Shown: piece after piece, positions 1 through 64,000 of the stretch
Numbering within the stretch: the stretch's first letter is position 1
Layout: the number at the start of each line of letters is the position of its first letter
From: a phage
Strand: one strand, 5' to 3'
NCBI GenBank assembly: GCA_014685065.1
Contig: GCA_014685065.1_4092.2
Length of the DNA: 64,000 nucleotides
Notes under the pieces: model-generated
What the model was told of the DNA's origin: nothing
The model's input: only the letters and a program-made list of their open reading frames with translations
Database searches by the model: none
Program-made: the position numbers and the translations under genes

Positions 1-2
1 AA

Positions 3-764
3 CGGAATTCAAAATATTACCAACCATCAGAAATTGTGGATAACATTACTAAATCTGAGTTTGGACCGAACACACGCAAACTCATTCATGTAATGTCACG
101 TGATGGCTTTAAATGTGATTGTTGTGGTGAATCAAATGTAGTATTCACTTTACACAAGCACAGTACTAAAGAACGTTATAAATTCAGACCTTATGTACTT
201 AAAGGGAAACGCCTTGTACGCATGACGTTAGACCATAATGTACTGGACTGTCTTCAGGGCGGTAATGATAAAGAGAACATGACTGCATTGTGTGAAGATT
301 GTAACGCATTACGCCAGCATAAGTTTGCTGAGTACAGTGAGTTTAAACACTGGTATCATAACGCGGATCGTTCAATCGAGCCTGACGTTAACTACTGCTT
401 CATTGAGTACATTAAGAATGCCAAAGATACATACATTCTTAAATCAATGTCACCTATTACCGTGTTTCCTGAGAACCTATTCACTACATTAAAGAATAGT
501 TTTATTGTCGGTGATATTGATGCATTCAAGTATTTTGACAAAGGTGCAAAACATTTTGAAATTCAATGTCTTAGTACTGCACTATGTAAACTCATTAAAA
601 TTTACATAAAAGAGTATTTGGGTATTGACAATGTACGTGTACCAGAGTATACTTTTTCTATTGAATTCGATTGTGAATCAATTAAAGAGTTTGGAATTCT
701 TTTCAATAAACAAATAGAACTTGCAATTCAAAACGAAATCAAGTACTATACTACTAACATTTAA
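3..764 (+). CDS. HNH-family (homing-type) endonuclease; 5' end probably outside window
   Basis: ORF open to window start; motifs CDCCGES, LDHNVLD, GGNDKEN, CEDCNALRQ fit the HNH signature. Confidence 0.6.
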   Translation, partial: RNSKYYQPSEIVDNITKSEFGPNTRKLIHVMSRDGFKCDCCGESNVVFTLHKHSTKERYKFRPYVLKGKRLVRMTLDHNVLDCLQGGNDKENMTALCEDCNALRQHKFAEYSEFKHWYHNADRSIEPDVNYCFIEYIKNAKDTYILKSMSPITVFPENLFTTLKNSFIVGDIDAFKYFDKGAKHFEIQCLSTALCKLIKIYIKEYLGIDNVRVPEYTFSIEFDCESIKEFGILFNKQIELAIQNEIKYYTTNI

Positions 765-779
765 TCAGAGGAAATTATC

Positions 780-962
780 ATGCAAATTATCATTCTTATC
801 GTTGGCATCATGCTGGGTGTTTACGGTCACTCCTGGATGAACGAGAAGTTTCCTAATACGCGTCCTGAGTATTGCAGTACTAATGTATTCCAGAATGGTG
901 AGAAACCAAAGGAAAGTATTGGTAAAAAGCTGGACAAAGTACTTGATGTGATCAATGAATAA
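780..962 (+). CDS. small hypothetical protein, hydrophobic N-terminus
   Basis: RBS GAGG 8 nt upstream of ATG; packed head-to-tail with neighbours. Confidence 0.45.
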   Translation: MQIIILIVGIMLGVYGHSWMNEKFPNTRPEYCSTNVFQNGEKPKESIGKKLDKVLDVINE

Positions 963-1173
963 GGGCCATAAAATGTTTAAACCGAATTCCAATGTTGGAA
1001 AGAAAGTTCAATTACTTGAGGATGTATCCACTCTGAGTGGAATTTTCCCAAGAGGTCACATCATGACTATTATTGCCGAAACATCCCGTGGTTGGGACTT
1101 GGAAGATGCTGATGGTAATCGCATCCTTGAAGCTGGCTTCTATGGTCATCGTGAATATAAAATTATCGATTAA
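955..1173 (+). CDS. hypothetical protein (alternative start at 973)
   Basis: ORF overlapping upstream stop; start uncertain. Confidence 0.4.
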   Translation: MNKGHKMFKPNSNVGKKVQLLEDVSTLSGIFPRGHIMTIIAETSRGWDLEDADGNRILEAGFYGHREYKIID

Positions 1174-1270
1174 GGATATAAAATGATGTTAGAGGCTATC
1201 GTTGGTATTGTTAGTTTTAGTCATCTGTGTTGCTTGCTTTGGGTATATGATGATTTTTGGTGATTAATAC

Positions 1271-1298
1271 TTGACAGAAGATATCAGTACTGTATAAT
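1271..1298 (+). promoter_or_regulatory. sigma70-like promoter, TTGACA - 16 nt - TGTATAAT, with AGTACTG just upstream of -10
   Basis: TTGACA 1271-1276 and TATAAT 1293-1298 read directly. Confidence 0.6.
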
Positions 1299-1343
1299 GT
1301 TTATATCAAACGAAATCCACTTTAACAAATGATAGGAAATATT

Positions 1344-1622
1344 ATGTCTTTTTCTAAAGAAGAACGTGACCTTATTAAAAAAGCAATTTGGTTTTATGCT
1401 AATGAAGGGAAGTGCGATGAAGAAAAAGCACGTGAACTGTGTAATATCCTTGAGAAGAAACAAGAACTGAAAGTGTATCGTATCCGTGATTTGGATGAAG
1501 GGGATCGTATTGTCCTAGCTGAAACAAAAGAAGAAGCAGAACAAATCTTCACTGATAAAAACGAAAATCCACATTGGATGGAAGAAGTCTGTGATGTTAA
1601 AAAAGGTACTTATATCGATTGA
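1344..1622 (+). CDS. hypothetical protein
   Basis: RBS AGGAAA before ATG 1344; downstream of promoter at 1271. Confidence 0.55.
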   Translation: MSFSKEERDLIKKAIWFYANEGKCDEEKARELCNILEKKQELKVYRIRDLDEGDRIVLAETKEEAEQIFTDKNENPHWMEEVCDVKKGTYID

Positions 1623-1647
1623 CAGTACTGAATAATAGCAGTATAAT
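1619..1647 (+). promoter_or_regulatory. sigma70-like promoter, TTGACA - 17 nt - TATAAT
   Basis: TTGACA 1619-1624, TATAAT 1642-1647. Confidence 0.6.
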
Positions 1648-1661
1648 GTTTATATCAAAGG

Positions 1662-1715
1662 GAATGCAGTGAAAGGAAAGACAGCATAATCGTACTCGTC
1701 ACTGCGTTCCCGCCC
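1662..1715 (+). promoter_or_regulatory. 5' leader stem-loop (13-bp stem, one G-U pair, about 26-nt loop)
   Basis: GGGAATGCAGTGA ... TCACTGCGTTCCC inverted repeat between promoter and RBS of gene at 1741. Confidence 0.4.
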
Positions 1716-1740
1716 TTTTAAATTAAATGAGGAATTAACT

Positions 1741-2049
1741 ATGTTTCAAACTAACACTCAAGGTTTTGTAATCATCGATTTGAATCAAAACAGCGGTTAT
1801 TGGATGAAACCTACTGACGCATGTATGCAGTTTGATTTCTTAGGTTACAGAATTAGTGTAAGTACTGGTGCTTCTGTACTGAGAGGTGGTTGTATCGTTG
1901 AACATCTGGTAACTGATCCAGAAGGTCGTGAGTATGAAATCGCAGGTTCAGTACAAGATGCCATTATGTTTGTATGTCAGCGTGAAATGAATGGTTCGAA
2001 CTCAAATGCACTGACTCATGCTCTTTCTCAAGAAGTGGAGGTTCGTTAA
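1741..2049 (+). CDS. hypothetical protein
   Basis: RBS GAGG before ATG; stop overlaps next start. Confidence 0.55.
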   Translation: MFQTNTQGFVIIDLNQNSGYWMKPTDACMQFDFLGYRISVSTGASVLRGGCIVEHLVTDPEGREYEIAGSVQDAIMFVCQREMNGSNSNALTHALSQEVEVR

Positions 2050-2300
2050 TGAAATACATTGTAGCAGTACTCGTCGCATTTTTACTCACTGCATGTGATG
2101 CTTCAACCAAAGAACGCACAAGTGATTTTGAACTCCCTACTGAATTAAAAGAAGCAGGATGTAAGATTTATCGTATGCAACAGGAAGGTGCTGGTGCAAC
2201 GTTGTATACAGTTTATTGTCCTAATGCAAACACCAGTACTGGATACACTAGCGGAAAAACACGAATCAACACTTCAGTGATTAATGGAGTACAACAATGA
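2049..2300 (+). CDS. putative small lipoprotein
   Basis: N-terminal MKYIVAVLVAFLLTAC, signal peptide with lipobox-like LTAC. Confidence 0.55.
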   Translation: MKYIVAVLVAFLLTACDASTKERTSDFELPTELKEAGCKIYRMQQEGAGATLYTVYCPNANTSTGYTSGKTRINTSVINGVQQ

Positions 2301-2665
2301 GCCTTGATACAACCCGTGCAACAGATTTATTCACTCGTCTGAATGATGAAGAATATCTTGCTGAAATAAAGTACAAGCTTGAAAAACTGGCTCGAAGTGC
2401 TGAAGTAATTGAAGTTAAAGGTCATTTACCAATGGATCAATTCCATACGTTCAAAGAAGATATGGTTTATTATCCAAATGAAATTTGGATTGAGTGGGAA
2501 CATTGGACTAACAAAACTCTACGCATTGAAGGTTATTGTGTGAATTATGAATCTGAACCTGGTGATGTTACAAAAACTCTCTCCATTTGGTGTACAAAAA
2601 CACATGAACTAGTTGAGGTGAATTTGAATTATATGAAAGGTTTCCGTTGGGGTGATATTCAATGA
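2297..2665 (+). CDS. hypothetical protein
   Basis: ATGA start/stop overlap with neighbours. Confidence 0.55.
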   Translation: MSLDTTRATDLFTRLNDEEYLAEIKYKLEKLARSAEVIEVKGHLPMDQFHTFKEDMVYYPNEIWIEWEHWTNKTLRIEGYCVNYESEPGDVTKTLSIWCTKTHELVEVNLNYMKGFRWGDIQ

Positions 2666-2937
2666 TTAAAAAACTATTGACAGTTGTCTTTGTATTCTGT
2701 ACAATGTTTCTTACAGCATGTAATGATGACGGCAGGTTTAGTGCAAAAGACTTAGTTCGTCAGGATTGTACATTCACAGGCAAGTCTTTTATTAACGAGT
2801 ATGAAATATGTACACAATCAGGTCGTATCTGTGGTGGTTGGGAAAAACGTCAGGAGCGATTGTATGTATATGAATGCCCTGGACATCACAACAAAGTACT
2901 AAGCACACACAAACTTGTTTATGATAAGGTTGAATAA
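2662..2937 (+). CDS. putative small lipoprotein, Cys-rich
   Basis: N-terminal MIKKLLTVVFVFCTMFLTAC; translationally coupled. Confidence 0.55.
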   Translation: MIKKLLTVVFVFCTMFLTACNDDGRFSAKDLVRQDCTFTGKSFINEYEICTQSGRICGGWEKRQERLYVYECPGHHNKVLSTHKLVYDKVE

Positions 2938-3152
2938 TGACTACCAATGAAATGATGCAGGTTATTTGGGATAAAGGTTGTGATATTAAAATCACCAGTA
3001 CTGAAGTTCGTGTATTCAAAACAGAATATATGGAGTACTTGGACCTTGATACTTATAATAATATTGTATCAATTGAACACAAAGGTGCAGTACTGGAAAC
3101 GATTGATGTAGTTCTCAAGAAAGCTACCGACCTATTAGGAGTGGTAGTGTGA
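2937..3152 (+). CDS. hypothetical protein
   Basis: coupled ORF in operon-like run. Confidence 0.5.
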   Translation: MTTNEMMQVIWDKGCDIKITSTEVRVFKTEYMEYLDLDTYNNIVSIEHKGAVLETIDVVLKKATDLLGVVV

Positions 3153-3303
3153 ATAACAAAGAGTGGGAAGATTACCGCAAGAAGTGCCGAGAGTTTGATA
3201 AAGAACTCACAGGTGCAGTGAACGCGGTAATGTGGGTATCTGCAATTATTGCAGTACTTGGTTTGGGTGCTATTATTATTAATAAATTATTCTAAGGACT
3301 AAT

Positions 3304-3504
3304 ATGTTTACTTTATATCTTGCAGTAGTACTAACTAATGGTGAAATCACTCGCACCGTTGGTGAAGGTGTATATAAAACACCTGATCAGTGTTACTCTG
3401 CAACTCATTGGCCTCGTGATGCTGGTGATGAAACTCGCACTGAATACAAATGTATGAAGGTTAAAGGTGACTTTGTAAATCTAAAGGTTATTGAGACTAA
3501 GTAA
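3304..3504 (+). CDS. hypothetical protein
   Basis: RBS AGGA before ATG. Confidence 0.5.
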   Translation: MFTLYLAVVLTNGEITRTVGEGVYKTPDQCYSATHWPRDAGDETRTEYKCMKVKGDFVNLKVIETK

Positions 3505-4022
3505 TGGATATTAATGAGTTGTTGAAATTAGTGTTTAATCGTGAACGCCGCGATACAAGACCAATTGAATATCAAGATGTGATACGCATTGAAACTGATT
3601 TCTGTTATGGTAAAACAACTCATGATCTTTTGAATCTCTCTGGAAAACGCTATGCTGATGTTTGTTTTTCAGAGAGAAGTGATGGTTCAGAAATAACAAG
3701 TACTGATATTGTTTGTTACGCACGCAGTGCTGATAAATCTTATGAAATAGAACTTATATATTCCCCTAGTTCTAAAACAAATCATCACCGCCATATTTTA
3801 TATGATGTTTACACACCACCTGGTATTGCTGAATATTTTGTTATTGATTATAGTACTGAAGAAAATGTGTTTCAACAAAGTTTGATTCATAACTTTGAGG
3901 TGAATGATCCATTAGTACCAAAGTTGTTCAAACTACTTGACACCATCGATGTTGACTTTGAATTTGTTATGTGCATTAGAACTTCTTTATTCAATGAATT
4001 CATGGAACTTTTTAATATATGA
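3504..4022 (+). CDS. hypothetical protein
   Basis: 172-aa ORF, ATGA-type coupling to neighbours. Confidence 0.55.
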   Translation: MDINELLKLVFNRERRDTRPIEYQDVIRIETDFCYGKTTHDLLNLSGKRYADVCFSERSDGSEITSTDIVCYARSADKSYEIELIYSPSSKTNHHRHILYDVYTPPGIAEYFVIDYSTEENVFQQSLIHNFEVNDPLVPKLFKLLDTIDVDFEFVMCIRTSLFNEFMELFNI

Positions 4023-4240
4023 ATAGATACTATGTTGTGTATGAACACGTCTCTGAATTTAATAACATACGCGGGTTTTCCAGAGTAGTCACCAAGATGG
4101 ATGTATTCATTCGTGCTCTTAGTGAAGTAGATGCACTGTTTGAATTGTTTGATGAAATTACAAAGTATAACACACCCAAAACACACCGCTATGTGGAAAC
4201 TGTACATAGCATTATGCTAACTGAAAGTGATGAGGAATGA
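4019..4240 (+). CDS. hypothetical protein
   Basis: coupled ORF. Confidence 0.5.
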   Translation: MNRYYVVYEHVSEFNNIRGFSRVVTKMDVFIRALSEVDALFELFDEITKYNTPKTHRYVETVHSIMLTESDEE

Positions 4241-4243
4241 TAA

Positions 4244-4462
4244 ATGAATTTATATCTAGTTGAAGGTTTAGTACAAGTCTATAAACCAGAAGGTGAAGGT
4301 CAACGTTTTTCACACGTAGAAGAATTTAAGTACGTTGTACAGGCTGATGGTCAGTACGATGCGGAAATTCAAGTAGATGAATCATTCCGTAAGAAAAATG
4401 AAATTGGTAAATTTCAATACCAGAACTTACAATACAAAGTATGGCCTAGCATAAATGACTAA
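4244..4462 (+). CDS. hypothetical protein
   Basis: ORF with upstream GAGG-like RBS. Confidence 0.5.
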   Translation: MNLYLVEGLVQVYKPEGEGQRFSHVEEFKYVVQADGQYDAEIQVDESFRKKNEIGKFQYQNLQYKVWPSIND

Positions 4463-4670
4463 GATGTGGTGGTGTCATGGTGTATATAACGTGTATGTAA
4501 ATGGTAGATATAAAATGTCTAGTACCTATGCAAGACGTGTTAATGCGAACAACCAAGTTGATGCTGCCTGTGAGATCATTGAGTGGTATGCTGAGTTCAA
4601 TGCACCTGACTATATGTACGAAATAGTTACAATAAATGTTGTACAAATAGATACATCTTTGATACAATAA
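4455..4670 (+). CDS. hypothetical protein
   Basis: ORF overlapping previous stop. Confidence 0.45.
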   Translation: MTKMWWCHGVYNVYVNGRYKMSSTYARRVNANNQVDAACEIIEWYAEFNAPDYMYEIVTINVVQIDTSLIQ

Positions 4671-4701
4671 CCACATCAAAAAATTGCATCTGAGGATACT
4701 T

Positions 4702-5364
4702 ATGTTAGTTAATCTTAATTTCATCACTTCACCTGACTGGGCATTACGTGGGGTTTCTTTAAACTTCAAGGAAACTATGTTTGATTACATTGGTGAGTGT
4801 ACATTGGTAAATGCAACTTTTGACCCAAATCATCCGTTCTGGGCTGAAATTCATGATCCAACTGTAAACAACAATACATCTGTTATGACTATTGTCCAGA
4901 CTAAACATGCAGGTATCCTTGCAGGTTATCGACCTGGACATGCAATTGAACACTTCACTGATTACGATGTAGTGGATGAATACCCAATGATCCATGAAGA
5001 TGGAAGTCTATACACATCTGAAGACTTCCGTGCTATCTTTAATAGTACTGATGATATTCTACCAAGTGGACGTCCACGTCCTGAGTCTTATCTTATGCAT
5101 CCATCTTATGGTGTAGCAGATACGCTTGAACAGATTATGAATAAGTACAAGAACCTAATTGAAGGTCCAGAAGAAATTGTCCTGTGCTATCACCCAGTAC
5201 TTAAGTCTGAACAACCAAAGGATGGTGGATGGCGTTGGCATAAGAATGGTGAGTATATCGGTACTAAACGAAGTAAAGAACGTTTTGAGTACTTGTATGA
5301 TGAACCAGATGTTGATGTGGTTTTGTGTTATAATTTTATTAAGGTGAAAAAGAAATGTATCTAG
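4702..5364 (+). CDS. hypothetical protein
   Basis: start moved to ATG 4702, which follows RBS GAGG; track start 4684 is TTG. Confidence 0.55.
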   Translation: MLVNLNFITSPDWALRGVSLNFKETMFDYIGECTLVNATFDPNHPFWAEIHDPTVNNNTSVMTIVQTKHAGILAGYRPGHAIEHFTDYDVVDEYPMIHEDGSLYTSEDFRAIFNSTDDILPSGRPRPESYLMHPSYGVADTLEQIMNKYKNLIEGPEEIVLCYHPVLKSEQPKDGGWRWHKNGEYIGTKRSKERFEYLYDEPDVDVVLCYNFIKVKKKCI

Positions 5365-5597
5365 TACTAAGTTTTGTTGTTGCACTATTGTTTATGTTCT
5401 ATCCTACACTAGTGGCATTAGCCACTAGACGAACGATGGTAGATCTCACTACTGTATTCTTGCTAAACGTGGCATTAGTACTGGTGTCTATTATCATTCC
5501 AGTGAGCTTTACAGTTATTGATATTATTTCGGTATTACTCTTCGTGTTAAGTTATCTTATGCTTATTGAAGAAACAAATGTTGACAAACGTTCGTAG
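5355..5597 (+). CDS. small membrane protein
   Basis: mostly hydrophobic 80-aa ORF. Confidence 0.5.
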   Translation: MYLVLSFVVALLFMFYPTLVALATRRTMVDLTTVFLLNVALVLVSIIIPVSFTVIDIISVLLFVLSYLMLIEETNVDKRS

Positions 5598-5608
5598 TAC
5601 TGTATAAT
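5581..5608 (+). promoter_or_regulatory. sigma70-like promoter, TTGACA ... AGTACTGTATAAT, overlapping 3' end of previous gene
   Basis: TTGACA 5581-5586, TATAAT 5603-5608. Confidence 0.55.
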
Positions 5609-5654
5609 GGTTCCTGTAGTCTGAAACTTAACACTTAAACTTGAGGTAAAAAAT

Positions 5655-5981
5655 ATGCTATCAGTACTAATTTCAATTCCGTCTTTAATTCTGATTTGGC
5701 TTCTGGTTTACGAATGCTTTATTACTGATGATAATGATAAAAAAGAGTTCTCTGAGTTGTTTATGCTTGATTCACCGATTGTGCGTATTTTCTATACAGT
5801 CGTTGTGGTTTCAGTAATTGTATGGGTTTTGAGTTTTATCTTCCCACTCGGTGCAGTAGTTAAAACTTTGGATTTAGTTGAGAACTTTGTTGCAATTATG
5901 TGGCTAATCAAAGCACTATTTGCAGGAAATGTTAAAATTTGGATTGATATTATCAAATTCAAGTTCACGAATAAGATGTAA
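5655..5981 (+). CDS. small membrane protein
   Basis: RBS GAGG; several hydrophobic segments. Confidence 0.5.
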   Translation: MLSVLISIPSLILIWLLVYECFITDDNDKKEFSELFMLDSPIVRIFYTVVVVSVIVWVLSFIFPLGAVVKTLDLVENFVAIMWLIKALFAGNVKIWIDIIKFKFTNKM

Positions 5982-6006
5982 CAGTGAAAATATCTCTATA
6001 GTATTA

Positions 6007-6040
6007 AATACTTCTGTACATATATATAGTACAGAAGTAT
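6007..6040 (+). terminator. perfect 13-bp inverted repeat around an AT loop, followed by T-rich tract
   Basis: AATACTTCTGTAC-atatatat-GTACAGAAGTATT then TTCTCGTT. Confidence 0.45.
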
Positions 6041-6059
6041 TTCTCGTTAGAGGTTTGTT

Positions 6060-6419
6060 ATGAAGAGTTATATAAAATTAATAGCACTTGTGTGTGCATT
6101 ATTTTCATGTTTTAGTTATGGTGCAGCAGCAGAAACATATTGTCGTAGTACTAAGGGAACGTGGCATGTATTGACTAACGACCCTAGAAATGGTAAAAAT
6201 ATAGTTGTTGATGGTGTGATTTATCGTTTTAAAGTAGAAAGTATTATCGGTAATAAAAAAATCTCGACTTATAGAGATGATTCTGGTACATTAGCAAACG
6301 TAATATTAATTGTAGACCCAAGAACTGGTAATGGTGATATCTATATAGTAATTTACTTGGACTCATCGGTACGCCGTGACCTAGATATAGATAAATTGAA
6401 CTTACACTGTGAAATATAG
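6060..6419 (+). CDS. secreted/periplasmic hypothetical protein
   Basis: signal-peptide-like N-terminus ending YGAAAE. Confidence 0.55.
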   Translation: MKSYIKLIALVCALFSCFSYGAAAETYCRSTKGTWHVLTNDPRNGKNIVVDGVIYRFKVESIIGNKKISTYRDDSGTLANVILIVDPRTGNGDIYIVIYLDSSVRRDLDIDKLNLHCEI

Positions 6420-6430
6420 GACTTAAAAAA

Positions 6431-6808
6431 ATGGTAAACACTATTTTACTTTTGTTGTTGAATATTCCAATTATTCTGTCTTTTTTAATTTCTATTTTTA
6501 TGGCAGGATATTGTTTAGTTGCAGTAATTCATTTCATTTTAACAAACAAATATGTCCTAATTTCTAAGCTTGATTCTATTTTTGCTTGCGATTCGATTGC
6601 TTATAACTTGTGGTTAATTTGTTCTTGCATTATGGGAGTAACTTTCCTTCTGTATGTATTTGATGTCCTTGACCAAAAGTTCGTATATATCAGTACTGGA
6701 TTGGCTCTTTATCCTGCTACGTGGTACTTGATTTACGTTGGTGATATATGGTATAGTACTTATAAAGAATATCAGTACAAGAAATCACTTAACGTTGGAG
6801 GAAAATAA
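6431..6808 (+). CDS. membrane protein
   Basis: multiple hydrophobic helices. Confidence 0.5.
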   Translation: MVNTILLLLLNIPIILSFLISIFMAGYCLVAVIHFILTNKYVLISKLDSIFACDSIAYNLWLICSCIMGVTFLLYVFDVLDQKFVYISTGLALYPATWYLIYVGDIWYSTYKEYQYKKSLNVGGK

Positions 6809-6810
6809 TC

Positions 6811-7161
6811 ATGAAAATTATTTTATTTTTTGTATGTATGTTAATGTGTGGATTGTCATATGCTGAACCATTGGAAGGTTTAGTTTGTACAGATGGTAAT
6901 ATTAAACATATCTATCAAGGTGATAGTGACGATCGAGATATTGTATATATTGATGGACAATCATATACGTTTGTTAAAGAGCATACAGTAGGCGACATTA
7001 GCTTCACTGAGTTTTCTAACGACACAGACCCTAACTTCTTAGCGTTTATTGAAGTAGATGTATATGAAGATAGTAATGGTACACAATATGCTAAATTAGT
7101 TATGATGCGTCGTGGTGCTAAAGAAACTAGTTTTGGTGGCTTGTGTAAATATAAGGATTGA
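6811..7161 (+). CDS. secreted hypothetical protein
   Basis: signal peptide MKIILFFVCMLMCGLSYA; RBS GGAGG. Confidence 0.55.
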   Translation: MKIILFFVCMLMCGLSYAEPLEGLVCTDGNIKHIYQGDSDDRDIVYIDGQSYTFVKEHTVGDISFTEFSNDTDPNFLAFIEVDVYEDSNGTQYAKLVMMRRGAKETSFGGLCKYKD

Positions 7162-7165
7162 TATT

Positions 7166-7357
7166 ATGTTGATTTATCAAGGTGATAATATTCGTGTTAT
7201 GCAGCATCCCTACTTACAAATCTTTGATGTGCAGCAGTATATGGAAGGTGATGACCCAAGAACCTATGGTCGTAAGTATGATTACTTCACTGTAAAGCAG
7301 TGTAACAATATTAACGAAGTACGACAATTAGTTAAAGAACTTCAAAACAAAGGTTGA
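7166..7357 (+). CDS. hypothetical protein
   Basis: ATG 7166 just after previous stop; track ORF 7112 overlaps in another frame. Confidence 0.45.
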   Translation: MLIYQGDNIRVMQHPYLQIFDVQQYMEGDDPRTYGRKYDYFTVKQCNNINEVRQLVKELQNKG

Positions 7358-7383
7358 CTTCGGTCAGCCTTTTTTGTTATAAT
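7351..7383 (+). terminator. bifunctional module: terminator hairpin AGGTTGAC-TTCG-GTCAGCCT + T-run, with -35 TTGACT in the stem and -10 TATAAT downstream
   Basis: hairpin 7351-7370, T-run 7371-7375, TATAAT 7378-7383. Confidence 0.65.
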
Positions 7384-7411
7384 TCTCTTAATAAATTAGA
7401 GGATTTTAATT

Positions 7412-7852
7412 ATGTATGTATATCGTTTTGAACTTAAATTTAGTTACATTGAACCTAACTTAGATCCTGCACGAACTGTAGGTCCGTTTGCACGGTATTC
7501 AACCAGATACAGTACTAAAAATGGATTTGACCGTTTGCTCATGACTACACCTTCTCAATTCCAACCTGAACCAACTGAGGATGGGATCTATTCAATCAAA
7601 AGTGGATGGGTATTTGGCTGTCAAAGTTTGAAAGATTTGTTCAGATTCTTCACTATGGACTTAGGTAAATTGCATCGTGCTGGGTTTGCTATATCTGTAT
7701 ATGAAGTTCCAGACCACCATGTAGACATTGGTCGTAATCAGGTTCAGTACTATTGCGGTAGTGCTAAATTAGTTCGTATCATGTCAGTTAAGGAAGCAAA
7801 GGATGAGTTCCGACAAAGTAAAAGAGAAACACATGAGGTAATATATGGATAA
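7412..7852 (+). CDS. hypothetical protein
   Basis: RBS GAGG; downstream of module. Confidence 0.55.
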   Translation: MYVYRFELKFSYIEPNLDPARTVGPFARYSTRYSTKNGFDRLLMTTPSQFQPEPTEDGIYSIKSGWVFGCQSLKDLFRFFTMDLGKLHRAGFAISVYEVPDHHVDIGRNQVQYYCGSAKLVRIMSVKEAKDEFRQSKRETHEVIYG

Positions 7853-8189
7853 AACTCAAATAGAATTAAAGAAATTTGTTTCATTCTATCTTCCTGATGA
7901 CCCACGTAATTCACAAAAAGATATTGAATATTATAATATCCTATCTAAACAGTTAATGAGAAAGTTTCAACAGTGTTTAACTATATTCAATACAGATGGA
8001 AGACGTAGATACCGAATCGTTTCAATGAATGATGAAAACGCAAATTTCTTTGATTACGATGTGGTTTTTAGAGCATATAATGATGATCGTATAAAATTAA
8101 ATTATGATCAAATTATACTTGACCTGAATGTTATATGTGTTATAATCACTCACGTAGCCGAACTTAATGGTTTTAAAGAATGGTATTGA
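7845..8189 (+). CDS. hypothetical protein
   Basis: overlapping coupled ORF. Confidence 0.5.
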   Translation: MDKTQIELKKFVSFYLPDDPRNSQKDIEYYNILSKQLMRKFQQCLTIFNTDGRRRYRIVSMNDENANFFDYDVVFRAYNDDRIKLNYDQIILDLNVICVIITHVAELNGFKEWY

Positions 8190-8203
8190 ATAAAGGATAA
8201 CAT

Positions 8204-8470
8204 ATGAAGCTTAAATTACAATATAATGGATTTACTTTACGTAATGATACTGAATTTATTAATCGTTCTCCTGGTGCTGAACTGTTTTTACGAGAGATGA
8301 ACATTCCTTTCATCATTACTACAGTGGGCGACCGTGAAGTTCTACAATACGCAGAGCATCCGATCATTGATGTTCCTTGGTACTCTGAGCATATGTACAT
8401 GGATATGGCACGTCGCTACAACTGTAAGTTCGTAGTTGAAGGTGATAAAATTACAGTCGAATTTAAATAA
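8204..8470 (+). CDS. hypothetical protein
   Basis: RBS AGGA before ATG. Confidence 0.5.
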   Translation: MKLKLQYNGFTLRNDTEFINRSPGAELFLREMNIPFIITTVGDREVLQYAEHPIIDVPWYSEHMYMDMARRYNCKFVVEGDKITVEFK

Positions 8471-8481
8471 GGTAAATTAAA

Positions 8482-8775
8482 ATGATCAGTACTTCAGTTA
8501 ATGAAAGCATCGTCGCTGACGTAGAAATGGTTAAAGAATGTGCAGATGAAACTCTTCGTGATATGTACATTAATGATTTAATTACTGAATACGGTAGTCG
8601 TGGTGTACACGAATTTATTCGTTTAAGTGGAGAGTTGATGAAAAATCGAATTCGTATGAAGCTTAACGTACATCCAAAAGCATGGGCATTTACATTAAAA
8701 TACGCAGAAGATATTGTGAATTTGCGTCGAACTGAAGTATATGAACGTTTACACAATGGTATGTTAGATAAATGA
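8482..8775 (+). CDS. hypothetical protein
   Basis: ORF with upstream AAGG RBS. Confidence 0.5.
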   Translation: MISTSVNESIVADVEMVKECADETLRDMYINDLITEYGSRGVHEFIRLSGELMKNRIRMKLNVHPKAWAFTLKYAEDIVNLRRTEVYERLHNGMLDK

Positions 8776-8827
8776 TTGTAAAATAGGAATTCTTAAATGA
8801 ATTCCTTTTTGTTTATAAGGTATAGTA

Positions 8828-9049
8828 ATGAAATATATAGTACTTGTACTGATATTATTCAGTACTGTTGTAAGTGCTAAACAAAAAGAATATGTTAAAT
8901 GTATAAATTACGAAGAGAAATATGTTGAAACATATAAAAAAAGTATAATTAAAAACGTTTCTATTACTGACCGAGGAACAATCATTGTACTTAAAAATGG
9001 GTTAATTATGTTATATAAACCACACGTTAAATGTGAAATTATTAATTGA
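8828..9049 (+). CDS. secreted hypothetical protein
   Basis: signal peptide MKYIVLVLILFSTVVSA. Confidence 0.5.
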   Translation: MKYIVLVLILFSTVVSAKQKEYVKCINYEEKYVETYKKSIIKNVSITDRGTIIVLKNGLIMLYKPHVKCEIIN

Positions 9050-9056
9050 GGAAAAT

Positions 9057-9629
9057 ATGAATCGTAAAGGTCGTTTTAAAGTATCAAAGAAAAATAAGAG
9101 TTCTAGGTTTAAACCTATAGTATTAACAGGTAAATCTAATAAAGAATTGACTGCACTTAGTAAAAAAATAATTTCATCTAAGATTGAAGTATCATACGTA
9201 AATTCATTAAAATATATGAATGTAAAACCACTAGACAAACTCATTTCACTTATATTTCAGCGTAATGATTTTGAGATATCAGTAGATGATTATAGAGCCT
9301 ATAATACTGGTTTCATTAATGTTACTTGTAGTAAAGAACTAACTGAGTTGGAAAACTTGTCATGTATAGTAAATCTAGATAAAGGTGTAGTGAAATACAA
9401 TTTTGTACATTTTACTAATATTAATAATGGCATGGGTGTACAATCCAGACCTATAGTACCTACATGTGATGTTACTAAATTAGCAAAGCTCAATGATGAA
9501 GAATATTTTCAAGAAAGTATTGTGACTGAGCATTTAGATGATATAATAGCTACTTACAAAGAGTGCATATGGGTGTTGAATGCTATAAAGCCTAAATTGT
9601 GTTTAATGAATATTGTTCGTGATTTATGA
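9057..9629 (+). CDS. hypothetical protein
   Basis: ATG 9057 after RBS GAGGAAAAT; track GTG start 9033 overlaps previous gene. Confidence 0.55.
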   Translation: MNRKGRFKVSKKNKSSRFKPIVLTGKSNKELTALSKKIISSKIEVSYVNSLKYMNVKPLDKLISLIFQRNDFEISVDDYRAYNTGFINVTCSKELTELENLSCIVNLDKGVVKYNFVHFTNINNGMGVQSRPIVPTCDVTKLAKLNDEEYFQESIVTEHLDDIIATYKECIWVLNAIKPKLCLMNIVRDL

Positions 9630-9642
9630 ATGGGGAATCGTA

Positions 9643-10086
9643 ATGAGTTGGGTAAATGTTAATAGTATTGAACTTAACGAACAAGATATTTTTGCATTTG
9701 TAAATTTAACCAATAATACAGTACTAAAAGGGCGTTTGTTCAGTGCGAGTGATGGATATAAATGGATCTCTTTGATGGATGATAGTGGTGTGATTTATAA
9801 TGTAATGCAATTACCCCAATGGGTATATAGTAACACTGCTGACGATGTTCTTGCCGCAGTTATGCGTGAGTTTGAAAAACTCCCAGGTGGTGATATCAAA
9901 AACAAAGTTTTTAATGCAGAACGTAAAAATTATACAGCACAGCAGTTGGAATCCCTTGCCATTGCTGCTTATCAAGCTGCTATTAAGAAGCCAGAGTGCG
10001 TTATTCTTAAGTACGTACCAGACTTAAAACTTACGTTGGAAGACATGGATGCATTCATTTTTACATCTGAACTTGATCAGTACTAA
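9643..10086 (+). CDS. hypothetical protein
   Basis: ATG 9643 after RBS GGGGA. Confidence 0.55.
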   Translation: MSWVNVNSIELNEQDIFAFVNLTNNTVLKGRLFSASDGYKWISLMDDSGVIYNVMQLPQWVYSNTADDVLAAVMREFEKLPGGDIKNKVFNAERKNYTAQQLESLAIAAYQAAIKKPECVILKYVPDLKLTLEDMDAFIFTSELDQY

Positions 10087-10201
10087 TTTAACTTTGGGAC
10101 AACCATTCTTATTATGATATAATGTTTTATGTCATTCGATATAAATGACAACGGAACTATAAATATTATAGTAAAATTTATCTCTTATAGGAGTTATAAA
10201 A

Positions 10202-10585
10202 ATGGTTGATAAATGGAATAAGAAAGATCCATCACATGATGTTGATATTTCTGGTCTAGACAATGCACATAAGCACAAGTATCTAGATTCACTAGGTCTT
10301 CTAAAACCAGACCAAAGTCTTGCACATGATCGTCCATCCCGTGAAAAAGCATTTAGCCTAGAATCACTAGGTCATGAGCTTAATCGTGTGTTTGAGGATC
10401 ACCCAATCTATGTACGTGATATTATCGAGAAACTTAAAGTAACTCCTAAAGAGCACTTTAAAGCAACTGTACACTCTGCATTCCGTGCATTGCATGATTC
10501 TCTCAAGAAAACTCACAATCTTCGTAAAATTCATGATGAAATCGTGAATGCAATCGAAAGTGAAAAACATAAGTTCAAGAAGTAA
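10202..10585 (+). CDS. hypothetical protein sharing motifs with large protein at 10831
   Basis: RBS AGGAG; LDSLGLL and I..KL..PKE motifs recur in next large ORF. Confidence 0.55.
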   Translation: MVDKWNKKDPSHDVDISGLDNAHKHKYLDSLGLLKPDQSLAHDRPSREKAFSLESLGHELNRVFEDHPIYVRDIIEKLKVTPKEHFKATVHSAFRALHDSLKKTHNLRKIHDEIVNAIESEKHKFKK

Positions 10586-10592
10586 TAAAAAT

Positions 10593-10626
10593 GGGTTGAC
10601 TAAGGTCAGCCCTTTGTTGTATCATA
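10593..10626 (+). terminator. variant terminator module (GGGTTGAC-TAAG-GTCAGCCC)
   Basis: hairpin 10593-10613; weaker T tract. Confidence 0.5.
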
Positions 10627-10654
10627 ACTTCTCAATATAACTGAGGTATCATAT

Positions 10655-10768
10655 ATGCAAGGTTTGAAATTTGTAGTTGCTGCACTCATCGCCGCAGTTC
10701 TGGTTGGTGGTGTATTCTATGTAGTGGATCAAAAAGTAAATCCACCTGCACAAGAACAATCTAAGTAA
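10655..10768 (+). CDS. 37-aa hydrophobic peptide, single-gene cassette between two terminator modules
   Basis: RBS CTGAGG, ATG 10655; hydrophobic core VVAALIAAVLVGGVFYVV. Confidence 0.35.
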   Translation: MQGLKFVVAALIAAVLVGGVFYVVDQKVNPPAQEQSK

Positions 10769-10776
10769 CAAAATAA

Positions 10777-10813
10777 GGTTGACTTCGGTCAGCCTTTTCT
10801 TTATACTATAAAT
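10777..10813 (+). terminator. bifunctional terminator/promoter module
   Basis: AGGTTGACTTCGGTCAGCCT + TTTTCTTT, then TATACT/TATAAAT. Confidence 0.6.
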
Positions 10814-10830
10814 ATAGACATAGAGAAAAA

Positions 10831-12375
10831 ATGAAATCTATGGAGAGAAATCAAATGCCAAGTAATTTTACTGATAAAAATGGTGGTAACATGGCTGGTC
10901 ACTCGGATAAATGGAGTGAACGCAACCGCCGACCAAATAGTTATCAAGCAGGTCAAGGTTCACGTGGATCACGTAACCAAGGAACTGGTCTAGCTGGTAA
11001 AGCAAACGCAGAAGCAGGTGAAGTTAAGAGTACTGAGAACATGACTGAGCTAGAAAAGCTACGTTATGTTAATTCATTGGGACTTCTTAATGCTACACAA
11101 AAACAACGTCTAGCTGATATGGAACGTGAAGAAAAAGAAAAGTCTGCTCCTGCGAAAGAAGAACCAAAACAAGAAGCACCAAAGGCGGTTAACCCTGTCA
11201 AAGAACTGTCTGATAAGTTAGGTAAGATTTTTGCTAATAAACCACAACTTATCCAAGGTATTGTGAAAGAATTGCAATCTGTACCTAAAGAAGAATTAAA
11301 AGTCAAAGCACAAGCTGTGCTTGATGCAATGAGTGGAAATACCAGTACTGAACCAACTGAAGTATTCAGTACTATAATGCGTGCACTTGAAGGTCAAGAA
11401 GAAGCGACTGCTGAAGAAGCAAGTCTTGAAAGCATCCTCCATACTGTTAACCGTATAGGTAAAGAAGACCGTGCTAACGCCCAGCAAGTTAAGAATGTTC
11501 TTGCTAAGTTAGAAAATCGTCTTGAAGGCAAAGATGATAAGATTCAATTAGTACATGATGCTATTAAAGCAGCATTAGATTCTTACTCACCAGGTGAGAA
11601 GTCTCGATTCATCACTGTTATGAATTCTGCATTCAATACTATGAAAAAGTATGAAGCTGAACATGGTGAGAAAGTATCAAAAGATGGTTACTTAGTTCGT
11701 GCAGATGAAGAAGGTGCAGTTGACCAGAAAGATGCTGAAACATCTCATGATGATTTACCTGATACTGTTGATATGGATGGTTACATTCATCGTCCAGAAA
11801 TGGGAGAGTTTGGTTCTGACAAAGAAGGATTTGAACATGCAATGGCAGTGTACAAAGCTCTCGTGGACAATCCAGATTATGCCAACCGATTTGTAGATGA
11901 GTTTGATAGTGCATGGAACAACTACAAAGACAAAGGTTATGACTTCCCTGCTGAGGCAGCATTCTTTGAACTTGGTAAACTATTAGCTAAACATGGAATT
12001 GATGTAGGTTCTAAAGATGGTACTGATACTGATGGCATGGAAGCAGAATTGGCTAAAGATCGTGAAATGAACGACAACTCCATTCATGAACTCCAAAAGC
12101 TAATGATGTGGATATCCGATATTGGTAAAAAAGCTGGTGCTGATAATAAGAGTATCAACAAAAACATTAGTTGGATTAAAAGTAATGTTGGTAAAAATGC
12201 TCGTAAACTACAAAAAGCATGGACTGATTTAGTAAATGGTGCTGATGATGTTGACATTGAATCACCTGAAGCATACGAATATGCATTAACTACTCTTGAT
12301 AATTCCTTTAAAGATTACGATAACGGTAACGTAACTCATTGGGAAAAGGACATCATGAGCAAATACGGTAAATGA
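10831..12375 (+). CDS. large acidic hypothetical protein (514 aa) with low-complexity Lys/Glu linker
   Basis: longest ORF in first block; alternative ATG at 10855 after GGAGAG. Confidence 0.65.
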   Translation: MKSMERNQMPSNFTDKNGGNMAGHSDKWSERNRRPNSYQAGQGSRGSRNQGTGLAGKANAEAGEVKSTENMTELEKLRYVNSLGLLNATQKQRLADMEREEKEKSAPAKEEPKQEAPKAVNPVKELSDKLGKIFANKPQLIQGIVKELQSVPKEELKVKAQAVLDAMSGNTSTEPTEVFSTIMRALEGQEEATAEEASLESILHTVNRIGKEDRANAQQVKNVLAKLENRLEGKDDKIQLVHDAIKAALDSYSPGEKSRFITVMNSAFNTMKKYEAEHGEKVSKDGYLVRADEEGAVDQKDAETSHDDLPDTVDMDGYIHRPEMGEFGSDKEGFEHAMAVYKALVDNPDYANRFVDEFDSAWNNYKDKGYDFPAEAAFFELGKLLAKHGIDVGSKDGTDTDGMEAELAKDREMNDNSIHELQKLMMWISDIGKKAGADNKSINKNISWIKSNVGKNARKLQKAWTDLVNGADDVDIESPEAYEYALTTLDNSFKDYDNGNVTHWEKDIMSKYGK

Positions 12376-12384
12376 TAAAACTAA

Positions 12385-12418
12385 AGGTTGACTTCGGTCA
12401 GCCTTTTTTTGTAAATAC
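12385..12418 (+). terminator. bifunctional terminator/promoter module
   Basis: AGGTTGACTTCGGTCAGCCT + T7 run. Confidence 0.65.
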
Positions 12419-12445
12419 AAAAGAGGAATTAAGAAGAGGATTACA

Positions 12446-12697
12446 ATGAAAAAATATATTATATTTGGAATTGTATTATTTTCCAGTACTGCTTATGGTG
12501 CAGATTATCATTGCTCCGTAGCAAGGCAGGATTTCAGAAATGGGGAGTTCTATACTACCTCATACACAAAAGGAATAATACACGACACCGACAGAACTAT
12601 TGGATTTAATGCGTTTGACAACAAAGATTCATATACTTCAGGTATACTATCTGAGCGTAAGACGGATGTACTCGGAATAGAAAAAGAGTTTCGGTGA
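12446..12697 (+). CDS. secreted hypothetical protein
   Basis: signal peptide MKKYIIFGIVLFSSTAYGA; RBS AGAGGA. Confidence 0.5.
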   Translation: MKKYIIFGIVLFSSTAYGADYHCSVARQDFRNGEFYTTSYTKGIIHDTDRTIGFNAFDNKDSYTSGILSERKTDVLGIEKEFR

Positions 12698-12707
12698 TTC
12701 CGTGGCA

Positions 12708-13025
12708 ATGTGTAATGACATTGAAAGTACTAAAAAAATTTATTATAATAATGAAATAAATTATCGTTTTCATAATTTAACCACAAATAAAAGTTTACTA
12801 TTTTACAATTGTAAAGAAGTAAAACTCCCACCAGACAATAGCTGTAACCCAACAAACCCATCACCAGCACAATGTAATACTCCAACTGAACCTGATACCA
12901 ATAAAAAAGACAAAGATAAAAAAGAAGACAAAAAACCATTAAAAGATAAAAGGAAAGATAAAAAACCTAATCCGTTTAAAAATAATAAACCAGCACAACC
13001 CGATATGACGTGTAAAATAAAATAA
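12708..13025 (+). CDS. Lys/Pro-rich hypothetical protein
   Basis: ORF with KDKDKKEDKK low-complexity tail; start uncertain (GTG 12702 or ATG 12708). Confidence 0.4.
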   Translation: MCNDIESTKKIYYNNEINYRFHNLTTNKSLLFYNCKEVKLPPDNSCNPTNPSPAQCNTPTEPDTNKKDKDKKEDKKPLKDKRKDKKPNPFKNNKPAQPDMTCKIK

Positions 13026-13034
13026 GGATATATA

Positions 13035-13454
13035 ATGAAAAAGATTTTTTTAAGTATTATTTTAGTACTTTTTAGTTTTAATGTATATGCAGCAGATGCT
13101 AAACAGGTTGCTAATACAGTAAAAGATGTTATAGTAGACAATGCTCCTACCTTAGAGGAAATTGGGGTAAAAACTTGTGATATAGTAATATATAATTTAG
13201 TTAATGATGAACGAGTTATGTTGAATACGTATGAACAAGTAGTCCCATTGGTTGAATCTGGTGATGCTTTTAGCTTTACATATAAAGTTAAATTAACAGG
13301 AGGGGTTGAAGTTAATCTTGACATTGATACCGCTTCAGTACTAAAAGATAAACTAGGATATGTGTTCAATCGTATTCGTGAAGAAGGTCATCTTAAGTAT
13401 GTTTATGAAAGTAAAATACTAAAACGTGCAATAGTTATAGAAAACTGTAAATGA
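13035..13454 (+). CDS. secreted hypothetical protein
   Basis: signal peptide MKKIFLSIILVLFSFNVYAA; RBS AAGGA. Confidence 0.55.
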   Translation: MKKIFLSIILVLFSFNVYAADAKQVANTVKDVIVDNAPTLEEIGVKTCDIVIYNLVNDERVMLNTYEQVVPLVESGDAFSFTYKVKLTGGVEVNLDIDTASVLKDKLGYVFNRIREEGHLKYVYESKILKRAIVIENCK

Positions 13455-13461
13455 TAATAAA

Positions 13462-13495
13462 AGGGTTGACTTCGGTCAGCCTTTTTTGTTATGAT
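13462..13495 (+). terminator. bifunctional terminator/promoter module
   Basis: AGGGTTGACTTCGGTCAGCC + T6, then TATGAT. Confidence 0.65.
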
Positions 13496-13523
13496 GTTGA
13501 TATTAACTACAGAGGATAAAGTA

Positions 13524-14165
13524 ATGACTAAGCAAGAAATATTCAAAACTTTAATTGACATTTTGCGTCCATCAAAAACTCGTTGTGCGATGGAGTTTGA
13601 TATTCCTTATGCTGAACGCGTAATCTTTCCACAAGTTAAAGCTGCTGGACTTACTTTGCTTGGAATGGGGATGTACTCTGTAGTAGTTGAACATAAAAAC
13701 TATCCTGGACGAGCATTTAAAGTAACCACTTCACGCTGGGATGGTTTTCGTGCTTATGCAAAGTACTGCATTGAAAACGCAGGAACCAAGTTTCTTCCAG
13801 TGATCTACAGTGCCAACGAACAAGGAAACTTTGGATGGTATGAGATGGACAAGTACTATCCTATAATTAAACAAAAAAATAATTATGATGACTTTGTTAG
13901 TACTAAAATTGGAGATTTGTATTCGTATGCACATGCTGGTCAGTACGCAACTTCAGTGAATGATATGCGTGGAAATTCTGAAGAGATTGCTATTGCAACG
14001 GTCGCTGCTAACATCATGAAAGAGTTTCACGGGCGTTTTGTACCAGACATTCATTCAAGTAATGTAATGATGGATAAAGATGGGAATGTATTCATTACTG
14101 ATCCTCTTTCGTGTGATGTGCGTAGAGAAATACCAATTACTGAAGAAGATCCAGTTTTTTATTGA
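13524..14165 (+). CDS. protein-kinase-like fold protein (atypical mini-kinase)
   Basis: Gly-loop-like LGMGMYSVVV, AFKV, catalytic-loop-like DIHSSNVMM, ITDP; start set to ATG 13524 after AGAGGA. Confidence 0.5.
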   Translation: MTKQEIFKTLIDILRPSKTRCAMEFDIPYAERVIFPQVKAAGLTLLGMGMYSVVVEHKNYPGRAFKVTTSRWDGFRAYAKYCIENAGTKFLPVIYSANEQGNFGWYEMDKYYPIIKQKNNYDDFVSTKIGDLYSYAHAGQYATSVNDMRGNSEEIAIATVAANIMKEFHGRFVPDIHSSNVMMDKDGNVFITDPLSCDVRREIPITEEDPVFY

Positions 14166-14226
14166 CAGAACTGATGTTCTGATGTATTCTTAATAAACCA
14201 TAAAAATTGCGGTAAAGGATAAAATC

Positions 14227-14508
14227 ATGCGTTCATTTGAAAACTTAATAGGTAAGCATCTTTTATCTGAAATTGATGCAGACGTTAAAGAATTATCCAA
14301 ATCAAAAAGTTACATTCATTTGGATGAACTGTTTGTTAAGTACGGTGAGATTGGTTTTAAATCATTATTTGTTTTTACTATGAAAGTACATAGTTTAAAG
14401 TACTTCGATTTGAGTGCTAAAGATGGTGAACCGAATCTATATTACATGTATTACCTTAAGAACAAAGATGAAGCTAATACATTACTCTCTGAATATATAT
14501 TGGGGTAA
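14227..14508 (+). CDS. hypothetical protein
   Basis: RBS AAGGA before ATG. Confidence 0.5.
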   Translation: MRSFENLIGKHLLSEIDADVKELSKSKSYIHLDELFVKYGEIGFKSLFVFTMKVHSLKYFDLSAKDGEPNLYYMYYLKNKDEANTLLSEYILG

Positions 14509-14510
14509 AA

Positions 14511-14849
14511 ATGGAACAATATTTTGAATTAATAAACAAAGTATCATTTTATGTAGTATCTTTGGTTTGGGTGTATTATATGTTTTGCTACATTATTGCA
14601 TTCTTCCGATACACTACTTTATATGAACGTATCTACTATGATGCCCCAATTTCATTCTTGATGTTTTGTGCATGTACGTGGGGAATATTAGAAGTACTGA
14701 TATGTGGGTATAGTACTGATGAATTAAATCTGGTATCGGTCTTGACTGGGTTTTCATTTGTTGTTATGATAGCTGCCGTTCCAGTATGGTTGTTCTTTGT
14801 ACTAGTTCATCGCATTGATATATGGCGTTCTAATATCCCTGAAAAGTAA
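14511..14849 (+). CDS. small membrane protein, paralog family T
   Basis: 2-3 TM helices; shared F(R/K)Y..L..R.Y motif and basic C-terminal tail NIPEK. Confidence 0.55.
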   Translation: MEQYFELINKVSFYVVSLVWVYYMFCYIIAFFRYTTLYERIYYDAPISFLMFCACTWGILEVLICGYSTDELNLVSVLTGFSFVVMIAAVPVWLFFVLVHRIDIWRSNIPEK

Positions 14850-14852
14850 GGA

Positions 14853-15200
14853 TTGGTAATGATTTATTACACTAACATGTTTGCCTATGCTGTTGCTTGC
14901 ATTTACATTGTTTACTTCTTATTCGGTGGAGTACTGTGCTTCTTTAAGTACAAAACATTGTTCAACCGAATGTACCCAAATCATCCAATTGTAGTTGTAC
15001 TTTTGATTCTTTCAGTTTCTCAAATAATCGTTGAAACTACAATGGGTATCAGTAGTGTACATTATAGTTTTGGCACTATAGTAATTATTACTATGCTTAT
15101 TGCATACATTTTAGTACTTGGATATGGTATCTTTGGTAATATTGGTATGAAAATGTATCATCGAATTAAAACATTACGTGATAATCTACCGGAGCGTTGA
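14853..15200 (+). CDS. small membrane protein, paralog family T
   Basis: same architecture; tail NLPER. Confidence 0.55.
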   Translation: MVMIYYTNMFAYAVACIYIVYFLFGGVLCFFKYKTLFNRMYPNHPIVVVLLILSVSQIIVETTMGISSVHYSFGTIVIITMLIAYILVLGYGIFGNIGMKMYHRIKTLRDNLPER

Positions 15201-15201
15201 T

Positions 15202-15546
15202 ATGTATAATTTGAACCTAATCTCATATATTATAACAACACTGTTTACATTCTATGCCTTTGTTGGTATAATCCTACTGTACTTTAAATTTTATAAAGTG
15301 TTTAACCGTTTCTATCCTTCAATGGAGAATGAGTTTTTCTTTGTGTTGTACGTATGTTACACATTAATGGCTACATGTTTCACTGTAGCCGATGGTGTCA
15401 TCGGCATTAAAACTGCTTCCCCAAATGGTAGTACGCTGGTTGCATTTATTCTTACTGGATTCCTTGCAACTTATATTGCCTTCATTACAACATGGTCAGT
15501 GGTTGAATTTCTCTTGCGACTACGAAAGAATATGCCGAATCGATAG
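15202..15546 (+). CDS. small membrane protein, paralog family T
   Basis: ATG 15202 after GGAG; tail NMPNR. Confidence 0.55.
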   Translation: MYNLNLISYIITTLFTFYAFVGIILLYFKFYKVFNRFYPSMENEFFFVLYVCYTLMATCFTVADGVIGIKTASPNGSTLVAFILTGFLATYIAFITTWSVVEFLLRLRKNMPNR

Positions 15547-15555
15547 GAGACATAT

Positions 15556-15810
15556 ATGTTTGCGTTGCGTAATAAAAACACTAAAGAATTATTATGTATT
15601 GATACCGTATGGGATTGTGCGGGATCAACTACAGTTCTTGAAGAAGGAACTGGATATTGCGTGTTTGTTGTACATGATAGGAATGAACTCGAATTATTAC
15701 TTGCTGAGTTCAATGCTGGTGGTAATCCTAACTGTACTGAATACCCTGAGATTATCAATCCAGCACCACCAGGCTCTTATGAAATTCTACAACTGTGGGA
15801 GTTGAAGTAA
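15556..15810 (+). CDS. hypothetical protein
   Basis: RBS GGAGA before ATG. Confidence 0.5.
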   Translation: MFALRNKNTKELLCIDTVWDCAGSTTVLEEGTGYCVFVVHDRNELELLLAEFNAGGNPNCTEYPEIINPAPPGSYEILQLWELK

Positions 15811-16190
15811 TGCGTCAAATGCACAAAGTAACCGAGCTAAACAAGCGTCTGGTTAAACAATCAATGTTCGAGGATAAAGAGTCTTATTATAACTTTAAAC
15901 GTGCAGTAGAGGCTGCTATCCACATTCAGAAGCTTAAAGAACGTGGTTGTATTATTCTGGAAAATGGTTCGGAAGTTGTAACGGATGACTTTAGTGTAGC
16001 GTTTGATGTTTCACCTGACGGGACGCTATCAATGCCCCGCTTAGGAACTGGAAACATGACTGTTTGGGTTGGCTTCACTATGGGGAATGTACCTGGTACT
16101 GTGTACGTAGATGATGCAGAATTGAAAGACAGTTTCAAAAACTTATCTTATCTTGAACCACAATACGCACATGAAATGAATTTATTTTGA
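15810..16190 (+). CDS. hypothetical protein
   Basis: ATG 15810 overlapping previous stop (TAATG). Confidence 0.5.
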   Translation: MRQMHKVTELNKRLVKQSMFEDKESYYNFKRAVEAAIHIQKLKERGCIILENGSEVVTDDFSVAFDVSPDGTLSMPRLGTGNMTVWVGFTMGNVPGTVYVDDAELKDSFKNLSYLEPQYAHEMNLF

Positions 16191-16191
16191 G

Positions 16192-16249
16192 TTGACAAAC
16201 ACATTCAGTACTGTATAATGCTTATCAAGGGGATGAACTTCTCATCCCT
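16192..16249 (+). promoter_or_regulatory. promoter (TTGACA-16-TGTATAAT) plus 5' stem-loop GGGATGA-ACTTC-TCATCCC
   Basis: TTGACA 16192-16197, TATAAT 16214-16219, hairpin about 16228-16249. Confidence 0.6.
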
Positions 16250-16266
16250 ACAATCGAGGAACTACC

Positions 16267-16821
16267 ATGATTACTTTTAAGAAAACTGCTAACCACATCC
16301 ATGAAATCTACATTAACGGTCACAAAGCTGGCCTTCTTCGTTTACTCGCCCATCACCCTGATGCTACCGTATCTGATAATGAACCTAAAGATTGGCGTGT
16401 CTTTTTCTTTGGAAAGTACAGTGATTTTCAAGTATCAAACCTGAAGAACATTCGTTCAGTATGCACGTTAACTGAAATTAAAGAAAAGTTAGCACAAGCA
16501 TTGAAAACTAATCCAGATGGTGTTCTTCCACCTGATAACTTTGTAGAGAAAGGTTATGCCTTAGCTCATTTCAAAGATGGTACTATTCAATCTATCAGTA
16601 CTGAATATGAATATCATTGGACTGAGTACTTCACTTATGGTTCGAGTAATACATTGATGGATTCACGTAGTAAATTGGAAGAAGTACTGACTCGTATGAA
16701 TGAACGCGAGCGTCAGTTATATGACAAACCAGAAATGTGGAGTTCAACTTACATTGACCGTATTGACTATGTTATTATGACTCCAATCTTTGACACTGCT
16801 TACTATGATTCTTTGAAATAA
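16267..16821 (+). CDS. hypothetical protein
   Basis: RBS GAGGA; 184-aa ORF. Confidence 0.55.
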   Translation: MITFKKTANHIHEIYINGHKAGLLRLLAHHPDATVSDNEPKDWRVFFFGKYSDFQVSNLKNIRSVCTLTEIKEKLAQALKTNPDGVLPPDNFVEKGYALAHFKDGTIQSISTEYEYHWTEYFTYGSSNTLMDSRSKLEEVLTRMNERERQLYDKPEMWSSTYIDRIDYVIMTPIFDTAYYDSLK

Positions 16822-16832
16822 GGATAACTTAT

Positions 16833-17009
16833 ATGAAACTACGTACTCGTAATCGACTGATGGATGCACTGTACAATGAACAGCTTTCACTGAATGAAGT
16901 GAAGCGTCAGTTAATGTACACATATCAGTTTCCCGCTCGCATTGCAAAACAACGTGCTAAAGAATTGCTGAAAGAAGCAATCGAGTACTGGGAATCTGAT
17001 TCGTACTAA
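16833..17009 (+). CDS. small basic hypothetical protein (58 aa)
   Basis: RBS AAGGA, ATG 16833; followed by ACGTGA-tatg-TCACGT hairpin. Confidence 0.35.
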   Translation: MKLRTRNRLMDALYNEQLSLNEVKRQLMYTYQFPARIAKQRAKELLKEAIEYWESDSY

Positions 17010-17048
17010 TATTACGTGATATGTCACGTTAATTAAGTGAGGCGATAA

Positions 17049-17300
17049 ATGAAAATATTATTAGTTCTAATACTACTAATAGTTTTACCATTTACTTTAG
17101 TATCCCCTGGACTTGCATGGAATGTATTTGTGTACTTAGTATGTACTATTGTAGTAAATGGTATCTTGTTCTTAGTTCTATTCATAAATGGAATAGGACA
17201 CGGTGGAGGATGGACCAGTACTGCTGATATTGTACATAAAACCACTATGTCTTTATTTGTAATGTGGAATTTATTCTGGACTTGGTTTGTGTTCTTCTAA
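17049..17300 (+). CDS. small membrane protein
   Basis: RBS GAGG; hydrophobic throughout. Confidence 0.45.
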   Translation: MKILLVLILLIVLPFTLVSPGLAWNVFVYLVCTIVVNGILFLVLFINGIGHGGGWTSTADIVHKTTMSLFVMWNLFWTWFVFF

Positions 17301-17308
17301 TTAAAAAT

Positions 17309-17680
17309 ATGAATATAGATTTGAAAGGTGCAACACGAACTGTTATCCTCATTGGGGAATATGCTATCAAGATTCCAACCTTTAAAAGTTGGAAGCTATT
17401 CTTAACAGGGATGATAGCTAACCTCAATGAACGTTCGTGGATGCAGTACTCCAATCGTAGTGATAGTAGTATCTGTCCTACGTTGTGGTCATCATGTACT
17501 GGACTAGTAACTGTACAGAAACGTTGTAAGCCAGTTCAACATAGGGGTTTATTTTGGGTGGAGTTGTGTGCTTTAGCATTGAATTCAGAGTTAAGTACTG
17601 ACTTCTTCTATTCAGATGCGAAGCCAGAAAACTTTGGGTATCTGGGTGGTAAGTTAGTTAAACTTGATTATGGAGATTAA
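17309..17680 (+). CDS. minimal protein-kinase-like protein
   Basis: GEYAIKIP (VAIK-like), SDAKPENFGY (catalytic-loop-like), KLDYGD (DFG-like) at C-terminus. Confidence 0.5.
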   Translation: MNIDLKGATRTVILIGEYAIKIPTFKSWKLFLTGMIANLNERSWMQYSNRSDSSICPTLWSSCTGLVTVQKRCKPVQHRGLFWVELCALALNSELSTDFFYSDAKPENFGYLGGKLVKLDYGD

Positions 17681-17681
17681 T

Positions 17682-17951
17682 ATGTACGCACTGTATAATA
17701 AAGAAAAGAAACGATTTGCTAAGGTTGAAATTTCGATTGATACATTTGATATGTTGGAGTACTGTATTGTAACTGACCTATATGCTAACTTGTATTACGT
17801 TCTTGATGACGTATCAGTACTGCAACGATTGCTTGAGAATTCCAAAAGTCAATGCCAGGGCATCCATGATGGTTCATCTTATGAAACACCTGAGTGTTCC
17901 TACGGCTATCTGGACGGGTATGAGATTGTGAAGTTGGGGATCATTGAATAA
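17682..17951 (+). CDS. hypothetical protein
   Basis: ATG 17682 after GGAG. Confidence 0.45.
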   Translation: MYALYNKEKKRFAKVEISIDTFDMLEYCIVTDLYANLYYVLDDVSVLQRLLENSKSQCQGIHDGSSYETPECSYGYLDGYEIVKLGIIE

Positions 17952-17954
17952 AGA

Positions 17955-17990
17955 AAAGGGTTGACTTCGGTCAGCCCTTTTTGCTATAAT
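17955..17990 (+). terminator. bifunctional terminator/promoter module, long form
   Basis: AAAGGGTTGACTTCGGTCAGCCCTTTTTGCTATAAT; TTGACT 17961-17966, TATAAT 17985-17990. Confidence 0.7.
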
Positions 17991-18018
17991 TATTTCATCA
18001 AGACGAGAGGATGAATAC

Positions 18019-18534
18019 ATGACACGCATTAACTTAGTACACGTTAAAGAACTTGCTGACCAACATCTGATGGCTGAATATCGTGAACTCCCACGTGTAT
18101 TTGGTGCTGTACAAAAACACGTTCAAGCACGTAAGCGTGTACGTGATTTCAAAATTAACAGTACTTATCTGTTAGGTTCAGGTCATGTGACATTCTTTTA
18201 CGACAAGTTGCTGTACTTACAGAAGCGTCATATCGATATTGTTAACGAATGTTTGCGTCGTGGTATGAAGATTCAAAACACTGAAGTAAACGACATTAGC
18301 GGCTTCCCTGCTGAGTTTTGTAATGACTACGTACCAACGGAGTCAGAGATTAAAATGTCTCGTGATCGTTTGATTGAGAAGCTCCAGATGAAGCCTACGT
18401 GGTATAAGTTTACTGATGTTGAATGTCCACAGTACGTTAAAGATATGCAGAACGTAAGTAGTAAGAACGAATCTAGTACTGATATGTTCGACGAAATTGA
18501 AGAACAAATCAAAGATGAAATGAATAATTATTAA
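18019..18534 (+). CDS. denV: endonuclease V (pyrimidine-dimer DNA glycosylase), T4 DenV homologue
   Basis: N-terminus [39 protein letters not shown]...[10 protein letters not shown] is near-identical to T4 endonuclease V as recalled from memory. Confidence 0.85.
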
Positions 18535-18539
18535 AGGAA

Positions 18540-18556
18540 AGGGTTGACTTCGGTTA
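18540..18556 (+). repeat. truncated copy of the terminator module (left arm only)
   Basis: GGGTTGACTTCGGTTACAC lacks the complementary arm and T-run. Confidence 0.5.
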
Positions 18557-18572
18557 CACAAAGGAACATAAC

Positions 18573-18767
18573 ATGTTATTAGTATATTCAAAGCGTTTCT
18601 GGATTTCTTTTATTGTACTATCGCTAATCGGCTTCGGTTTGAGTATACTCTTTTCGTGGGATGAATTGGGTACATGGTATTATGAAGTCCCGTGGTACAT
18701 GAAGATAGCTCCTTGTTATGCGGCATTGTTCGTGTCATTCCTTATTGTTGTCTTCAGCGAGGATTAG
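18573..18767 (+). CDS. small membrane protein
   Basis: RBS AAGGAA; hydrophobic 64-aa ORF. Confidence 0.4.
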   Translation: MLLVYSKRFWISFIVLSLIGFGLSILFSWDELGTWYYEVPWYMKIAPCYAALFVSFLIVVFSED

Positions 18768-18873
18768 TTGATGTAGTATGTGCTACACCAAAGTATTTGG
18801 ATATTTTAGATATAAACATTGACACCTGTTCTATCTTTCTGTATTATGTACATCACCAAATGAGGAATACAAC

Positions 18874-19233
18874 ATGGCATCTTTAAGTGAAATCGCAGAA
18901 TACAACCCACTAACAATCTCAACAATTCAACGTACAAAAACTTTTTATTTCCGTCCTGCTGATGGATGGAAACGTGGAATGAATGGTGACTATCGAGTAC
19001 TGGAAGATTCACTAATCGAGCGTATCAACTCTGAACTACAGAAGTATGAAGGTGTTAAAGTTGTGCGTTCAACTTCTCGTTATTTTGAGTACTACATTGA
19101 GTCTTCAACTGTAAATGAAAACTCATCATTCTCGGTGGACAACACTGATATTCTTCGTAATGCTGTTGGTCTTTTATGCAGGATTGCAGAAGAAATTGGA
19201 TTAACTATCACCACAATGAGTGAGTTAGAATAA
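18874..19233 (+). CDS. hypothetical protein
   Basis: RBS GAGGAA before ATG. Confidence 0.5.
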   Translation: MASLSEIAEYNPLTISTIQRTKTFYFRPADGWKRGMNGDYRVLEDSLIERINSELQKYEGVKVVRSTSRYFEYYIESSTVNENSSFSVDNTDILRNAVGLLCRIAEEIGLTITTMSELE

Positions 19234-19236
19234 CAT

Positions 19237-19272
19237 AAAGGGTTGACTTCGGTCAGCCCTTTTTGCTATAAT
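19237..19272 (+). terminator. bifunctional terminator/promoter module, long form
   Basis: same 55-bp unit as at 17955 and 20651; TATAAT 19267-19272. Confidence 0.7.
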
Positions 19273-19298
19273 TATTTCATCAACACAAGAGGTAACAA

Positions 19299-29013: not shown

Positions 29014-30189
29014 CTATTCTGGTAAAATCATTTTCTTCATTTTAACTTGTTGTGTACCTGGACTCTGTTCCTGAAACATAGACCCGTTACCACACCAGTA
29101 CACCTCATTAGTCCCTACTAACGCGTATAACACACCAGAACCACCTTGTACTGAAAATGCATTAACATCTGGTGCAACATCCATATCCTCATATTGTACC
29201 TGGTGGTAATAAGATCTTTCTGATGCAGTAGTAACAGGCCAACCAAGAGGAACACCACTACCACATGTATAAAGTTTACCATTCTGTGTCATTGCCATTA
29301 TAAAATAATTCAAACTGTGATTGTTCATCGACCCAGCATCTGGTATAATACCACTAATTGCAGGAGTGGTACTAAATGGACTCATGATAATAGTAGTGTC
29401 GCCATACCCTATTCCTAAACAATAATCAGTGTTTTTTCCAGCAGTATATACATTAATCTTATTTCTATTGGATGTAAGTACTGAAGTGGTTTCAGGAGTA
29501 CATGAAATACCAATAACTGTTCCAGATATATCAGTACTTACTGTAAATGTGGATAGTTTAGATGAACTTGAACCTAGGTTATAACTTGCATTATTACCAC
29601 ATCTGTAATATTGTCCATTTTTTACAAAATGGAAAGCACCACCCGACTGTGTTCCTGCGATTAAAGTAACACCCGTGTTAATCAAAATAGGTGTTGATTT
29701 TATTCCAGTAACACCCAATTCACCCCCAGCATTACGGCCTATCCCATATAAGTTACCATCACTTAACAGAATTAACAAAGAACCATTGGATGCGGTAGTT
29801 TCGGTAGAAGCTATATCTTGAACTGTAGTAAGGCTTGGAATTGTAGACAATATAGATGTAATATTAGTCCATCCGGGAACAGGTGATGCAGATACACCGA
29901 CATAGTTCATTTGCCCTGCTAAGTAAAATTCTCCGTCAGTCGTAAGTATAATTGTCCCTGCGAATAAACACCAAACATTAGAAACTTTATATGGACACTG
30001 TACCCACCCATTTTGTACATACTCCGTACTATTATTTCCTAGCCTATAATGTGCACCACTTCCACGTAGATATAAGTTACCACTATCAAATAACATACCC
30101 ATATGTGATGACGATGTACTAATCTTTAATACACCAGAAGGTGCAGGTTTAATATTTCCATACTTAACCATTCTTGCAAAAGGTAACAT
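29014..30189 (-). CDS. RCC1-like beta-propeller protein with MLPF leader
   Basis: start set at MLPFARMVKYGNI preceded by AAGGAGG; track N-terminal extension rejected. Confidence 0.7.
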   Translation of the reverse strand: MLPFARMVKYGNIKPAPSGVLKISTSSSHMGMLFDSGNLYLRGSGAHYRLGNNSTEYVQNGWVQCPYKVSNVWCLFAGTIILTTDGEFYLAGQMNYVGVSASPVPGWTNITSILSTIPSLTTVQDIASTETTASNGSLLILLSDGNLYGIGRNAGGELGVTGIKSTPILINTGVTLIAGTQSGGAFHFVKNGQYYRCGNNASYNLGSSSSKLSTFTVSTDISGTVIGISCTPETTSVLTSNRNKINVYTAGKNTDYCLGIGYGDTTIIMSPFSTTPAISGIIPDAGSMNNHSLNYFIMAMTQNGKLYTCGSGVPLGWPVTTASERSYYHQVQYEDMDVAPDVNAFSVQGGSGVLYALVGTNEVYWCGNGSMFQEQSPGTQQVKMKKMILPE

Positions 30190-30259
30190 ATTTCCTCCTT
30201 TATTCATTATACTATATTTAATCAAAAAGAAAAGCCAGTACTCTGTACTGGCCTATATT
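30190..30259 (-). promoter_or_regulatory. cassette intergenic module
   Basis: GCCAGTACTCTGTACTGGC hairpin + T-run, TATAAT, AAGGAGG, ATG. Confidence 0.65.
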
Positions 30260-30997
30260 TTATACTGAATTGTTAGGATAATATCTCCCATTTCCCCATA
30301 TTATTCGCACAGCACCACCACCAGCAGCCGTATAAGAAGAATTATCCCATATACTACCACCACCACCATACATCTTACCAGCACCACCACTACCAGCACC
30401 ACCATTATATGAACCACCGTAGCTACCACCAATACCATTAGCACCTTGAACAATGATACCAGTACCACCACCCGTACCAATGAACGAGGTATTATAGAAT
30501 GTACCACCGCCCCCGCCGCCGCCAGCACCATTTTCACCAGTGATTGCATCTCCGTTACCACCTTTACCTGTGTAGCCACCAGCACCACCACCAATGACTG
30601 CACCACCACTTACACCAGTATTGCCACCATTACCACCACCATCATTAATAGCGTTAGCAGCTTTTCCACCTAGTCCACCAACCGTATATGCACCAGTGAA
30701 GCTAACACATAGTTTTTCAGTTCCACGATATAAACCGTTTTCAACTGGTGTAGTAGTGTTGGTATGCGTAAGAGAAACACTTAAGTACTCACCACTAGTA
30801 ACCGGAATATTATTACGCCACGATAAGCCGCCGCCAGCACCACGTTGACCACCCGGCGAAATAACACATACTGATATTTCGGTAACGCCAGCAGGAACTG
30901 TAAATTGTGTTGTTCCTATTGTCGTGATTAATTGTTCACCATGTGGCTTATATTCAATTTCATTCCCGTACTTAATCATTCTTCCAAAAGGTAACAT
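30260..30997 (-). CDS. glycine-rich protein carrying the same MLPF leader (not a propeller)
   Basis: MLPFGRMIKYGN then long GGxGG tracts. Confidence 0.65.
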   Translation of the reverse strand: MLPFGRMIKYGNEIEYKPHGEQLITTIGTTQFTVPAGVTEISVCVISPGGQRGAGGGLSWRNNIPVTSGEYLSVSLTHTNTTTPVENGLYRGTEKLCVSFTGAYTVGGLGGKAANAINDGGGNGGNTGVSGGAVIGGGAGGYTGKGGNGDAITGENGAGGGGGGGTFYNTSFIGTGGGTGIIVQGANGIGGSYGGSYNGGAGSGGAGKMYGGGGSIWDNSSYTAAGGGAVRIIWGNGRYYPNNSV

Positions 30998-31069
30998 AAT
31001 TCCCTCCTTTATTCATTATAATATATTTAATACAAAAAGAAAAGCCAGTACTGAGTACTGGCTATTATA
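30998..31069 (-). promoter_or_regulatory. cassette intergenic module
   Basis: hairpin GCCAGTACTGAGTACTGGC 31044-31062 + T-run, TATAAT, AAGGAGG. Confidence 0.65.
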
Positions 31070-32257
31070 TTATAATTGTCGGGGTGTATCTAGTACATAT
31101 CTAGTTGTACTAGGACCACCATCATCATAAGTTCCGGTTGAATATATATTTTTCATATCAGTTAGAAATGTACGATATGAACCTCTATATATTTTTATTT
31201 TATCATACATAGAATATGTTATTTGTGTAGGCATTGGACATGCAGTAAACTTACCAACAGTTGCACTAGTACCAATACCCAATGAACCAGCATAACTACT
31301 GGCATTTAAACCAGTTGCATATACACCAGTACTCGTAATTAGTATACTAGATTGTGGTGGGTATCCAGTATGAATTGAATACAAAGTACCGGGTGGTAAC
31401 GTCGTACTGTTATTTCCTAAAACTCCATTAACAGAGCTAGATGTAGTGTTATTTCCCCATGCCCCATTATTAGCTAACCCACCGACAAGGAACTGACGTG
31501 CTCCTGTATTTGGATTTTCAACTAAAGCACTTACTGCACCAGTTGAGCATCCTGTGTATTGTAACGTTTTTGTGTATGTTGTATTTGGTTGATATAAAGT
31601 ATATTCATTATATGAAGTCCATGTAGTCGCGGAACTTATACCGGATGTAACACCACCAATATATAAATTATTTTGTTTATCAAACAACAATACACAGTTA
31701 TTTGTTGACTGTATTTGTGCAATATCAACATTAGGTGTGACCGCTTTTACAAATGAACCATCGGTTATTTCATAAGTAGTTCCTGTACCATCTGCGAATT
31801 GTCTAGCACTGTTCCACCCTGTACTCCATATTGTATTATTATCCATTAACACAGTAAACCACGTAGTACCTCCATACATCTGTTTAATTGAAGTACTTGA
31901 ACTTTGTGTGTACAAATTTTGAATATATTGGTTATAACTTAAAAACGTAGTAGTACTAGTTGATAAACCAATATGACTACCATATCCACAGTAATAATAA
32001 TTTGAGTCATTGTCTTTTACTAATAAAGTTCCTTGTGTAAGCCAGCAATCGTTAACGTTTTCTCTAATTAATGTCCATGATTTTAATGCAGTGTTGTTTC
32101 CTCTACCGAATTTCCCAAAACTATTATTCCCACGTGCATATAGTTGACCATCCGTATACAGAACCACAACATCTAAATCAGTTGGGATTATTTTCTTAAT
32201 TTGAAGTGGTACTGGGGCAATATTCCCATAATTCATCATTCTTGCAAAAGGTAACAT
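31070..32257 (-). CDS. RCC1-like beta-propeller protein with MLPF leader
   Basis: MLPFARMMNYGNI; blades such as LYARGNNSFGKFGRGN. Confidence 0.7.
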   Translation of the reverse strand: MLPFARMMNYGNIAPVPLQIKKIIPTDLDVVVLYTDGQLYARGNNSFGKFGRGNNTALKSWTLIRENVNDCWLTQGTLLVKDNDSNYYYCGYGSHIGLSTSTTTFLSYNQYIQNLYTQSSSTSIKQMYGGTTWFTVLMDNNTIWSTGWNSARQFADGTGTTYEITDGSFVKAVTPNVDIAQIQSTNNCVLLFDKQNNLYIGGVTSGISSATTWTSYNEYTLYQPNTTYTKTLQYTGCSTGAVSALVENPNTGARQFLVGGLANNGAWGNNTTSSSVNGVLGNNSTTLPPGTLYSIHTGYPPQSSILITSTGVYATGLNASSYAGSLGIGTSATVGKFTACPMPTQITYSMYDKIKIYRGSYRTFLTDMKNIYSTGTYDDGGPSTTRYVLDTPRQL

Positions 32258-32328
32258 AAATTCCTCCTTTATTCATTATACTATATTTAATACAAATAAG
32301 AAAGCCAGTACAGAGTACTGGCATTAAA
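32258..32328 (-). promoter_or_regulatory. cassette intergenic module
   Basis: hairpin 32304-32322 + T-run, TATAAT, AAGGAGG. Confidence 0.65.
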
Positions 32329-33477
32329 TCATTGTATAAATGACATATCAACTTCTGTATAACTAAGAATGTTTTGTCCAGCAATTCCCCCCATTACTAC
32401 CATAGCATACCCACAATAATATAATTGCTCAGTGTCCGTAAGTATAAGTGAACCAGATGGAGTGCGTACCAAATTACACGAACTATTAAACGAAGTATAC
32501 GAAGGAGTATATGAGTACTGATTAATATTATTACCAACACCTAATTGACCAAATCCATTCGACCCAGATGCGTATAGAACTTCATCACCTTTAGCTATAT
32601 GTGATGCCATGTTACTAACACACGTATATAGAGTATAAACTCCTGAACTCAATAATGTCGGAGTTTTGTATTGTATATCGGTAGATGAAGAAGTACCACC
32701 TGTGCCAAATTCGTTCCCGTATTGTGCACCGAACTGTTTACCACAAGCGTACAAATTATTATCCGATTTAATAAAAAATGTACTCTGATAACTTACATCA
32801 AAATCTATAACATCTGAAGCAATCATCGTCACCCCAGTAATAGAAGTTTGATTACCTGTACCTAACTGATAGTAATAGTTAAAACCACAACCCCATAAAG
32901 TATTATCTTCTTTTAGGTATATGTTACCAACTGCCTTTTTAACCGAAGTTATAGTATCTACCCTTTTGAATGTGTTAAAAGAATTAATGTTTGTACCATC
33001 ACCAAATGATGATAGGTTCGAGTTATTGTTAACTCCACAACAATACAACGTACCATCGTTTGTTATCAAATTCACCTTCATATCATTAAAACTACTCATG
33101 TATTTTATATCAGAAACATTAATACCACCTGATGTTATCCACGTAGTACAGTCCGTCCACAAAGTTTTTGTATCAGTTACACCAGTGAATGCCTTCGTGT
33201 TACCAGTGATAAAAACTTTTCCAGTACCTTTCTCTTCATACAATTGACAACTACTACTGTTATCTTCCAATAGAACTCGTTTAACATTCTCTGCACAAAG
33301 AATAAATTTACTCGATGCTACACCTGTTCCAGTACCCCAATTCGTCGCAGAAGATGCATACAACTTATTAGTATAAGTATCATGAAGATACATAGAATCA
33401 CTTGAATATATTTTAAAACGCCTATCCTTACCAGGGGCAATATTCCCATAATTCATCATTCTTGCAAAAGGTAACAT
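32329..33477 (-). CDS. RCC1-like beta-propeller protein with MLPF leader
   Basis: MLPFARMMNYGNI; LYASGSNGFGQLGVGN. Confidence 0.7.
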   Translation of the reverse strand: MLPFARMMNYGNIAPGKDRRFKIYSSDSMYLHDTYTNKLYASSATNWGTGTGVASSKFILCAENVKRVLLEDNSSSCQLYEEKGTGKVFITGNTKAFTGVTDTKTLWTDCTTWITSGGINVSDIKYMSSFNDMKVNLITNDGTLYCCGVNNNSNLSSFGDGTNINSFNTFKRVDTITSVKKAVGNIYLKEDNTLWGCGFNYYYQLGTGNQTSITGVTMIASDVIDFDVSYQSTFFIKSDNNLYACGKQFGAQYGNEFGTGGTSSSTDIQYKTPTLLSSGVYTLYTCVSNMASHIAKGDEVLYASGSNGFGQLGVGNNINQYSYTPSYTSFNSSCNLVRTPSGSLILTDTEQLYYCGYAMVVMGGIAGQNILSYTEVDMSFIQ

Positions 33478-33548
33478 ATTTCCCTCCTTTATTCATTATA
33501 CTATATTTAATACAAATAAGAAAGCCAGTACAGTGTACTGGCATTATA
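33478..33548 (-). promoter_or_regulatory. cassette intergenic module
   Basis: hairpin 33524-33542 + T-run, TATAAT, AAGGAGGG. Confidence 0.65.
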
Positions 33549-34688
33549 TTATTTCCACGGTAGAAGTGAATCAGGAACCCTTGTTGGTACAGTAGTTGAA
33601 GACATTCCAGTAAGATTGGGTACACCACATGTGTATAAATTATTATATTCGTCAACTAACATCGTATAAGAATAGCTCTTACAAAAACTACTAAGATTAC
33701 TACCTTCTAATGCAGTAAGATCCATTTCAGCGAATGATGTTATATACATATCAGTTGTACCAATACCACATTGACCATTTGAATTAAGGCCACATGAAAA
33801 TAACTTATTATTATTATTAATTATACAGGATGGTCCGGTAAGGTTTGTCCCAAGCTCACCCACCAACTCCACTTCTCCTTGGAATGATAAATTTGGAATT
33901 AATGTACTCATTGGGGCTACTGACCTATTTCCTGTACCTGCTTGTCCATAGTCGTTAATAGATGCAACTTTAACATTACCATCATTAAGAAATATATAAG
34001 AAGTTTCATTTGTATTGACTGCTTTAATTGCATTACTAATCGAAGTATCTTGTGTAAATGTGAGCAAGTTTTGTGTCGTCGTTCCTGATACAAACGTTCT
34101 ACCTGCATACCAATATGAACCATCATTTAGTACTAATCCAGTACTATATATTGCACAACCAGCACTGATAACATTTTCTATTGTACTATAGGTGAATCGT
34201 GAAACGCTTGAAGTTGATCCATTCCCAAAAACACCACCAGTACCAGCACCACAGTAGAACCACTTTCCATTTTTTAAAAATACACGCATACACGAAGATA
34301 TCACAACACTATCAATATCATCTGCACTGACACCGAAATCAGTAAAGTTCTGTGTTATATCAACCCAAACGCCGTTAGTGTTTGAAGATAGTATTGGAAT
34401 AACAGTACGTCTACCAGTGTACCAAATAGTACCATCTTTCTTTATAGCAATTGTTCCTTGTACCCCACCCCAATATCGTGTAACATTTGAGTTGACAAGA
34501 GTCCATTCAGTTGAAGAGTCCAATGAACCATTACCACTTTGTCCATATGCTGAAGAACCAAACCAATATAGATTGCCATTTGTGTGTAAATAAAATTTGG
34601 CATCAGCAGAACATTGTAACCTGTTTTTAGGTAGAATCAGTTCAGGTGCGATATTCCCGTACTTAACCATTCTTGCAAAAGGTAACAT
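33549..34688 (-). CDS. RCC1-like beta-propeller protein with MLPF leader
   Basis: start set at MLPFARMVKYGNI; LFSCGLNSNGQCGIGT, YWFGSSAYGQSGNGS. Confidence 0.7.
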   Translation of the reverse strand: MLPFARMVKYGNIAPELILPKNRLQCSADAKFYLHTNGNLYWFGSSAYGQSGNGSLDSSTEWTLVNSNVTRYWGGVQGTIAIKKDGTIWYTGRRTVIPILSSNTNGVWVDITQNFTDFGVSADDIDSVVISSCMRVFLKNGKWFYCGAGTGGVFGNGSTSSVSRFTYSTIENVISAGCAIYSTGLVLNDGSYWYAGRTFVSGTTTQNLLTFTQDTSISNAIKAVNTNETSYIFLNDGNVKVASINDYGQAGTGNRSVAPMSTLIPNLSFQGEVELVGELGTNLTGPSCIINNNNKLFSCGLNSNGQCGIGTTDMYITSFAEMDLTALEGSNLSSFCKSYSYTMLVDEYNNLYTCGVPNLTGMSSTTVPTRVPDSLLPWK

Positions 34689-34758
34689 ATTCCCTCCTTT
34701 ATTTGTTATACTATATTTAATACAAATAAGAAAGCCAGTACAGTGTACTGGCATTATG
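34689..34758 (-). promoter_or_regulatory. cassette intergenic module
   Basis: hairpin 34734-34752 + T-run, TATAAC, AAGGAGGG. Confidence 0.65.
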
Positions 34759-35868
34759 TTATTTTGGTAAATCAATTTTAGTAAAGACTGCAACATCCTC
34801 GATTGCACCTGGAATGGCGTAATACGATCCAGTACTATACACATCTCCATTTTTGGTTAATATCGATGTCAAACCATCACTAAAAAGAACATCCCTAATC
34901 TCACTAACTTCAACGGGTAATTGTAAATTGGTAGCACTATATATAGCACCAGTTTGAGAATTGTTTAATCCCAAACCACGGTTCGCCCCAACACCCTTCT
35001 GATATGTACTAGTAATTACCATTTGTGTAGCAGTATTTAAGGCAGGTGAATTCGTCATAAACAATGGAGAACTATTAGGCAAAGTACTTACAGGAACTGC
35101 ACGGAATGTAGTCGTACCTGAACTAAGAAAGTTTGGAGTTTGACCACATACGAAATATGATGTACCATTATAGTAATTTAATGCATTACCACCAATGGCT
35201 GCATCGATTACACCAGAACTACGCAATCCCCAAGTGTTAATTTGTGTTTGGTTCCCCGTACCATGCTGCCCACTACTATTCCATCCAGAACTATATAGCT
35301 TATTATCTAATGTAAGATACATACTATCATTCGCATTGGTCATTACTTTACGAACGTTCGTAGCACATTGAGTTAATGTGTAAATTGATGAGGAACCAAT
35401 ACCCAAAGAACCACGATATCCATTATCTCCTGCACCATAGAGTACTGAATTAGTGCTAAGTACAAATATTAAACCATTTGTACATACAATATTAGCAATT
35501 TCACTTACTGGTATAGCATTGGTAAACCAATTAGTTCTTTCAACTAATACAGTACTGTAAGAAGTAGTTGTAGAAGATGAGAACCAGTACGTTTGACCTG
35601 ATGTCCATATCGTATTATCATTTTTAATAATAACAAGTGTACGATCACCCACGAAAAAATTAGAAACATCTGCACTTACTAATGTCCACGAAGACACCGT
35701 GTTGGTATTACCATTTCCAGATTCACCACCTTGATTTCTACCTATGTAATATAAATCATGTGAATCAGTCAATAAGAATTGGCCTTGGGTAGAAGCACCA
35801 ACTTTAATTATTTTTTTAGGACCAGGGACAATATTTCCATACCTAATCATTCTTCCAAAAGGTAACAT
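34759..35868 (-). CDS. RCC1-like beta-propeller protein with MLPF leader
   Basis: start set at MLPFGRMIRYGNI (RBS AGGAGGG); tightly coupled to upstream gene. Confidence 0.7.
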   Translation of the reverse strand: MLPFGRMIRYGNIVPGPKKIIKVGASTQGQFLLTDSHDLYYIGRNQGGESGNGNTNTVSSWTLVSADVSNFFVGDRTLVIIKNDNTIWTSGQTYWFSSSTTTSYSTVLVERTNWFTNAIPVSEIANIVCTNGLIFVLSTNSVLYGAGDNGYRGSLGIGSSSIYTLTQCATNVRKVMTNANDSMYLTLDNKLYSSGWNSSGQHGTGNQTQINTWGLRSSGVIDAAIGGNALNYYNGTSYFVCGQTPNFLSSGTTTFRAVPVSTLPNSSPLFMTNSPALNTATQMVITSTYQKGVGANRGLGLNNSQTGAIYSATNLQLPVEVSEIRDVLFSDGLTSILTKNGDVYSTGSYYAIPGAIEDVAVFTKIDLPK

Positions 35869-35876
35869 ATTCCCTC

Positions 35877-37079
35877 CTATTGTTGCCATAACTGCGTTGG
35901 CATTAATGTTAGTGTAGTAATACTATAAGTACCATTAGGTAATCTACCACCATTTCCATTCCAGCCACCACATGCATATAATTTATAATCTTTAGTAATT
36001 ATTATGGTTCTGCTCCAATCTTTAGATGCCATAAGAACATTGTCATAACCACCACTTATTGCACTAAGATTAAAAATATTCCAAGTTCTAACTAATGTAT
36101 TAGTTCCATTACCTTCTTGACCATATGAGTTAGCACCACTACTTCTAACATATGGTGCGTATTGTGCCATAGGTGCACCAATTGATGCATTTCCCATATT
36201 ACTTGGACAAATAAAAGTACTGTACTTACTTACATCAACCGTGACCGATGTGTTCCTAATTGGTGTTAGCTGATTTACCGATGTAGTCGTACCATTACCA
36301 GCTTGTCCAGTACTGTTAGCCCCGCTATAATATACAGACCCACCAGTAGTAAACCACCAAGTAACATCGTATGTAGTACTAATATGTTCTACATTACTAA
36401 TCACGAATTTGTTCAAATATACAACAGAACTACCACCACATCCACTTTCACCAAAGTTATCCTTACCACAAAACCATGCATCTTTATTTGATTTGATATA
36501 GTGCGTTCCTTGTAATGAACATGCCATATGTGTAACTTCACCCATATTAGTCATAACTGTGAGTGTAGGGATGGAATTTTTATTACCAGAGCCACATTCA
36601 CCATTGGTATTTCTTCCACACGCAATTACTCTACCATCGGTTAATAATATTCTAGTACTTTCACCTATATATACACTCTTGATCATATTAGCCATAACAC
36701 CTATTTTATTAAATGCAACAGTAACATCAGTCCATGTTGTCAAATAACCATTAACAGGTGTTGCATCTCCATAATCAGAAAATGCACCAACCGACCCAGT
36801 GTAGTATATTTTATTATCCAAATCAATCATCAATGAACCTTGAACACCAAGCCAAAAGGCTGCACAGTTCCTTGCAAGTACTGTAAATGACGAAACTGCT
36901 GCTGAATTCCCAAGACCAAATTGATAAAAGTTATTACTACCATAACCATATAAAGTATTAGTTGGGTTATGGAGATACATACAGTTTGTATAATGTTGTT
37001 GTAAAACATCTGAGAACTCTACAGGTTCTGGACCTGGTGCAATATTTGCGTACTTAACCATTCTTCCAAAAGGTAACAT
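35877..37079 (-). CDS. RCC1-like beta-propeller protein with MLPF leader, first gene of cassette
   Basis: MLPFGRMVKYANI; RBS AAGGAGGGAAA. Confidence 0.7.
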   Translation of the reverse strand: MLPFGRMVKYANIAPGPEPVEFSDVLQQHYTNCMYLHNPTNTLYGYGSNNFYQFGLGNSAAVSSFTVLARNCAAFWLGVQGSLMIDLDNKIYYTGSVGAFSDYGDATPVNGYLTTWTDVTVAFNKIGVMANMIKSVYIGESTRILLTDGRVIACGRNTNGECGSGNKNSIPTLTVMTNMGEVTHMACSLQGTHYIKSNKDAWFCGKDNFGESGCGGSSVVYLNKFVISNVEHISTTYDVTWWFTTGGSVYYSGANSTGQAGNGTTTSVNQLTPIRNTSVTVDVSKYSTFICPSNMGNASIGAPMAQYAPYVRSSGANSYGQEGNGTNTLVRTWNIFNLSAISGGYDNVLMASKDWSRTIIITKDYKLYACGGWNGNGGRLPNGTYSITTLTLMPTQLWQQ

Positions 37080-37128
37080 ATTTCCCTCCTTTATTTGTTA
37101 TATCATATTTACCACAAAAAGAAAACCC

Positions 37129-37157
37129 TTGACATCCTTTCTGGACTCATTTATAAT
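37129..37157 (+). promoter_or_regulatory. consensus sigma70 promoter TTGACA - 17 nt - TATAAT for tandem array A; divergent from cassette
   Basis: TTGACA 37129-37134, TATAAT 37152-37157; RBS AAGGAG before ATG 37181. Confidence 0.75.
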
Positions 37158-37180
37158 AGAAAAAATATAAGGAGAAATTC

Positions 37181-37426
37181 ATGAACAATGTAATAGATCA
37201 CTACCAAGCACTTAGCCAAAGTACTAAGAACTATATGAGCTACATGAACGCAGAAGATTTCGCATTCTTCCTCTCAAAATTCTGTGCAATCAATACCCTC
37301 AAAAAAAGTACTACCCCAACAAGTGCACTTATGTTGAATTGCTTTATAGAGGACATCTTTGAGGGACTACAAAACCCTGACGAAAGTAAACGATTCATTA
37401 ACCTTTTAGTACTGGCATCTATATGA
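37181..37426 (+). CDS. array A paralog (divergent, 81 aa)
   Basis: first gene after promoter; C-terminal LLVLASI resembles member at 38468. Confidence 0.55.
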   Translation: MNNVIDHYQALSQSTKNYMSYMNAEDFAFFLSKFCAINTLKKSTTPTSALMLNCFIEDIFEGLQNPDESKRFINLLVLASI

Positions 37427-37632
37427 CCCAAGAACAAATTATGCAGTACTACCTATGTGCTCTGTCAAAAGGTGAACAGAATAGCATAGAGCATCAACAA
37501 ATTATACTTGCAAATGCAAAACGTTCGGCACTTCTGCTTAACTCAGTCAGAAATAACCTCATAAGGAATTTCCTTGAAGGTAACGAGTCTATGCAGTACT
37601 ATTTCATCTTAACACTATTAATCGAGTACTAA
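37423..37632 (+). CDS. array A paralog
   Basis: ATGA overlap; ends ...FILTLLIEY. Confidence 0.55.
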   Translation: MTQEQIMQYYLCALSKGEQNSIEHQQIILANAKRSALLLNSVRNNLIRNFLEGNESMQYYFILTLLIEY

Positions 37633-37633
37633 T

Positions 37634-37843
37634 ATGAATACTGAACATAAAGAATTCTACACCAAATACCTTAGCAACGAAGAACAATTGTTTCTAAGGA
37701 GTGTATCACCTTTAAGTATAGATACACCACACGCCAGAGATTGCTTTAATAATTGTATACGTAGTACTATAGAAGCAATCGAATGTAATAACAAAAATAT
37801 TATGTACTCAGGTTTAATAGGACTAATATATTTCTATGAATAA
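37634..37843 (+). CDS. array A paralog
   Basis: MNTEHKEFYTKYL ... LIGLIYFYE. Confidence 0.55.
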   Translation: MNTEHKEFYTKYLSNEEQLFLRSVSPLSIDTPHARDCFNNCIRSTIEAIECNNKNIMYSGLIGLIYFYE

Positions 37844-38030
37844 TCATAAAGATTTCTATTGTAGTAAACTACCCAAACAAGAACAGCTATCATTCTCTTT
37901 AGCACCACCTATGAGAAAGGATAATCTGTATTATAATTACGATTTCAGGATGGTGACACGTTATGCAATAGAACATACGTTCCCTGCAACTAAGTACCGC
38001 TCTATCCTGAACCTCATCTTTAAGTTCTAA
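37836..38030 (+). CDS. array A paralog
   Basis: MNNHKDFYCSKLP ... LNLIFKF. Confidence 0.55.
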   Translation: MNNHKDFYCSKLPKQEQLSFSLAPPMRKDNLYYNYDFRMVTRYAIEHTFPATKYRSILNLIFKF

Positions 38031-38082
38031 AAGGTACACCAAGGACCGAGTACTTTAATATAGTAAGGCTAATTACATTATA

Positions 38083-38268
38083 ATGAATCATATAAGCTAC
38101 TACTACCAACAACTATCCGACAGAGACAAGTACAGTCACAACTCCCATGTGTGGTACTACAAACGCGGCAGTATAAGAGACAAACAACATTACTTCTGTA
38201 TTTCTATTAAAGAAGCACTAACAACTAAGTACACGTACCGAGCAGTACTTAAACTTATTGAAATGTAA
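38083..38268 (+). CDS. array A paralog
   Basis: MNHISYYYQQL ... VLKLIEM. Confidence 0.5.
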   Translation: MNHISYYYQQLSDRDKYSHNSHVWYYKRGSIRDKQHYFCISIKEALTTKYTYRAVLKLIEM

Positions 38269-38276
38269 GGAAGAAA

Positions 38277-38459
38277 ATGAATATAGAATTCTATTTAACT
38301 AAACTACAACACGCCGAAAGATTCAATTTCAATAAGTTCAGTATTTTCTACAATTGCGGGAACAAAAAAGATAAACACACCTTCCTATATGTCGTCACAA
38401 GAGATGCACAAAACGAAAAGTACACATACAGAGAAGTAATGAAACTAATCGCTATTTAA
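38277..38459 (+). CDS. array A paralog
   Basis: RBS AAGGAAGAAA; ends ...VMKLIAI. Confidence 0.5.
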   Translation: MNIEFYLTKLQHAERFNFNKFSIFYNCGNKKDKHTFLYVVTRDAQNEKYTYREVMKLIAI

Positions 38460-38467
38460 GGAATACT

Positions 38468-38647
38468 ATGCAACAATTCTATATAGAACGTATAACCATA
38501 AAAGACCGTTTCATGTACGACACCTTCGTTGATTACTACAACCTAGGAACAAAAAGTACTAAAAATATTAATCTCAATAGCTGCATTTATGCTGTACTAA
38601 CACAAGATAATCCCTACAGGGAAATCCTCGCCTTGGCATCTATATAA
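38468..38647 (+). CDS. array A paralog (59 aa, below track cutoff)
   Basis: hand-translated MQQFYIERITIKDRFMYD...REILALASI; RBS AAGGAA. Confidence 0.45.
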   Translation: MQQFYIERITIKDRFMYDTFVDYYNLGTKSTKNINLNSCIYAVLTQDNPYREILALASI

Positions 38648-38657
38648 AGGAAACCAA

Positions 38658-39329
38658 ATGAAACTTAATGCACACAGCAAACAATACCTTAAGCACTTTA
38701 AGTACCTCAATAGTATTCAGGCAGAATCAGTTACATCTGCATATACGTATCACCCGAATGTACTAAAGAAACGAAATAAAAAGGAAAAAACCAGTACAAA
38801 TGGAGTTAACGTATCAAAGAACCTTGAATTGTACATGAAGAAAAATAATATAGCTGTTCATTATATGAATATCTATAATACTGATTTAAAAGTATTGAGT
38901 ACTAATACGAGCATGAAGGTACTAAAGAACGCATCCTTCATCATCCATATGCAGTTGGATAATACCCCGTGCACTTTAATGCTATACTTCGGGAATACAT
39001 ACTTCTTCGGGAATTGTAACACCTCCCACGATGTCAATACAGCACAATTCCAAATGGGTGGCATATACAATATGGGTTCAAAAAAAGTACACGAGAATAT
39101 GCACTTCTGGCAAGCACAACGTACAGAAGAAACTAAATCAATTGTAGATTTCCTCAAAGAACTAGAACACAAAGAACTACAGGAAGAAGAACTATTCATG
39201 TACAGTACTGTAATCGATAATCCAGTACTCTATAAAAACGCGTACAATCTGACAAAACATGTACAGGAAATTATCAGTACTAATAAGAAAATGCATCACC
39301 TCATTACGTATATTACAAACTATGTATAA
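38658..39329 (+). CDS. hypothetical protein (223 aa) embedded in array A
   Basis: RBS AAGGAAA; unrelated to the 60-aa paralogs. Confidence 0.55.
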   Translation: MKLNAHSKQYLKHFKYLNSIQAESVTSAYTYHPNVLKKRNKKEKTSTNGVNVSKNLELYMKKNNIAVHYMNIYNTDLKVLSTNTSMKVLKNASFIIHMQLDNTPCTLMLYFGNTYFFGNCNTSHDVNTAQFQMGGIYNMGSKKVHENMHFWQAQRTEETKSIVDFLKELEHKELQEEELFMYSTVIDNPVLYKNAYNLTKHVQEIISTNKKMHHLITYITNYV

Positions 39330-39504
39330 AGAATACTATATCTCTAAACTACCCGTGCAGCAAAAATACTTTGCTGCATACAAAGTTCTTCTCATAACTC
39401 GTGCCGCTCGATCTAACTACATGAATAGCGTAAAACGTGCTATAGAAAATGATGACGCAATGAACCAGTACTATAACATTTTACTACTAATATATAAGTA
39501 CTAA
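39322..39504 (+). CDS. array A paralog
   Basis: MYKEYYISKLP ... YNILLLIYKY; overlaps previous stop. Confidence 0.55.
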   Translation: MYKEYYISKLPVQQKYFAAYKVLLITRAARSNYMNSVKRAIENDDAMNQYYNILLLIYKY

Positions 39505-39514
39505 AGAGAACAAC

Positions 39515-39697
39515 ATGCACAAAGAATACTACAGGGATAAAATACCTATGCATCTCCAGCACCATATACCAACAGAACCAATAGGAATAAAAGATCACGC
39601 AAAGATAATGTTCCAACAATGTACTAAGTACACGCTCATATACGATGATAATCCATATATGCTGTACTACGTAGTAATGCTAACATTCAGGTACTAA
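39515..39697 (+). CDS. array A paralog
   Basis: MHKEYYRDKIP ... VVMLTFRY. Confidence 0.55.
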   Translation: MHKEYYRDKIPMHLQHHIPTEPIGIKDHAKIMFQQCTKYTLIYDDNPYMLYYVVMLTFRY

Positions 39698-39698
39698 T

Positions 39699-39890
39699 AT
39701 GAATAACCACAAAGAATACTACATAGAGAAACTCCCAATGTATCTCCAACACCTTGTACCAACAGAACCATTGGGTATAGAAAAAAACTACGAAAAAGAC
39801 TACTTCATTCAGTGCACTAAATCCTCGATATATATTGAAGACTATAATCGAGTACTGTATCACATCCTTTTACTAATATATAAGTACTAA
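39699..39890 (+). CDS. array A paralog
   Basis: MNNHKEYYIEKLP ... ILLLIYKY. Confidence 0.55.
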   Translation: MNNHKEYYIEKLPMYLQHLVPTEPLGIEKNYEKDYFIQCTKSSIYIEDYNRVLYHILLLIYKY

Positions 39891-39891
39891 T

Positions 39892-40074
39892 ATGCACAAA
39901 GAATACTACACACAATTTCTCCCCAGCATTTTTGAACACTACGCCAGATATAAAGTCCCTCTGGATAACGATTTGGCAGTACTGGGATTCAATAACTGCA
40001 TAGAACGAAGTATAGAAAATAGTAGTAGTTATGACCAGCTATATAACACTATCCTACTTATATTCAGGTACTAA
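39892..40074 (+). CDS. array A paralog
   Basis: MHKEYYTQFLP ... TILLIFRY. Confidence 0.55.
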   Translation: MHKEYYTQFLPSIFEHYARYKVPLDNDLAVLGFNNCIERSIENSSSYDQLYNTILLIFRY

Positions 40075-40075
40075 C

Positions 40076-40264
40076 ATGCATAAAGAATACTACACAAAAT
40101 ATTTCCCAATGTACCTCAGAACTAATCTATTAGATAAACCTCGCGGTATCAATGCACAAAATGATAAAGTGTATTTTACTATGTGCACTAAAGCATGTAT
40201 ACTAGATTTTGACAGCTACCATCGAGTACTGTATCATACCCTGTACCTAGCTTTCGTATTCTAA
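40076..40264 (+). CDS. array A paralog
   Basis: start set to MHKEYYTKYFP (ATG 40076) ... LYLAFVF. Confidence 0.55.
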   Translation: MHKEYYTKYFPMYLRTNLLDKPRGINAQNDKVYFTMCTKACILDFDSYHRVLYHTLYLAFVF

Positions 40265-40273
40265 GAGAACAAT

Positions 40274-40459
40274 ATGCATAAAGAATTCTACTTAAGCCAT
40301 CTGGATCTAAACTCCCAAATGCTTATACCACTAATCCCAATAGATATCAAGGATAAGAAAAATACCGAACAATTCATTTACCATACACAGTGTGCGATCA
40401 CCCCAAATTACATTCCATATGAATTGTACTACATTCTCGCCCTAATATATAGGTACTAA
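40274..40459 (+). CDS. array A paralog
   Basis: MHKEFYLSHL ... ILALIYRY. Confidence 0.55.
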   Translation: MHKEFYLSHLDLNSQMLIPLIPIDIKDKKNTEQFIYHTQCAITPNYIPYELYYILALIYRY

Positions 40460-40460
40460 T

Positions 40461-40646
40461 ATGCATAGAGAATACTACACACAATTTGTTAAAGGGAACT
40501 ACAAACATGCCGTACCCAGAACCCCTTTAAATTCTCATGACCCAAGTACTATATTCTTGTTTAATGACGCAATACGTACAGTACTCAATACTAAAGATGA
40601 AGATGTGCAGTACGTATTCTTACTATTACTTATATACAGACACTAA
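40461..40646 (+). CDS. array A paralog
   Basis: MHREYYTQFV ... LLLLIYRH. Confidence 0.55.
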   Translation: MHREYYTQFVKGNYKHAVPRTPLNSHDPSTIFLFNDAIRTVLNTKDEDVQYVFLLLLIYRH

Positions 40647-40651
40647 CTAAT

Positions 40652-40834
40652 ATGAATAAAGAACATAAAGAATTCTATATAAGAAAACTAACATTCGTCC
40701 CCGTAAGAATATATAAAGAATGCGACCCAAGATTATACCTATGGCACTTCAATGAGTGCATAAAAGATTCTATATACCCTAAGAACTATAAAGAACAATT
40801 GTGCTCAGTACTAACACTAGTACTATCATATTAA
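40652..40834 (+). CDS. array A paralog
   Basis: MNKEHKEFYIRKL ... LTLVLSY. Confidence 0.55.
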   Translation: MNKEHKEFYIRKLTFVPVRIYKECDPRLYLWHFNECIKDSIYPKNYKEQLCSVLTLVLSY

Positions 40835-40849
40835 TTAATAGAGAATACT

Positions 40850-41041
40850 ATGTATAAAAACTTCTATATAAGTAAACTAAAAGAAAATGAACAAGTATGG
40901 ATTAGATCTATAATTCCACTGGCATTTAATAGATATGCATTTAACAGATGTACCGAGATTGCTATAGACCCTTATAATATTAAAGAGAATGTACAGTATA
41001 ATCAGTACTACTATATCTTAATGCTTATATATAGGAAGTAA
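40850..41041 (+). CDS. array A paralog (last member)
   Basis: MYKNFYISKL ... YILMLIYRK. Confidence 0.55.
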   Translation: MYKNFYISKLKENEQVWIRSIIPLAFNRYAFNRCTEIAIDPYNIKENVQYNQYYYILMLIYRK

Positions 41042-41149
41042 TTAAACACAAGTAGACAGGGGAAGCTCCTAGTGAACAACCTTTATGTACAGGCGAATTG
41101 TTAAAATTCAGCCTGGACAAATGCGATCACTAGGATTCTCCCCAGGCTA

Positions 41150-41250
41150 AACCCCGTAATCATAGGTAGTCATAAGTAATCATATATAAACATTTAAGTA
41201 ATCATTTATAATCACTGTAGTGATCAGTAGTGATCAGTAGTGAGTACTAG
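41150..41250. repeat. direct repeats: GTAATCA copies and tandem GTAGTGATCA x3
   Basis: taagtaatcat ... taagtaatcattta ... agtgatcagtagtgatcagtagtgagtact. Confidence 0.6.
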
Positions 41251-41379
41251 AGTACAGGAATGTTCACGTTTAATCAAGAACGTAGCAGTACTGATATGCC
41301 ACTAAGTAGGCAGAGGAAGTCTGCCGTACTTTGTAGTTTCCAAGCTCCTTTTCCATTTTGCAAATTACATCAAATGTAA

Positions 41380-41420
41380 TCAAAAGTAATCAAAAGTAAT
41401 CACGCAATGATTAGTACTGA
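41380..41420. repeat. AAAGTAATCA x3 at 10-bp spacing, plus inverted copy
   Basis: aaatgtaatcaaaagtaatcaaaagtaatcacgcaatgattag; helical-turn periodicity. Confidence 0.6.
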
Positions 41421-41446
41421 ATTATTACTTTCACCTTAATTTCAAT

Positions 41447-41485
41447 TACCCCTTTACCCTTCGGGGTAAAATTCAATTACCCCTT
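41447..41485 (+). repeat. TTCAATTACCCCT direct repeat flanking hairpin TTTACCC-ttcg-GGGTAAA
   Basis: read directly. Confidence 0.5.
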
Positions 41486-41678
41486 GAGGCTCCAGCAAAA
41501 AGTTGGTTAGTACTCCATCCTAAATCTCGATCCTAAAAATTTTGGAGTACCTATGAAATAAAAGTTGGATCTTCGAAAGTTGAAATTTACGTTGGGACAT
41601 ATAGGATTTGTGGGATATAATGAGTTTTGTAGCGATACAGATTATACGATTTCAGTACTGAATAATGAAAGAAAGCTA

Positions 41679-41706
41679 TTGACATTATGATTCAGTACTG
41701 TATAAT
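41679..41706 (+). promoter_or_regulatory. sigma70-like promoter (TTGACA-16-TGTATAAT) inside ORF-free region
   Basis: TTGACA 41679-41684, AGTACTGTATAAT to 41706; no ORF over about 20 codons downstream. Confidence 0.55.
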
Positions 41707-41711
41707 GTTCT

Positions 41712-41820
41712 ACATAGAGAGATGAGTTGCTGCGAACAATTCATTTACTCTACCTCCTGTCGTGAGACAGTACAGAAAAGATAGTTCCTCCTGTGGTGGT
41801 ACATCTTTTTGAACCTCATA
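41712..41820 (+). ncRNA. candidate small non-coding transcript (or 18-codon peptide)
   Basis: starts after promoter at 41679; runs to T-tract CATCTTTTTG about 41803-41812; only ORF is 18 codons. Confidence 0.25.
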
Positions 41821-41890
41821 TGAAAATCGTAATAACAGTACTGATATTAACAGAATGGTGTCAGTACTGATTTTAATCTAAAGCATTATG

Positions 41891-41910
41891 CCACCAGCTT
41901 GTGCTGGTGG
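41891..41910 (+). promoter_or_regulatory. strong stem-loop CCACCAGC-ttgt-GCTGGTGG
   Basis: perfect 8-9 bp GC-rich stem; no T-run. Confidence 0.4.
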
Positions 41911-42075
41911 ATTCCCTCTAACAGTATTCAGTACTACATGATAGTCTTCATCCTCCTACAGTAACAGTGAGGGCTATTGTGGCAGTACTGAATACTCCCT
42001 TTCAAAAGATAGATCTATGGTATAGTACTGACGGATTTTGGGCGTAGTAACCCTAGGTTGAATTTAGACGTAGAG

Positions 42076-42215
42076 ATGTCTAGACCTCCAGATGGCTGGA
42101 AGTAAAGATGGCTATCCCTCTAGGCGGCTGGATGGCTAGATTTCTAGATGGCTGTACTGCTAGACGTTTGGACGGCTAAACGGCTAGATGGTTACACGTC
42201 TGGATGTATAGACGG
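42076..42215. repeat. iteron-like cluster of (A/G)GATGG(C/T)T and GACGGCTAA direct repeats
   Basis: at least 8 copies in about 140 bp with 15-25 bp spacing. Confidence 0.65.
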
Positions 42216-42382
42216 CTAAATCAAAATTTTTATTTTATTTTTTCCAATAGTTCCCCTACCGCGTGGGGATGGTTTCCCCGCAGTATCTGGAGTTAGATTT
42301 TTCTGAATCTGGAATCATTATCCCCGTTTTCGCCTGGTATGTCAACCGTCTGGATGAATAATTTTAAAAAATAATCTAGTAC

Positions 42383-42435
42383 TGAATTTTGGGCGTAACT
42401 ATGCACCCGGTGGGCTTGAGTCTTTCTCGACTTGA
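42383..42435 (+). repeat. repeated element ACTGAATTTTGGGCGTAA...GCACCC...TTTCTCG, copy 1
   Basis: second copy at 42596-42650; shorter third copy near 42028. Confidence 0.55.
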
Positions 42436-42595
42436 TGAAACTATTATACAGTACTGAAAAAATAAAGCAATACCCTAAACGCAAAAAGTTTTAATTAATT
42501 TGCTTGCCATCCTGGGGCGTACTATGGTACTATATTTCAGTACTGAGAAAGTGCTATGACCTGCTAAGGTGCGGGAGTGTATCCTTTTTAAATTT

Positions 42596-42650
42596 ACTGA
42601 ATTTTGGGCGTAATTCCGCACCCCCAGGGGTATCCGCTTTCTCGCGTCTA
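42596..42650 (+). repeat. repeated element, copy 2
   Basis: actgaattttgggcgtaattccgcacccccaggggtatccgctttctcgcg. Confidence 0.55.
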
Positions 42651-42899
42651 TGTAGTAATTATACGCTTTTTCGGTGCTGAGTCAATAGCTAAAAACAAAA
42701 TAATTGAAAATAATTTAACGCGTTTAAACGGCCCGTAAAGCCCTGGTTAGCTGGTGGCGGTGCAAATGTATAGCTTAGGTGTATTAATGCGTTAGAAAGC
42801 GGCTGAGGCCGTTTTATGGTGTATAGTACTGATTCAGTACTGAAAGATAGTTCCCCTATATAGAAAGAAAACTATTTTAAAAGTATTTGTAGAAAGTAC

Positions 42900-42960
42900 T
42901 TGCAAAGTATTGGGAAAGGTGTAGAATGTTTTACATCGAGACGGGGGATACGCTCCCGAC
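42900..42960 (+). promoter_or_regulatory. PeSL-like module: promoter (TTGCAA ... TAGAAT) + leader stem-loop
   Basis: agtacttgcaaagta ... gtagaatgttttacatcgagacgggggatacgctcccg. Confidence 0.55.
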
Positions 42961-42984
42961 TCACTTTTAAAAGAGATTAAAACG

Positions 42985-43347
42985 ATGGCGACTCAAATCA
43001 ATACTATCATGCTTAACCTGGTTTCTTTCCGTGAAGAGATGAAAGATCTTCCCGCTGAGACTGTACGGATTCACATTGCAGCTTATCGGGAATTGATTGC
43101 AATGCTGCCGCTTAAGCGTGAACAGTACGCCGCTACTGCAATGCTGGACGCAATGATACATAAGATGATCCAGACTGATTTAACGATGGCTTATCAGTAC
43201 ATGGGCGAAATGTTTGCAGTGTATAGCAAGCCAGTACCAGGAATGGAAAGTACAGAAGTATTGCACGGCTTAAACTTAAAACAAGATGCATGGGATAATA
43301 TGCCTCGTTTCCTGGTATGGGCTGACAGCGGCAAGATTTACGAATAA
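42985..43347 (+). CDS. hypothetical protein
   Basis: first gene of GC-richer block; RBS AAGAG. Confidence 0.55.
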   Translation: MATQINTIMLNLVSFREEMKDLPAETVRIHIAAYRELIAMLPLKREQYAATAMLDAMIHKMIQTDLTMAYQYMGEMFAVYSKPVPGMESTEVLHGLNLKQDAWDNMPRFLVWADSGKIYE

Positions 43348-43361
43348 GTTTAATAAAGTAC

Positions 43362-43420
43362 TTGCAAACTAAGTTTAAAAGCGTATAATGTTTTACATCA
43401 GGTGGGGAATAGTTCCCCAC
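43362..43420 (+). promoter_or_regulatory. PeSL-like module: TTGCAA-16-TATAAT + stem-loop GTGGGGAATAGTTCCCCAC
   Basis: TTGCAA 43362-43367, TATAAT 43384-43389, hairpin 43402-43420. Confidence 0.65.
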
Positions 43421-43440
43421 TATATAAGAGGATTAAAAAA

Positions 43441-43680
43441 ATGGCTAAATCAAAAATGTTCTTAGGTCACAAAAACAAAACTCAATGGAATGTAAGCCTT
43501 TGGATTAATAACGACGAATCATTATACCGGTTGGCCCAGGACTTTATTGCCGCTAACACTAATCGTAATGATGCGGCCCGTCATATGATGCTATTTTTAG
43601 AACAGACTGGACAAGATAAAACACCGGACGGCTTTAAGTATAGCACTACTGCGATCCGTGCGGCGATGGTTGGAATGTAA
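43441..43680 (+). CDS. hypothetical protein
   Basis: ATG 43441 after GAGGA; track start upstream lies in the hairpin. Confidence 0.55.
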   Translation: MAKSKMFLGHKNKTQWNVSLWINNDESLYRLAQDFIAANTNRNDAARHMMLFLEQTGQDKTPDGFKYSTTAIRAAMVGM

Positions 43681-43762
43681 GAGAATAGATTAAAAGTACT
43701 ATTGCACGGTGATAGTACTTTATAATAGATTTCTTTTATACAACAACGATAGGGGTAACAGC

Positions 43763-44029
43763 ATGAATATTATATACTTTGCAACGCGTGAACTTGCTCG
43801 GATTGCCGCACGCCAGGACGGGGCGACGTTTAAAGATATGGGCGTACAATCTGAACGTGGTAAACGTTGGGCCGTAGTAAAGCAAAGTACAGCCCGATCA
43901 ATTCAGTACTGGCTATCTGCTTTAAAGCGTCCTGATAGTGTATCGCGTCGCGTGGTAGAAATAAAGCACGACCGCAAGGGCAACCGCGTTACTGTGTACA
44001 GTACTAAAAAGATTGCAGTACTTGAATAA
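43763..44029 (+). CDS. hypothetical protein, paralog of 55734 gene
   Basis: FATRELARIAARQDGATFKDMG ... HDRKGNRVTVYS shared with 55734..56129. Confidence 0.55.
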   Translation: MNIIYFATRELARIAARQDGATFKDMGVQSERGKRWAVVKQSTARSIQYWLSALKRPDSVSRRVVEIKHDRKGNRVTVYSTKKIAVLE

Positions 44030-44151
44030 AAGTACTTGACAGTTATCCGGCTTAGTGAGATAATACTTACAAGCCGGACACAAGGCGATAGCCCATAGGG
44101 TGCGGGAGTGTATCTATAGGAAAGTACTAAAAACTATTTTCAAAAAAGTAC

Positions 44152-44179
44152 TTGCAAACTATGTTTAAAGGCGTATAAT
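44152..44179 (+). promoter_or_regulatory. promoter TTGCAA ... TATAAT, upstream of structured element
   Basis: agtacttgcaaactatgtttaaaggcgtataatg. Confidence 0.55.
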
Positions 44180-44180
44180 G

Positions 44181-44262
44181 TTTTACATCAGGACGGGGAA
44201 TGAAATAAGTAACTCCCTGTTAAGTAGTCCAGGAGTAAGACTTACGAAAAACTCCCCTGATA
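44181..44262 (+). ncRNA. structured RNA element, copy A (nested hairpins) between two promoters
   Basis: about 93 percent identical to 54513-54592; stem ACGGGGA/TCCCTGT has G-U where copy B has G-C. Confidence 0.35.
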
Positions 44263-44269
44263 AAATAGT

Positions 44270-44297
44270 TTGACAAAGATTTATAAAAGCGTATAAT
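44270..44297 (+). promoter_or_regulatory. promoter TTGACA-16-TATAAT
   Basis: tttgacaaagatttataaaagcgtataat. Confidence 0.55.
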
Positions 44298-44329
44298 ACT
44301 TACATCAACTAATGAATGAGGGTTACAAA

Positions 44330-44941
44330 ATGAAAACTATCACTACTACTACTTTTGTTATGGCTTTTTCTGAACTGAACGCAGAACAACAAACGGCGGC
44401 TATCGAACTGGTTCGGGATCGGGAACGTGCAAGTGAGGATAATTTCTTTGCTGAGTCAGTACTGGAATACTATAAAGAAACAGTACTGCCAGAATACGGC
44501 ATAGATGAAGCTGAATTGCAATACAGTGGTTTTTGGTCGCAAGGTGACGGTGCATCAATCAGTACTGACCACGTTGACGCTGAGAAGTTTTTACGCAAGG
44601 TTAAGGCGTTAACTAAGTATCGCACTATCCGTCACCTGTTGAACGAAGATGATTTAGAAATGAGTGTAGAACGTTCCCAATCGCGTTATGCACACGAAAA
44701 CACGGTAGGCGGTTGCGTTGATACTCGCTACACTGATTTAACTGTAAAACAGGCTGCATTAGCTGAGGATCTGGAAAACTTACTGACTGATACTATCCGA
44801 GAATTATCTTGTAAGCTGTACCGTGATTTAGAAAATGCTTATGAAGACCAGTTTACTACTGAAAACATTGTAGCACTGATTGAGGGTAACGAATATCAAT
44901 TTAATGTTATCGATGGTGTAGTAGAATCTATCGCATATTAA
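44330..44941 (+). CDS. hypothetical protein
   Basis: ATG 44330 after GAGGG. Confidence 0.55.
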   Translation: MKTITTTTFVMAFSELNAEQQTAAIELVRDRERASEDNFFAESVLEYYKETVLPEYGIDEAELQYSGFWSQGDGASISTDHVDAEKFLRKVKALTKYRTIRHLLNEDDLEMSVERSQSRYAHENTVGGCVDTRYTDLTVKQAALAEDLENLLTDTIRELSCKLYRDLENAYEDQFTTENIVALIEGNEYQFNVIDGVVESIAY

Positions 44942-44999
44942 TTCAGTACTGAATCACTGGCGGGGAATGGTTCCCGCCTATATCCCAGGAGTAAGAGAA

Positions 45000-45236
45000 A
45001 TGATCGAACAAATCAAAACTACAACGCCAAACGTAACGGGTACAGTATCACACTTCATTGGTGACGATTCGCGGGGCGTTCCTTATTGTGCAGTACATGT
45101 AAACCAAAATGGCGACTACTGGCTAACGGTTTACGGTTCTTATTCTTTCGGGCGTAGTGCACACCAAAAGATCCTGGATAAAGTACAGCCAACGGGTAAA
45201 AATATCACCGCTGAGATGTTTTATAAAAAGCACTAA
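45000..45236 (+). CDS. hypothetical protein
   Basis: ATG 45000 after AGGAG; preceded by hairpin GGCGGGGAATGGTTCCCGCC. Confidence 0.5.
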   Translation: MIEQIKTTTPNVTGTVSHFIGDDSRGVPYCAVHVNQNGDYWLTVYGSYSFGRSAHQKILDKVQPTGKNITAEMFYKKH

Positions 45237-45243
45237 AAAGTAC

Positions 45244-45302
45244 TTGCAAAGTAATTAGATTAACGTATAATACTTTATATCGAGAGCGGGAATAGTTCCC
45301 GC
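45244..45302 (+). promoter_or_regulatory. PeSL-like module
   Basis: TTGCAA 45244-45249, TATAAT 45266-45271, hairpin GCGGGAATAGTTCCCGC 45286-45302. Confidence 0.65.
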
Positions 45303-45321
45303 CTTTAATGAGGATTATCTA

Positions 45322-45606
45322 ATGAGCAAAGTAATTAATAGTAAAGTACTAACTAAAACTTTATCTATAACTGAGTGCACCGATGGTTTTTGGCTGTACG
45401 ATGAAACGCGTGGCATGAATTTAGCTATGCAGGAGAAAACTGCTGATGCGGCATATCTTAAAGCACTGGAATACTACCAGAAGCGTTTAAAGGAAGTAGA
45501 AAACGATTATAATAACCTGAAAGCGAAAGTAGATCATTTTGTCGGTCAATTCGTTGACGATGACGAGGACGGGCACTACTGCGACCGTTGCGGATCTTAC
45601 AATTGA
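45322..45606 (+). CDS. hypothetical protein
   Basis: RBS GAGGA; 94 aa. Confidence 0.55.
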   Translation: MSKVINSKVLTKTLSITECTDGFWLYDETRGMNLAMQEKTADAAYLKALEYYQKRLKEVENDYNNLKAKVDHFVGQFVDDDEDGHYCDRCGSYN

Positions 45607-45623
45607 GTACTGAGGATTATCTA

Positions 45624-45827
45624 ATGAGTGATTTAATTGAACGTATCAAAGAGCTTGAAGAAAAAGAATTGCAGTTGATCGGGTTACGGAATAAAGTATT
45701 CCATGATTTAGGTGGCTTCATTAATGCCTGGGATAGTGGCGATCCTGATGCGTTACCTGCTAACCGCCAGGCGATGATCAATGATGTGCGTGGTGTCTTT
45801 GATTATGTTTTAAAGCAATTAAATTAA
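45624..45827 (+). CDS. hypothetical protein
   Basis: ATG 45624 after GAGGA; leader duplicated from upstream gene. Confidence 0.5.
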   Translation: MSDLIERIKELEEKELQLIGLRNKVFHDLGGFINAWDSGDPDALPANRQAMINDVRGVFDYVLKQLN

Positions 45828-45834
45828 AAAAGTA

Positions 45835-45895
45835 CTTGCAATTAGTTTTTAGTACTGTATAATAGTTTACATCAAGGGGGGAAATGGTTCTCCCC
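45835..45895 (+). promoter_or_regulatory. PeSL-like module
   Basis: TTGCAA 45835-45840, TGTATAAT, hairpin GGGGGGAAATGGTTCTCCCC. Confidence 0.65.
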
Positions 45896-45914
45896 ACTAA
45901 TAAGGAGTTTTACA

Positions 45915-46136
45915 ATGGCTAATATCACTACTCTTTCCCAGCTTGAAGCACTGGTTAAATCTATGCGGGCACATGTTGACAGTATCGGCGTAGAAGATCC
46001 GGCTGTATGTTTTTGTGACGAAATAAATGATGATACGCTCGTCATTGCAGAAGTACAAGACGTTTCTAACTATTCATCGCGTTACACTTGCGGAGTATCA
46101 AAGAAAGGTGATTTCTGTTTATATCTTACTAAGTAA
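45915..46136 (+). CDS. hypothetical protein
   Basis: RBS AAGGAG. Confidence 0.55.
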   Translation: MANITTLSQLEALVKSMRAHVDSIGVEDPAVCFCDEINDDTLVIAEVQDVSNYSSRYTCGVSKKGDFCLYLTK

Positions 46137-46304
46137 TACAGAGGGGATCAATTGATCCCCTTTATATTTTTTGTACTGAATCATTTAATAGACGGATCTA
46201 TGCACCCTGTGGGTTAGTGACTATCTCGTCTTTATGTAAGTATTATGCCAGTACTGGATGCAGTTGTCAAGACTTTTTTTTCAAATACTTTTATATCAAA
46301 GTAC

Positions 46305-46360
46305 TTGATAATAGTTTTTAAATGCGTATAATGTTTTACATCTAATCGGGAATACTCCCT
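46305..46360 (+). promoter_or_regulatory. PeSL-like module (TTGATA ... TATAAT, weak hairpin)
   Basis: agtacttgataatagtttttaaatgcgtataatg. Confidence 0.5.
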
Positions 46361-46382
46361 AGTACTAACAAAGGATATACAA

Positions 46383-46682
46383 ATGAAAACTGCAATCATC
46401 GCCCTGGCTTTATCTGTTTCCTCTTTCGCTGTTAACGCTTCCGTTGATGTACCGAAAGAAAAATTCATTCAGTGCACTGTTGCAATGACTAACGAGGAAA
46501 CGGCTGAGATCGTTACCAAATCCCTGGAACTGGCCCCTGCAATGTTTGCTAATGGCCCGTACCATGAAGAAGATGATCAGGGTAGCACGACCATCTATTA
46601 CGATGCAAAAAGTAAACGCGGTTCTGTCACTGTAATGGATACAGAGAAAGTTACATTCACTGGCGTAATTAATTGTTTATAA
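46383..46682 (+). CDS. secreted hypothetical protein
   Basis: signal peptide MKTAIIALALSVSSFAVNA. Confidence 0.55.
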   Translation: MKTAIIALALSVSSFAVNASVDVPKEKFIQCTVAMTNEETAEIVTKSLELAPAMFANGPYHEEDDQGSTTIYYDAKSKRGSVTVMDTEKVTFTGVINCL

Positions 46683-46695
46683 TATAGTACTGAAT

Positions 46696-46728
46696 CACTA
46701 GCCCACTATAAGCAGTGGGCTTTTTTGT
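46696..46728 (+). terminator. intrinsic terminator
   Basis: AGCCCACT-ataagc-AGTGGGCT + T6. Confidence 0.7.
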
Positions 46729-46780
46729 TTTTGTAGTATTGTAGTACTGGTATACTTTGAAAATAGTTTTAAAAAAGTAG

Positions 46781-46808
46781 TTGACATTACCAGGGAAAAG
46801 CGTAGAAT
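46781..46808 (+). promoter_or_regulatory. promoter TTGACA ... TAGAAT
   Basis: agttgacattaccagggaaaagcgtagaatg. Confidence 0.5.
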
Positions 46809-46922
46809 GTATTACATCAAGACGGGGAACATTAAGTAGACCGCCAGTAAGTCGAATGAAAAACTGGACACGTCAATAAAACTTTGATAAACTAACTTAA
46901 ACTTTAATTGAGGATTTATAAA

Positions 46923-47405
46923 ATGGCTAATGTAAAATCATTTCTGAAAGCACTGATTTCTAACGATACTGTTATTGCTGCTGAATTGCTGGCTGACCTG
47001 GATAATGATACCATGAAAGCAGTACGCAACAATTTTAACATTGCTTACAGTGAAGCGAAAGAACTACAAGCCAAAAAGGTAGCAGAACTGGAAGAACAGA
47101 AAAAAGCCCGTGAAGCAGAACTGCAAGCAACAATAGAAAGTATTCAGGCGGCGGTGTCTGGTTTAGATCTGGAAGTGGTTATTGAAATGGCACATAAAGC
47201 CCTGGCGGTTAAGTACGGTGAAGATAAGCCGGAATCTAAGCCTAAAAAATGGATTCAAGAACGTGTTACGGTTGTCCTTGATAACGGGGAAGAACATTTG
47301 ATTCCTGTACGCGGTAACTGCATTGCGGTAGTACTAGATGCAATCAAAGAAAGCGGTATGACTCGCGAGGAATGGATCGAAGCTCACCGCAAAGTTGAAG
47401 CATAA
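46923..47405 (+). CDS. hypothetical protein with coiled-coil-like acidic/basic stretch
   Basis: ATG 46923 after GAGGA. Confidence 0.55.
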   Translation: MANVKSFLKALISNDTVIAAELLADLDNDTMKAVRNNFNIAYSEAKELQAKKVAELEEQKKAREAELQATIESIQAAVSGLDLEVVIEMAHKALAVKYGEDKPESKPKKWIQERVTVVLDNGEEHLIPVRGNCIAVVLDAIKESGMTREEWIEAHRKVEA

Positions 47406-47424
47406 CAATTAAAGTACTGAATCA

Positions 47425-47452
47425 CTAGCCCACTTATACAGTGGGCTTTTTT
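47425..47452 (+). terminator. intrinsic terminator
   Basis: AGCCCACT-tatac-AGTGGGCT + T6. Confidence 0.7.
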
Positions 47453-47606
47453 GTGTCTATAGTATTCCATGCCGTCAGCACCTCATAGAATCGATTCTAA
47501 CGCATTAAACTGATTATCTGATGCATCGCCCTAGCTGGTGGAGTTAAGGCCGTTAGAATGCGATTGAGAGTGTTAAAAGTATTTTACAAAAAGTAATAAA
47601 AAGTAC

Positions 47607-47634
47607 TTGCACGATTCAGAGATTAGCGTATAAT
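47607..47634 (+). promoter_or_regulatory. promoter TTGCAC ... TATAAT
   Basis: agtacttgcacgattcagagattagcgtataatg. Confidence 0.5.
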
Positions 47635-47679
47635 GTTTTACATCAAGGCGAAACACCTTAACTAACTGAGGATATAAAG

Positions 47680-47832
47680 ATGAATACTTATGAACTGGAT
47701 TGTTTCACTATGCAAGTAATGTTAGTATGCAGTAAAAAAGAATGGTCATCAAAGGAATTTAAAGCAGTTATTGCATGTTCAAAAAAAGGTAAGTCTATTA
47801 TTGAAACGGCAGCTATCGTAGATAGTCTTTAA
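47680..47832 (+). CDS. small hypothetical protein (50 aa)
   Basis: hand-called: RBS GAGGA, ATG 47680, stop 47830. Confidence 0.35.
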   Translation: MNTYELDCFTMQVMLVCSKKEWSSKEFKAVIACSKKGKSIIETAAIVDSL

Positions 47833-47840
47833 AAAATAGT

Positions 47841-47868
47841 TTGACAATAGTTTTAAGTACTGACATAA
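47841..47868 (+). promoter_or_regulatory. promoter TTGACA ... CATAAT
   Basis: tttgacaatagttttaagtactgacataat. Confidence 0.5.
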
Positions 47869-47902
47869 TACATACATCAACTACTGAATAGGAATCAAAA
47901 CA

Positions 47903-48130
47903 ATGGCTATCGTAATCACTCGCGTATCTGGTACTACTGGCAATTCTTCTACTGTTGCTGTAATTACTAATAAGAAAGGTGCGGAATTACATTTTGCAAT
48001 GAATACCTGGGCGGTGAATGAGTTCGGTCAGTGGGCTAGTGTAGAATACATTGAAACCTATCAAGTGCCAACCATTAGCTTAACGGATCTCGGCGTAGAT
48101 CGTATCTTATGCCTGGATGAATTAAACTAA
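47903..48130 (+). CDS. hypothetical protein
   Basis: RBS AGGAA. Confidence 0.5.
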   Translation: MAIVITRVSGTTGNSSTVAVITNKKGAELHFAMNTWAVNEFGQWASVEYIETYQVPTISLTDLGVDRILCLDELN

Positions 48131-48137
48131 AAAGTAC

Positions 48138-48197
48138 TTGCAAAGTAAATCGGATAAAGTATAATACATTACATCAAGGGGAGAAATGATTCTCCCC
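48138..48197 (+). promoter_or_regulatory. PeSL-like module
   Basis: TTGCAA 48138-48143, TATAAT 48160-48165, hairpin GGGGAGAAATGATTCTCCCC 48178-48197. Confidence 0.65.
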
Positions 48198-48215
48198 ACT
48201 AAGAGGAAACTAAAA

Positions 48216-48359
48216 ATGAAAACTTGTCAATGTGGTAAAAAATCTATCACTGGTTTGAAACGGGGCGTTGCTCTTTGTCAGTATCACTATAACGCTCAAG
48301 TATGGGGTAAAGAGTGGGCCGACCAGGTGGAAGCAATAAAGAAAGCAAAAAGTAAGTAA
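48216..48359 (+). CDS. small Cys-containing protein (47 aa), possible zinc ribbon
   Basis: hand-called: RBS AGAGGA, ATG 48216; CQCG ... C..H pattern. Confidence 0.35.
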   Translation: MKTCQCGKKSITGLKRGVALCQYHYNAQVWGKEWADQVEAIKKAKSK

Positions 48360-48443
48360 AATTATTATCACAGTACTATTGACATAGATTGATAGTACTG
48401 GCATAATAGATTTTATCAAGACAACTAAGAGGAAACAAAAATG
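48349..48443 (+). repeat. about 95-bp direct repeat, copy 1 (gene end + promoter + leader)
   Basis: near-identical to 48649-48737, including AGTACTATTGACATAG(A/T)TTGATAGTACTGGCATAAT. Confidence 0.6.
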
Positions 48444-48653
48444 GCTATCATTACAAAAATCAAAGTAAACAATTCACTGGTTAAACTGGAACAAGTGAAA
48501 GCGGGTTATAAAGTATCATGGTGCGGAATGTATCGGATGTTCGCAGATATTGACGATGCAATCAAATATTATACTGATACGGTTGCTAACTTTGTTCGTG
48601 CTGATGTAGTGATGGCAGTTGCACAACATAAAGCATCAAAGCAAAGTAAGTAA
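48441..48653 (+). CDS. hypothetical protein
   Basis: RBS AGAGGAAA. Confidence 0.55.
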   Translation: MAIITKIKVNNSLVKLEQVKAGYKVSWCGMYRMFADIDDAIKYYTDTVANFVRADVVMAVAQHKASKQSK

Positions 48654-48737
48654 AATTATTATCACAGTACTATTGACATAGTTTGATAGTACTGGCATAA
48701 TAGATTTTATCAAGACAACTAAGAGGAAATTAAAATG
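48649..48737 (+). repeat. about 95-bp direct repeat, copy 2
   Basis: see copy 1. Confidence 0.6.
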
Positions 48738-49079
48738 GCTAACATCAACACTATCTCAGCACAAAATATCAACCTGTCTTCTGTTGAAGTTGTACATATT
48801 GCCGCTCGGCGTTGGTTCCAGGCTTCATATGGTAACACTTATTTCTCTTTAAGTGTAGACGTAGAAATTGATGGTAATTTTATTGAAGTAGTAAACGTGC
48901 CGTTCCAATATGGATACGGGGATCACTTTGACACTGTAGCAATGGAAGAATTTAGCAAGGTTATTAATATGGAAGATAAAGAGTTTTTACGCGGTTCTTA
49001 TCTTTCCCGTTTTTGCCGTGACAATAATATCACTGTTTACAGTTCGGTAACTGATGTTAAACGCAAAAAAGATCTTTAA
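48735..49079 (+). CDS. hypothetical protein, paralog of 55311 gene
   Basis: shares GNTY(F/H)S ... YGYG ... VKRKKD(L/M) with 55311..55634. Confidence 0.55.
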   Translation: MANINTISAQNINLSSVEVVHIAARRWFQASYGNTYFSLSVDVEIDGNFIEVVNVPFQYGYGDHFDTVAMEEFSKVINMEDKEFLRGSYLSRFCRDNNITVYSSVTDVKRKKDL

Positions 49080-49159
49080 TTAGCTTTACTTTATGCAGAT
49101 ACTTTGATATAGTGTCTGCATAGGGGAAAGAAATTAAATCAAATTAAGAGGATAGTAAA

Positions 49160-49429
49160 ATGAAAAATATCAGTACTTTAATCGATGCAGGTACTCATGT
49201 TCGTCGGTCAATGGTTGCAACCAGTACTACAAAACAAGTAGCAAGCGGTTATCTTGTATTTGTACACGAAGGAAAGCTATTGGAACGTTCAATCAATTTT
49301 GATGTTAAAAACAATTGCCGTTTTATTATTTTTAAGCGTGAACAATATAAAATTGATTTGCCAGCAAAGCCCATTAGCGGGGCGTACAACGTGCAATCAT
49401 TGTTTGAGCGTCAACCATACACCTATTAA
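49160..49429 (+). CDS. hypothetical protein
   Basis: RBS AGAGGA. Confidence 0.5.
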   Translation: MKNISTLIDAGTHVRRSMVATSTTKQVASGYLVFVHEGKLLERSINFDVKNNCRFIIFKREQYKIDLPAKPISGAYNVQSLFERQPYTY

Positions 49430-49480
49430 TCAAAACATCGTTAGCGGTCGATTTAGGCCGCTTATATTGGGGATTATACC

Positions 49481-49651
49481 ATGAACGTTAATCAAGTACT
49501 GAATGAAGTTGAAAGCATCATTAAACCAATGAAACGTATTGATGCTGTTCCTACACCGGAAGAATGCCGCCTTTATGAGCGTTACAGTGTGGAACAAGCC
49601 CAGGAAATGGCCCGTATCCGTCCGGTTGCCAGTACTGATAAGGCGGCGTAA
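49481..49651 (+). CDS. small hypothetical protein (56 aa)
   Basis: hand-called: RBS GGGGA, ATG 49481; replaces N-terminal part of track ORF 49539. Confidence 0.4.
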   Translation: MNVNQVLNEVESIIKPMKRIDAVPTPEECRLYERYSVEQAQEMARIRPVASTDKAA

Positions 49652-49652
49652 T

Positions 49653-49859
49653 ATGCTTACTGTACAGGATAAGATCGACATCTTAAAGGTTAATATGTAT
49701 GTGATTGATGCAGATCCTGAAAAAGTATTTGCATACGATGATTCTAATCGTAGTCCTTTTTATTGTAGTCATGTAGTTGGATACGTGCCGTTAGCGTATG
49801 TTATCGAAAGAGTGGTTGATTCAGCTTATAAACATTACTTAGAAAGTACTTGCAATTAG
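49653..49859 (+). CDS. hypothetical protein
   Basis: ATG 49653 right after previous stop; 3' end overlaps next promoter. Confidence 0.45.
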   Translation: MLTVQDKIDILKVNMYVIDADPEKVFAYDDSNRSPFYCSHVVGYVPLAYVIERVVDSAYKHYLESTCN

Positions 49860-49910
49860 TTTTCAGTACTGTATAATTGTTTACATAGAGGGGGGGAATG
49901 GTTCTCCCCG
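49850..49910 (+). promoter_or_regulatory. PeSL-like module
   Basis: TTGCAA 49850-49855, TGTATAAT 49870-49877, hairpin GGGGGGGAATGGTTCTCCCC. Confidence 0.65.
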
Positions 49911-49927
49911 ATACTAGGAGAAACAAA

Positions 49928-50080
49928 ATGAAACAATATAACGCTCGGTTTGATGTTACTATCGGTAACGGGAAAGGTCAGTACTCTTTCAGTACTCGTA
50001 AAAGTTATACAGAAAACTTCCTGCGTAATTGTGCACTGACCGCCGCACAAATTAAACATTACTTTCAGGCTAAAAAATGA
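49928..50080 (+). CDS. small hypothetical protein (50 aa)
   Basis: ATG 49928 after AGGAGA. Confidence 0.5.
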   Translation: MKQYNARFDVTIGNGKGQYSFSTRKSYTENFLRNCALTAAQIKHYFQAKK

Positions 50081-50166
50081 AATCATTAGCTTACTATAGT
50101 TCGGCCCTGGTCGGTGCAGTACTGGCGGCATTGTTAGTAACCTATCTATTCTTTATGGTGATTTAA
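50077..50166 (+). CDS. 29-aa hydrophobic peptide
   Basis: ATGA overlap; single TM-like segment. Confidence 0.3.
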   Translation: MKSLAYYSSALVGAVLAALLVTYLFFMVI

Positions 50167-50304
50167 ATGAATCCAAATAATATTATCTATCCTAACGCTA
50201 AAACGAAAGCAGATAAGGTAAACGCAAAAAAAGCGAAAGTAAAGCAGTACATCAAGCAAGGCATGACACGCAAAGCGGCATTGCTTAAAGCTAAAAATAA
50301 ATGA
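50167..50304 (+). CDS. 45-aa Lys-rich peptide
   Basis: ATG directly after previous stop; followed by terminator module. Confidence 0.3.
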   Translation: MNPNNIIYPNAKTKADKVNAKKAKVKQYIKQGMTRKAALLKAKNK

Positions 50305-50310
50305 AAAAAG

Positions 50311-50342
50311 TGGTTGACTTCGGTCAGCCATTTTGCTATTAT
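50311..50342 (+). terminator. bifunctional terminator/promoter module
   Basis: TGGTTGACTTCGGTCAGCCA + TTTTGCTATTAT. Confidence 0.65.
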
Positions 50343-50366
50343 ATATTCATTGAGAGATAGCTCACT

Positions 50367-50392
50367 AGCCCACAGGGTGCAGGAATGTATCT
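50367..50392 (+). repeat. conserved element AGCCCACAGGGTGCAGGAATGTATCT
   Basis: same element near 44093, 52048, 54401, 57711, 59965 and inverted near 46197. Confidence 0.5.
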
Positions 50393-50446
50393 ATTGTATA
50401 ATGATTGAGTACTGAAAACTATTTTAAAGTATTTGATAAAAAGTAC

Positions 50447-50506
50447 TTGCAAACTATCTCAATAAGCGTATAATGTTTTACATCGCAAGGGGAAACGGTT
50501 TCCCCT
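50447..50506 (+). promoter_or_regulatory. PeSL-like module
   Basis: TTGCAA, TATAAT 50469-50474, hairpin AGGGGAAACGGTTTCCCCT. Confidence 0.65.
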
Positions 50507-50525
50507 GGTAATAAGGAAACGAATC

Positions 50526-50867
50526 ATGACTATTGCAATTGCTCAATCTAACTTTGAAAACGAAATCATCGCTCAGGCACTGCGTTTAAATGATGGTCGG
50601 GCCGAAATCAATTACGGTTTCAATAGTGGTGGATGTGAAAAATATCAGTACTTTGTAACGGCTGATGGCTGTGTCCTGGGTATCAATACAGTTATTGTAA
50701 ACATTCAGAAAATTAATTTCAATGATCCAGACGATAGCCAGTTTTACATCACGGGCGTAGACGTGAACTACGAAGATGATTCCTTAACTGATGATTACAC
50801 TGGCGAGAAGTTAGAAAGTGCATACGGTGAGGATGATTATCAGTCCGGTCCAGAAGATTTTGAATAA
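50526..50867 (+). CDS. acidic hypothetical protein
   Basis: RBS AAGGAAA. Confidence 0.55.
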   Translation: MTIAIAQSNFENEIIAQALRLNDGRAEINYGFNSGGCEKYQYFVTADGCVLGINTVIVNIQKINFNDPDDSQFYITGVDVNYEDDSLTDDYTGEKLESAYGEDDYQSGPEDFE

Positions 50868-50881
50868 TATTAAAAAATAGT

Positions 50882-50940
50882 TTGACAATAGTTTCCAGTA
50901 CTGTATAATTAATTACATCAAGGGGAGAATAGTTCTCCCC
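50882..50940 (+). promoter_or_regulatory. PeSL-like module (near-identical to 51154-51212)
   Basis: TTGACA 50882-50887, TATAAT 50904-50909, hairpin GGGGAGAATAGTTCTCCCC 50922-50940. Confidence 0.7.
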
Positions 50941-50962
50941 ACTAACAGAGAGAGAAAACAAA

Positions 50963-51145
50963 ATGGCTGAATTAATCGCTCGGAATACAATTGCAGGCGT
51001 TGAAGATGTAACATTATCATATGATTCAGATAAACAAGTTTACGTCATTCGTTATGGTCTGATTGGTGTTAACGTTGATTCAATTGACGAAGCCTTTGAA
51101 AAATACTTTGAATTTATCAACCTGGCTTATGATGATTATCGTTAA
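50963..51145 (+). CDS. hypothetical protein
   Basis: RBS AGAGAGA; flanked by duplicate PeSL modules. Confidence 0.55.
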   Translation: MAELIARNTIAGVEDVTLSYDSDKQVYVIRYGLIGVNVDSIDEAFEKYFEFINLAYDDYR

Positions 51146-51153
51146 AAAATAGT

Positions 51154-51212
51154 TTGACAATAGTTTTAAGTACTGTATAATTAATTACATCAAGGGGAGA
51201 ATAGTTCTCCCC
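51154..51212 (+). promoter_or_regulatory. PeSL-like module (duplicate of 50882-50940)
   Basis: TTGACA 51154-51159, TATAAT 51176-51181, hairpin 51194-51212. Confidence 0.7.
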
Positions 51213-51229
51213 ACTAAGAGGAAAACAAA

Positions 51230-51448
51230 ATGGCTAATATCCGCACTGTACTGAAAAATGCAAAACAAGTTTTATTTTCTGACGATGAATATTTTAATCG
51301 CAATATCAAAGGCGTTCGGAACATTGAGGATGTAAAGGAATTATTTGGAATCAAAGGTAACGTATATCGTAAAGGATTGCACGGTAATCATTTTGAATAT
51401 AAGTTAGCTGATAGTGATTATAACTTTACACTGACTATCATTAACTAA
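51230..51448 (+). CDS. hypothetical protein
   Basis: RBS AGAGGAAA. Confidence 0.55.
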   Translation: MANIRTVLKNAKQVLFSDDEYFNRNIKGVRNIEDVKELFGIKGNVYRKGLHGNHFEYKLADSDYNFTLTIIN

Positions 51449-51540
51449 AAATATTATCACAGTACTATTGACAACTGCCGATAGTACTGGCATAATAACT
51501 TTTATCAACAGTAGTTAACTTAACCTAAGAGAGAAACATC

Positions 51541-51684
51541 ATGACAGCATTAGATTCATTCATCGACGCAGTACTGGCAAAAACTGGCGAGGATCTGACC
51601 GCAGAACAATACGCGATGATCGAGCAATGCCAGCAAAACGGTAAATCGGTGAAAGATACTGTTAAGATTATCCGCAAGATGTAA
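51541..51684 (+). CDS. small hypothetical protein (47 aa)
   Basis: hand-called: RBS AGAGAGA, ATG 51541; followed by terminator-like hairpin. Confidence 0.35.
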   Translation: MTALDSFIDAVLAKTGEDLTAEQYAMIEQCQQNGKSVKDTVKIIRKM

Positions 51685-51789
51685 GAATATAGCCCACTGG
51701 TTAACGCTGGTGGGCTTTAATCATTTACCCTATACAATGCCAGTACTAAACCGTTTATCTCGTTAGAATGCGTTACAGGACGTTTAACA

Positions 51790-51987
51790 ATGATTAGCAT
51801 GAAATCAGTACAAAAACAAATTGATACATTATCAAAAATTAAACGTAAACAGTACTCCTTAGAATATACAATCAATGGTAACTATCATCTAATGAAAGAA
51901 AATAATTTTATAGTCATTGATGAATCATTGCAAATCATTAGTATAGTACTGAAAGCATTAATCAATGACAGAAAAAAGTTAAAATAA
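51790..51987 (+). CDS. hypothetical protein
   Basis: RBS AGGA. Confidence 0.45.
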   Translation: MISMKSVQKQIDTLSKIKRKQYSLEYTINGNYHLMKENNFIVIDESLQIISIVLKALINDRKKLK

Positions 51988-51991
51988 TCTA

Positions 51992-52020
51992 TTGACAATA
52001 TTATCCAGTACTGGCATAAT
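51992..52020 (+). promoter_or_regulatory. promoter TTGACA ... GCATAAT
   Basis: attgacaatattatccagtactggcataat. Confidence 0.5.
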
Positions 52021-52079
52021 ACTTACATCAAGACGAGAACGTCACTAACCCATAGGGTGCACAAATGTAACTGTATAAT

Positions 52080-52120
52080 ATTGATCAAAAAATGATCTGA
52101 TCAATACTTGATCAATTTGC
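52080..52120 (+). promoter_or_regulatory. cluster of three TTGATCA half-palindromes, candidate operator
   Basis: ttgatcaaaaaatgatctgatcaatacttgatcaatttg. Confidence 0.4.
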
Positions 52121-52318
52121 GTAAAGTAGTATAATTCTATGCAGTTGGTTAGACGAAAGGTTATGATTAGTAGTGGAAGTGTATAAAAATTTTCATGGTG
52201 TGGTGATCCGCACATATGGGGATGAATATGTCGTGTCGTATGGATTGGAAAAAGTAAGAACAAGTAATATACTTGTCGCGTTACAGTACTATAGTAATTT
52301 TATAATGAGGTTAAAATA

Positions 52319-52576
52319 ATGGCTGTAGGATTCACGAAAGATGGGGCCGAGCAAGACGAGATTAACGCAGTGATTCAGGCCGCTGTTAACCACGCTAGAA
52401 CGCAAATTAACGCACAAATAGAATCACTGATACATTGCCTCGACTGCGGCGATAAAATCCCTGAGAATCGCCGCCAGGCAGTTAAGGGGTGTAAGTACTG
52501 CATCACTTGCCAGGCTGATCATGATAGCATATTCAAACGCAATCCCCGTAATTGTTGGCATAGATCTATGAGATAA
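52319..52576 (+). CDS. TraR/DksA-family C4 zinc-finger protein
   Basis: CLDCGDKIPENRRQAVKGCKYCITCQ matches the CxxC-(17)-CxxC TraR/DksA pattern. Confidence 0.65.
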   Translation: MAVGFTKDGAEQDEINAVIQAAVNHARTQINAQIESLIHCLDCGDKIPENRRQAVKGCKYCITCQADHDSIFKRNPRNCWHRSMR

Positions 52577-52581
52577 AAAGT

Positions 52582-52610
52582 ATTGACAGTGCTGTTAGTT
52601 AGTGTATAAT
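52582..52610 (+). promoter_or_regulatory. promoter TTGACA-17-TATAAT
   Basis: TTGACA 52582-52587, TATAAT 52605-52610. Confidence 0.55.
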
Positions 52611-52639
52611 ATTTTATATCTTAACTGAGGATTGAAATC

Positions 52640-52996
52640 ATGGGTATACAACATATCACGCGTACTACAGACAATGGTGAGATCACTGGCTATCAAGTAC
52701 AAGGCAAAGTAGCACAATTGCAGTACTGGTTTGTTAAACGTGGCATTGTTGCACCAGATCTTGATTATAATCGTGTAGCGTTTATTGATTCTCTTTATGT
52801 TGATCCCGATAATCGCGGTAACGGTGAAGGTACTGAATTAATGAATGCCTTTATTGATGCCGCCGATGATTCAGATTGTATCATCTTAGAATGCGATACG
52901 GGAGAAGATAACGCATTTAATCTTAAAGAATGGTATGAAAGTTTTGGTTTTGAAGTGCTGATGGACTGCGAATATCCTATAATGATTTTATCCTAG
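52640..52996 (+). CDS. putative small GNAT-like acetyltransferase
   Basis: motif-A-like DNRGNGEGTELM, then WYESFGF. Confidence 0.4.
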   Translation: MGIQHITRTTDNGEITGYQVQGKVAQLQYWFVKRGIVAPDLDYNRVAFIDSLYVDPDNRGNGEGTELMNAFIDAADDSDCIILECDTGEDNAFNLKEWYESFGFEVLMDCEYPIMILS

Positions 52997-52999
52997 TAC

Positions 53000-53058
53000 T
53001 TGCAATTAGTTTTAAGTACTGTATAATAGTTTACATGAAGGGGAGAATAGTTCTCCCC
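53000..53058 (+). promoter_or_regulatory. PeSL-like module
   Basis: TTGCAA 53000-53005, TATAAT 53022-53027, hairpin 53040-53058. Confidence 0.65.
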
Positions 53059-53075
53059 ACTACAAGGAAAGACAA

Positions 53076-53264
53076 ATGCAAAACTTATCAAGTATTTTAG
53101 TACAAGATGATTTCGGTAATCCTGGAAGTGCTATCATTGTTCGGGGTAATAAAGCAACATTTGTTATTGCTGGTGGACCTGTACAGCGTAGCATTAAAAA
53201 CAATGCAGTTACAATCAATAATGTTCGCTATCGCTTGGATAAAGAATTGATTCATAAACTGTAA
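53076..53264 (+). CDS. hypothetical protein
   Basis: RBS AAGGAAA. Confidence 0.5.
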   Translation: MQNLSSILVQDDFGNPGSAIIVRGNKATFVIAGGPVQRSIKNNAVTINNVRYRLDKELIHKL

Positions 53265-53291
53265 TATTAATTTAATAGAGGATAAAAATAA

Positions 53292-53615
53292 ATGTATATT
53301 CATACTACTATCACAAAAGAAGTTCGTTGTCAATTCGAAAGTATCCCTGGTGTATGTTTCATTACAGGCACTTTCTCACCTGGTGACCGTGATAATCCAG
53401 TACTGTTACAGTTACGCCATCCATTATGGGATAAAGCATTTGATCTGCCGTTGAATGAATTCGCAACCACTGCTGATAAGTACATTAAAAATATTCGCGA
53501 GAATGATTGCCTATTCATTAATGCTTTTAGTGATGCCGCGTTAAGTGAGATCCATGCTGTATTGGTTGCAATCATGGAATCAATGGAGAAAACTATATTC
53601 AAACAAGGTGAATAA
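53292..53615 (+). CDS. hypothetical protein
   Basis: RBS AGAGGA. Confidence 0.55.
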   Translation: MYIHTTITKEVRCQFESIPGVCFITGTFSPGDRDNPVLLQLRHPLWDKAFDLPLNEFATTADKYIKNIRENDCLFINAFSDAALSEIHAVLVAIMESMEKTIFKQGE

Positions 53616-53621
53616 AAACTA

Positions 53622-53680
53622 TTGACAATGTAATCTAGTACTGTATAATAGTTTACATGAAGGGGAGAAATGATTCTCCC
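53622..53680 (+). promoter_or_regulatory. PeSL-like module
   Basis: TTGACA 53622-53627, TATAAT 53645-53650, hairpin GGGGAGAAATGATTCTCCCC. Confidence 0.65.
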
Positions 53681-53698
53681 CACTAAGAGGAAAGAAAC

Positions 53699-53911
53699 AT
53701 GCAAGGTCAACTAATCGTTCGTAAATGGTCTGATACTAACGAAAAACCGTGGGATGTTCAATATATCGGACCGGACGGTGTTTCACGTTATCAACCTGGC
53801 GTAACGCATAGTACTGAGCAATATGCCGCCGCTCACCGTGAACGCCTGTTAGAATCTATGAAACAGGGATTCTGTGAAAAATTCATTCAAGATCATTGGC
53901 TGAAAGATTAA
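53699..53911 (+). CDS. hypothetical protein
   Basis: RBS AGAGGAAA. Confidence 0.55.
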   Translation: MQGQLIVRKWSDTNEKPWDVQYIGPDGVSRYQPGVTHSTEQYAAAHRERLLESMKQGFCEKFIQDHWLKD

Positions 53912-53928
53912 TAGAAGGAGTACAGCTT

Positions 53929-54021
53929 ATGCAAATGAATCCGATGATTGTTGTGTTAGCTGTACTTATGGTCATTCATGCCATCGTAGAAGTACTAACA
54001 CAATCAGGAGTAATACAATGA
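53929..54021 (+). CDS. 30-aa hydrophobic peptide
   Basis: hand-called: RBS AGGAG, ATG 53929. Confidence 0.3.
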   Translation: MQMNPMIVVLAVLMVIHAIVEVLTQSGVIQ

Positions 54022-54188
54022 TCCAGGTGGAATTATCAGTACTGAAAGATCTGTTTTATCGGTTAGGCACTACTGGCGAATACCCTAAAGGGGATACTGC
54101 TAAACTATACATTGCATTGGATGTATGGCAACGTAATGAACTGGCTAACGCCTGGCGTAAAGGTAAATCAGAGGGGATTGCAGCATGA
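54018..54188 (+). CDS. small hypothetical protein (56 aa)
   Basis: hand-called: ATGA overlap. Confidence 0.35.
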   Translation: MIQVELSVLKDLFYRLGTTGEYPKGDTAKLYIALDVWQRNELANAWRKGKSEGIAA

Positions 54189-54334
54189 AAGAATTCTTAT
54201 TCGAAGTAGTGTTCCAGGGCGTAGGAAGTAACCAACTGATTCGATCAAGTGGTTACAATGTTAACCAGGCATGGAATAACATTAAACAAATGTACCCGAA
54301 CGCTATCACATATCGCAACCCAAAACAAGTTTAA
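54185..54334 (+). CDS. small hypothetical protein (49 aa)
   Basis: hand-called: ATGA overlap; followed by terminator module. Confidence 0.35.
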   Translation: MKEFLFEVVFQGVGSNQLIRSSGYNVNQAWNNIKQMYPNAITYRNPKQV

Positions 54335-54348
54335 AAAGAATTAAAAAA

Positions 54349-54381
54349 GGGATTGACTCCGGTCAGTCCCTTTGCTATTAT
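54349..54381 (+). terminator. bifunctional terminator/promoter module (GGGATTGACTCCGGTCAGTCCC variant)
   Basis: hairpin 54349-54370 + TTTGCTATTAT. Confidence 0.65.
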
Positions 54382-54481
54382 ATACGCATAGAAACAAATC
54401 AGCCCACAGGGTGCATAAATGTATCTATTATATGCTGGTGGCTAGTACTATCAAGTACTGAAAACTATTTTTAAAAAGTAC

Positions 54482-54509
54482 TTGCAAAGTATCACGATAA
54501 GCGTATAAT
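54482..54509 (+). promoter_or_regulatory. promoter TTGCAA-16-TATAAT upstream of structured element copy B
   Basis: TTGCAA 54482-54487, TATAAT 54504-54509. Confidence 0.55.
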
Positions 54510-54512
54510 GTT

Positions 54513-54592
54513 TTACATCAGGACGGGGAACGAAACAAGTAACTCCCCGTTAAGTAGTCCAGGAGTAAGACATACGAAAACCTCCCCTGATA
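54513..54592 (+). ncRNA. structured RNA element, copy B
   Basis: perfect ACGGGGA/TCCCCGT stem plus second GGAG/CTCC hairpin; see copy A at 44181. Confidence 0.35.
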
Positions 54593-54599
54593 AAATAGT

Positions 54600-54628
54600 T
54601 TGACAATACCAAGTAAACGAGTATAATA
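54600..54628 (+). promoter_or_regulatory. promoter TTGACA-17-TATAAT
   Basis: TTGACA 54600-54605, TATAAT 54623-54628. Confidence 0.55.
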
Positions 54629-54657
54629 CTTACATCAACCACAAAGAGGAATACAAA

Positions 54658-54858
54658 ATGAAACATTTTACTTTCGGTGTAGTAGGCTTTACAGTATCCA
54701 GCGGCGTTTATAAATCAGAACGCGGTGCTAAAAATGCAGCAAGTCGGGCGTATGGTTCACAGCGTGACTTACAGGTCGGTTATATTAGTAACATTAATAA
54801 CATGTTTATTCCTGTTTCACAGCGTAAAGCGGGTAACATGAAATGGGAAACAATTTGA
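54658..54858 (+). CDS. hypothetical protein
   Basis: RBS AGAGGAA. Confidence 0.5.
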   Translation: MKHFTFGVVGFTVSSGVYKSERGAKNAASRAYGSQRDLQVGYISNINNMFIPVSQRKAGNMKWETI

Positions 54859-54867
54859 TAAAATAGT

Positions 54868-54926
54868 TTGACAATAGTTTTTAGTACTGTATAATAGTTT
54901 ACATCAAGTGGGGAATAGTTCCCCAC
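54868..54926 (+). promoter_or_regulatory. PeSL-like module
   Basis: TTGACA 54868-54873, TATAAT 54890-54895, hairpin GTGGGGAATAGTTCCCCAC. Confidence 0.65.
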
Positions 54927-54947
54927 CTAACAAAGAGAGAAATTAAA

Positions 54948-55223
54948 ATGCGGATTCTACTGACAGCTAACGAAATCGAGCAAGTACTGACTACTAACCT
55001 GGAAGACTGGAAACGTGATGCAGATATCCAGGCGGTGCAATGGCTCAATGATAAGTTAACGCCGGATGATTTAAGTAAGATTGTAGATCCACAATTCTAT
55101 GAAGATATTCACGACACGGCTTTAAGCGTCGAGGATGTACTTGATAAGCACTACATTGATATTGATTTGCAGGTTTACGGTCGTAAAAACTTTATCACTA
55201 TTCACGACATTTATAATAATTAA
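54948..55223 (+). CDS. acidic hypothetical protein
   Basis: RBS AGAGAGA. Confidence 0.55.
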   Translation: MRILLTANEIEQVLTTNLEDWKRDADIQAVQWLNDKLTPDDLSKIVDPQFYEDIHDTALSVEDVLDKHYIDIDLQVYGRKNFITIHDIYNN

Positions 55224-55226
55224 GTA

Positions 55227-55286
55227 TTGACAAAGTATCTTAGTACTGTATAATAGTTTACATCAAGGCAGGGGAATGGTTCCCCT
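55227..55286 (+). promoter_or_regulatory. PeSL-like module
   Basis: TTGACA 55227-55232, TATAAT 55249-55254, hairpin AGGGGAATGGTTCCCCT. Confidence 0.65.
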
Positions 55287-55310
55287 CCTAACTAAAAGAG
55301 AGAAATTAAA

Positions 55311-55634
55311 ATGACTATGATCCTTACCCAGAAAGTAGAAATGAAAATTGTAACTTCCTTTGACATTAAAGTTAATCGGTGGACTGATAGCCACGGCAAT
55401 ACTTACCACTCATGCTACGTGTCTGCATTGATTGGTGACCGCTGGGAAGACCTGGGACATGAAACCTTTACTTACGGTTACGGTACACAAGGCGAATACA
55501 CGGGCTTGGAGATCATTAAAGAAACTGTAATAGGTTTCAACCCGAAAGAGAAAGTACTACACAGAATTGAGGATGAGATCAACAAAGAAATTACAGTTCG
55601 TTACTACGATGTAAAACGTAAGAAAGACATGTAA
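55311..55634 (+). CDS. hypothetical protein, paralog of 48735 gene
   Basis: GNTYHS ... YGYG ... VKRKKDM. Confidence 0.55.
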   Translation: MTMILTQKVEMKIVTSFDIKVNRWTDSHGNTYHSCYVSALIGDRWEDLGHETFTYGYGTQGEYTGLEIIKETVIGFNPKEKVLHRIEDEINKEITVRYYDVKRKKDM

Positions 55635-55656
55635 TAGAATCCATTTAAAGTACTAT

Positions 55657-55685
55657 TTGACATTGCCCAGATAGTACTTTATAAT
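55657..55685 (+). promoter_or_regulatory. promoter TTGACA-17-TATAAT flanked by AGTACT
   Basis: agtactatttgacattgcccagatagtactttataat. Confidence 0.55.
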
Positions 55686-55733
55686 AGACTCTAACTTGTA
55701 GTACTAATTAACTTAACTAATAGGATGTACACC

Positions 55734-56129
55734 ATGATTACTAAATTCTTCGCTACCCGTGAACAAGCTCGCATCGTTGCTCGTGAAGAAGGTGAAACAT
55801 TTAAAGACATGGGCAAAGATGCACCGAAAGGACAACGCTGGGCGGTACAGTTCAAAGAGATCTCTGATATTGTGAATTCACCTGAGCCTGTACTTACTGA
55901 AGCAGAACTGAAGAAAGCTCAAGAACTGGCTGAAGTACTGAACGCTCAAGATGACTTCTTGGAAGGTTCTGATATTGAAGTTACAGTTAACGCAAATGCA
56001 TGGACTCACGCGGATCACCTGGCAAACCTTAAGCGTCCAAGTGAACTGATTCGTAACCAGAAAGAGATCCGTCATGACCGTAAAGGAAACCGTGTAACAG
56101 TATACAGTAAACGCCGCCAGGTTATCTAA
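55734..56129 (+). CDS. hypothetical protein, paralog of 43763 gene with insertion
   Basis: FATREQARIVAREEGETFKDMG ... RHDRKGNRVTVYS. Confidence 0.55.
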   Translation: MITKFFATREQARIVAREEGETFKDMGKDAPKGQRWAVQFKEISDIVNSPEPVLTEAELKKAQELAEVLNAQDDFLEGSDIEVTVNANAWTHADHLANLKRPSELIRNQKEIRHDRKGNRVTVYSKRRQVI

Positions 56130-56150
56130 TAACTTTGCAGTACTAACAAC

Positions 56151-56176
56151 ACGGCGGGAATAGTTCCCGCCTTTTT
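56151..56176 (+). terminator. intrinsic terminator
   Basis: GGCGGGAATAGTTCCCGCC + T6. Confidence 0.7.
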
Positions 56177-56192
56177 TATAGGATAAACTAAA

Positions 56193-56447
56193 ATGATGAA
56201 GGTACAACTATCTAAAGATAATATCTTGCGGGTACACTATAAAGCACCACAGAGAATCATCACAAAGGCCGTACAGCTTGCTAATGAGTTTATTAATGGT
56301 AGTCTATTACCCAGGAAGTTAAGCAACGGGAAACTACGTGTTATCGATGTAGACACTAACAATAGAATAGTAATTGAGAGTACTGGAAAAATTAATCTAT
56401 ATGAACACCAACAATACAATAAAAAAATAAAACTAATATCACGTTGA
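56193..56447 (+). CDS. hypothetical protein
   Basis: RBS AGGA. Confidence 0.5.
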   Translation: MMKVQLSKDNILRVHYKAPQRIITKAVQLANEFINGSLLPRKLSNGKLRVIDVDTNNRIVIESTGKINLYEHQQYNKKIKLISR

Positions 56448-56471
56448 CAGTACTCAATTGTTTTAGTATTA
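56444..56471 (+). promoter_or_regulatory. promoter TTGACAGTACTCAA ... TATTAT (homologous to 56722)
   Basis: two genes with unrelated products share this promoter/leader. Confidence 0.5.
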
Positions 56472-56503
56472 TGTATCTATACCAACACAGAGAGAGAAAC
56501 AAA

Positions 56504-56722
56504 ATGAAATTATCTAAAATCGAAAAGAAAACTATTGATGAAGCAGTGAAGCACGGTTATACCTTTCGTAATGATTCACACTTCACCAGTTTTCAACAGG
56601 GAAACCGTACCATCAAAAAACTCATTGATAAAGGTTTACTCACTAAGGTTGATAACGGGAACGGTGTAGAATATCAACCGACAGAAGACGCATTATCACT
56701 AAAGAAATATTCTATTATCTAA
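56504..56722 (+). CDS. hypothetical protein
   Basis: ATG 56504 after AGAGAGA; track N-terminus is a leader read-through. Confidence 0.5.
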   Translation: MKLSKIEKKTIDEAVKHGYTFRNDSHFTSFQQGNRTIKKLIDKGLLTKVDNGNGVEYQPTEDALSLKKYSII

Positions 56723-56750
56723 TTGACAGTACTCAAATGTTTTAGTACTA
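56722..56750 (+). promoter_or_regulatory. promoter TTGACAGTACTCAA ... TACTAT
   Basis: homologous to 56444. Confidence 0.5.
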
Positions 56751-56779
56751 TGTACGCATACCAACACGGGGAAAACAAA

Positions 56780-57022
56780 ATGATTACTTTAGAAAAACGT
56801 ATCAAAGAGACTACAACGCTGGTGGAACTGTTAACCGTTCTTAAATGCCGGGTAACTCCATTCAGTACACCGGACTTTATCAACATGGTGGACGTTAACG
56901 GTCGCTATCGTATTGCGGTCGAACAAGGTACGGCAAAAGTATTCAGTACTAAAAATACGCGTGAAGTATTCCACGCAGTAAGTACGAAAAAAGTAGTTGC
57001 CATTGATAGTAAAGTACTGTAA
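56780..57022 (+). CDS. hypothetical protein
   Basis: ATG 56780 after GGGGAAAA. Confidence 0.5.
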   Translation: MITLEKRIKETTTLVELLTVLKCRVTPFSTPDFINMVDVNGRYRIAVEQGTAKVFSTKNTREVFHAVSTKKVVAIDSKVL

Positions 57023-57053
57023 TATAGTTTCATTAACTCAAGGAGTCAACACA

Positions 57054-57638
57054 ATGCGTAACTATACTAAATTCATCCGTTCACTTCATGCAATGGAAAC
57101 CAACAAAGAGATCCTTTCAGCTTGTCGGTTAGCTGGACTGGAGATCGTCGGTGCGGGTTCTTCCCGTATTGTATTCGCTTTAAATGATCGGTTAGTGATT
57201 AAGGTCGCGAATTGTGATGCGGGTGTAGAACAAAATGAAACTGAATGTAAGGTATGGAATTTTTTAGATTATGACCGTCCGCACCTTAAACAGTTCTTTG
57301 CCAAGGTGCATATGCATTTATGCGATCCTGATAATCTGTTTATTGTTATGGATCGTTTGAGTACTGCAAGCAAAGGCAGTGTAAAGCACGTAACCGCATG
57401 TAATGAGTTAAAGTACAATATTAAACGTAACACTATTGAACGCCATCACCATTTCGCTGATGCTCTCAATCACGTTGATGATACATTATCCACACTAACG
57501 ATAAGAGATATCAGAAAACAGAATATCGGCCAGGATCGCAACGGCTTGATTAAAGTACTTGATTACGGTTTAACCCGCAATATCTGGAATCAGTACTATA
57601 AAAAACGTGATGTTAACGCGATAACTATAACACGATAA
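57054..57638 (+). CDS. protein-kinase-like protein (atypical Ser/Thr-kinase fold)
   Basis: Gly-loop VGAGSSRIVF, VIKVA, catalytic-loop-like IRDIRKQNIG, DFG-like VLDYG; ATG 57054 after AAGGAG. Confidence 0.55.
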   Translation: MRNYTKFIRSLHAMETNKEILSACRLAGLEIVGAGSSRIVFALNDRLVIKVANCDAGVEQNETECKVWNFLDYDRPHLKQFFAKVHMHLCDPDNLFIVMDRLSTASKGSVKHVTACNELKYNIKRNTIERHHHFADALNHVDDTLSTLTIRDIRKQNIGQDRNGLIKVLDYGLTRNIWNQYYKKRDVNAITITR

Positions 57639-57652
57639 AAAAGATTAAAAAA

Positions 57653-57685
57653 GGGATTGACTCCAGTCAGTCCCTTTGCTATTAT
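57653..57685 (+). terminator. bifunctional terminator/promoter module
   Basis: GGGATTGACTCCAGTCAGTCCC + TTTGCTATTAT. Confidence 0.65.
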
Positions 57686-57779
57686 ATATTCATTGAGAGA
57701 TAACTCACTGACCCATAGGGTGCGGAAGTGTATCTATTATATAAGTATTCAGTACTGAAAACTATTTGATAAAAAGTAC

Positions 57780-57840
57780 TTGCAAACTATCTTAATGAGC
57801 GTATAATGTTTTATATCGAGAGGGGGAAATGGTTCTCCCT
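57780..57840 (+). promoter_or_regulatory. PeSL-like module
   Basis: TTGCAA 57780-57785, TATAAT 57802-57807, hairpin AGGGGGAAATGGTTCTCCCT. Confidence 0.65.
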
Positions 57841-57862
57841 GGTACTAAAAGGAATCAAAACG

Positions 57863-58084
57863 ATGGCTACTATGACCTGCGTTCACGCTTCAAATCTTCT
57901 GAATGATGCAGCATTTAAAGCAGGTGAAGAATATCAATGCTATCGGGATGAAAATAAAAAAGTTTTCGTCGTTGATGCTAACGGTTTCCATATTGAATTG
58001 CAATCCGGCTTCACTGGTTTAAATGGTAAATCAGTATGGGGCGTTAATGATGATAATGGTCTTTATCACTTTATCCGTAATTAA
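57863..58084 (+). CDS. hypothetical protein
   Basis: ATG 57863 after AAGGAA. Confidence 0.5.
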   Translation: MATMTCVHASNLLNDAAFKAGEEYQCYRDENKKVFVVDANGFHIELQSGFTGLNGKSVWGVNDDNGLYHFIRN

Positions 58085-58087
58085 GTA

Positions 58088-58146
58088 TTGACAAAGTATA
58101 TCAGTACTGTATAATAGTTTACATCAAGGGGAGAATAGTTCTCCCC
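58088..58146 (+). promoter_or_regulatory. PeSL-like module
   Basis: TTGACA 58088-58093, TATAAT 58110-58115, hairpin GGGGAGAATAGTTCTCCCC. Confidence 0.65.
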
Positions 58147-58168
58147 ACCAATAAAAGGAAACAAAATT

Positions 58169-58441
58169 ATGTCTAGCTACTCCGCTACTATGATCATTAA
58201 AGATATGAACGGTAATCCTACTTCTGCTGGTGGATCATTTGGAAACATTAACTTAGATGGTCGGTTATCAATTGAATCAGCCATCAATGCAGCGAAAGAA
58301 GTTTTTAAGAATGAATGCACTGTAAGTAAGCTGGATTATATGGGATTCGCTATCGAGAAAACTAATCGTTTTGTGAACTACAAAAATCCACTGATGATTG
58401 ATACTAACCTGAAAGCTAACGAAGTGGAATACTTATTATGA
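58169..58441 (+). CDS. hypothetical protein
   Basis: RBS AAAGGAAA. Confidence 0.55.
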   Translation: MSSYSATMIIKDMNGNPTSAGGSFGNINLDGRLSIESAINAAKEVFKNECTVSKLDYMGFAIEKTNRFVNYKNPLMIDTNLKANEVEYLL

Positions 58442-58629
58442 CAGTTGAAGAAGTTAAAAAAGTACTGGCAGTACTACGCTATCATAATCATTGTAAGGTG
58501 AAGAATGATCCTGATTATGTTGATTCATCCCTGGAGGAAGACACCTTAAACGCGATAAGCTATATGCAAACATTAGCAAAGCGTATGACCGAAAAGAATA
58601 GGCCGGACTATATCGGAAATAAAATTTAA
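58438..58629 (+). CDS. hypothetical protein
   Basis: ATGA overlap with upstream gene. Confidence 0.5.
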   Translation: MTVEEVKKVLAVLRYHNHCKVKNDPDYVDSSLEEDTLNAISYMQTLAKRMTEKNRPDYIGNKI

Positions 58630-58635
58630 AAAGTA

Positions 58636-58698
58636 CTTGCATTGTAGTTAGATTAACGTATAATGTTTTATATCGAGAGGGGGAAATGGTTTCCCCTC
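58636..58698 (+). promoter_or_regulatory. PeSL-like module
   Basis: TTGCAT, TATAAT 58659-58664, hairpin GAGGGGGAAATGGTTTCCCCTC. Confidence 0.65.
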
Positions 58699-58716
58699 AA
58701 GTCCAGGAGATACACC

Positions 58717-58980
58717 ATGAACACTATCGAAATCACTATCAATGCACACGTATACGACAACGTAGTACTGCAAACTACTATGACCGCTAATGATACCAGT
58801 ACTTTGCGGAATATCGTTATTAGTTCAGTATGTGCCGCTATCGGTGATGTTGCCCTTGAAAATGCAAAACACGTCAACGATGCCTTTACGATGTGCAAAC
58901 GTGATAACTCAAAACATATCATCTGCGAAGGTTACGGCGGTGTAGAATACAATGTTTATATGAAAAAAGTACTTGCATAA
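58717..58980 (+). CDS. hypothetical protein
   Basis: ATG 58717 after AGGAG; last codons overlap next promoter. Confidence 0.5.
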   Translation: MNTIEITINAHVYDNVVLQTTMTANDTSTLRNIVISSVCAAIGDVALENAKHVNDAFTMCKRDNSKHIICEGYGGVEYNVYMKKVLA

Positions 58981-59029
58981 TAACTAAAACAAAGTATAAT
59001 GTTTTGCATAGGGGGAGATATCCTCCCCC
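58973..59029 (+). promoter_or_regulatory. PeSL-like module
   Basis: TTGCAT 58973-58978, TATAAT 58995-59000, hairpin GGGGGAGATATCCTCCCCC. Confidence 0.65.
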
Positions 59030-59048
59030 ACTAATAAGGAGTACTAAA

Positions 59049-59273
59049 ATGGCTAACTTTGATGAACTGATGCGGGAAGTAGCTACCCTGGCAGAAGAGA
59101 AGAAATCATTCGATTCTATATATAACACCGCTTACAGTGATTCAGTACTGGCATGTACTCAGGATCAAAAAGATGAACTGATCGCCACCTATCATGAAGC
59201 ATGGAAGTATTACCGCCAATGGGAGAAAGAAGAAAGCGAGTCTACCATCAACGGCATCAATAATCTAATCTAA
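59049..59273 (+). CDS. hypothetical protein
   Basis: ATG 59049 after AAGGAG. Confidence 0.5.
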   Translation: MANFDELMREVATLAEEKKSFDSIYNTAYSDSVLACTQDQKDELIATYHEAWKYYRQWEKEESESTINGINNLI

Positions 59274-59291
59274 AGTTTTATTTCAGTACTA

Positions 59292-59320
59292 TTGACAATG
59301 CGTGATAGTACTGATGTGAT
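59292..59320 (+). promoter_or_regulatory. promoter-like TTGACA flanked by AGTACT
   Basis: agtactattgacaatgcgtgatagtactgatgtgataac. Confidence 0.4.
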
Positions 59321-59347
59321 AACTTTACTAACTAAAGGGGAAACATA

Positions 59348-59605
59348 ATGGAACAGTTCACACAATATCGGGTAAATCCTCAAGCTATGGCCTACGTAGA
59401 AGACCATAAAACGTTACCAGTACTAACACCAATTAAAGGCCATATCTATCGTGCTATGCAGTGGAATAACGCCTATAATGGCTATAAAGCGGTATCCGCT
59501 GCAATGTACTTAGGGGATGGCGAATGGTTTGATCCAAATAATCCTGGTGCACTCGATAGTACTGAAAAAATGACATGGGCCGACTATATCGAAGATATCT
59601 CATAA
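59348..59605 (+). CDS. hypothetical protein
   Basis: RBS AAGGGGAAA. Confidence 0.5.
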   Translation: MEQFTQYRVNPQAMAYVEDHKTLPVLTPIKGHIYRAMQWNNAYNGYKAVSAAMYLGDGEWFDPNNPGALDSTEKMTWADYIEDIS

Positions 59606-59612
59606 AAACTAT

Positions 59613-59673
59613 TTGACAGTACTACAAGATAATGTATAATGTTTTACATAGAGCGGGGGAATAGTTCTCCCGC
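59613..59673 (+). promoter_or_regulatory. PeSL-like module
   Basis: TTGACA 59613-59618, TATAAT 59635-59640, hairpin GCGGGGGAATAGTTCTCCCGC. Confidence 0.65.
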
Positions 59674-59693
59674 ACCTTTAGGAGTAAAACATT

Positions 59694-59894
59694 ATGTCAA
59701 TCGCTAACGAATTGGTTGCAGTACTGAATGAAGCAAAAGCCAACTGCATCGATGTACAGATAAAAGAGCTTGGCAATGGCTTGATCGGCTGTACTTGTTC
59801 CGTGCAAACGGCTACCGATTATCGGGAAGTGGAATCACTCGAATCACTGGTACGGTATATTAAAATCCTGGTAGAAGATTGGAGAATCATCTAA
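59694..59894 (+). CDS. hypothetical protein
   Basis: RBS AGGAG. Confidence 0.5.
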   Translation: MSIANELVAVLNEAKANCIDVQIKELGNGLIGCTCSVQTATDYREVESLESLVRYIKILVEDWRII

Positions 59895-59913
59895 CAAAAA
59901 AGAATAAAAAAAA

Positions 59914-59946
59914 GGGATTGACTCCGGTCAGTCCCTTTGCTATTAT
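59914..59946 (+). terminator. bifunctional terminator/promoter module
   Basis: AAAGGGATTGACTCCGGTCAGTCCCTTTGCTATTAT. Confidence 0.65.
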
Positions 59947-60069
59947 ATACGCATAGACAAAAACTAGCCCACAGGGTGCAGAGAAGTATCTGTAAGATAG
60001 TTAATAACGGTGAGTAACTATCTGCTGGTGGATGTAATTCCAGTACTCAAAACTATTTCAAAAAAAGTA

Positions 60070-60099
60070 TTGACAAAGTATATCAGTACTGCGATAATG
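60070..60099 (+). promoter_or_regulatory. promoter TTGACA ... GCGATAAT
   Basis: tattgacaaagtatatcagtactgcgataat. Confidence 0.5.
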
Positions 60100-60151
60100 T
60101 ATCTCGTAGGGCGGCGATGGTGCGACGGCCCACAAAGTTAGGAGATTCAAA

Positions 60152-60478
60152 ATGAGTACTTCAATCGCTATCGTTAAAGCTTTCATCCGTACCAATTTCG
60201 ACCGCATTACTGTTGATGGTAATGATCGGGAAGTAGAATACTCTTTCATTGTTGCACAAACCGCAAACGGTGCACGCTATATCTTAAACGATAGTGAAGC
60301 TAACCACTACTTCTATAATAAAGGATTACACTACATCCCTAGCGAAGTAGTCTACAGTAAGATGAATAAGCTGGTAGACAAGATTAACGCAAAGGGTACT
60401 ATAGATTTACAGTACTGGACCGAAACAGATCCAGAATACGGCTCGTATCGTTACCTGAATCCAGGAATTAAAATGTAA
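60152..60478 (+). CDS. hypothetical protein
   Basis: RBS AGGAGA. Confidence 0.55.
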   Translation: MSTSIAIVKAFIRTNFDRITVDGNDREVEYSFIVAQTANGARYILNDSEANHYFYNKGLHYIPSEVVYSKMNKLVDKINAKGTIDLQYWTETDPEYGSYRYLNPGIKM

Positions 60479-60484
60479 AAAGTA

Positions 60485-60546
60485 CTTGCATAGTACTTAG
60501 AATCAAGTATAATGTTTTACATAGAGAGGGGGAAATGGTTCTCCCT
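60485..60546 (+). promoter_or_regulatory. PeSL-like module
   Basis: TTGCAT 60485-60490, TATAAT 60508-60513, hairpin GAGGGGGAAATGGTTCTCCCTC. Confidence 0.65.
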
Positions 60547-60567
60547 CCTACATTAAGGAGTTTTATC

Positions 60568-60969
60568 ATGACTTTCTCAATCACTTCCTTTGCTGACGTT
60601 TTAGTACTGGCTCGGACTTTTGGTAAAGATGCACTGGAGTACGCTGTAAGTAATGGCACTCTCCAACCGGAACAATGCCGCATCATTGGAAACTGTAAAC
60701 GTTGGGCGGTATCCAATACTATTGCACTAGAAAACTTCAACGATGGTAACAATGAGTATTCAGTTGATGCAGTATTCGAAGCCGTTGATCTTGGCGGTAT
60801 CTATAACACTAACCTAAATGATGTGCGTATCGTTCGCACGGGGTTCGGTGCTTATGATGTATCTATCCGTGAAGCTATGAACACCGGATACATTAGTAAG
60901 GACTTACTTGCTCACATCATGCAGCTATGGACGGAACGTAACGAAGCACGCACTATCTTAGGACTATAA
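60568..60969 (+). CDS. hypothetical protein
   Basis: ATG 60568 after AAGGAG. Confidence 0.55.
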   Translation: MTFSITSFADVLVLARTFGKDALEYAVSNGTLQPEQCRIIGNCKRWAVSNTIALENFNDGNNEYSVDAVFEAVDLGGIYNTNLNDVRIVRTGFGAYDVSIREAMNTGYISKDLLAHIMQLWTERNEARTILGL

Positions 60970-60993
60970 GCATTACACATCACCAAACATCAT

Positions 60994-61013
60994 AGGCCGC
61001 TCTCTAGCGGCCT
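60994..61013 (+). terminator. terminator-like hairpin AGGCCGCT-ctct-AGCGGCCT
   Basis: 8-bp GC-rich stem; weak T tract. Confidence 0.4.
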
Positions 61014-61037
61014 TAACTATATCAGGAGGGCATACAT

Positions 61038-61247
61038 ATGTTCTATACAGTATACAGCGTTCTAGGTACTATTGCTGGCGTACATGATAACGTCAGTGAT
61101 GCTATGCGTACAGTACTGCAACAGGTTCCACTAAAGCCTAAGACTGTTAAGCAGATGACAGCACGACTAACCAGGGCGACGGATGGCGTGGAAGTATGGC
61201 AGGACTACGGGGATACACAGATAATCGTTAGCGTAACGAAGGATTAA
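61038..61247 (+). CDS. hypothetical protein
   Basis: RBS AGGAGGG. Confidence 0.5.
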   Translation: MFYTVYSVLGTIAGVHDNVSDAMRTVLQQVPLKPKTVKQMTARLTRATDGVEVWQDYGDTQIIVSVTKD

Positions 61248-61280
61248 TGCGTAAAGGGATCTAGTACTGATTCAGAAAAA

Positions 61281-61343
61281 AGTCAAGGCGTTTTTAAAAT
61301 TATGCGTTAAAAAAATGCATAGGTAATCCCTTGACTTTTTTGA
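61281..61343. repeat. 13-bp inverted repeat AAAAAAGTCAAGG ... CCTTGACTTTTTT at block boundary
   Basis: arms about 61281-61293 and 61330-61343. Confidence 0.45.
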
Positions 61344-61437
61344 AATAAAAGGGATTGGACTATGGCAAAATGCGTAGGGGGCTAAAGGGCGGGTAACCTT
61401 AGCGACTTCGATAAAGGGGTATTACGAATAAAATGTT

Positions 61438-61466
61438 ATTGACTTTTTATACAAATCGTATAAAAT
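61438..61466 (+). promoter_or_regulatory. promoter for tandem array B (TTGACT ... TATAAA)
   Basis: ttattgactttttatacaaatcgtataaaat upstream of first array gene. Confidence 0.45.
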
Positions 61467-61496
61467 ATGATTGATATTAATTTTAAGGGAGTCCCT

Positions 61497-61694
61497 ATGC
61501 GTATTTTAACTCAAGCAGAACACCACGAAAGACTTATCAATAACATGGCTATGATAATGTATAAGTCACATGAACGTGGTATTGCCTATAAGCGTGAATT
61601 AATTATGGCACTATTCATTGGAACTAACTTTCAGGAAAGGTATGTCAAGGATTGGATTTGGTATTTAATTGAAGATGTAACGAGTAAACTATGA
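61497..61694 (+). CDS. array B paralog
   Basis: ATG 61497 after AAGGGA; ...FIGTNFQERYVKDWIWYLIEDVTSKL. Confidence 0.55.
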   Translation: MRILTQAEHHERLINNMAMIMYKSHERGIAYKRELIMALFIGTNFQERYVKDWIWYLIEDVTSKL

Positions 61695-61891
61695 AAATGC
61701 GTAAATTAACCGAAAAAGAATATCAAGCACTGTTACGTAAAAACTTCACAAAGATTTATAATACAGACTCACACGTAGAACGAATGGAGTTATACCTTTT
61801 GATTACATTGGGAACTAACTATCAGGATGCATGGGTAACGAAATATGTGGATACATTGAAAAATAAAACATTGTCCACGAGGAAACAATGA
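61691..61891 (+). CDS. array B paralog
   Basis: ATGA overlap; LGTNYQDAW. Confidence 0.55.
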   Translation: MKMRKLTEKEYQALLRKNFTKIYNTDSHVERMELYLLITLGTNYQDAWVTKYVDTLKNKTLSTRKQ

Positions 61892-62103
61892 AAACTATAA
61901 CACGAACCCAATCATTCGGACTTATCTTGAAATACATGGACTTAATGGTGGATATCAGCAAAGACCTTAGTAAAACTGAAATTGAAGTTGCAATTGCAAG
62001 AGCAGAGTTCCGCATGTTGGCTGTACTGAACACAAACCATCAGGAAGATTATGTTGAAGAATGGATTCATTTTTTAATAGAAGATATAAAGAGTAAATTA
62101 TGA
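61888..62103 (+). CDS. array B paralog
   Basis: ATGA overlap; LNTNHQEDYVEEWIHFLIEDIKSKL. Confidence 0.55.
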   Translation: MKTITRTQSFGLILKYMDLMVDISKDLSKTEIEVAIARAEFRMLAVLNTNHQEDYVEEWIHFLIEDIKSKL

Positions 62104-62315
62104 TTATTATAGAAAACTCATATCAATATACTGAACGCATCGCTGCCAGACAACTTGAAATCCTCATAATATACGAAGAGACTTCTGATTTAAACTTAGC
62201 CGAGGTATTGGAAAATGATATACTATTGGGTGCATTCTTAGGAACAGACTATCAGAAGTATTATGAGGAAAAGTATTTGTCATCTCTTGAGAAATACATC
62301 AGGAGTAAACTATGA
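62100..62315 (+). CDS. array B paralog
   Basis: ATGA overlap; LGTDYQKYY...IRSKL. Confidence 0.55.
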   Translation: MIIIENSYQYTERIAARQLEILIIYEETSDLNLAEVLENDILLGAFLGTDYQKYYEEKYLSSLEKYIRSKL

Positions 62316-62524
62316 TTTTTTTAACACCAGAAGAATATAAGAAACGTTTCAAATCCGCACAGGGTGAAATCTTACTTATATACCTTTCAAATGCAGACCT
62401 TGACTTATCAAGGGTATTAGAAAAAGATTTACTTATGGGTGCATTTTTGGATACAGACTTTCAGGAGTATTATGTAGGGGAATACTTAATTGCACTCCAG
62501 AAATACATCAGGAGTAAACTATGA
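62312..62524 (+). CDS. array B paralog
   Basis: ATGA overlap; LDTDFQEYY...IRSKL. Confidence 0.55.
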   Translation: MIFLTPEEYKKRFKSAQGEILLIYLSNADLDLSRVLEKDLLMGAFLDTDFQEYYVGEYLIALQKYIRSKL

Positions 62525-62739
62525 AACATTTAAGTATCACCGAGAAGAATAAAATTGTCATTGCTGCAATAAACAAATATTTTACACTTCCTCACAAAGA
62601 AGGTTTATGTGTAAGGGAACACAGGATAAACACCACCGATATACGCATGATGGCTGTACTGGGGACGAACTTTCAGGAAGAGTATGTTGTTGCACACATA
62701 GTTGCCCTCACAAATCTAATAAGGGATAAATGTAAATGA
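62521..62739 (+). CDS. array B paralog
   Basis: ATGA overlap; LGTNFQEEY. Confidence 0.55.
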   Translation: MKHLSITEKNKIVIAAINKYFTLPHKEGLCVREHRINTTDIRMMAVLGTNFQEEYVVAHIVALTNLIRDKCK

Positions 62740-62993
62740 AATACTTAACTTCTGACGAATATTCACTTAGAATTCGTAAACTCACCCCAGAAGCAAGAGT
62801 AATCTACGATGACGATGCACTTTCATGGGTCGAGATGAAAGTTAAAGTTCATGAGCTATGGTTGCTGTACTTTGTGGGAACCCAATATCAAGAGAAATAT
62901 TGTACCGATTATCTTGAACAACTAATGGATCTTATACAGGAAAAACTAAATGATCGAATTGTGGAAAAATATGAAAACTTTATCAAGCACTGA
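62736..62993 (+). CDS. array B paralog with C-terminal read-through
   Basis: canonical ...QEKL end is followed by NDRIVEKYENFIKH because the usual ATGA stop is lost. Confidence 0.5.
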   Translation: MKYLTSDEYSLRIRKLTPEARVIYDDDALSWVEMKVKVHELWLLYFVGTQYQEKYCTDYLEQLMDLIQEKLNDRIVEKYENFIKH

Positions 62994-63222
62994 GTATCAA
63001 ACTGCCCTCTTCTCCCTTCTAAACACCCTCCGCACGAACAATAAACTTTATAATTCCCGTGAAGCTGATATCATCAATGCTGAGGTATATCTTAATAAAT
63101 TCATAGGGACAAACTATCAAGAAATGTTCACTCAACGATATATCTCTGCACTGAGAAACGCAATATGTGATAAAACCCGCCAAGCCCAAAGAGAATGGAA
63201 TAAACAATGCGACAAAGACTAA
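62950..63222 (+). CDS. array B paralog
   Basis: ATG 62950 at the position where the previous stop would normally be; IGTNYQEMF. Confidence 0.5.
   Translation: MIELWKNMKTLSSTEYQTALFSLLNTLRTNNKLYNSREADIINAEVYLNKFIGTNYQEMFTQRYISALRNAICDKTRQAQREWNKQCDKD

Positions 63223-64000: not shown

Follow-up and report, generated by a model that had tools for sequence, protein, structure and literature searches.

A compositionally distinct block in an Asteriusvirus-type jumbo coliphage genome corresponds to a putative long direct terminal repeat with early-type gene cassettes

Introduction

The 64,000-nt stretch of phage DNA analysed here (the window) contains a block richer in G and C than the sequence on either side, for which the initial annotation proposed a different evolutionary origin or a different expression class. 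We asked what this block is and where its composition comes from. The window is part of an Asteriusvirus-type jumbo coliphage genome, and the organising fact, absent from the initial annotation, is that the block corresponds to the putative long direct terminal repeat (DTR); the earlier reading is partly supported.

Composition of the block

The initial annotation described a G- and C-rich segment at 43-61.2 kb with an excess of CGG, GCG and GGC codons, and both observations were borne out. GC content was 0.381 for 42985-61250 as compared to 0.342 (1-25.2 kb), 0.356 (25.2-37.1 kb), 0.336 (37.1-41.1 kb) and 0.348 (61.25-64 kb) in the flanks, and averages over 500-nt windows were 0.381 for the block and 0.345 for the remainder (Mann-Whitney p = 6e-9). 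This gap was modest, about 3.6 points, whereas the codon and oligonucleotide gaps were much stronger. Per 1000 codons, block as compared to rest, CGG was used 7.8 and 0.4 times (about 20-fold), GCG 9.6 and 2.7, GGC 13.7 and 4.4 and CTG 21.1 and 7.8, and codon usage as a whole differed (chi-square over 61 codons, p ~ 2e-105). The suggested tetranucleotide comparison separated every block chunk tested: all five (41305-58054) scored +4.2 to +6.0 on PC1, while none of the 13 non-block chunks scored above +0.94. CpG, GATC, CCGG, GGCC and CGCG were near expectation in the block and depleted outside. GCGC was absent from the block (0 versus 26 expected) and AGTACT was about 19-fold over-represented, as in the genome's own rules. 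None of the sequence examined for this genus contained GCGC.

The block as a putative terminal repeat

Position 1 of phage fEgEco12 aligned at window position 41305, where the two sequences agree at each of the first 71 nt, and the end of its repeat aligned at 61399 with an identical junction sequence. The fEgEco12 termini were established by PhageTerm and restriction digests (PMC13070987). In the vB_Ec-M-J record a homologous stretch of 21,525 bp carries the annotation Direct Terminal Repeats, both copies being identical, and repeats of 20,668 bp in Sharanji (PMC11895373) and about 20 kb in G17, the latter from read coverage (PMC6563267), have been described. Judged by this base-for-base match to the published repeat of the genus, the block appears to be the DTR of about 20.1 kb (Table 1), a real but largely expected feature in this phage group. 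The left boundary first given, 42985, is that of the first ORF; the unit starts at about 41305 and includes a 1.7-kb non-coding left part, and several independent records likewise start about 1.7 kb 5' of the first ORF. Composition agreed with these limits. Unsupervised trinucleotide segmentation, using composition only and two boundaries, returned 41901-61500, with a nearly flat score for left boundaries between 41.1 and 42.1 kb and a sharp right edge, and among all contiguous placements the tetranucleotide contrast peaked with the block placed at 41305.

The left flank shares synteny with the vB_Ec-M-J sequence to the left of its right-hand DTR copy, and would be the genome's unique right end. 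Its tandem gene family (C) gave 13 within-family BLASTP pairs, and that of the right flank (E), which extends to about 35 genes in vB_Ec-M-J, gave 24, with no pair linking the two families. Both arrays are translationally coupled.

Table 1. Coordinates of features in the window
Feature	Position	Strand	Remarks
Putative long DTR, single collapsed copy	41305..61399	+	20,095 bp; the compositionally distinct block
Non-coding left-terminal DTR part	41305..42984		promoters on both strands, 15 AGTACT sites
Repeated words of GGCTAGATGG/GGCTGGATGG type	about 42040-42230		within left-terminal DTR part
Two promoter + CCC-N3-GGGTGC units	42336-42444, 42551-42659	-	left-terminal DTR part
Composite terminator with embedded promoter, then CCC-N3-GGGTGC motif	50307..50392	+	no ORF
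Sister copies of this composite	54346-54426, 57650-57735, 59911-59991		
Related promoter + CCC-N3-GGGTGC units	44036-44115, 51992-52072; 46179-46270		46179-46270 on - strand
Inverted repeat AAAAAAGTCAAGG ... CCTTGACTTTTTT	61276..61341		13-bp arms 61276-61288 and 61329-61341
DTR promoters, start of -35 hexamer	41679, 42900, 43362, 44036, 44152, 44270, 45244, 45836, 46305, 46781, 47607, 47841, 48138, 48379, 48673, 49850, 50447, 50882, 51154, 51468, 51992, 52583, 53000, 53622, 54482, 54600, 54868, 55227, 55657, 56444, 57780, 58088, 58637, 58973, 59613, 60070, 60486	+	37 predicted
Example of full cassette	48138..48215	+	aaaaagtacTTGCAA-16-TATAAT, acattacatcaa, GGGGAGAAatgaTTCTCCCC hairpin, actaAGAGGaaactaaaaATG
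Array of about 50 small ORFs	42985..61247	+ (all)	median about 75 aa; ORF list
DUF7249 ORF	43441..43680	+	domain match
DksA/TraR-type C4 zinc-finger protein, 85 aa	52319..52576	+	PF01258, E = 1.5e-11, 44.5 bits, cut-off 24.9
GNAT-family N-acetyltransferase, 118 aa	52640..52996	+	PF00583, E = 7e-10, 39.6 bits, cut-off 20.7
DUF7247 ORF	53292..53615	+	33.6 bits, cut-off 27
ORF with ParE-like toxin domain, 84 aa	56193..56447	+	PF24732, E = 3e-10, 40.4 bits, cut-off 24.4
Weak protein-kinase-like ORF, 194 aa	57054..57638	+	PF07714 19.7 bits, PF00069 17.9 bits, both below cut-off
Left flank: perfect sigma-70 promoter (37129), then about 15 tandem paralogous genes of about 60 aa (family C)	37129..41041	+	
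Right flank: promoter TTGACT-16-TAAAAT (61438-61465), then tandem paralogues of about 70 aa (family E)	61438..63872	+	motif GTNYQ

Promoters, hairpins and genes

Promoters were scored as TTGACA or TTGCAA, a 16-18 nt spacer and TATAAT with at most one mismatch in total. By this measure the DTR + strand carried 37 near-consensus sigma-70 promoters (41679..60513; 1.84 per kb), usually with an A-rich tract and AGTAC upstream, as compared to densities of 0.6 per kb at 1-25.2 kb, 0 at 25.2-37.1 kb, 0.48 at 37.1-41.3 kb and 0.38 at 61.4-64 kb. An independent second scan agreed with the DTR set, and the DTRs of vB_Ec-M-J, fEgEco12 and JP4 held 36-40 such promoters. A leader hairpin (MFE <= -9 kcal/mol, within 40 nt) followed 24 of the 37. 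These hairpins were mostly small-loop and G-rich with an 8-bp stem that begins 12-13 nt past the -10 element, which predicts a stem inside the transcript, about 5-7 nt into it. Classic 5' stabilisers sit nearer the 5' end than these stems. TTGCAA-type -35 elements and stem-loops had been described as rare elsewhere, and the counts agreed: GTACTTGCA occurred 15 times on the + strand of the block and never on that strand elsewhere (one - strand copy lies in region B), GGGGAGAA occurred 6 + 8 times in the block and 0 + 2 elsewhere, and the roughly 24 loci of G-rich GAA-loop-TTC hairpins all fell within 42263-60528. The leader hairpins covary, with + strand-specific wobble pairs: among 45 distinct hairpins from four phages, stem positions 1-8 were paired in 96.7% as compared to 83% with shuffled partners, and positions 1-7 held 16 G.T wobbles and 0 A.C. 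A terminator role is unproven as most leader hairpins have no U-tract, and we infer a role as read-through attenuator and/or 5' mRNA stabiliser.

An ORF scan found no credible ORF in the left-terminal part of the DTR, which is 91% identical to the left end of vB_Ec-M-J. This DTR holds 9 CCC-N3-GGGTGC units and the loci retrieved from relatives hold 9-12 apiece, and no consensus fold was found for them beyond a 4-bp hairpin. The inverted repeat that had been reported near 61.3 kb is real. Its 40-nt interior holds an inner hairpin, it lies 58 nt inside the right edge of the DTR and is kept in an alignment with fEgEco12, and the 153 nt around it folded with z = -3.0, none of 200 shuffles folding as well. 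It is probably a bidirectional terminator closing the early unit.

Coding density of the ORF array was 67-72% as compared to about 87% in regions A and B. Nearly all PHROGs matches of the block ORFs were to families of unknown function and Pfam returned few domains. Many phages of Vequintavirinae, Phapecoctavirus and Justusliebigvirus share the DUF7249 ORF, at 71-86% nucleotide identity. The DksA/TraR-type protein, annotated likewise in relatives, is a candidate modulator of host RNA polymerase, and in fEgEco12 and the Turkey3/Turkey5 phages the homologue of the kinase-like ORF carries a Ser/Thr kinase annotation.

Relatives and shared cassettes

Every Asteriusvirus examined had the block in this place, delimited alike and with its genes in broadly the same order. 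Its content was mosaic. Identity to G17 was 99.5% in the flank, but just 47% of the DTR could be aligned to that phage, at 89% identity; for single relatives the aligned share of the DTR ranged from 47 to 92%, with identity near 89%. The suggested BLASTN comparison with other phages recovered a homologous block in Asteriusvirus and, in other genera, only gene-sized shuffled matches. W70 (Vequintavirinae) and muut (Justusliebigvirus) carry counterparts of DTR genes with 70-90% nucleotide identity; the genes stand in another order there and again have this promoter-hairpin cassette. In the shared part GC was 0.384 in W70 (backbone 0.431), 0.40 in muut and 0.381 here (backbone 0.345), so that the case for the shared genes keeping a composition of their own draws on two outside lineages, with the backbone measured for W70. 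Sixteen of 29 distinct synteny breakpoints fell in cassettes covering 16% of the DTR (p = 2e-6), an enrichment that comes from three relatives that are not mutually independent and is partly due to BLAST alignments extending into any conserved cassette. A pool of small early genes common to unrelated coliphage lineages best explains the composition of the block.

Origin of the composition

We consider it likely that the block is a DTR carrying immediate-early gene cassettes, with a composition derived from an exchanged early-gene pool and from G-run-rich regulatory DNA. The repeat, presumably packaged at both ends of the linear virion genome in this phage, would carry an immediate-early, host-takeover-type gene set. 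Each near-autonomous cassette would consist of an A-rich tract, a sigma-70 promoter, usually the 8-bp G-rich hairpin, a strong Shine-Dalgarno sequence and an ORF, and with a host-type promoter of its own every gene could be transcribed by host RNA polymerase once either end enters. The large inverted-repeat terminator would end this unit just ahead of unique sequence, and later gene classes would use a phage-encoded sigma factor; such a factor has been reported for the genus. In CBB, a related phage, a suspected early region marked by RpoD-like promoters runs on into the terminal repeat (PMC5259590). The proposal of a different expression class thus holds at the level of sequence (37 promoters in 20 kb as compared to 2 in array C and 1 in array E), while early expression, promoter strength, timing and start sites are predicted. 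Two sources would set the composition. The cassettes may be swapped among unrelated coliphages, we infer by recombination at the conserved promoter-hairpin cassette, and the pool would retain a composition of its own (about 38-40% GC, CpG at expectation, codons nearer E. coli); one third of the block would be regulatory DNA rich in G-runs.

Other explanations were weighed against this reading. The small raw GC gap and the small genes of the adjacent arrays might mean that the difference is purely statistical, produced by small genes or by an arbitrarily chosen window. To this we give practically no weight: small-gene arrays C and E do not have the signature (CGG 0 per 1000 codons; host-usage index different from the block, p = 8e-9), segmentation recovered the block with no prior information and the tetranucleotide contrast was greatest at exactly the DTR placement, so that codon, host-usage, tetranucleotide and segmentation results reject it. 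A foreign island gained whole from a host, prophage, plasmid or other phage, its composition not yet adapted, would account for a block that matches other phage genera in parts, that alone has CpG and the tested palindromes near expectation and that is nearer the host in codon usage (RSCU correlation with E. coli r = 0.41, elsewhere -0.28 to 0.07). However, the same site, boundaries and gene order recur across the Asteriusvirus phages examined, megablast of the block against 5,426 complete E. coli genomes gave no match, no tRNA gene was found in it and no integrase or recombinase was among its Pfam matches, and the strictest genome rules (GCGC, AGTACT) are kept. Conserved position and gene-sized, shuffled outside matches largely refute gain as one piece, which we regard as extremely unlikely. 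A different evolutionary origin therefore fails for the whole block but is upheld for individual cassettes, which are shared and reordered in the two outside lineages at the same GC.

Translational selection alone, in which immediate-early codons drifted toward the preference of the unmodified host and horizontal exchange was incidental, retains a modest chance. The median host-usage index, calculated against an E. coli codon table, was 0.658 in the block and 0.54-0.61 elsewhere (p = 6e-10), the host-preferred CTG, GGC, CGC, CCG and GCG were raised and AGA lowered, and the phage tRNAs are only those for Ser, Met, Asn and Thr. Yet the most enriched codon, CGG, is rare in E. coli, intergenic oligonucleotide statistics shift too, with CpG, GATC and 4-base palindromes at expectation across a block that is one third non-coding, and the same genes keep the same GC in a phage with a 43% GC backbone. 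Block GC3 (0.362) is also not above that of the adjacent small-gene arrays (0.374 and 0.356). Region A (1-25 kb) has 15 good host-type sigma-70 promoters but backbone-like composition and codon usage, showing that early-type promoters alone do not account for the composition. The GC3 values also weigh against GC-biased gene conversion, in which DTR copies recombining in each infection cycle, during circularisation or in concatemers, would gain G and C. The block is a putative repeat with raised GC and CpG, and terminal-repeat recombination on entry was proposed for fEgEco12 (PMC13070987). Intergenic GC, however, was barely raised (0.356 as compared to 0.33-0.35 elsewhere) even with the G-rich hairpins included, and the homologous W70 and muut cassettes, at loci that may lie outside any long terminal repeat, have the same composition. 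We know of no biased gene conversion shown in phages, and this explanation is very unlikely.

Comparison with known systems

In T5 a long DTR of about 10 kb carries pre-early genes that are the first to be expressed, are read by host RNA polymerase and enter in first-step transfer. The likeness to our phage, a long DTR carrying the first-expressed genes, is on our side a prediction, and nothing in the present sequence points to a two-step injection of the DNA. Repeats of T5-like phages measure 10-11 kb (PMC6563267). The DTRs of Asteriusvirus/Rak2-like jumbo phages are homologous, alike in outline of gene order and comparable in length (fEgEco12 20,993 bp, PMC13070987; CBB 22,456 bp, PMC5259590); fEgEco12 and vB_Ec-M-J have identical boundary sequences, and gene content within Asteriusvirus is mosaic relative to this DTR. 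The published fEgEco12 and Sharanji accounts (PMC13070987, PMC11895373) report the repeat but leave its promoters, hairpins and composition undescribed ('promoter' has 0 mentions).

The terminal region of SPO1, also a large lytic myovirus, consists mostly of small early genes whose promoters and ribosome-binding sites are of the kind found in highly expressed genes (PMC6873191), the same organisation as seen here in sequence. Its host is Gram-positive whereas ours is an E. coli phage, no homology was found between SPO1 and DTR proteins, and its 26 genes, organised in operons, occupy about 12 kb, as compared to about 50 genes in 20 kb with nearly one promoter per gene. In SPO1 both early expression and host shut-off have been demonstrated by experiment; here they are predicted.

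In anatomy the DTR cassettes are like the promoter-early stem-loops (PeSLs) described in T4-type phages (Arbiol et al. 2010, PMC2839356; Comeau et al. 2014, PMC4122927), where an AT-rich tract, an early promoter of sigma-70 consensus, a stem-loop 'generally GGGG...CCCC', a Shine-Dalgarno sequence and a start codon stand between small ORFs of unknown function in the most variable regions, and the cassette bounds indels and replacements. PeSLs belong to another phage family and lie in internal hyperplastic regions, whereas the DTR cassettes fill a terminal repeat, have their stem-loop about 12-13 nt past the -10 element, predicted inside the transcript, and recur with their genes, nearly identical, in different phage subfamilies. 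Promoter activity, terminator activity and mini-circles are experimental for PeSLs, while the DTR cassettes are known from sequence alone. Two of the five published PeSL stem-loop positions occur in the DTR (downstream of -10 and overlapping -35), the cassette anatomy is the same and the DTR breakpoints are likewise enriched in cassettes.

The compositional block corresponds to an inferred direct terminal repeat

Megablast against a phage collection assigned the window to the Asteriusvirus group of jumbo coliphages (PBECO4, 121Q, G17, fEgEco12, vB_Ec-M-J and JP4). G17 and Sharanji were 99.5% identical to the 19-35 kb flank, whereas JP4, the best match to the block, covered 92% of its length with an identity of only 89% and the G17 match spanned 47% of it, so that variability in this otherwise conserved genome is greatest in the block. 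The homologous segment of vB_Ec-M-J (1..21525) is annotated as 'Direct Terminal Repeats', and we checked that the second copy at the right end of that genome is identical to the first. A repeat of 20,993 bp was reported for fEgEco12 using PhageTerm followed by confirmatory restriction digests (PMC13070987), one of 20,668 bp for Sharanji using PhageTerm (PMC11895373) and one of ~20 kb for G17 from read coverage (PMC6563267). Position 41305 of the window aligned with position 1 of both fEgEco12 and vB_Ec-M-J, with no difference from fEgEco12 over the first 71 nt, and position 61399 aligned with fEgEco12 position 20,993. The right junction (GGGCGGGTAACCT followed directly by TAGCGACTTCG) was the same in fEgEco12, vB_Ec-M-J and the window. 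The resulting direct terminal repeat (DTR) is 20,095 bp long (61399 - 41305 + 1), inside the ~20-21.5 kb range of the group. To its left lie unique right-end genes with counterparts to the left of the right-hand vB_Ec-M-J copy, and to its right a unique left-end array with a counterpart to the right of the left-hand copy. Homology and synteny with phages of determined termini, together with the conserved boundary sequences, place the block among the Asteriusvirus DTRs, and the window therefore holds one collapsed repeat copy joined to both unique ends. By the same alignments, the repeat would be packaged at both ends of the virion DNA in this phage. The initial annotation had placed the block at 42985-61250 without recognizing it as a terminal repeat; its right edge was indeed sharp, but the start moved to ~41305, as 42985 is the first ORF.

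The JP4 record (PQ330092.1, 138409-165870, fetched as locus L004) contains two repeat copies arranged head-to-tail in its interior, resembling a concatemer junction, and its deposited coordinates begin elsewhere than the physical end.

The repeat differs from its flanks in composition

The block had been described by eye as richer in G and C and in CGG, GCG and GGC codons than its surroundings, and the quantitative statistics bore this out. GC content was 0.381 in the block and 0.336-0.356 in the flanking segments, and the means of 500-nt windows were 0.381 inside and 0.345 outside (p = 6e-9). Using simple gene calls, CGG occurred 7.8 times per 1000 codons inside versus 0.4 outside, GCG 9.6 versus 2.7, GGC 13.7 versus 4.4 and CTG 21.1 versus 7.8 (chi-square over all codons, block versus outside, p ~ 2e-105). 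Relative synonymous codon usage correlated with that of E. coli at r = 0.41 in the block and at -0.28 to 0.07 in the other regions, with a hand-entered E. coli reference table. Coding density was 67-72% in the block versus ~87% in the two large flanking regions, A (1-25.2 kb) and B (25.2-37.1 kb). On the first principal component of tetranucleotide usage all five block chunks tested (41305-58054) scored +4.2 to +6.0 and every other chunk +0.94 or less, and among all contiguous placements the tetranucleotide contrast was maximal at 41305. Unsupervised trinucleotide segmentation returned 41901-61500, with a sharp right boundary and a score that was almost flat between 41.1 and 42.1 kb on the left. 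Outside the repeat CpG was under-represented (observed/expected 0.64-0.79), as were GATC, CCGG, GGCC and CGCG, whereas inside the repeat all five were near expectation.

The motifs said to be rare elsewhere were also largely confined to the block. The + strand of the block held 15 copies of GTACTTGCA and the + strand elsewhere none, with a single - strand copy in region B, and GGGGAGAA gave 6 + 8 copies in the block versus 0 + 2 elsewhere. About 24 G-rich hairpins with a GAA-loop-TTC form were confined to 42263-60528. The inverted repeat noticed near 61.3 kb proved real, with 13-bp arms at 61276-61288 and 61329-61341 (folding z = -3.0). It is flanked by A-runs and T-runs, ends 58 nt short of the right edge and looks like a bidirectional terminator.

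The repeat carries many small genes behind sigma-70 promoters and leader hairpins

The first 1.7 kb of the repeat is non-coding and is followed by ~50 small + strand ORFs with a median length of ~75 aa. Five ORFs matched Pfam families above cut-off and one below; nearly all remaining ORFs belong to PHROGs families of unknown function. A strict promoter scan (TTGACA or TTGCAA, a 16-18 nt spacer and TATAAT, with at most one mismatch in total) identified 37 + strand promoters in the repeat (1.84 per kb). The density was 0.6 per kb over 1-25 kb, while 25-37 kb had no such promoter and the adjacent arrays had one or two each. A second, independent scan agreed, and the repeats of vB_Ec-M-J, fEgEco12 and JP4 had 36-40 promoters each. 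Shine-Dalgarno (SD) sequences of the AGGAG/GAGG type preceded most starts in the repeat.

A strong leader hairpin, mostly with an 8-bp G-rich stem, followed 24 of the 37 promoters. The stem began 12-13 nt past the -10 element, so that it lies close to the 5' terminus of the transcript as predicted. In a set of 45 distinct hairpins drawn from four phages, bases at stem positions 1-8 were paired in 96.7% of cases versus 83% with shuffled partners (maximum 86.7%), G-C was exchanged for A-T or C-G at positions 4, 6, 7 and 8, and positions 1-7 held 16 G.T wobbles and no A.C mismatch. The pairing, the covariation and the restriction to G.T wobbles point to an RNA structure of the + strand. Most leader hairpins lack a U-tract; the copy at 56153-56171 precedes TTTTTT and was scored as a terminator. 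Within the window, hairpin-bearing cassettes (A-rich tract, promoter, leader hairpin, SD and small ORF) were limited to the DTR, with the exception of one promoter at 16192. A second cassette type, with the -35 element embedded in a terminator stem (AAAGGGTTGACTtcggTCAGCCCTTT), was present in both the repeat and region A. Outside the repeat there is also a compact terminator-promoter composite, AAAGG(G)TTGACTtcggTCAGCC(C)TTTTT-TATAAT, in which the -35 hexamer is part of the terminator stem.

The AT-rich flanks were two different objects, each a tandem array of translationally coupled paralogues of 60-70 aa with overlapping start and stop codons. Their families, C on the left and E on the right, are unrelated to each other. 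Each array starts after a sigma-70-type promoter, with almost no near-consensus promoters inside (two in array C and one in array E), and family E extends to ~35 genes in vB_Ec-M-J.

In region B, the long - strand genes at 25465-34752 are annotated in relatives as regulator-of-chromosome-condensation (RCC1) repeat proteins and have near-identical terminator hairpins with GTAC/AGTACT in them (GCCAGTACnnnGTACTGGC) between one gene and the next.

Several non-coding elements were also observed. In nine units a sigma-70 promoter precedes an invariant CCC-N3-GGGTGC by 25-35 nt; the motif is always oriented as the promoter is, and no ORF is present. The fetched loci of the relatives held 9-12 such units each and the locus of the Justusliebigvirus phage muut held none. 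A small-RNA fold for the nine units was rejected, as the RNAalifold consensus was a 4-bp hairpin only, with no covariation. A ~75-nt unit, present twice within 139-nt duplicates, has its own promoter and a second promoter immediately after it. It was nearly invariant in vB_Ec-M-J, fEgEco12, JP4, muut and the Vequintavirinae phage W70, which represent three phage lineages, and more conserved than the neighbouring genes. With a predicted three-helix fold, only one compensatory pair and no Rfam match, it is a candidate small RNA. The short repeats and words around the inferred left terminus could be packaging, replication or protein-binding sites. A tRNA scan and Rfam at gathering thresholds returned nothing across the whole window, and a permissive Rfam scan of the DTR gave two sub-threshold, chance-level matches only (Trp leader and snoRNA sR46).

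Coordinates of features in the window
Feature	Position	Strand	Detail
Compact terminator-promoter composite	7349-7383, 10593-10625, 10775-10807, 12383-12406, 17961-17990, 19243-19272, 20657-20686		outside repeat
Family C array	37181-41041		~60 aa, ending ...LIY[RK]Y
Short tandem repeats	41156-41243		just outside inferred left terminus; GTAATCA-type and GTAGTGATCA x2.7
Short tandem repeat	41369-41402		just inside inferred left terminus; ATCAAAAGTA x3.4
Word run	42040-42230		non-coding left end; GGCTAGATGG/GGCTGGATGG/GACGGCTAAA
Promoter + CCC-N3-GGGTGC units	44036-44115, 50307-50392, 51992-52072, 54346-54426, 57650-57735, 59911-59991	+	
Promoter + CCC-N3-GGGTGC units	46179-46270, 42336-42444, 42551-42659	-	
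~75-nt non-coding unit	44180-44272, 54510-54602		within duplicates 44138-44276, 54468-54606
DUF7249	43441-43680		Pfam, above cut-off
DksA/TraR zinc finger	52319-52576		Pfam, above cut-off
GNAT acetyltransferase	52640-52996		Pfam, above cut-off
DUF7247	53292-53615		Pfam, above cut-off
ParE-like domain	56193-56447		Pfam, above cut-off
Protein-kinase-like	57054-57638		Pfam, below cut-off
Family E array	61497-63872		~70 aa, GTNYQ motif

The architecture suggests an immediate-early module

The arrangement of the repeat suggests an immediate-early module of the host-takeover type. Many small genes would each be transcribed by host RNA polymerase from their own strong promoter, and the module would be carried in DNA present at both genome ends. 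The initial annotation had raised a different expression class as one possibility; the promoters support its sequence-level part and the class itself is a prediction from them. The genus is reported to encode its own sigma factor, consistent with a cascade whose first class alone depends on sigma-70, and in the related phage CBB the authors suspected an early region, marked by RpoD-like promoters, that extends into the terminal repeat (PMC5259590). Early timing and host shut-off are likewise what this layout would predict; the only hints of host-takeover function among the products were the DksA/TraR zinc finger, the GNAT and ParE-like domains and the weak kinase-like match. The hairpin would most likely attenuate read-through from the upstream cassette, a role shown for the stem-loops of promoter-early stem-loop (PeSL) elements, and/or shield the 5' end of the mRNA.

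A shared pool of early cassettes probably explains the composition

The suggestion that the block has a different evolutionary origin held for single cassettes and failed for the block as a whole, which sits at the same locus in all relatives examined; this also rejects a horizontally acquired island. No tRNA gene was found in the window and no integrase among the Pfam matches. Recent capture from the host was excluded at megablast sensitivity, as the DTR had no match in 5,426 complete E. coli genomes. Phage tRNAs cannot explain the codon shift because those of the genus serve only Ser, Met, Asn and Thr, whereas the shifted codons are those for Arg, Ala, Gly, Leu and Pro. GC-biased gene conversion is an unlikely cause of the raised GC. 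Translational selection alone fits poorly: GC3 in the block was no higher than in the adjacent arrays, oligonucleotide statistics shifted across the whole block, one third of which is non-coding, region A combines host-type promoters with backbone-like codons, and CGG, enriched in the block, is a rare codon in E. coli.

The best-supported explanation is a shared gene pool. Gene-sized pieces of the repeat were 81-91% identical to sequences of Vequintavirinae, Phapecoctavirus, Justusliebigvirus and Dompiswa phages. In W70 at least nine homologous genes, and in muut four, were reordered and stood behind essentially the same promoter-hairpin cassette. The part shared with W70 had a GC of 0.384 and a CpG observed/expected ratio of 1.05 there, in a backbone of 0.431 GC; the small-gene array of muut had a GC of 0.40; and the repeat itself had a GC of 0.381 and a CpG ratio of 1.03 in a backbone of 0.345 GC. 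The cassettes would thus carry their own composition into each resident genome. In comparisons with three relatives, 16 of 29 distinct synteny breakpoints fell inside cassette intervals, which make up 16% of the repeat, versus 4.7 expected (p = 2e-6), a test weakened by BLAST ends that extend into conserved cassettes and by the shared ancestry of the relatives. The enrichment is consistent with exchange at the cassette itself.

Building on the shared pool, we tentatively propose, with confidence that falls just short of even, that the DTR is a docking bay for early cassettes shared by unrelated E. coli myoviruses through cassette recombination, with composition kept. The lineages involved may include at least Asteriusvirus, Vequintavirinae and Stephanstirmvirinae, and the self-contained unit may be promoter, leader hairpin and small ORF. 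The pool may keep ~38-40% GC and no CpG or palindrome avoidance whichever genome it resides in, and the jumbo phage may impose on arriving cassettes only its absolute rule, the absence of GCGC.

GCGC is absent and AGTACT is in excess

The absence of GCGC was the strongest of the side observations. There was no GCGC in the 64-kb window (64.5 expected) and none in ~109 kb fetched from vB_Ec-M-J, fEgEco12 and JP4 (~134 expected). This avoidance was absolute and included the repeat, although the repeat lacks the milder avoidance of CpG, GATC, CCGG, GGCC and CGCG. The W70 homologues do have GCGC. AGTACT occurred 264 times in the window versus 21.6 expected and was densest at 36-62 kb. Its 12-20-fold over-representation was seen in non-coding DNA and in all three codon phases of coding DNA, reaching 11.4 per kb in the intergenic DNA of the repeat. 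Many -35 and -10 elements had a copy immediately upstream, and terminator stems contained it as well. None was present in 61400-64000, nor in the first 2-2.8 kb of array E in any of four phages. As a lead, C-to-T transitions on both strands at the central CpG would turn GCGC into GTAC, which was 2.6-5-fold over-represented here. In a single case, AGTACT at window position 51462 corresponded to AGCGCT at the homologous promoter-upstream position of W70 (4945 of locus L005). The phage phAPEC6 is said to encode a C5-cytosine methyltransferase. We found no report of GCGC avoidance or AGTACT enrichment for the genus in the open-access literature.

Comparison with known systems

The DTR itself is already published for the genus. 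The ~20-kb repeats of these jumbo coliphages have so far been reported only as a packaging feature, and no description of the promoters, hairpins or composition of the repeat was found for the genus in the open-access literature. Their anatomy supplies ~37 promoters, predicted to be strong and early, whose start points are defined, as well as a 5' hairpin and ~50 candidate host-takeover proteins, and it suggests an exchange of these genes between phage families in the form of ready-to-express units. This is relevant to searches among phage early genes for antibacterial targets or for anti-defence functions, and also to the engineering of therapeutic jumbo phages. For genome scanning, a sharp compositional block in a large lytic phage can be a collapsed terminal repeat and early module, not a foreign island.

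The best-studied analogue of the repeat would be SPO1's host-takeover module (PMC6873191). As in SPO1, small genes with strong promoters for the host sigma factor and with strong ribosome-binding sites are numerous in the terminal redundancy. The Pfam and PHROGs matches gave no sign of kinship with SPO1 gp37-60, and the relation claimed is one of analogy.

The cassettes resemble the PeSLs of T4-type phages, in which an AT-rich tract, a sigma-70 early promoter and a GGGG...CCCC stem-loop occupy variable regions between small ORFs, indels are bounded by the cassette, and promoter and terminator/attenuator activity as well as mini-circles were shown experimentally (PMC2839356, PMC4122927). Here too an intergenic AT-rich tract and a sigma-70 consensus promoter are followed by a stable G...C-rich stem-loop before the SD and start codon. 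The cassettes were concentrated in the most variable region, the DTR being the least conserved segment, among small ORFs of unknown function. Insertions, deletions and replacements were bounded by cassettes, as judged from the breakpoints, subject to the caveat on BLAST ends, and from the shuffled gene order in W70 and muut. The compact terminator-promoter composite matches the PeSL sub-class whose stem-loop overlaps the -35 element. The window comes from an Asteriusvirus-type phage and not from a T4-type (Tevenvirinae-like) genome, and we therefore call the cassettes PeSL-like and not PeSLs. Unlike PeSLs, they fill a terminal repeat, place the stem-loop inside the predicted transcript and are common to several phage subfamilies. 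If the docking-bay proposal is true, the PeSL idea would reach beyond T4-type phages to an exchange network that crosses families, and composition would be a marker of the mobile early-gene pool.

Follow-up and report, generated by a model that had tools for sequence, protein, structure and literature searches.

Old paralogy, probably reshaped by later recombination, of two small accessory gene families in the terminal repeat of a jumbo coliphage

Promoter-early stem-loop (PeSL) cassettes and their modular shuffling have been described in T4-type phages (Arbiol et al. 2010, PMC2839356; Comeau et al. 2014, PMC4122927). In the RaK2-like phage CBB, clustered RpoD-like promoters with UP-like elements stand before short hypothetical genes and extend into a ~22-kb terminal repeat, and paralogous ORFs were noted (Buttimer et al. 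2017, PMC5259590). The part of the CBB account considered here covers paralogs and promoters of the kind that we find, but does not describe the gene families below, hairpin cassettes or an allele replacement between subfamilies. The region analysed here shares features with both systems. A looser parallel is offered by the pre-early genes of phage T5, small host-takeover genes with host-type promoters that lie in a long direct terminal repeat and enter the cell ahead of all other phage DNA. We draw this parallel as an analogy and no more, as we found no sequence relationship, and we know of no stepwise DNA entry in Asteriusvirus.

The window, by which we mean the whole 64,000-nt stretch, matches Asteriusvirus records at 88-95% nucleotide identity and, judged by its sequence, comes from an Asteriusvirus (121Q/PBECO4-like) jumbo coliphage of the RaK2-like group. 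The annotated 21,525-bp direct terminal repeat (DTR) of vB_Ec-M-J maps with its first position to 41305, and collinearity continues past 61 kb; in fEgEco12, a DTR of 20,993 bp has been confirmed by restriction digests (PMC13070987). Four genes of two families, A and B, lie within the equivalent block:

41305 to 61400 (approximate), + strand: equivalent of the ~21-kb DTR, holding A1, A2, B1 and B2 among small early-type genes
43763 to 44029, + strand: A1, short family A member of 88 aa in slot 1, without the central linker (ORF; phrog_8127, E 1.9e-27)
48735 to 49079, + strand: B1, family B member of 114 aa, a Stephanstirmvirinae-type allele in the B1 slot (phrog_6246, E 6.4e-43)
55311 to 55634, + strand: B2, resident family B member of 107 aa, adjoining A2 (phrog_6246, E 2.4e-37)
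55734 to 56129, + strand: A2, long family A member of 131 aa in slot 2, directly 3' of B2 (ORF with RBS and start; phrog_8127, E 1.7e-37)

We consider it likely, with a probability of about 0.72, that these two small accessory families reflect an old paralogy reshaped by later recombination, and not a recent copying and moving of cassettes. The case is one of ordinary phage mosaicism, with no new kind of element or mechanism.

Promoters and hairpins of the terminal-repeat block

The DTR-equivalent block (~41.3-61.4 kb) is packed with tiny + strand genes, mostly behind a consensus sigma-70 promoter: 33 of the 42 + strand consensus matches in the window fall at 41.6-60.5 kb, and 9 elsewhere. An 18-copy repeat family (AAAGTACTTGCAA/TTGACA-N16-TATAAT) combines a strong sigma-70 consensus with an AT-rich upstream region. 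About half of the block's consensus promoters carry a PeSL-like leader hairpin, a perfect G/C-rich stem such as GGGGAGAATAGTTCTCCCC being present at 15 of the 33, and in further cases a stem covers the -35 or the -10.

As in T4-type phages, sigma-70 promoters of nearly the same consensus sequence are dense and have AT-rich upstream parts, about half of them here also having G/C-rich stem-loops, cassettes lie directly 5' of small ORFans in a hyperplastic region, and close relatives differ in this region by gene-sized indels and replacements. RpoD-like promoters before short genes of a terminal-repeat region, together with paralogous ORFs, likewise recall what is reported of CBB. The window differs from the T4-type case in that the phage is RaK2-like and the block is a direct terminal repeat. 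The common hairpin is part of the leader transcript, has no T-run and is not an obvious terminator. Furthermore, hairpin-less promoters stand before A1, A2 and B1, three of the four genes, and the one precisely mapped replacement, in B1, breaks inside the ends of the ORF and not at cassettes. The elements around the four genes are as follows:

43702 to 43726, + strand: A1 promoter-like element (TTGCAC, 13-nt spacer, TATAAT), which repeats the A2 promoter with a changed spacing, from sequence
44036 to 44300, + strand: composite intergenic promoter module 3' of A1, made of repeat families D13, D14, D15 and D17
48673 to 48701, + strand: B1 promoter (TTGACA, 17 nt, TG-extended CATAAT) without hairpin, from the promoter scan
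55227 to 55286, + strand: PeSL-like cassette 5' of B2 (TTGACA, 16 nt, TATAAT), followed by the leader hairpin AGGGGAATGGTTCCCCT
55657 to 55685, + strand: A2 promoter (TTGACA, 17 nt, TATAAT), 12/12 consensus match, without leader hairpin
56153 to 56171, + strand: terminator-like hairpin GGCGGGAATAGTTCCCGCC followed by a T-run, 3' of A2, from the terminator scan

Host RNA polymerase presumably transcribes A2, B1 and B2 early in infection, as each of them is served by a sigma-70-type promoter of its own. The element before A1 is not called by the promoter scan and may be inactive; because it is mis-spaced, A1 may depend on read-through. A repeated intergenic box, CCCAYAGGGTGC, was considered as a candidate small RNA and rejected, since it has no Rfam match and its consensus stem is only 4 bp long and shows no covariation.

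Age and history of the paralogs

A sequence-only reading of this DNA had pointed to the four ORFs and to motifs shared within each pair, and both are present. The similarity is real in each case: A1 and A2 are 35% identical by BLASTP (E 2e-21), A2 having a 45-residue insertion, whilst B1 and B2 are 30% identical over their full length (E 1e-10), and the members of each pair match the same PHROG. All four are full-length members of phrog_8127 or phrog_6246 (PHROGs v4; E 2e-27 to 6e-43), which carry no annotation, so that membership is uninformative on function. Profile HMMs run on the six-frame translation revealed two members per family in the whole 64 kb and no more, and an all-against-all BLASTP at 42-57 kb revealed no further paralog pairs.

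All four slots are the same in 121Q and ~37 other Asteriusvirus records. Annotated genes corresponding to the window ORFs include 121Q gp268 (94% identical to A1), gp303 (100% identical to B2) and gp304 (98% identical to A2), as well as phAPEC6 gp525; B2, which would be the resident and highly conserved family B copy, is kept at 92-100% across the genus. Given the 30-35% identity within pairs and the conservation of their slots, the duplication events would predate the radiation of the genus.

For A1 and A2, an old in-genome duplication is the best reading. Single family A homologs are found in RaK2, GAP32, fHe-Yen9-04 and Av-05, and a gene carried as one copy across RaK2-like jumbo phage genera would have been duplicated ahead of the radiation of Asteriusvirus, with slot 1 (A1) and slot 2 (A2, adjoining B2) as the outcome. 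EJP2 already has both slots, which suggests that the split came before the divergence of EJP2 and 121Q, and it shows the same adjacency of a B and then an A gene in slot 2 (gp015-gp016). Its slot 1 holds a 125-aa long form, gp516, whose C-terminal block is 89% identical to A1 and whose linker is 69% identical to that of A2. By this comparison A1 is an internally deleted form of the long protein kept in EJP2; the slot-1 copy of the 121Q-like lineage would have lost ~40-45 linker codons to yield the 88-aa protein. In its N-terminal block, A2 has 92% identity to RaK2 gp353 but 61% to A1. N-terminal and linker segments are related differently from C-terminal segments, a sign of either segmental exchange or highly uneven rates. 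This mosaic pattern could instead reflect unequal constraint, with a very conserved N-terminal domain, and not recombination; independent shortening in two lineages, without any conversion, also fits. An AF2 model of A2 (pLDDT 72) predicts an N-terminal strand-helix-strand-strand unit, a helical linker and a C-terminal beta-hairpin.

Exchange of the B1 gene body and competing readings

B1 is 98% identical to phAPEC6 gp525 and matches Phapecoctavirus ESCO5_00005 at 84% aa and 83% nt, but is only 34% identical to 121Q gp282, which occupies the same slot. The difference maps to one segment:

48752 to 49053, + strand: segment replaced relative to 121Q, wholly within the B1 ORF (nucleotide homology ends at 48751 and restarts at 49054)

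The flanks of this segment are 95-96% identical in nucleotides between the window and 121Q, and a four-way alignment shows a common promoter and ATGGCTAA on the left and a common ATGTTAAACGCAAAAAAGATCTTTAA on the right. Because the break points lie inside the ends of the ORF and the flanks are 95% identical, we read B1 on sequence grounds as a xenolog, that is, a xenologous allele replacement of the resident 121Q-type gp282. The body of the ORF would have been swapped for the homolog type carried by the ~145-150-kb Stephanstirmvirinae coliphages, through homologous recombination anchored in the conserved 5' end and promoter and in the conserved 3' codons (VKRKKDL). The window-type allele occurs in ~9 genome records (about a quarter) and the 121Q type in the remainder; the direction of transfer, into Asteriusvirus, we infer from prevalence only. 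The donor is absent from the database. The exchange is not recent, since the best match outside Asteriusvirus is at 83% nt and the allele has diverged to 92% within the genus. Three further window genes (42985-43347, 43402-43680 and 47903-48130) have homologs at 72-75% nt that flank the B gene in ESCO5, so that the two groups of phages share cassettes generally. Literature searches for papers on families A or B, or on exchange between Asteriusvirus and Phapecoctavirus, returned none.

Such sharing could extend to all four genes, each being a separate moron drawn from a common phage gene pool with no duplication in the lineage. Family B, with as many as 1973 cluster representatives (E<=0.001, clustered at 50% identity), is very large and is clearly exchanged between phage groups, EJP2 is without the B1 slot, and the neighbouring genes in common with Phapecoctavirus are compatible with this view. 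We nevertheless hold independent acquisition to be unlikely. A neighbour-joining tree of family B, simple in design (106 columns, 500 bootstraps), joins B2, gp282 and EJP2_015, at only 78%, in an Asteriusvirus-specific group with common indels; the copies of family A have a family-specific linker and a promoter variant in common, and the outgroup genera carry a single A gene in the equivalent region. The 78% clade and its indels make an old in-genome duplication the best reading for the ancestral 121Q-type B1 slot as well, this second slot having presumably arisen in 121Q-like phages from the same clade as B2.

The sequence-only reading had proposed that cassettes were duplicated and relocated across 7-12 kb. 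Taken as a recent event, in which a promoter-gene cassette would have been copied over that distance within the genome, flanks included and possibly via PeSL-like recombination, we regard this as very improbable. The block is rich in repeated promoter and hairpin elements able to mediate such events, and some promoter sequence is duplicated. Upstream of A1 and A2, ~90 nt of promoter sequence are common at roughly 70% identity; in their alignment the spacer has a gap of 5 nt, and GATAGTACTTTATAATAGA, over the -10 region, matches at 19/19. A 125-nt promoter segment, repeat D9, is locally duplicated before B1 and its neighbour (48349-48473 versus 48643-48767, at 89%) and includes the B1 promoter and the copy of the upstream neighbour. 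Against a recent event, protein identity within pairs is low, the nucleotide similarity of A1 and A2 is confined to ~190 nt at 69%, the whole genus keeps the same arrangement, and no flanking gene is duplicated, the neighbours all belonging to different PHROGs. Promoter subclasses also cut across the gene families: A1, A2 and B1 fall in one hairpin-less subclass, the B1 promoter being common to B1 and its immediate neighbour, gene 48441, whilst B2, the only one of the four with a hairpin, has a promoter of the standard type, its nearest counterparts being the promoters of genes 54948 and 58170. Duplicated modules had been taken as a sign of cassette movement; they are multi-copy intergenic promoter elements that do not travel with the paralogs, and the composite module 3' of A1 recurs at 50285-50530, 54325-54660 and 57630-57870 with no linkage to them. 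Nor are the paralogs each other's closest relatives. B1 groups with the Stephanstirmvirinae homologs at 100% and with B2 at 0%, and the N-terminal block of A2 is nearer to RaK2 gp353 than to A1. A recent duplication of B1 and B2 is largely refuted already. The genes do lie in a promoter/hairpin cassette block, as had been claimed, but their duplication and relocation together with modules was overstated.

Finally, chance or compositional similarity of unrelated small AT-rich ORFs, suggested by the shortness of the genes and the Lys-rich tail of family B, is refuted by shuffle scores (A1/A2 Smith-Waterman score 165 against a shuffle mean of 26.9, z = 29.6; B1/B2 z = 15.5, and still 11.5 without the tail, their sole low-complexity part, so that the similarity is not confined to such sequence; cross-family controls z < 2), by the PHROG common to each pair (E < 1e-27) and by full-length alignments showing invariant motifs over dozens of homologs.

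Distribution and possible roles

None of the four proteins, nor the B domain (searched also in 10 long fused homologs and 31 diverse family B members), matched Pfam. The A and B proteins had no match in NCBIfam, PADLOC or PDB sequence profiles, Foldseek against the PDB gave nothing at E<=0.001 and no convincing fold match, and a plasmid collection held no homolog of either family. Our best guess, by inference only, is that both families would be small non-enzymatic host-interaction proteins, acting in takeover or counter-defence. A broader and rather doubtful proposal is that the Asteriusvirus DTR serves as a bank of early-gene cassettes exchangeable with the ~150-kb Stephanstirmvirinae, with A and B as counter-defence or takeover effectors whose copies are kept for different host variants, and with the B1 dimorphism as the signature of an arms race.

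The locus offers a concrete, mapped example of how a jumbo phage changes in its ORFan-rich early region, where three processes appear to be visible: an old duplication, an internal deletion and the replacement of a gene body from another subfamily infecting the same host. It also suggests that the PeSL-type promoter/hairpin architecture of T4-like phages is found again in the terminal repeat of RaK2-like jumbo phages. Families A and B are widespread and phage-only, family B alone comprising ~2000 clusters at 50% identity, and with confident or partly confident structure models (for B1, AF2 pLDDT 84 and pTM 0.77) they are reasonable candidates for functional screens. Two distant B homologs lie solely in arrays of small uncharacterised phage genes. 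In long metagenomic B homologs, InPase and GNAT matches fall outside the B domain, and these proteins may be gene-calling fusions. Within the block, 53265-53613 is an insertion relative to 121Q, with a cassette at its right edge and a stop codon at its left.

Two paralogous gene pairs in a putative terminal-repeat region

Genes 43763-44029 (A1, 88 aa) and 55734-56129 (A2, 131 aa) share 35% identity (E 2e-21), with a 45-residue insertion in A2, and genes 48735-49079 (B1, 114 aa) and 55311-55634 (B2, 107 aa) are 30% identical end to end (E 1e-10). Shuffle z-scores were 29.6 for pair A and 15.5 for pair B, as compared to less than 2 in cross-family controls, and each pair falls into a single PHROG (phrog_8127 and phrog_6246, respectively). 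The paralogy reported by the sequence-only reading is therefore real, and it is not an artefact of low complexity, since pair B retains z = 11.5 once its Lys-rich tail is removed. All-against-all BLASTP and six-frame profile searches revealed exactly two copies per family in the window.

The 43-57 kb region is patchily related (88-95% nucleotide identity) to Asteriusvirus jumbo coliphages (121Q, PBECO4, phAPEC6 and others), and its gene order is that of 121Q, in which gp268 corresponds to A1, gp282 to the B1 slot (the conserved gene position), gp303 to B2 and gp304 to A2. When the annotated direct terminal repeat (DTR) of vB_Ec-M-J (21,525 bp) is placed on the window, its position 1 falls at 41305, with collinearity extending past 61 kb; a 20,993-bp DTR has been experimentally confirmed in fEgEco12 (PMC13070987), and in genome records retaining both repeats each query gene matches at four places. 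Taken together, these observations argue that A1, A2, B1 and B2 all lie inside a DTR-equivalent block. Genomes of this phage type probably have their physical end at 41305, and the end of the DTR equivalent is expected near 61.4 kb, just ahead of a tandem array of ~70-aa genes. Two such arrays, of mutually paralogous ~60-70-aa genes whose stop and start codons often overlap, occupy 37634-41041 and 61467-63872 (+ strand), the second running several kilobases further in 121Q. Nine to ten paralogs (270-430 aa, pairwise E down to 1e-69) are arrayed at 25493-37079 on the minus strand; their counterparts in EJP2 bear the annotation RCC1-like 'GTPase regulator' or BNR-repeat protein.

Promoter cassettes and gene flanks

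The block consists of tiny genes in series on the + strand, most of them preceded by a near-consensus sigma-70 promoter, which in about half of cases is followed by a G/C-rich leader hairpin and then the RBS; the promoter consensus was matched 42 times on the + strand of the window, 33 of these at 41.6-60.5 kb. This architecture resembles the promoter-early stem-loop (PeSL) cassettes of T4-type phages (PMC2839356), so 'PeSL block' is fair as a descriptive label.

Regulatory elements of the block
about 44030-44315, 50285-50530, 54325-54660, 57630-57870: composite intergenic module (repeat analysis and alignment)
50307-50334, 54346-54373, 57650-57677: promoter variant, 12-bp stem (AAAGGGATTGACTCC..GGTCAGTCCCTTT) enclosing the -35 hexamer
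44090-44122, 50367-50399, 54401-54433, 57710-57742, + strand: conserved box CCCAYAGGGTGC
42380-42449, 42595-42664, 46179-46248, - strand: conserved box CCCAYAGGGTGC
48349-48473 and 48643-48767: 125-nt duplicated segment (promoter, RBS, first codons ATGGCTA), 89% identity
43702-43726: A1 promoter copy, spacer shortened to 13 nt by the loss of 5 nt as compared with the A2 promoter

The -35-enclosing variant is similar to the T4-type PeSL subclass in which the stem-loop overlaps the -35. The seven copies of the box, in both orientations, lie ~30-40 nt 3' of short consensus promoters; they gave no match in Rfam and form a stem of 4 bp only, with covariation absent, and could bind a protein or be transcribed as a short RNA.

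We compared the 95 nt 5' of each of 38 block genes. A1, A2 and B1 have promoters of one subclass that lacks the hairpin, and the B2 promoter is nearest to those of genes 54948 and 58170. The likeness upstream of A1 and A2 spans ~90 nt, with 19/19 positions identical over the -10 region; A1 may rely on transcripts reading through from the 43362 cassette. Over 125 nt, B1 and the adjoining gene 48441 have promoters of 89% identity, this duplicate preceding two otherwise unrelated genes (48441-48653 and B1). These upstream comparisons indicate that promoters and gene bodies assort independently. All-against-all BLASTP and PHROG assignment found no duplicated neighbour genes beside the paralogs, the neighbours belonging to different PHROGs, and the 'duplicated modules' invoked previously are intergenic regulatory repeats present in many copies, the composite module listed above being one of them. 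With neighbours differing and promoter classes cutting across the pairs, no co-duplicated segment accompanies either pair.

Separate histories of the two families

Family A has one homolog (109-121 aa) in each of RaK2, GAP32, fHe-Yen9-04 and Av-05. Both A slots are occupied in the divergent Asteriusvirus EJP2, with different lengths.

Family A slots and block-wise identities
EJP2 slot 1: gp516, 125-aa long form
EJP2 slot 2: gp016, 98-aa form, immediately 3' of the B gene gp015
C-terminal block: A1 vs gp516, 89%; A2 vs gp516, 60%
Linker block: A2 vs gp516, 69%
N-terminal block: A2 vs RaK2 gp353, 92%; A2 vs A1, 61%

A1 is thus best read as the slot-1 ortholog after linker loss, and the duplication seems to predate the EJP2/121Q split. 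Exchange between the copies is one possible cause of the discordant relationships of the segments; unequal constraint is another.

On both sides of B1 the window and 121Q are 95-96% identical, and this homology ends at 48751 and restarts at 49054, both points inside the B1 ORF. A four-way alignment revealed a promoter and ATGGCTAA in common to the left of the break, and ATGTTAAACGCAAAAAAGATCTTTAA in common to the right.

Relationships of window B1
phAPEC6 gp525: 98% aa identity
Phapecoctavirus ESCO5_00005: 84% aa, 83% nt, with near-identity over the central ~110 nt
121Q gp282 (same slot): 34% aa identity
B2: 30% aa identity

The window-type gene occurs in more than 130 Stephanstirmvirinae-type records (77-83% nt) and in ~9 Asteriusvirus genomes (92-99% nt), the remaining ones carrying the 121Q type. 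Neighbour-joining with 500 bootstrap replicates grouped B1 with the Stephanstirmvirinae type (100%) and B2 with gp282 and EJP2_015 (78%), which also share indels; B1 and B2 were never joined (0%). EJP2 is without the B1 slot. We posit that B2 is the resident copy, that the B1 slot of 121Q-like phages goes back to an old duplicate, and that in the window lineage the ORF body of this slot was swapped for a xenolog by recombination in the conserved gene ends. Window genes 42985-43347, 43402-43680 and 47903-48130 have homologs at 72-75% nt around the ESCO5 B gene, clustered at 2505-3963 of ESCO5 in a different order, which indicates that early cassettes are more generally common to jumbo Asteriusvirus and Stephanstirmvirinae.

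Both pairs are thus real, ancient paralogs in a hyperplastic PeSL-like early region forming the jumbo-phage terminal repeat. For family A and the ancestral B1 slot, the proposed 'cassette duplication and relocation' can stand, but only as an old event; it does not extend to co-duplicated flanking modules or to the present B1, probably a horizontally replaced allele. This is a further example of the known mosaicism of phage genomes. As separate differences from 121Q, gene 53292-53615 (107 aa; segment 53265-53613) is missing there, its junction lying between the upstream gene's stop codon and the following promoter cassette, and 121Q carries ~530 nt extra (gp269, gp270) after A1.

Predicted folds and function

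Neither family matched Pfam, NCBIfam, PADLOC or PDB sequences, and no homolog was found in a plasmid collection. Family B comprises 1973 representatives at E <= 0.001, with invariant W, GNTY.S, YGYG and C-terminal RKKDL motifs, and its AF2 model is confident (pLDDT 84, pTM 0.77), predicting three strands, two helices and a last strand. The family A model (pLDDT 72, pTM 0.31) predicts a small strand-helix-strand-strand unit at the N terminus and a hairpin at the C terminus, with a variable helical linker between them, and had no fold match in a structure search. Location and promoters suggest that the four genes encode early, host-directed accessory proteins. The block's only genes of recognisable family encode a DksA-like zinc-finger protein (52319-52576) and a GNAT acetyltransferase (52640-52996), plausibly host-transcription or host-modification factors.

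Follow-up and report, generated by a model that had tools for sequence, protein, structure and literature searches.

The element found in duplicate in the window (the whole stretch of 64,000 nucleotides analyzed here, part of the genome of a 121Q-like jumbo coliphage, Asteriusvirus) belongs to a large, widely conserved, and previously undescribed family of folded RNAs present in many unrelated coliphages. It is a conserved, compactly folded RNA domain located at the 5' end of immediate-early transcripts made by the host sigma70 RNA polymerase, and it is very probably a functional structured RNA. The explanation preferred as a whole, in which this early-leader domain has a generic, cis-acting role directed at the polymerase, is assigned a probability of about 0.4.

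The window holds three copies, A (44187–44261), B (54517–54591), and a shorter C (46821–46874), each beginning no more than ~10 nt from where a strong sigma70-type promoter starts transcription. A sequence-only reading had reported two near-identical copies at 44181–44262 and 54513–54592, and these indeed differ at only 5 positions in ~82 nt (∼94% identity), within a repeat that extends over 139 nt at 90% identity (44138–44276 versus 54468–54606, repeat family D19). Its placement of both copies between a TTGCAA-16-TATAAT promoter and a TTGACA-16-TATAAT promoter ahead of a gene also holds, for A by promoter scan, which covered the surroundings of copies A and C, and for B as read from the sequence. 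The related start suspected near 46811 proves to be a genuine third copy of the conserved core, lacking the first hairpin. The duplication itself is real but not merely local, as the copies belong to a family that includes the T7 A1–A2 spacer. The core pattern occurs three times in the window against 0.76 expected, and a covariance model, R1, trained on 34 T7-like sequences only, finds exactly three matches there, copies C, B, and A (E = 1e-5 to 6.5e-4); the three sites are therefore not due to chance. The elements and their surroundings are as follows.

44036–44064, + strand: upstream promoter P0 of copy A, TTGACA-17-GATAAT (promoter scan, 11/12 consensus positions)
44152–44179, + strand: promoter P1 driving element A, TTGCAA-16-TATAAT (promoter scan; repeat families D1–D3)
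44187–44261, + strand: element A, whole RNA domain (T7-derived model 22.5 bits, E = 6.5e-4)
44270–44297, + strand: second promoter, immediately 3' of element A, TTGACA-16-TATAAT (promoter scan, 12/12)
44330–44941, + strand: first gene after copy A, 203 aa, phrog_5162
46700–46721, + strand: intrinsic terminator closing the preceding unit, just 5' of the copy C promoter (8-bp stem, then TTTTTTGTTTT)
46781–46808, + strand: promoter driving element C, TTGACA-16-TAGAAT (promoter scan)
46821–46874, + strand: element C, minimal form without the P2 hairpin (T7-derived model 28.4 bits, E = 1e-5)
46923–47405, + strand: gene after copy C, 160 aa, phrog_27871
54482–54509, + strand: promoter P1 driving element B, TTGCAA-16-TATAAT (identified in the sequence on the model of copy A; repeat families D2, D3)
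54517–54591, + strand: element B, whole RNA domain (T7-derived model 22.7 bits, E = 5.7e-4)
54600–54627, + strand: second promoter, immediately 3' of element B, TTGACA-16-TATAAT (read from the sequence; repeat family D16)
54658–54858, + strand: first gene after copy B, 66 aa, phrog_7744

The promoter P1 of element A, with a predicted start site at A44185 or A44187, contains the conserved cassette AAAAAGTACTTGCAA...TATAAT...TTACATCA that defines repeat families D1–D3. Copy C heads a transcription unit directly behind a terminator, as indicated by the promoter and terminator scans, and serves as the 5' UTR of the gene that follows, without an intervening second promoter. The terminator scan located no terminator within the element itself.

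Collection of homologues and analysis of covariation gave a strongly positive result, with compensatory changes in four helices across several phage families. These are the closing helix P1, the hairpin P3, a loop-junction pseudoknot PK2, and, in the T7-like phages, a second pseudoknot in which a small hairpin, S1, holds the 5' arm of P1 in its loop. The invariant core comprises P1, a single-stranded UAAGUAG, a P3 of 4–5 bp with a loop of 16–17 nt, and PK2, a 3-bp helix joining GXC of the junction to GYC of the loop (X:Y being A:U, U:A, or C:G) and leaving an A-rich strand, a feature of classical H-type pseudoknots. Copies A and B and the copy in phage Munch carry an extra hairpin, P2, which creates a three-way junction, and copy C, Hallingskeid, and LIMEzero have nothing extra on the 5' side. 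In the window the parts are assigned as follows.

44187–44192 with 44256–44261, + strand: element A closing helix P1, AUCAGG with CCUGAU
44193–44220, + strand: element A hairpin P2, ACGGGGA, 14-nt loop, UCCCUGU, one G-U pair
44221–44231, + strand: element A junction, UAAGUAGUCCA
44232–44235 with 44252–44255, + strand: element A hairpin P3, GGAG with CUCC, loop UAAGACUUACGAAAAA
44227–44229 with 44239–44241, + strand: element A PK2, GUC with GAC
46821–46826 with 46869–46874, + strand: element C P1, GACGGG with CACGUC, 5/6 pairs
46833–46839, + strand: element C UAAGUAG
46844–46847 with 46864–46867, + strand: element C P3, CCAG with CUGG
46839–46841 with 46851–46853, + strand: element C PK2, GAC with GUC
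54517–54522 with 54586–54591, + strand: element B P1
54523–54550, + strand: element B P2, ACGGGGA/UCCCCGU
54551–54557, + strand: element B UAAGUAG
54562–54565 with 54582–54585, + strand: element B P3, GGAG with CUCC
54557–54559 with 54569–54571, + strand: element B PK2, GUC with GAC

In the T7-like alignment 91.6–93% of cells pair, versus 13–36% when the partners are slid, and the observed covariation is reached by none of 500 shuffles; two-sided changes are seen at 5 of 6 P1 pairs and 3 of 4 S1 pairs. Across the whole family the four core positions of P3 pair in 100% of cases, using CG/GC, CG/GC/UA, and UA/AU/UG, in stem variants GGAG/CUCC, CCAG/CUGG, CCUG/CAGG, and CUUG/CAAG, and PK2 pairs in 98.7% of cells (middle pair AU 16, UA 6, CG 2). 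The arms of P1 vary by lineage while complementarity is kept (AUCAGG/CCUGAU, GACGGG/CACGUC, GCGGC/GUCGC, CGGC/GCCG, ACCGAA/UUCGGU, GUCAA/UUGAC, GUCGGU/ACCGAC, and GAUUAG/CUAAUC). On the promoter-sense strand the T7-like core has nine G-U pairs versus two A-C mismatches, an excess that fits an RNA transcribed from that strand, and together with the covariation this supports the structured RNA leader that the sequence-only reading had offered as one possibility. The two stems it named, ACGGGGA/TCCCCGT and GGAG/CTCC, are present, and the TCCCTGT of copy A does replace a G-C with a G-U pair, although this single change is by itself weak evidence. The hairpin it stressed, P2, shows the lowest conservation in the family; what is conserved is the UAAGUAG junction together with the second hairpin, P3, and its loop. 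Most of the unpaired nucleotides of the core are invariant across very distant phages. Predicted stability of single sequences is only moderate (z = −1.1 to −3.9): element B has the three-way junction as its minimum-energy fold (−20.4 kcal/mol, z = −2.4), and for element A the nested fold differs from the minimum-energy structure.

The shared core, UAAGUAG-N4 followed by a hairpin with the loop (A)UAAGNCNNACGAAMAN, is present in ∼45 Asteriusvirus genomes, phi92-like Justusliebigvirus, Munch-like and Erwinia jumbo phages, Hallingskeid, Pantoea phage LIMEzero, Kayfunavirus, and T7 with ∼485 T7-like records, where it fills the spacer between promoters A1 and A2 (T7 nt 536–593) and lies within the first 600 bp of the T7 genome. 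In phiYeO3-12 it is found between the annotated A1 and A2 promoter signals. All copies are in sense orientation immediately 3' of a sigma70-type promoter, and the hosts in the match tables are almost all Enterobacterales. In some Asteriusvirus and Munch-like records the region lies inside the direct terminal repeats. The window copies are homologues of the T7 A1–A2 spacer, which has the same core (loop (A)UAAGNCNNACGAAAAA), PK2, and closing helix, in the same context directly 3' of a strong sigma70 early promoter and usually 5' of another. They differ in that the T7-like domain begins near +39 with its P1 5' arm in the S1 loop, whereas in A and B this arm is at the 5' end of the transcript with the 28-nt P2 nested inside, and copy C has neither the S1 pseudoknot nor P2. 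The T7 spacer is unannotated, with no named element found there. The searchable literature yielded no description of the element, Rfam no match even at E ≤ 10, and E. coli genomes no copy.

Because the genes downstream of different copies are mutually unrelated, the domain and its promoter appear to be mobile, and gene 0.3 of T7 is distant (∼330 nt and an RNase III site intervene), the element is probably not a regulator of one particular gene and would instead serve a generic purpose for the first transcripts in an Enterobacterales host. In the mechanism proposed here, which is tentative, the nascent domain would fold just behind the host polymerase and bind a host component, most likely RNA polymerase during elongation or its Nus-type cofactors. 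It would work in cis, as the put RNA of HK022 does, and leave early transcription units resistant to pausing and termination. HK022 put is a cis-acting processive antiterminator RNA that binds host RNA polymerase and consists of two adjacent stem-loops without pseudoknots. The element resembles it as a promoter-proximal structured RNA of ~70 nt heading early operons transcribed by the host polymerase, and it would likewise need no phage protein and act on anything downstream. The lack of a terminator of its own is expected for a cis-acting leader. However, no sequence similarity to put is seen, the element is pseudoknotted, and in most lineages a strong second promoter lies 10–40 nt downstream, so that the element is missing from many of the mRNAs of the genes that follow, an odd arrangement for an antiterminator working in cis. 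In T7, moreover, no intrinsic terminator is known before TE, which counts against antitermination in cis. The lambda nut sites and the boxB-boxA-boxC leaders of rrn operons, which have tandem P1–P2 promoters, are leader RNA signals for host factors. The promoters around the element are likewise in tandem and T7-like leaders contain a canonical boxA (CGCTCTTTAACAA) further downstream, but the element is neither boxA nor boxB. That T7 already has a boxA, that none was found near the window copies, and that the fold is unlike put or nut all count against the cis mechanism. The T7-like phage fHe-Yen3-01 has boxA and lacks the element.

A trans-acting immediate-early noncoding RNA, for which promoter and domain would form a self-contained RNA "gene", is rather unlikely. 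Such an RNA, released by processing (by RNase III at R0.3 in T7) or carried on the leader, would bind and titrate a protein or RNA of the host, such as a defense nuclease or toxin that binds RNA, a ribosomal protein, an RNA chaperone, or a regulator, before any phage protein exists. This is consistent with the dedicated strong promoter directly 5' and the further promoter directly 3' in most lineages, with the unrelated downstream genes, with a module 85–97% identical across unrelated phage families infecting the same hosts, almost all of the named ones Enterobacterales, and with conserved unpaired nucleotides typical of a specific binding surface. RNase III cleavage at R0.3 frees leader fragments in T7, and the corresponding site is annotated in phiYeO3-12. 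The element nevertheless has no terminator or defined 3' end, copies C and LIMEzero are ordinary 5' UTRs without a second promoter, and there is so far no candidate target; no host sequence resembles the element, and thus there is no hint of mimicry. That the domain determines mRNA fate, shielding early transcripts against RNase E scanning or decay that depends on the 5' end, or boosting ribosome loading on the first gene, is improbable. Jumbo-phage copies do begin a few nucleotides from the 5' end of the transcript, and P2 occupies the same place as the generic 5' hairpin of all neighboring promoter cassettes (D1–D4, D10), but neither the ∼30 invariant unpaired nucleotides nor the covarying tertiary pair would be needed for a simple roadblock. 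In addition, the T7-like domain starts well inside the transcript, the T7 leader is severed from the mRNA at R0.3, and the second promoters yield mRNAs without the element.

We consider it quite improbable that the domain is a riboswitch-like aptamer coupling early transcription or RNA fate to host physiology, with the H-type pseudoknot, A-rich third loop, and invariant junction nucleotides binding a small molecule or ion. The compact pseudoknotted fold, in which most unpaired core nucleotides are invariant in very distant phages, would suit such a role. Its topology of stem, stem, and A-rich loop recalls small pseudoknot aptamers, among them preQ1-I and SAM-II, H-type pseudoknots with an A-rich third loop; PK2 and P3 similarly form two short stems separated by an A-rich strand of 10 nt, and their unpaired positions are highly conserved. 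Against this, no Rfam riboswitch family matches even at E ≤ 10, no expression platform (terminator or Shine-Dalgarno-sequestering sequence) is recognizable 3' of the element, and the downstream genes are unrelated and without assigned function, which provides no metabolic logic. Least probable is a purely DNA-level element, whether an activating or protein-binding site for the downstream promoter, a recombination hotspot without RNA function, or the remnant of a promoter-leader-Shine-Dalgarno cassette whose ORF has been lost. In most cases a second promoter follows the element closely, the P1 3' arm of T7 is the −35 hexamer of A2, CCAGGAGUAAGA of copies A and B looks like the Shine-Dalgarno regions of neighboring cassettes (D10), and the surroundings are built of PeSL-like shuffling cassettes (PMC2839356). 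Neither recognition of double-stranded DNA nor decay explains compensatory changes in four helices, two pseudoknots included, or G-U tolerance restricted to one strand; copy C and LIMEzero retain the element without a downstream promoter, spacing to the downstream −35 is variable, and no ORF is conserved, the indels between copies including 1-nt changes that are not multiples of three.

The preferred reading of a generic early-leader domain is accompanied by signs of mobility, as the domain seems to move between unrelated phage families together with its promoter. T4-type phages have promoter-early stem-loop (PeSL) cassettes (Arbiol et al., 2010, PMC2839356; Comeau et al., 2014, PMC4122927), described as small motifs that combine a terminator with a promoter. 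Similarly, the region of the window from 42 to 61 kb is made up of small early ORFs, every one behind a conserved promoter and stem-loop cassette, and these cassettes are common to unrelated phages, consistent with cassette-mediated shuffling. By this analogy the unit of promoter and element appears to be mobile in a PeSL-like manner, although, unlike a PeSL, the element has no terminator, is a pseudoknotted RNA of ~75 nt whose tertiary pairs covary, and extends in its conservation well past a single phage group. As for the genes that follow, the 203-aa product after copy A matches no Pfam family, and the 160-aa protein after copy C is homologous to those following the Munch and Hallingskeid copies and has a weakly H-NS-like C-terminus.

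The repeated element of the window belongs, as a jumbo-phage variant, to a widespread and apparently undescribed family of pseudoknotted early-leader RNAs, of which the spacer between the early host promoters A1 and A2 of T7 is also a member. Escherichia phage 121Q (KM507819, near 138–140 kb) matches the window region at 97% identity, and most other Asteriusvirus jumbo phages match it at 81–89%. The sequence-only reading had described a duplicated structured leader in which a G-C pair of one copy is replaced by G-U in the other, with a related third start near 46811, and had named homologues with covariation as its own test. The duplication is real: copies A and B differ at 5 of ∼82 positions and are embedded in a 139-nt repeat with 90% identity between copies, each preceded by TTGCAA-16-TATAAT and followed by a perfect TTGACA-16-TATAAT and then a gene (promoter scan for A, sequence reading for B). 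Both of the stems that it named are present, G-C in B does become G-U in A, and the third start belongs to a true third copy of the conserved core, copy C, which lacks the first hairpin and is preceded in the window by a strong terminator. The core, UAAGUAG-N4-stem-(A)UAAGNCNNA(C/U)GAA...-stem, is present in all three copies.

Copies of the element in the window, with matches of covariance model R1, and the gene following copy C
44187–44261, + strand: copy A; R1 match 44195–44269, 22.5 bits, E = 6.5e-4
46821–46874, + strand: copy C; R1 match 46806–46881, 28.4 bits, E = 1e-5
54517–54591, + strand: copy B; R1 match 54525–54599, 22.7 bits, E = 5.7e-4
46923–47405: phrog_27871 gene after copy C, with homologues downstream of the element in Munch and Hallingskeid (L040:3687–4274; L039:1649–2275)

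The T7 homologue was recognized by the core in the T7 early region: an 87-mer containing it is 100% identical to T7 nt 534–620 and is matched by 485 records. The T7 element occupies nt 536–593 and so falls in the first 600 bp of the T7 genome. On the transcript from A1 it spans +39 to +96, ending in the A2 -35 hexamer; the element of phiYeO3-12 sits between the annotated A1 -10 and A2 -35 signals. Model R1 was built from 34 distinct T7-like sequences only and was used to search the entire window together with the jumbo-phage loci. Exactly three matches were obtained in the 64-kb window, corresponding to A, B and C, with none other at E <= 10. A second copy in the T7 A2–A3 spacer, suggested by a faint likeness by eye, was rejected at a model score of 6.9 bits (E = 2.2).

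BLAST with the 77-nt element returns two to four copies per genome in ∼45 Asteriusvirus genomes and single copies of 84–92% identity in phages of 137–147 kb, of which the three checked (EmilieFrey, outra and muut) belong to an unrelated group, Stephanstirmvirinae/Justusliebigvirus; the EmilieFrey element has a promoter on either side, as do A and B. More distant members were found by pattern scans and further rounds of BLAST.

Further carriers of the element
366-kb metagenomic jumbo phage (loci L028/L037)
Salmonella phages Munch, 7t3, SE_PL and PHA46, and Klebsiella phage fENko-Kae01
Erwinia jumbo phage Hallingskeid
T7-like Pantoea phage LIMEzero, with the element between two annotated host promoters
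Kayfunavirus, e.g., GA2A
Enterobacter phage MII_002

An additional 53 IMG/VR loci carry the element. Most pattern matches outside Asteriusvirus in IMG/VR and metagenomes were discarded as chance occurrences inside coding sequence (L003–L005, L011, L013–L016, L019, L020 and others), the informative loci being L012, L017, L018, L021 and L028/L037. A pattern scan of GTDB, with one genome per bacterial species, gave 31 matches, of which one is real after re-scoring with R1 (96 bits); this one appears to be a T7-like contig placed in a metagenome-assembled genome by binning, and the scan therefore provides no evidence of chromosomal or prophage copies. The element has no BLAST match in 5,426 E. coli genomes, and hence mimicry of a host sequence is not indicated.

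Throughout the family the invariant features are UAAGUAG, four variable nucleotides, a hairpin of 4–5 bp (P3) with loop (A)UAAGNCNNACGAAMAN, and an enclosing helix (P1). The P3 stem is GGAG/CUCC in A and B, CCAG/CUGG in copy C, Munch, and LIMEzero, CCUG/CAGG in T7, GA2A, and Hallingskeid, and CUUG/CAAG in locus L058; its four central pairs are 100% paired over 25 distinct cores, with changes on both sides in three of the four. Watson-Crick covariation is also found between the nucleotide 3′ of UAAGUAG (X) and the nucleotide 3′ of the loop UAAG (Y): over 26 distinct cores X:Y is A:U in 17, U:A in six, C:G in two and C-A in one, and over the 25 aligned cores the corresponding counts are 16, six, two and one C-A mismatch. 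Each state is seen in several unrelated lineages, and within the window A and B have U:A and C has A:U. An invariant G precedes, and an invariant C follows, both X and Y, so that 5′-GXC-3′ pairs with 5′-GYC-3′ in a loop–junction pseudoknot (PK2), the pairing of which is 98.7–100%.

P1 covaries in the T7-like members at five of six pairs, with arms GUCAA/UUGAC, GUCGGU/ACCGAC, GUCAC/GUGAC, GUCAUC/GAUGAC, GAUUAG/CUAAUC, GUUAA/UUAAC, and UCAAC/GUUGA. Its 5′ arm there lies inside the loop of a small hairpin, S1, creating a second, H-type pseudoknot, and S1 covaries as well (CCGG/CCGG, CCAC/GUGG, CCAG/CUGG, CCUG/CAGG). For the whole T7-like structure 91.6–93% of cells pair, compared with 13–36% when partners are slid by one to three columns, and the covariation score is reached by none of 500 shuffles. 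In A and B, P1 is a 6-bp helix (AUCAGG/CCUGAU) with its 5′ arm at the extreme 5′ end of the transcript and CCUGAU directly after P3; in copy C it is GACGGG/CACGUC, with five of six pairs formed. P1 is invariant within the A/B type, and its support thus comes from comparison between lineages. The first hairpin of the sequence-only reading (P2, ACGGGGA/UCCCCGU) is nested within P1 in A and B, producing a three-way junction that is the minimum-energy fold for copy B, EmilieFrey, and L028. P2 is absent from Hallingskeid and LIMEzero as it is from copy C, occupies the site at which all neighbouring cassettes have their generic 5′ hairpin, and is the least conserved part of the element. The proposal of a structured RNA is therefore supported by the test it had set for itself.

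Several known or simpler identities were considered for the element. ARAGORN detects no tRNA or tmRNA genes in the whole window, Rfam 15 gives no match there at gathering score, and at E <= 10 no Rfam match overlaps the element in eight loci drawn from across the family (121Q, L028, LIMEzero, Hallingskeid, T7, GA2A, phiYeO3-12, and EmilieFrey). A likeness to pistol or hammerhead ribozymes was dropped, as their helix order differs from that of the element and Rfam gives no match. A leader peptide or conserved small ORF was rejected on the grounds that the 31-aa ORFs at 44178 and 54508 begin inside the -10 hexamer and that single-nucleotide and longer indels between copies break any frame; in A and B, ACG occupies the position after AGGAG. 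The resemblance of CCAGGAGUAAGA to neighbouring Shine-Dalgarno regions had raised the idea of a decayed promoter–Shine-Dalgarno cassette; in view of the covariation, this idea was rejected as the principal explanation. Promoters flank the element on either side, and it has no terminator-like hairpin with T-run. An independent sRNA gene is likewise not indicated, a promoter being present with no terminator between element and next gene; release of the RNA by processing is possible. Full-text literature searches on T7 and phage RNA elements found no description of the element, its sequence string turning up solely where T7 A1 DNA serves as an experimental tool; no named element was found for the 90 nt between A1 and A2, and a search on Asteriusvirus transcription gave nothing relevant.

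The element is always found at the head of an early transcription unit, ∼0–50 nt from a strong promoter of sigma70 type, and in some Asteriusvirus and Munch-like records the region is in the direct terminal repeats. The downstream genes are unrelated: phrog_5162 for A, phrog_7744 for B, DUF7249 in EmilieFrey, and gene 0.3 in T7. A common downstream gene was sought and is absent for A, B, Justusliebigvirus, and T7; one family, phrog_27871, is common to the C-type, Munch, and Hallingskeid copies only. The C-terminus of the phrog_27871 protein aligns weakly with the E. coli H-NS DNA-binding domain (27% over 66 aa, pairwise E = 0.001), and by this alignment it may be a phage-encoded H-NS-like protein. 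The promoter and element are found as a near-intact unit across unrelated phage families with the same hosts. The PeSL of T4-type phages combine a composite terminator/promoter with cassette-style shuffling of early regions (PMC2839356, PMC4122927), and by analogy the sharing observed here is consistent with shuffling of this kind. The element itself, having no terminator, differs from a PeSL, which is a small composite terminator and early promoter flanking variable ORFs; the neighbouring generic cassettes of the window are closer to that idea. Between muut (L010, 6031–6160) and the Asteriusvirus G17 (L007, 14033–14160), the element, the downstream promoter, and the first codons of the next gene are nearly identical, which points to recent exchange of a whole early module between unrelated families.

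These contexts suggest that the function is generic rather than gene-specific and probably resides in the RNA itself, as part of the first transcripts that host polymerase makes. The element domain would fold co-transcriptionally, bind a host component, and perhaps influence the elongating polymerase in cis, as does HK022 put RNA, whose two adjacent stem-loops suppress termination through a cis effect on the beta-prime subunit of RNA polymerase. The analogy would be one of action, the fold of the element being unlike put in its pseudoknots and three-way junction. Lambda nut sites and rrn leaders consist of boxA and a hairpin, whereas the window copies have no boxA nearby: a scan of 42–61 kb for GCTCTTTAACAA-like boxA with up to two mismatches found none. 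T7-like leaders carry a canonical boxA farther downstream, unlike the window copies.

The main rival to action in cis on polymerase is an immediate-early decoy RNA acting in trans, favoured by the dedicated upstream promoter and, in most lineages, by a second promoter whose transcripts bypass the element, although tandem promoters could also come from insertion via recombination between promoter cassettes. Readings tied to the mRNA are less likely. The T7 leader is cut away at the RNase III site R0.3, to which an annotated site in phiYeO3-12 corresponds, so that the element, we infer, cannot act on the translation or mRNA stability of gene 0.3; this weighs against mRNA protection, and a riboswitch, set here before unrelated genes, is also the less likely reading. 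The same is true of action at the DNA level. Every copy is in sense orientation 3′ of its promoter, in the window directly 3′ of a sigma70-type early promoter (A and C by scan, B by sequence reading) as in relatives, the promoters being consensus matches, and G-U pairs exceed A-C mismatches by nine to two in the T7-like core helices; the G-U excess and this orientation indicate that the folded molecule is the transcript and not duplex DNA or the opposite strand.

A broader possibility, to which we assign roughly one chance in three, is that the element represents a phage RNA of a new class, directed at the host. As an immediate-early effector that needs no protein, it would either modify host RNA polymerase or serve as a decoy or inhibitor for a host defence or RNA-binding factor, and it would have spread horizontally, promoter included, among T7-like, phi92-like, and Rak2/121Q-like phages of Enterobacterales. 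An element of this class would then have been overlooked for decades in the A1–A2 spacer of T7, one of the best-studied viruses, whose A1 promoter region is in standard use in transcription research. That segment is a covariation-supported double pseudoknot kept in roughly 500 T7-like genomes and common to phi92-like and 350-kb jumbo phages, which implies that in the first seconds of infection a function at the RNA level is under strong selection. Should its target be host polymerase, or a host defence or regulatory factor, the RNA would be a translation-free tool of phage takeover of a new kind, with practical relevance to users of T7 A1 or early-region fragments and to therapeutic phage engineering.

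Between 42.8 and 60.6 kb the window has a row of small ORFs on the + strand. A stereotyped cassette stands before each of them, and at least 13 copies of it lie in 42868–60547 (e.g., 43352–43438, 50872–50958, and 58078–58164). The order is AAAAAGTACTTGCAA or TTGACA, a 16–17 nt spacer, TATAAT, 3–4 nt, TTACATCA, a 5′ hairpin of the GGGGAGAAUAGUUCUCCCC type, Shine-Dalgarno, and start codon; the T7 A1 transcript has the GAAUAG loop of these cassettes in its own 5′ hairpin. Families of G+C-rich hairpins containing a -35 hexamer (GGGTTGACTTCGGTCAGCCC), followed by a T-rich stretch and a -10 box (7343–20719, 50305, 54344, 57648, and 59909), look like composite terminator/promoter elements, and equivalent sites are annotated as terminators in the G17 record. 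A second conserved leader motif, AGCCCAYAGGGTGC...GTATCT, occurs 3′ of composite promoters at 44094–44120, 54397–54430, 57700–57737, and 59960–59998; the first two sites directly precede the promoters of A and B. This motif may represent a further small structured RNA. The only exact boxA core in the window (GCTCTTTAACAA, 6971–6982, minus strand) could mark Nus-dependent antitermination of leftward transcription. Nine copies of an 87–120 nt repeat, spaced ∼1.2 kb apart in 26614–37155, apparently comprise the 5′ ends of tandemly arrayed paralogous minus-strand genes together with their upstream regions.

Follow-up and report, generated by a model that had tools for sequence, protein, structure and literature searches.

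A TGATCAA heptamer array as a candidate operator of gp293 and a coupled YbiI/TraR-like gene in an Asteriusvirus

The DNA analysed here, a stretch of 64,000 nucleotides that we call the window, comes from an Asteriusvirus, a 121Q/PBECO4-like phage among the Rak2-like jumbo coliphages. Between an ORF292-like gene (51790–51987) and a YbiI/TraR-like zinc-finger gene it carries a swappable control cassette of 332 bp, which holds two promoters, one copy of an RNA motif named here the box, an array of TGATCAA heptamers and the small gene ORF293, joined to the zinc-finger gene. The features of the locus are as follows.

51978–51988, plus strand: left copy of the 11-bp direct repeat GTTAAAATAAT (family D14 of the repeat search, spacing 332 bp)
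51992–52020, plus strand: predicted promoter P1, TTGACA, 17-nt spacer, TGG-CATAAT with extended −10 (11/12 plus TG in the consensus scan)
52025–52075, plus strand: box RNA motif (covariance model R1, 52.4 bits, E 2.8e-11)
52072–52079, plus strand: "P2", an extended −10-like TGTATAAT read in the sequence
52081–52115, no strand assigned: TGATCAA heptamer array (repeat D8, inverted repeat I7)
52108–52135, plus strand: predicted promoter P3, TTGATC, 16-nt spacer, TATAAT at 52130–52135 (10/12 in the consensus scan)
52155–52160, plus strand: Shine-Dalgarno-like GAAAGG of ORF293
52173–52319, plus strand: ORF293 (121Q gp293, PHROG 38664), 48 aa, GTG start, basic, pI 9.1
52310–52320, plus strand: right copy of GTTAAAATAAT, containing the ORF293 stop and the TAATG overlap with the zinc-finger start
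52319–52576, plus strand: DksA/TraR-family C4 zinc-finger gene, 85 aa, closest to E. coli YbiI

The zinc-finger gene had already been proposed in the first-pass annotation, and it is confirmed by a match of its product to PF01258 (44.5 bits, cut-off 24.9, E 1.5e-11, residues 39–68), with the cysteines C40, C43, C61 and C64 in a CxxC-N17-CxxC arrangement. The protein belongs to PHROG 54, and its distinct C-terminal tail matches PHROG 25948. Among structures, it matches YbiI (2kgo, E 2.3e-11) and TraR (6n57, E 4.6e-6). YbiI is the closest family, not an equivalog: the score against NF008243 is 79.3 bits, below the cut-off of 96, and that against the TraR subfamily TIGR02419 is 52.0 bits, below 59.7. 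The N-terminal segment, which includes D8, E11, D13 and E14, aligns with the N-terminus of YbiI. Its family membership leads one to expect binding to the secondary channel of the host RNA polymerase.

The roughly 300 bp ahead of this gene had been taken for a long, structured and non-coding leader. In reality, the non-coding stretch measures 185 bp, with the sigma70-type promoters P1 and P3 on it, and what follows is ORF293, whose frame is open in nine relatives and whose changes fall mostly on third positions (24 versus 10 and 8), a pattern that marks it as a real conserved gene. As for structure, the RNA 52027–52175 has a folding z-score of −1.77, and 11 of 200 shuffles are as stable, so that a structured leader is not clearly borne out. 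The AAAGG of the Shine-Dalgarno-like sequence is kept in both Asteriusvirus clades, that of the window and that of 121Q, at 12–13 nt from the GTG/TTG start. For annotation it matters that such a "non-coding leader" holds a real 48-codon gene starting with GTG or TTG, which several deposited genomes omit or truncate. Since its stop codon overlaps the zinc-finger start (TAATG), the two genes should be co-expressed, the second translationally coupled to the first; the Shine-Dalgarno GAGG (52307–52310) shares the first base of the right GTTAAAATAAT copy.

The fold predicted for ORF293 consists of four beta-strands and a C-terminal helix, and its fold relatives include AP2-family proteins, components of mitochondrial ribosome structures. 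Among sequence profiles, no Pfam or NCBIfam family was matched, the only hit being PHROG 38664, of unknown function; an AP2 or integrase-arm-type profile match was not found in Pfam, NCBIfam or PHROG. A search of a large protein database returned the PBECO4 protein as sole homologue, and tblastn located homologues in Asteriusvirus, Erwinia phage Hallingskeid (36–38% identical) and Pectobacterium phage CBB only.

On its left the cassette is bounded by one copy of the direct repeat, which takes in the last bases of the ORF292-like gene. In phage ph0011 the 332 bp are absent, and a single GTTAAAATAAT copy connects ORF292 to the zinc-finger gene, which is thus present without the cassette; phAPEC6 and UE-S1 give the same split match over it. 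Hallingskeid shows the reverse arrangement: box and array precede a gp293 homologue with no adjoining zinc-finger gene, and therefore the array belongs to gp293. Across these phages, as their sequences indicate, it travels with ORF293 and not with the zinc-finger gene. The earlier idea of an operator-controlled transcription modulator thus keeps its core, as the control region of this operon, whose last gene is of the TraR/DksA family, does contain an operator-like array, but the repeats are located upstream of gp293 and not in a leader of the zinc-finger gene.

Promoter P1 is kept in relatives, and its AGTACTGGCATAAT form is common to the promoters at 51468, 48379 and 48673. Counting consensus matches only, the promoters of neighbouring cassettes reach 12/12, and P1 reaches 11/12 with an extended −10. 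We infer that P1 and P3 fire, with start sites near 52027 and 52142, respectively. In P3, the −35 hexamer is the last repeat of the heptamer array, and its GTATAATTCT forms a conserved island in a stretch that is otherwise just 51% identical between clades, from which we conclude that P3 is under selection. Its counterpart in Hallingskeid is TTGACT-17-AATAAT, whose −10, too, lies at +81 from the box. Two other promoter-like sequences were rejected. "P2" is probably non-functional as a promoter, as judged from relatives: its TG is lost in the 121Q clade, its hexamer reads TATAAC in Turkey5 and CMSTMSU, and it is absent in Hallingskeid. A minus-strand match from 52104 to 52075 in the consensus scan has no conservation in relatives.

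A conserved element of AGCCCA type had been noticed as part of the leader. The stretch 52020–52318 contains no AGCCCA; what it does contain is AACCCATAGGGTGC at 52047–52060, a variant of a repeated AGCCCACAGGGTGC-type element, and this is a separate feature, one copy of the multi-copy structured box RNA. The motif begins with a helix, box helix P1, formed by GACG (52032–52035), the loop AGAA and CGTC (52040–52043). After CACTAA comes an invariant hairpin, A-CCC-ATA-GGG-T (52048–52058), then GC and the tail ACAAATGTAACT, within which lies an ATG-TAA start-stop (52065–52070). Exact CCCAYNGGGTGC copies occur eight times in the window, with 0.4 expected, and at least 50 distinct box copies exist in Rak2-like phages; the window has eight.

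All four pairs of box helix P1 change on both sides across 50 distinct copies. They score 0.309 for covariation, a value reached by 0 of 500 shuffles, whose mean is 0.126 (slid controls stay at or below 0.04), in an alignment that was fitted to the model. In an independent test at fixed positions, 14 of 42 copies form stems of at least 4 bp, compared with 4.8% of shuffles, and there are 12 distinct stem sequences. The helix is seen only with structure-aware alignment, RNAalifold on a plain MAFFT alignment giving the invariant 4-bp hairpin alone. Between clades whose ORF293 differs by about 29%, the box stretch keeps 97–100% identity. It sits at about +5 to +50 of predicted early-promoter transcripts, in one orientation, and some copies are predicted stand-alone RNAs of about 105–115 nt with their own terminator, for example the unit running from 46242 to 46140 on the minus strand.

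Rfam gives no match in the whole window at gathering score, and at E up to 10 nothing that overlaps the box or the repeat array; the one weak match in this region, Bacilli-1 at 52195–52265 (14.7 bits versus 55.6), falls inside ORF293. No tRNA or tmRNA genes were found in the window. Mimicry of a host sequence was discarded, since blastn matched a box unit to none of 5,426 E. coli genomes, and the papers searched did not contain the box sequence in any relevant context. A 14-nt inverted repeat around the box (51996–52009 and 52070–52083) is not kept in Turkey3, Turkey5 and the 121Q clade, and is treated as chance or local. The box is a new candidate RNA family with covariation support, absent from Rfam and confined to the Rak2-like lineage.

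The heptamer array lies just downstream. It had been read as three TTGATCA half-palindromes; three TGATCA are indeed there, although TTGATCA occurs only at 52081 and 52108, the third copy being CTGATCA (52097), and a fourth GATC is present in TGATCT at 52093. The repeats are not half-palindromes. The unit is an asymmetric heptamer, TGATCAA, repeated directly with 11-bp phasing and with all sites in one orientation. Pair I is formed by TGATCAA (52082–52088) and TGATCTG (52093–52099), and pair II by TGATCAA at 52098–52104 and 52109–52115, so that the four GATC of 52083–52113, three of them within TGATCAA, start at 52083, 52094, 52099 and 52110, i.e., 11, 5 and 11 bp apart. Every other 36-bp span of the window holds at most two GATC. 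Because GATC is otherwise depleted (135 observed versus about 208 expected), this retained cluster stands out, and when 135 sites are placed at random, about 0.4% of trials have four of them within 28 bp.

Such a cluster brings to mind a switch read by the methylation state of GATC pairs, with a promoter that toggles with replication: fully methylated incoming DNA would let P3 fire, and hemimethylated DNA would recruit SeqA, or methylation of the TTGATC −35 would alter the binding of RNA polymerase. All repeats contain GATC, one GATC lies inside the −35 hexamer of P3, and the paired sites, 11 bp apart, face the same side of the helix, which is the arrangement that SeqA needs; the array thus has at least two GATC on one helix face within about 31 bp. 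Escherichia, Salmonella and Erwinia are Dam-positive enterobacteria. Moreover, Rak2-like phages encode adenine methyltransferases (PMC5259590). We nevertheless consider a Dam/SeqA switch unlikely, since Dam, SeqA and MutH read GATC alone and would leave the flanks free to vary, yet in three phage lineages the flanking T and AA are retained around 9 of 13 array GATC, compared with 3 of the 131 other GATC in the window (2.3%). A reader of palindromic GATC would not require a single orientation of the sites either. In pair II, five of six sites are TGATCAA despite their differing positions in the three lineages (binomial about 4e-8). The recognised unit, as far as sequence comparison tells, is broader than GATC.

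The motif TGATCAA-N4-TGATC was not found elsewhere in the window, nor in another ~100 kb of related early-region DNA apart from orthologous copies of the array, and this local occurrence fits a local operator better than a regulon. A scan of IMG/VR for a box followed by a GATC pair gave 82 loci, chance matches except for 121Q. In a comparison by eye with the consensus sequences, the repeats did not fit FNR, CRP, Fur or sigma54 sites. Their palindrome (inverted repeat I7) was also rejected as a terminator hairpin: rich in A and U, it lacks a U-tract and is disrupted in the 121Q clade.

Comparison between phages shows what is constrained. Box, first GATC pair and P3 are equally spaced in Asteriusvirus and Hallingskeid, the first two GATC being at +34 and +45 relative to the box in the distant Erwinia phage as in either Asteriusvirus clade. 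In all three lineages pair II overlaps core P3: it lies on the −35 hexamer in the window, at −14 to +3 in Hallingskeid, and at about +1 to +15 in the 121Q clade. The distance between the two pairs differs (16, 56 and 46 bp) and does not suggest a fixed cooperative architecture.

The constant distance to a covariation-supported RNA motif could also point to an element that works in the transcript, where GAUCAA repeats 34 nt downstream of the box would be sites of an RNA-binding protein (a translational operator of ORF293) or would serve RNA processing or stability. The last two repeats of the 121Q clade adjoin the ORF293 Shine-Dalgarno, in Hallingskeid the last pair is ~10 nt upstream of it, and AP2-family components of mitochondrial ribosome structures are among the fold relatives of ORF293. 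Against this, in the window clade the P3 start comes after pair II, which is some 40 nt away from the Shine-Dalgarno, the I7 hairpin that the repeats might form is not kept in the 121Q clade, and the leader folds barely better than shuffles. The position of pair II on core P3 DNA in all three lineages is the simpler common denominator, and an RNA-level role seems to us distinctly unlikely.

It should also be asked whether the repeats have any dedicated function, or are duplication debris or a decayed GATC terminator palindrome like GGGGATCAATTGATCCCC of another box unit, persisting only through the young age of the cassette. Two other box units are closed by terminators with GATCAAT(T/C)GATC inside them (46143–46160 in the window, and RaK2 locus L099), about equally far from the box. 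The cassette is dispensable, as its absence from ph0011 shows, and TGATCA copies easily arise by slippage because the sequence is self-complementary. Debris of this kind, however, would hardly leave the first GATC pair 87% identical between E. coli and Erwinia phages whose adjacent proteins share 36–38%, or sites that have moved and still read TGATCAA, or four or five GATC in each genome examined despite turnover of sites. We regard the absence of function as quite improbable.

A replication-origin-like element, in which a promoter is followed by an A+T-rich GATC array with 11-bp periodicity, would resemble low-affinity DnaA arrays or GATC-rich unwinding elements (oriC, P1 oriR) and the promoter-primed origins of T4 and T7. 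The 11-bp-phased sites do adjoin strong promoters in A+T-rich DNA, and they recall the low-affinity DnaA sites of oriC. Close relatives without the cassette are nevertheless viable phages, neither a DnaA R-box nor other origin features were seen, and the overlap with a conserved promoter that feeds a gene explains the position of the array more simply, which makes an origin very improbable.

We think that the array is best read as an operator to which a DNA-binding protein with sequence specificity would bind, perhaps the basic gp293, so controlling gp293 and the coupled YbiI/TraR-like factor; we give this reading a probability of about 0.4. Transcription would start at the strong sigma70 promoter P1, and the first ~50 nt of the transcript would be the box RNA. 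Further down are the two 11-bp-phased direct-repeat pairs of TGATCAA-type heptamers, four units in all, of which the last serves as the putative −35 of P3, and P3 together with read-through from P1 would drive ORF293 and the zinc-finger gene. With the array as operator and the ORF293 product as best candidate binder, the bound protein would occlude P3 and block transcription arriving from P1. Both ORF293 and the TraR-like factor would then be under feedback control, and the latter would act at the secondary channel of the host RNA polymerase. A regulatory role is plausible because the array is conserved and overlaps the conserved P3. In CBB, the ORF293 homologue is found behind a plain promoter with no GATC array, and for this reason self-regulation would not be universal if ORF293 is the binder. 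The fixed spacing of box and array could partly reflect common descent and not constraint.

A bolder version of the operator reading, which we find unlikely, has two undescribed regulatory devices meeting in the cassette, the box RNA and a minimal 48-aa AP2-like repressor, gp293, on 11-bp-phased TGATCAA heptamers. The box RNA, which may occur in two forms, leader and stand-alone RNA of ~110 nt, might then cause put-like antitermination by acting on RNA polymerase during transcription, or it might be a decoy or a small RNA for host takeover, and gp293 may gate itself and the TraR-like factor from the terminal-repeat genome end, the first to enter.

Early-gene control in Rak2-like jumbo phages is known only through promoter predictions, and the paper on CBB gives generic promoter classes only (PMC5259590). 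In our opinion, the cassette offers a compact test system, in which a candidate operator and a candidate mini-repressor stand over a TraR-like modulator of host RNA polymerase, and natural deletion variants such as ph0011 can be used as controls. Besides, the box RNA recurs every few kilobases through the early region, its candidate roles being antitermination, processing, decoy or small RNA.

Among known systems, the promoter-early stem-loop (PeSL) regulatory cassettes of T4-type phages (Arbiol et al. 2010, PMC2839356) are similar in being short repeated cassettes with a strong sigma70-like early promoter and a stem-loop, concentrated among small non-essential early genes and tied to indels between close relatives, as the 332-bp cassette is with its loss in ph0011 and the 11-bp direct repeat at the joint. 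They differ in that the joint here is a gene-end repeat, GTTAAAATAAT, and not a promoter cassette, and in that the stem-loops here follow the promoter, within the 5' UTR. The local GACG/CGTC hairpin has 4 bp and no U-tract; in other cassettes of the window the promoter is inside a terminator-like hairpin. Moreover, the cassette carries the box RNA and the heptamer array, neither of which has been described for PeSLs, and its phage lineage is another one, Rak2-like. The zinc-finger protein is like TraR/DksA proteins (F-plasmid TraR, YbiI, phage TraR-like proteins) in its CxxC-N17-CxxC after a single long helix and in its shortness (85 aa), and unlike them in scoring under the YbiI (79.3 versus 96) and TraR (52 versus 59.7) cut-offs and in its PHROG 25948 tail.

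Methylation-sensitive clusters of GATC at promoters are represented by the three GATC upstream of Mu mom (OxyR), by agn43 and by the SeqA sites at oriC and dnaA. The array shares with them several GATC within a few tens of bp at a promoter, in a Dam-positive host, but its repeats are direct and asymmetric, with no OxyR-like site. Tandem-repeat operators with 11-bp phasing are known in the pho box of PhoB, with 7-bp repeats and a 4-bp A/T spacer, and in the arm-type sites of lambda Int: here too, 7-bp direct repeats with 4-bp A/T-rich spacers give an 11-bp period (TGATCAA-NNNN-TGATC), and one repeat stands in for the −35 hexamer. The putative binder, a 48-aa protein of beta-sheet and helix, is not a winged-helix response regulator, and we know of no operator box to which the array is related in sequence. 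Finally, the box resembles HK022 put, lambda nut and phage small RNAs as a promoter-proximal, orientation-specific element of small hairpins with invariant nucleotides; it differs in having no sequence or structure similarity to put, nut or any Rfam family, and in a much higher copy number.

The source phage is an Asteriusvirus, a 121Q/PBECO4-like jumbo coliphage of the Rak2-like group with a genome of ~350 kb, and 36 phage records match positions 51700-52700 at 87-95% identity. In assemblies retaining both terminal repeats, the region under study is found inside the annotated direct terminal repeat, 10-13 kb short of the genome end. It belongs to a run of small plus-strand genes, most with their own consensus sigma70 promoter; eight perfect TTGACA-N16/17-TATAAT promoters were found in 49-56 kb by consensus scan. 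The typical early cassette reads TTGACA-N9-AGTACTG-TATAAT, ACATCAAG, a GGGGAGAA/TTCTCCCC stem-loop, ACTAA, Shine-Dalgarno and ATG. AGTACT occurs 264 times in the whole window, where base composition predicts ~21 and a second-order model ~47; most early promoters have it directly 5' of their -10 hexamer, yet it is far commoner than promoters.

The leader of the zinc-finger gene (52319-52576, +) had been described as some 300 bp of non-coding sequence, but 52173-52319 holds a 48-codon frame, open in nine relatives and annotated as gp293 in 121Q (ORF293). The non-coding stretch is 51988-52172, 185 bp.

Features of the non-coding stretch and its junctions (promoters by consensus scan)
51992-52020, +: promoter P1, TTGACA at 51992, 17-nt spacer, TGG-CATAAT ending at 52020
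52032-52043, +: small hairpin GACG-AGAA-CGTC (the P1 helix), then CACTAA
52048-52058, +: invariant hairpin A-CCC-ATA-GGG-T, then GC
52065-52070, +: ATG-TAA start-stop in the tail of the box, a structured RNA motif (52025-52075)
52081-52115: heptamer array
52108-52135, +: promoter P3, TTGATC at 52108, 16-nt spacer, TATAAT at 52130-52135
52155-52160, +: GAAAGG before the ORF293 GTG start
52317-52321, +: TAATG, the ORF293 stop overlapping the zinc-finger ATG, with GAGG 8 nt upstream

The inferred transcript from promoter P1 starts with ACATCAAG, and the last array heptamer is the source of the P3 -35 hexamer. The first-pass annotation was partly confirmed in what it observed. Of its three TTGATCA repeats, those at 52081 and 52108 are exact, the third is CTGATCA (52097), and a fourth GATC lies in TGATCT (52093). 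Its AGCCCA-type element is absent as such from 52020-52318, the nearest AGCCCA being at 51691 in a terminator-like hairpin upstream of the ORF292-like gene; nevertheless, AACCCATAGGGTGC at 52047-52060 is one version of a recurrent AGCCCACAGGGTGC-type element, and CCCAYNGGGTGC is present in the window in eight exact copies where 0.4 would be expected. Contrary to the supposed structured leader, the RNA 52027-52175 as a whole shows no convincing structure (z = -1.77), and we consider it quite unlikely that the repeats act as an operator at the RNA level.

GATC is depleted in the window (135 observed, ~208 expected), and outside the array no 36-bp span holds more than two. When 135 sites were placed at random, four fell within 28 bp in ~0.4% of trials. 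That the cluster marks an origin-like element seems highly improbable to us. The region was aligned with eight relatives, which form two clades. Identity between them is 97-100% over promoter P1 and the box (52021-52079), 78% over the array, ~71% over ORF293 and 51% from P3 to the Shine-Dalgarno sequence; because GTATAATTCT and AAAGG are conserved islands within this last stretch, P3 and the ribosome-binding site are supported. GATC at +34, +45 and +61 from the box is common to both clades. The window's clade has an extra one at +50, and the 121Q clade extra ones at +90 and +101, 11 bp apart and just 3' of the P3 -10 hexamer. Erwinia phage Hallingskeid, located through a 53-nt match to 52045-52097 (87% identical), carries the same module: the box, then TTGATCAA-N3-TGATCAA, whose GATC sites lie at +34 and +45, a promoter TTGACT-17-AATAAT that has its -10 hexamer at +81, another pair (TTGATCAA-N3-TTGATCT) spanning that -10 and the start site, and finally a 60-aa ORF293 homologue, followed by a gene unrelated to DksA/TraR. 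Taken together, the two clades and Hallingskeid indicate that in every lineage the first two sites (pair I) are fixed and the last two (pair II) lie somewhere on core P3. That the repeats are debris without function is, in our opinion, very doubtful.

Because sites that have arisen at different positions still read TGATCAA in five of six cases (binomial ~4e-8 against a 3-in-131 background), the recognised unit appears to be the asymmetric heptamer and not bare GATC; a Dam/SeqA methylation switch is set beside it as a rather unlikely reading. Within a pair, 7-bp sites in direct repeat are separated by a 4-bp A/T spacer, which gives a period of 11 bp. Orthologous copies of the array excepted, no comparable pair was found elsewhere in the window or in ~100 kb of other related early-region DNA, and in Pectobacterium phage CBB the ORF293 homologue stands behind a plain promoter, the array being absent.

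ORF293 is also annotated in several other genomes. Its frame is indel-free across the nine relatives, substitutions between clades number 10, 8 and 24 at codon positions 1, 2 and 3, and many stops interrupt both other frames. It matches PHROG 38664 (1.4e-31), with homologues in Hallingskeid and, unannotated, in CBB; the latter (49 aa, L014 701-850, PHROG 38664 at E 2.4e-5) lies inside a 22-kb terminal repeat and runs into the start of the annotated gene downstream, with ATGA as the overlap. In each of the four lineages the ORF293 protein is basic (pI 9.1-10.1). AlphaFold2 models it confidently (pLDDT 89) as four strands and a helix, with no significant Foldseek match in the PDB and only uncharacterised small phage proteins in BFVD. 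From these data, binding of nucleic acid by ORF293 is a lead rather than an established result. The zinc-finger gene encodes a protein of the DksA/TraR family (PF01258, 44.5 bits; CxxC-N17-CxxC) whose nearest matches are E. coli YbiI (2kgo, E 2.3e-11) and TraR (E 4.6e-6); it scores under the curated cut-offs for both. After its gene comes a GNAT acetyltransferase gene (52640-52996) with its own perfect promoter (52583-52610). In PBECO4 and the Salmonella SD phages this gene is absent or another stands in its place, and their match to the window stops near 52615.

The earlier interpretation, an operator upstream of a TraR/DksA-like gene, finds partial support: there is an operator-like array, but the gene to which it belongs is gp293, and it is not part of a long zinc-finger leader. 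The reading that we find best supported, tentatively and with a probability of about 0.4, is that a sequence-specific DNA-binding protein, possibly gp293 itself, has its operator in the array. Once bound there, this protein would make P3 inaccessible and block transcription that starts at promoter P1, and so control both gp293 and the TraR-like RNA polymerase factor coupled to it.

The most novel by-product of the analysis is the box RNA family, for which no Rfam match, no E. coli match and no description in the literature searched were found. An exact-pattern scan of IMG/VR returned only contigs of 345-366 kb from Rak2-like phages, with no chance hits, and blastn placed the box in RaK2, K64-1 and Salmonella phage 7t3 at 91-93% identity. 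The 42 unique copies share one layout: sigma70 promoter, ~6 nt, (A/T)CAT, a variable hairpin, nCTAR, CCC-AYA-GGG, TGC and GTATCTAT. The variable hairpin has 3-5 bp and an A-rich loop, and twelve stem sequences occupy the one position (GACG/CGTC, AGACA/TGTCT, TCGAA/TTCGA, ACCAC/GTGGT, AGCA/TGCT, TGAG/CTCA, AGTC/GACT, GCC/GGC, GGC/GCC, GAC/GTC, AGC/GCT, TGA/TCA). Watson-Crick stems of at least 4 bp occur in 14 of the 42, against 4.8% of shuffles. A covariance model gave 60 matches (50 distinct) in 158 kb, eight of them in the window, the copy at 52025-52075 scoring 52.4 bits (E 2.8e-11). All four pairs of the P1 helix vary on both sides; the covariation score, on an alignment fitted to the model, is 0.309, whereas shuffles average 0.126 and 0/500 reach that value (slid controls <=0.04). 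One subfamily (…CATAGAAACAAGCTAA…) is without a convincing P1 hairpin. In ~9-11 of the 42 copies a terminator at +48 to +75 would give stand-alone RNAs of ~105-115 nt, in ~13, including the present one, a second promoter follows, and the others lead directly into an ORF.

The early region holds seven further copies, spaced 2-4 kb apart, each ~30 nt 3' of a sigma70-type -10 hexamer, and none was found before 42 kb of the window. There is also a strong excess of Chi sites (GCTGGTGG), with a strand bias (11 plus, 3 minus; ~0.2 expected per strand); several lie directly 3' of box units or within a terminator hairpin (51706).

Further box copies (CCCAYAGGGTGC core) and Chi sites in the window
44067-44118, 50345-50395, 54384-54429, 57688-57738, 59949-59994, +: box
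42388-42438, 46187-46237, -: box
15715, 28043, 41903, 42750, 47534, 51706, 53169, 54434, 56818, 58226, 60024, +: Chi
30318, 30576, 41891, -: Chi

Terminator-like hairpins at 50307-50342, 54346-54381, 57650-57685 and 59911-59946 carry a complete promoter (TTGACT, 17 nt, TGC-TATTAT) inside and just after the stem, each followed by a box and a second promoter, TTGCAA-16-TATAAT; this module is >90% conserved in RaK2, 7t3 and Hallingskeid. One of the copies followed by a terminator, a candidate stand-alone small RNA of ~105 nt (46140-46242, -), has a TTGACA-17-CATAAT promoter (46270 to 46242), then a box, and ends in a bidirectional terminator palindrome, GGGGATCAATTGATCCCC (46143-46160; folding z = -3.71). 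Another non-coding transcript may lie at 42150-42350 (-), 3' of the box at 42403(-), where a second minus-strand promoter-like site, TTGACA-17-GATAAT, precedes GC-rich hairpins (GGGGAAACCATCCCC). In EJP2 (L011 600-760) and ph0011 (L013 600-760), a pair of box units ~60 nt apart, each with its own promoter, point towards each other, and their transcripts would overlap and pair across the box regions. A tiny ORF begins 5-6 nt after the Shine-Dalgarno-like GGGTG of the box, here the ATG-TAA; in many copies (e.g. 50385, 54419, 57728, 44108) it is (A/G)TG-TAT-CTA-TAG (MYL-stop) or slightly longer. The first base of its putative start codon is A, G, T or C across copies, and it could be a minigene or a coincidence.

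The direct repeat GTTAAAATAAT occurs at 51978 and 52310, 332 bp apart, and in ph0011 a single copy joins ORF292 directly to the zinc-finger gene; phAPEC6 and UE-S1 give the same split match, and all three lack ORF293. The 332-bp cassette behaves as an insertion/deletion unit, resembling the modular shuffling mediated by promoter-early stem-loops (PeSL) in T4-type phages (PMC2839356), and we regard it as a new version of a known sort of phage regulatory cassette.
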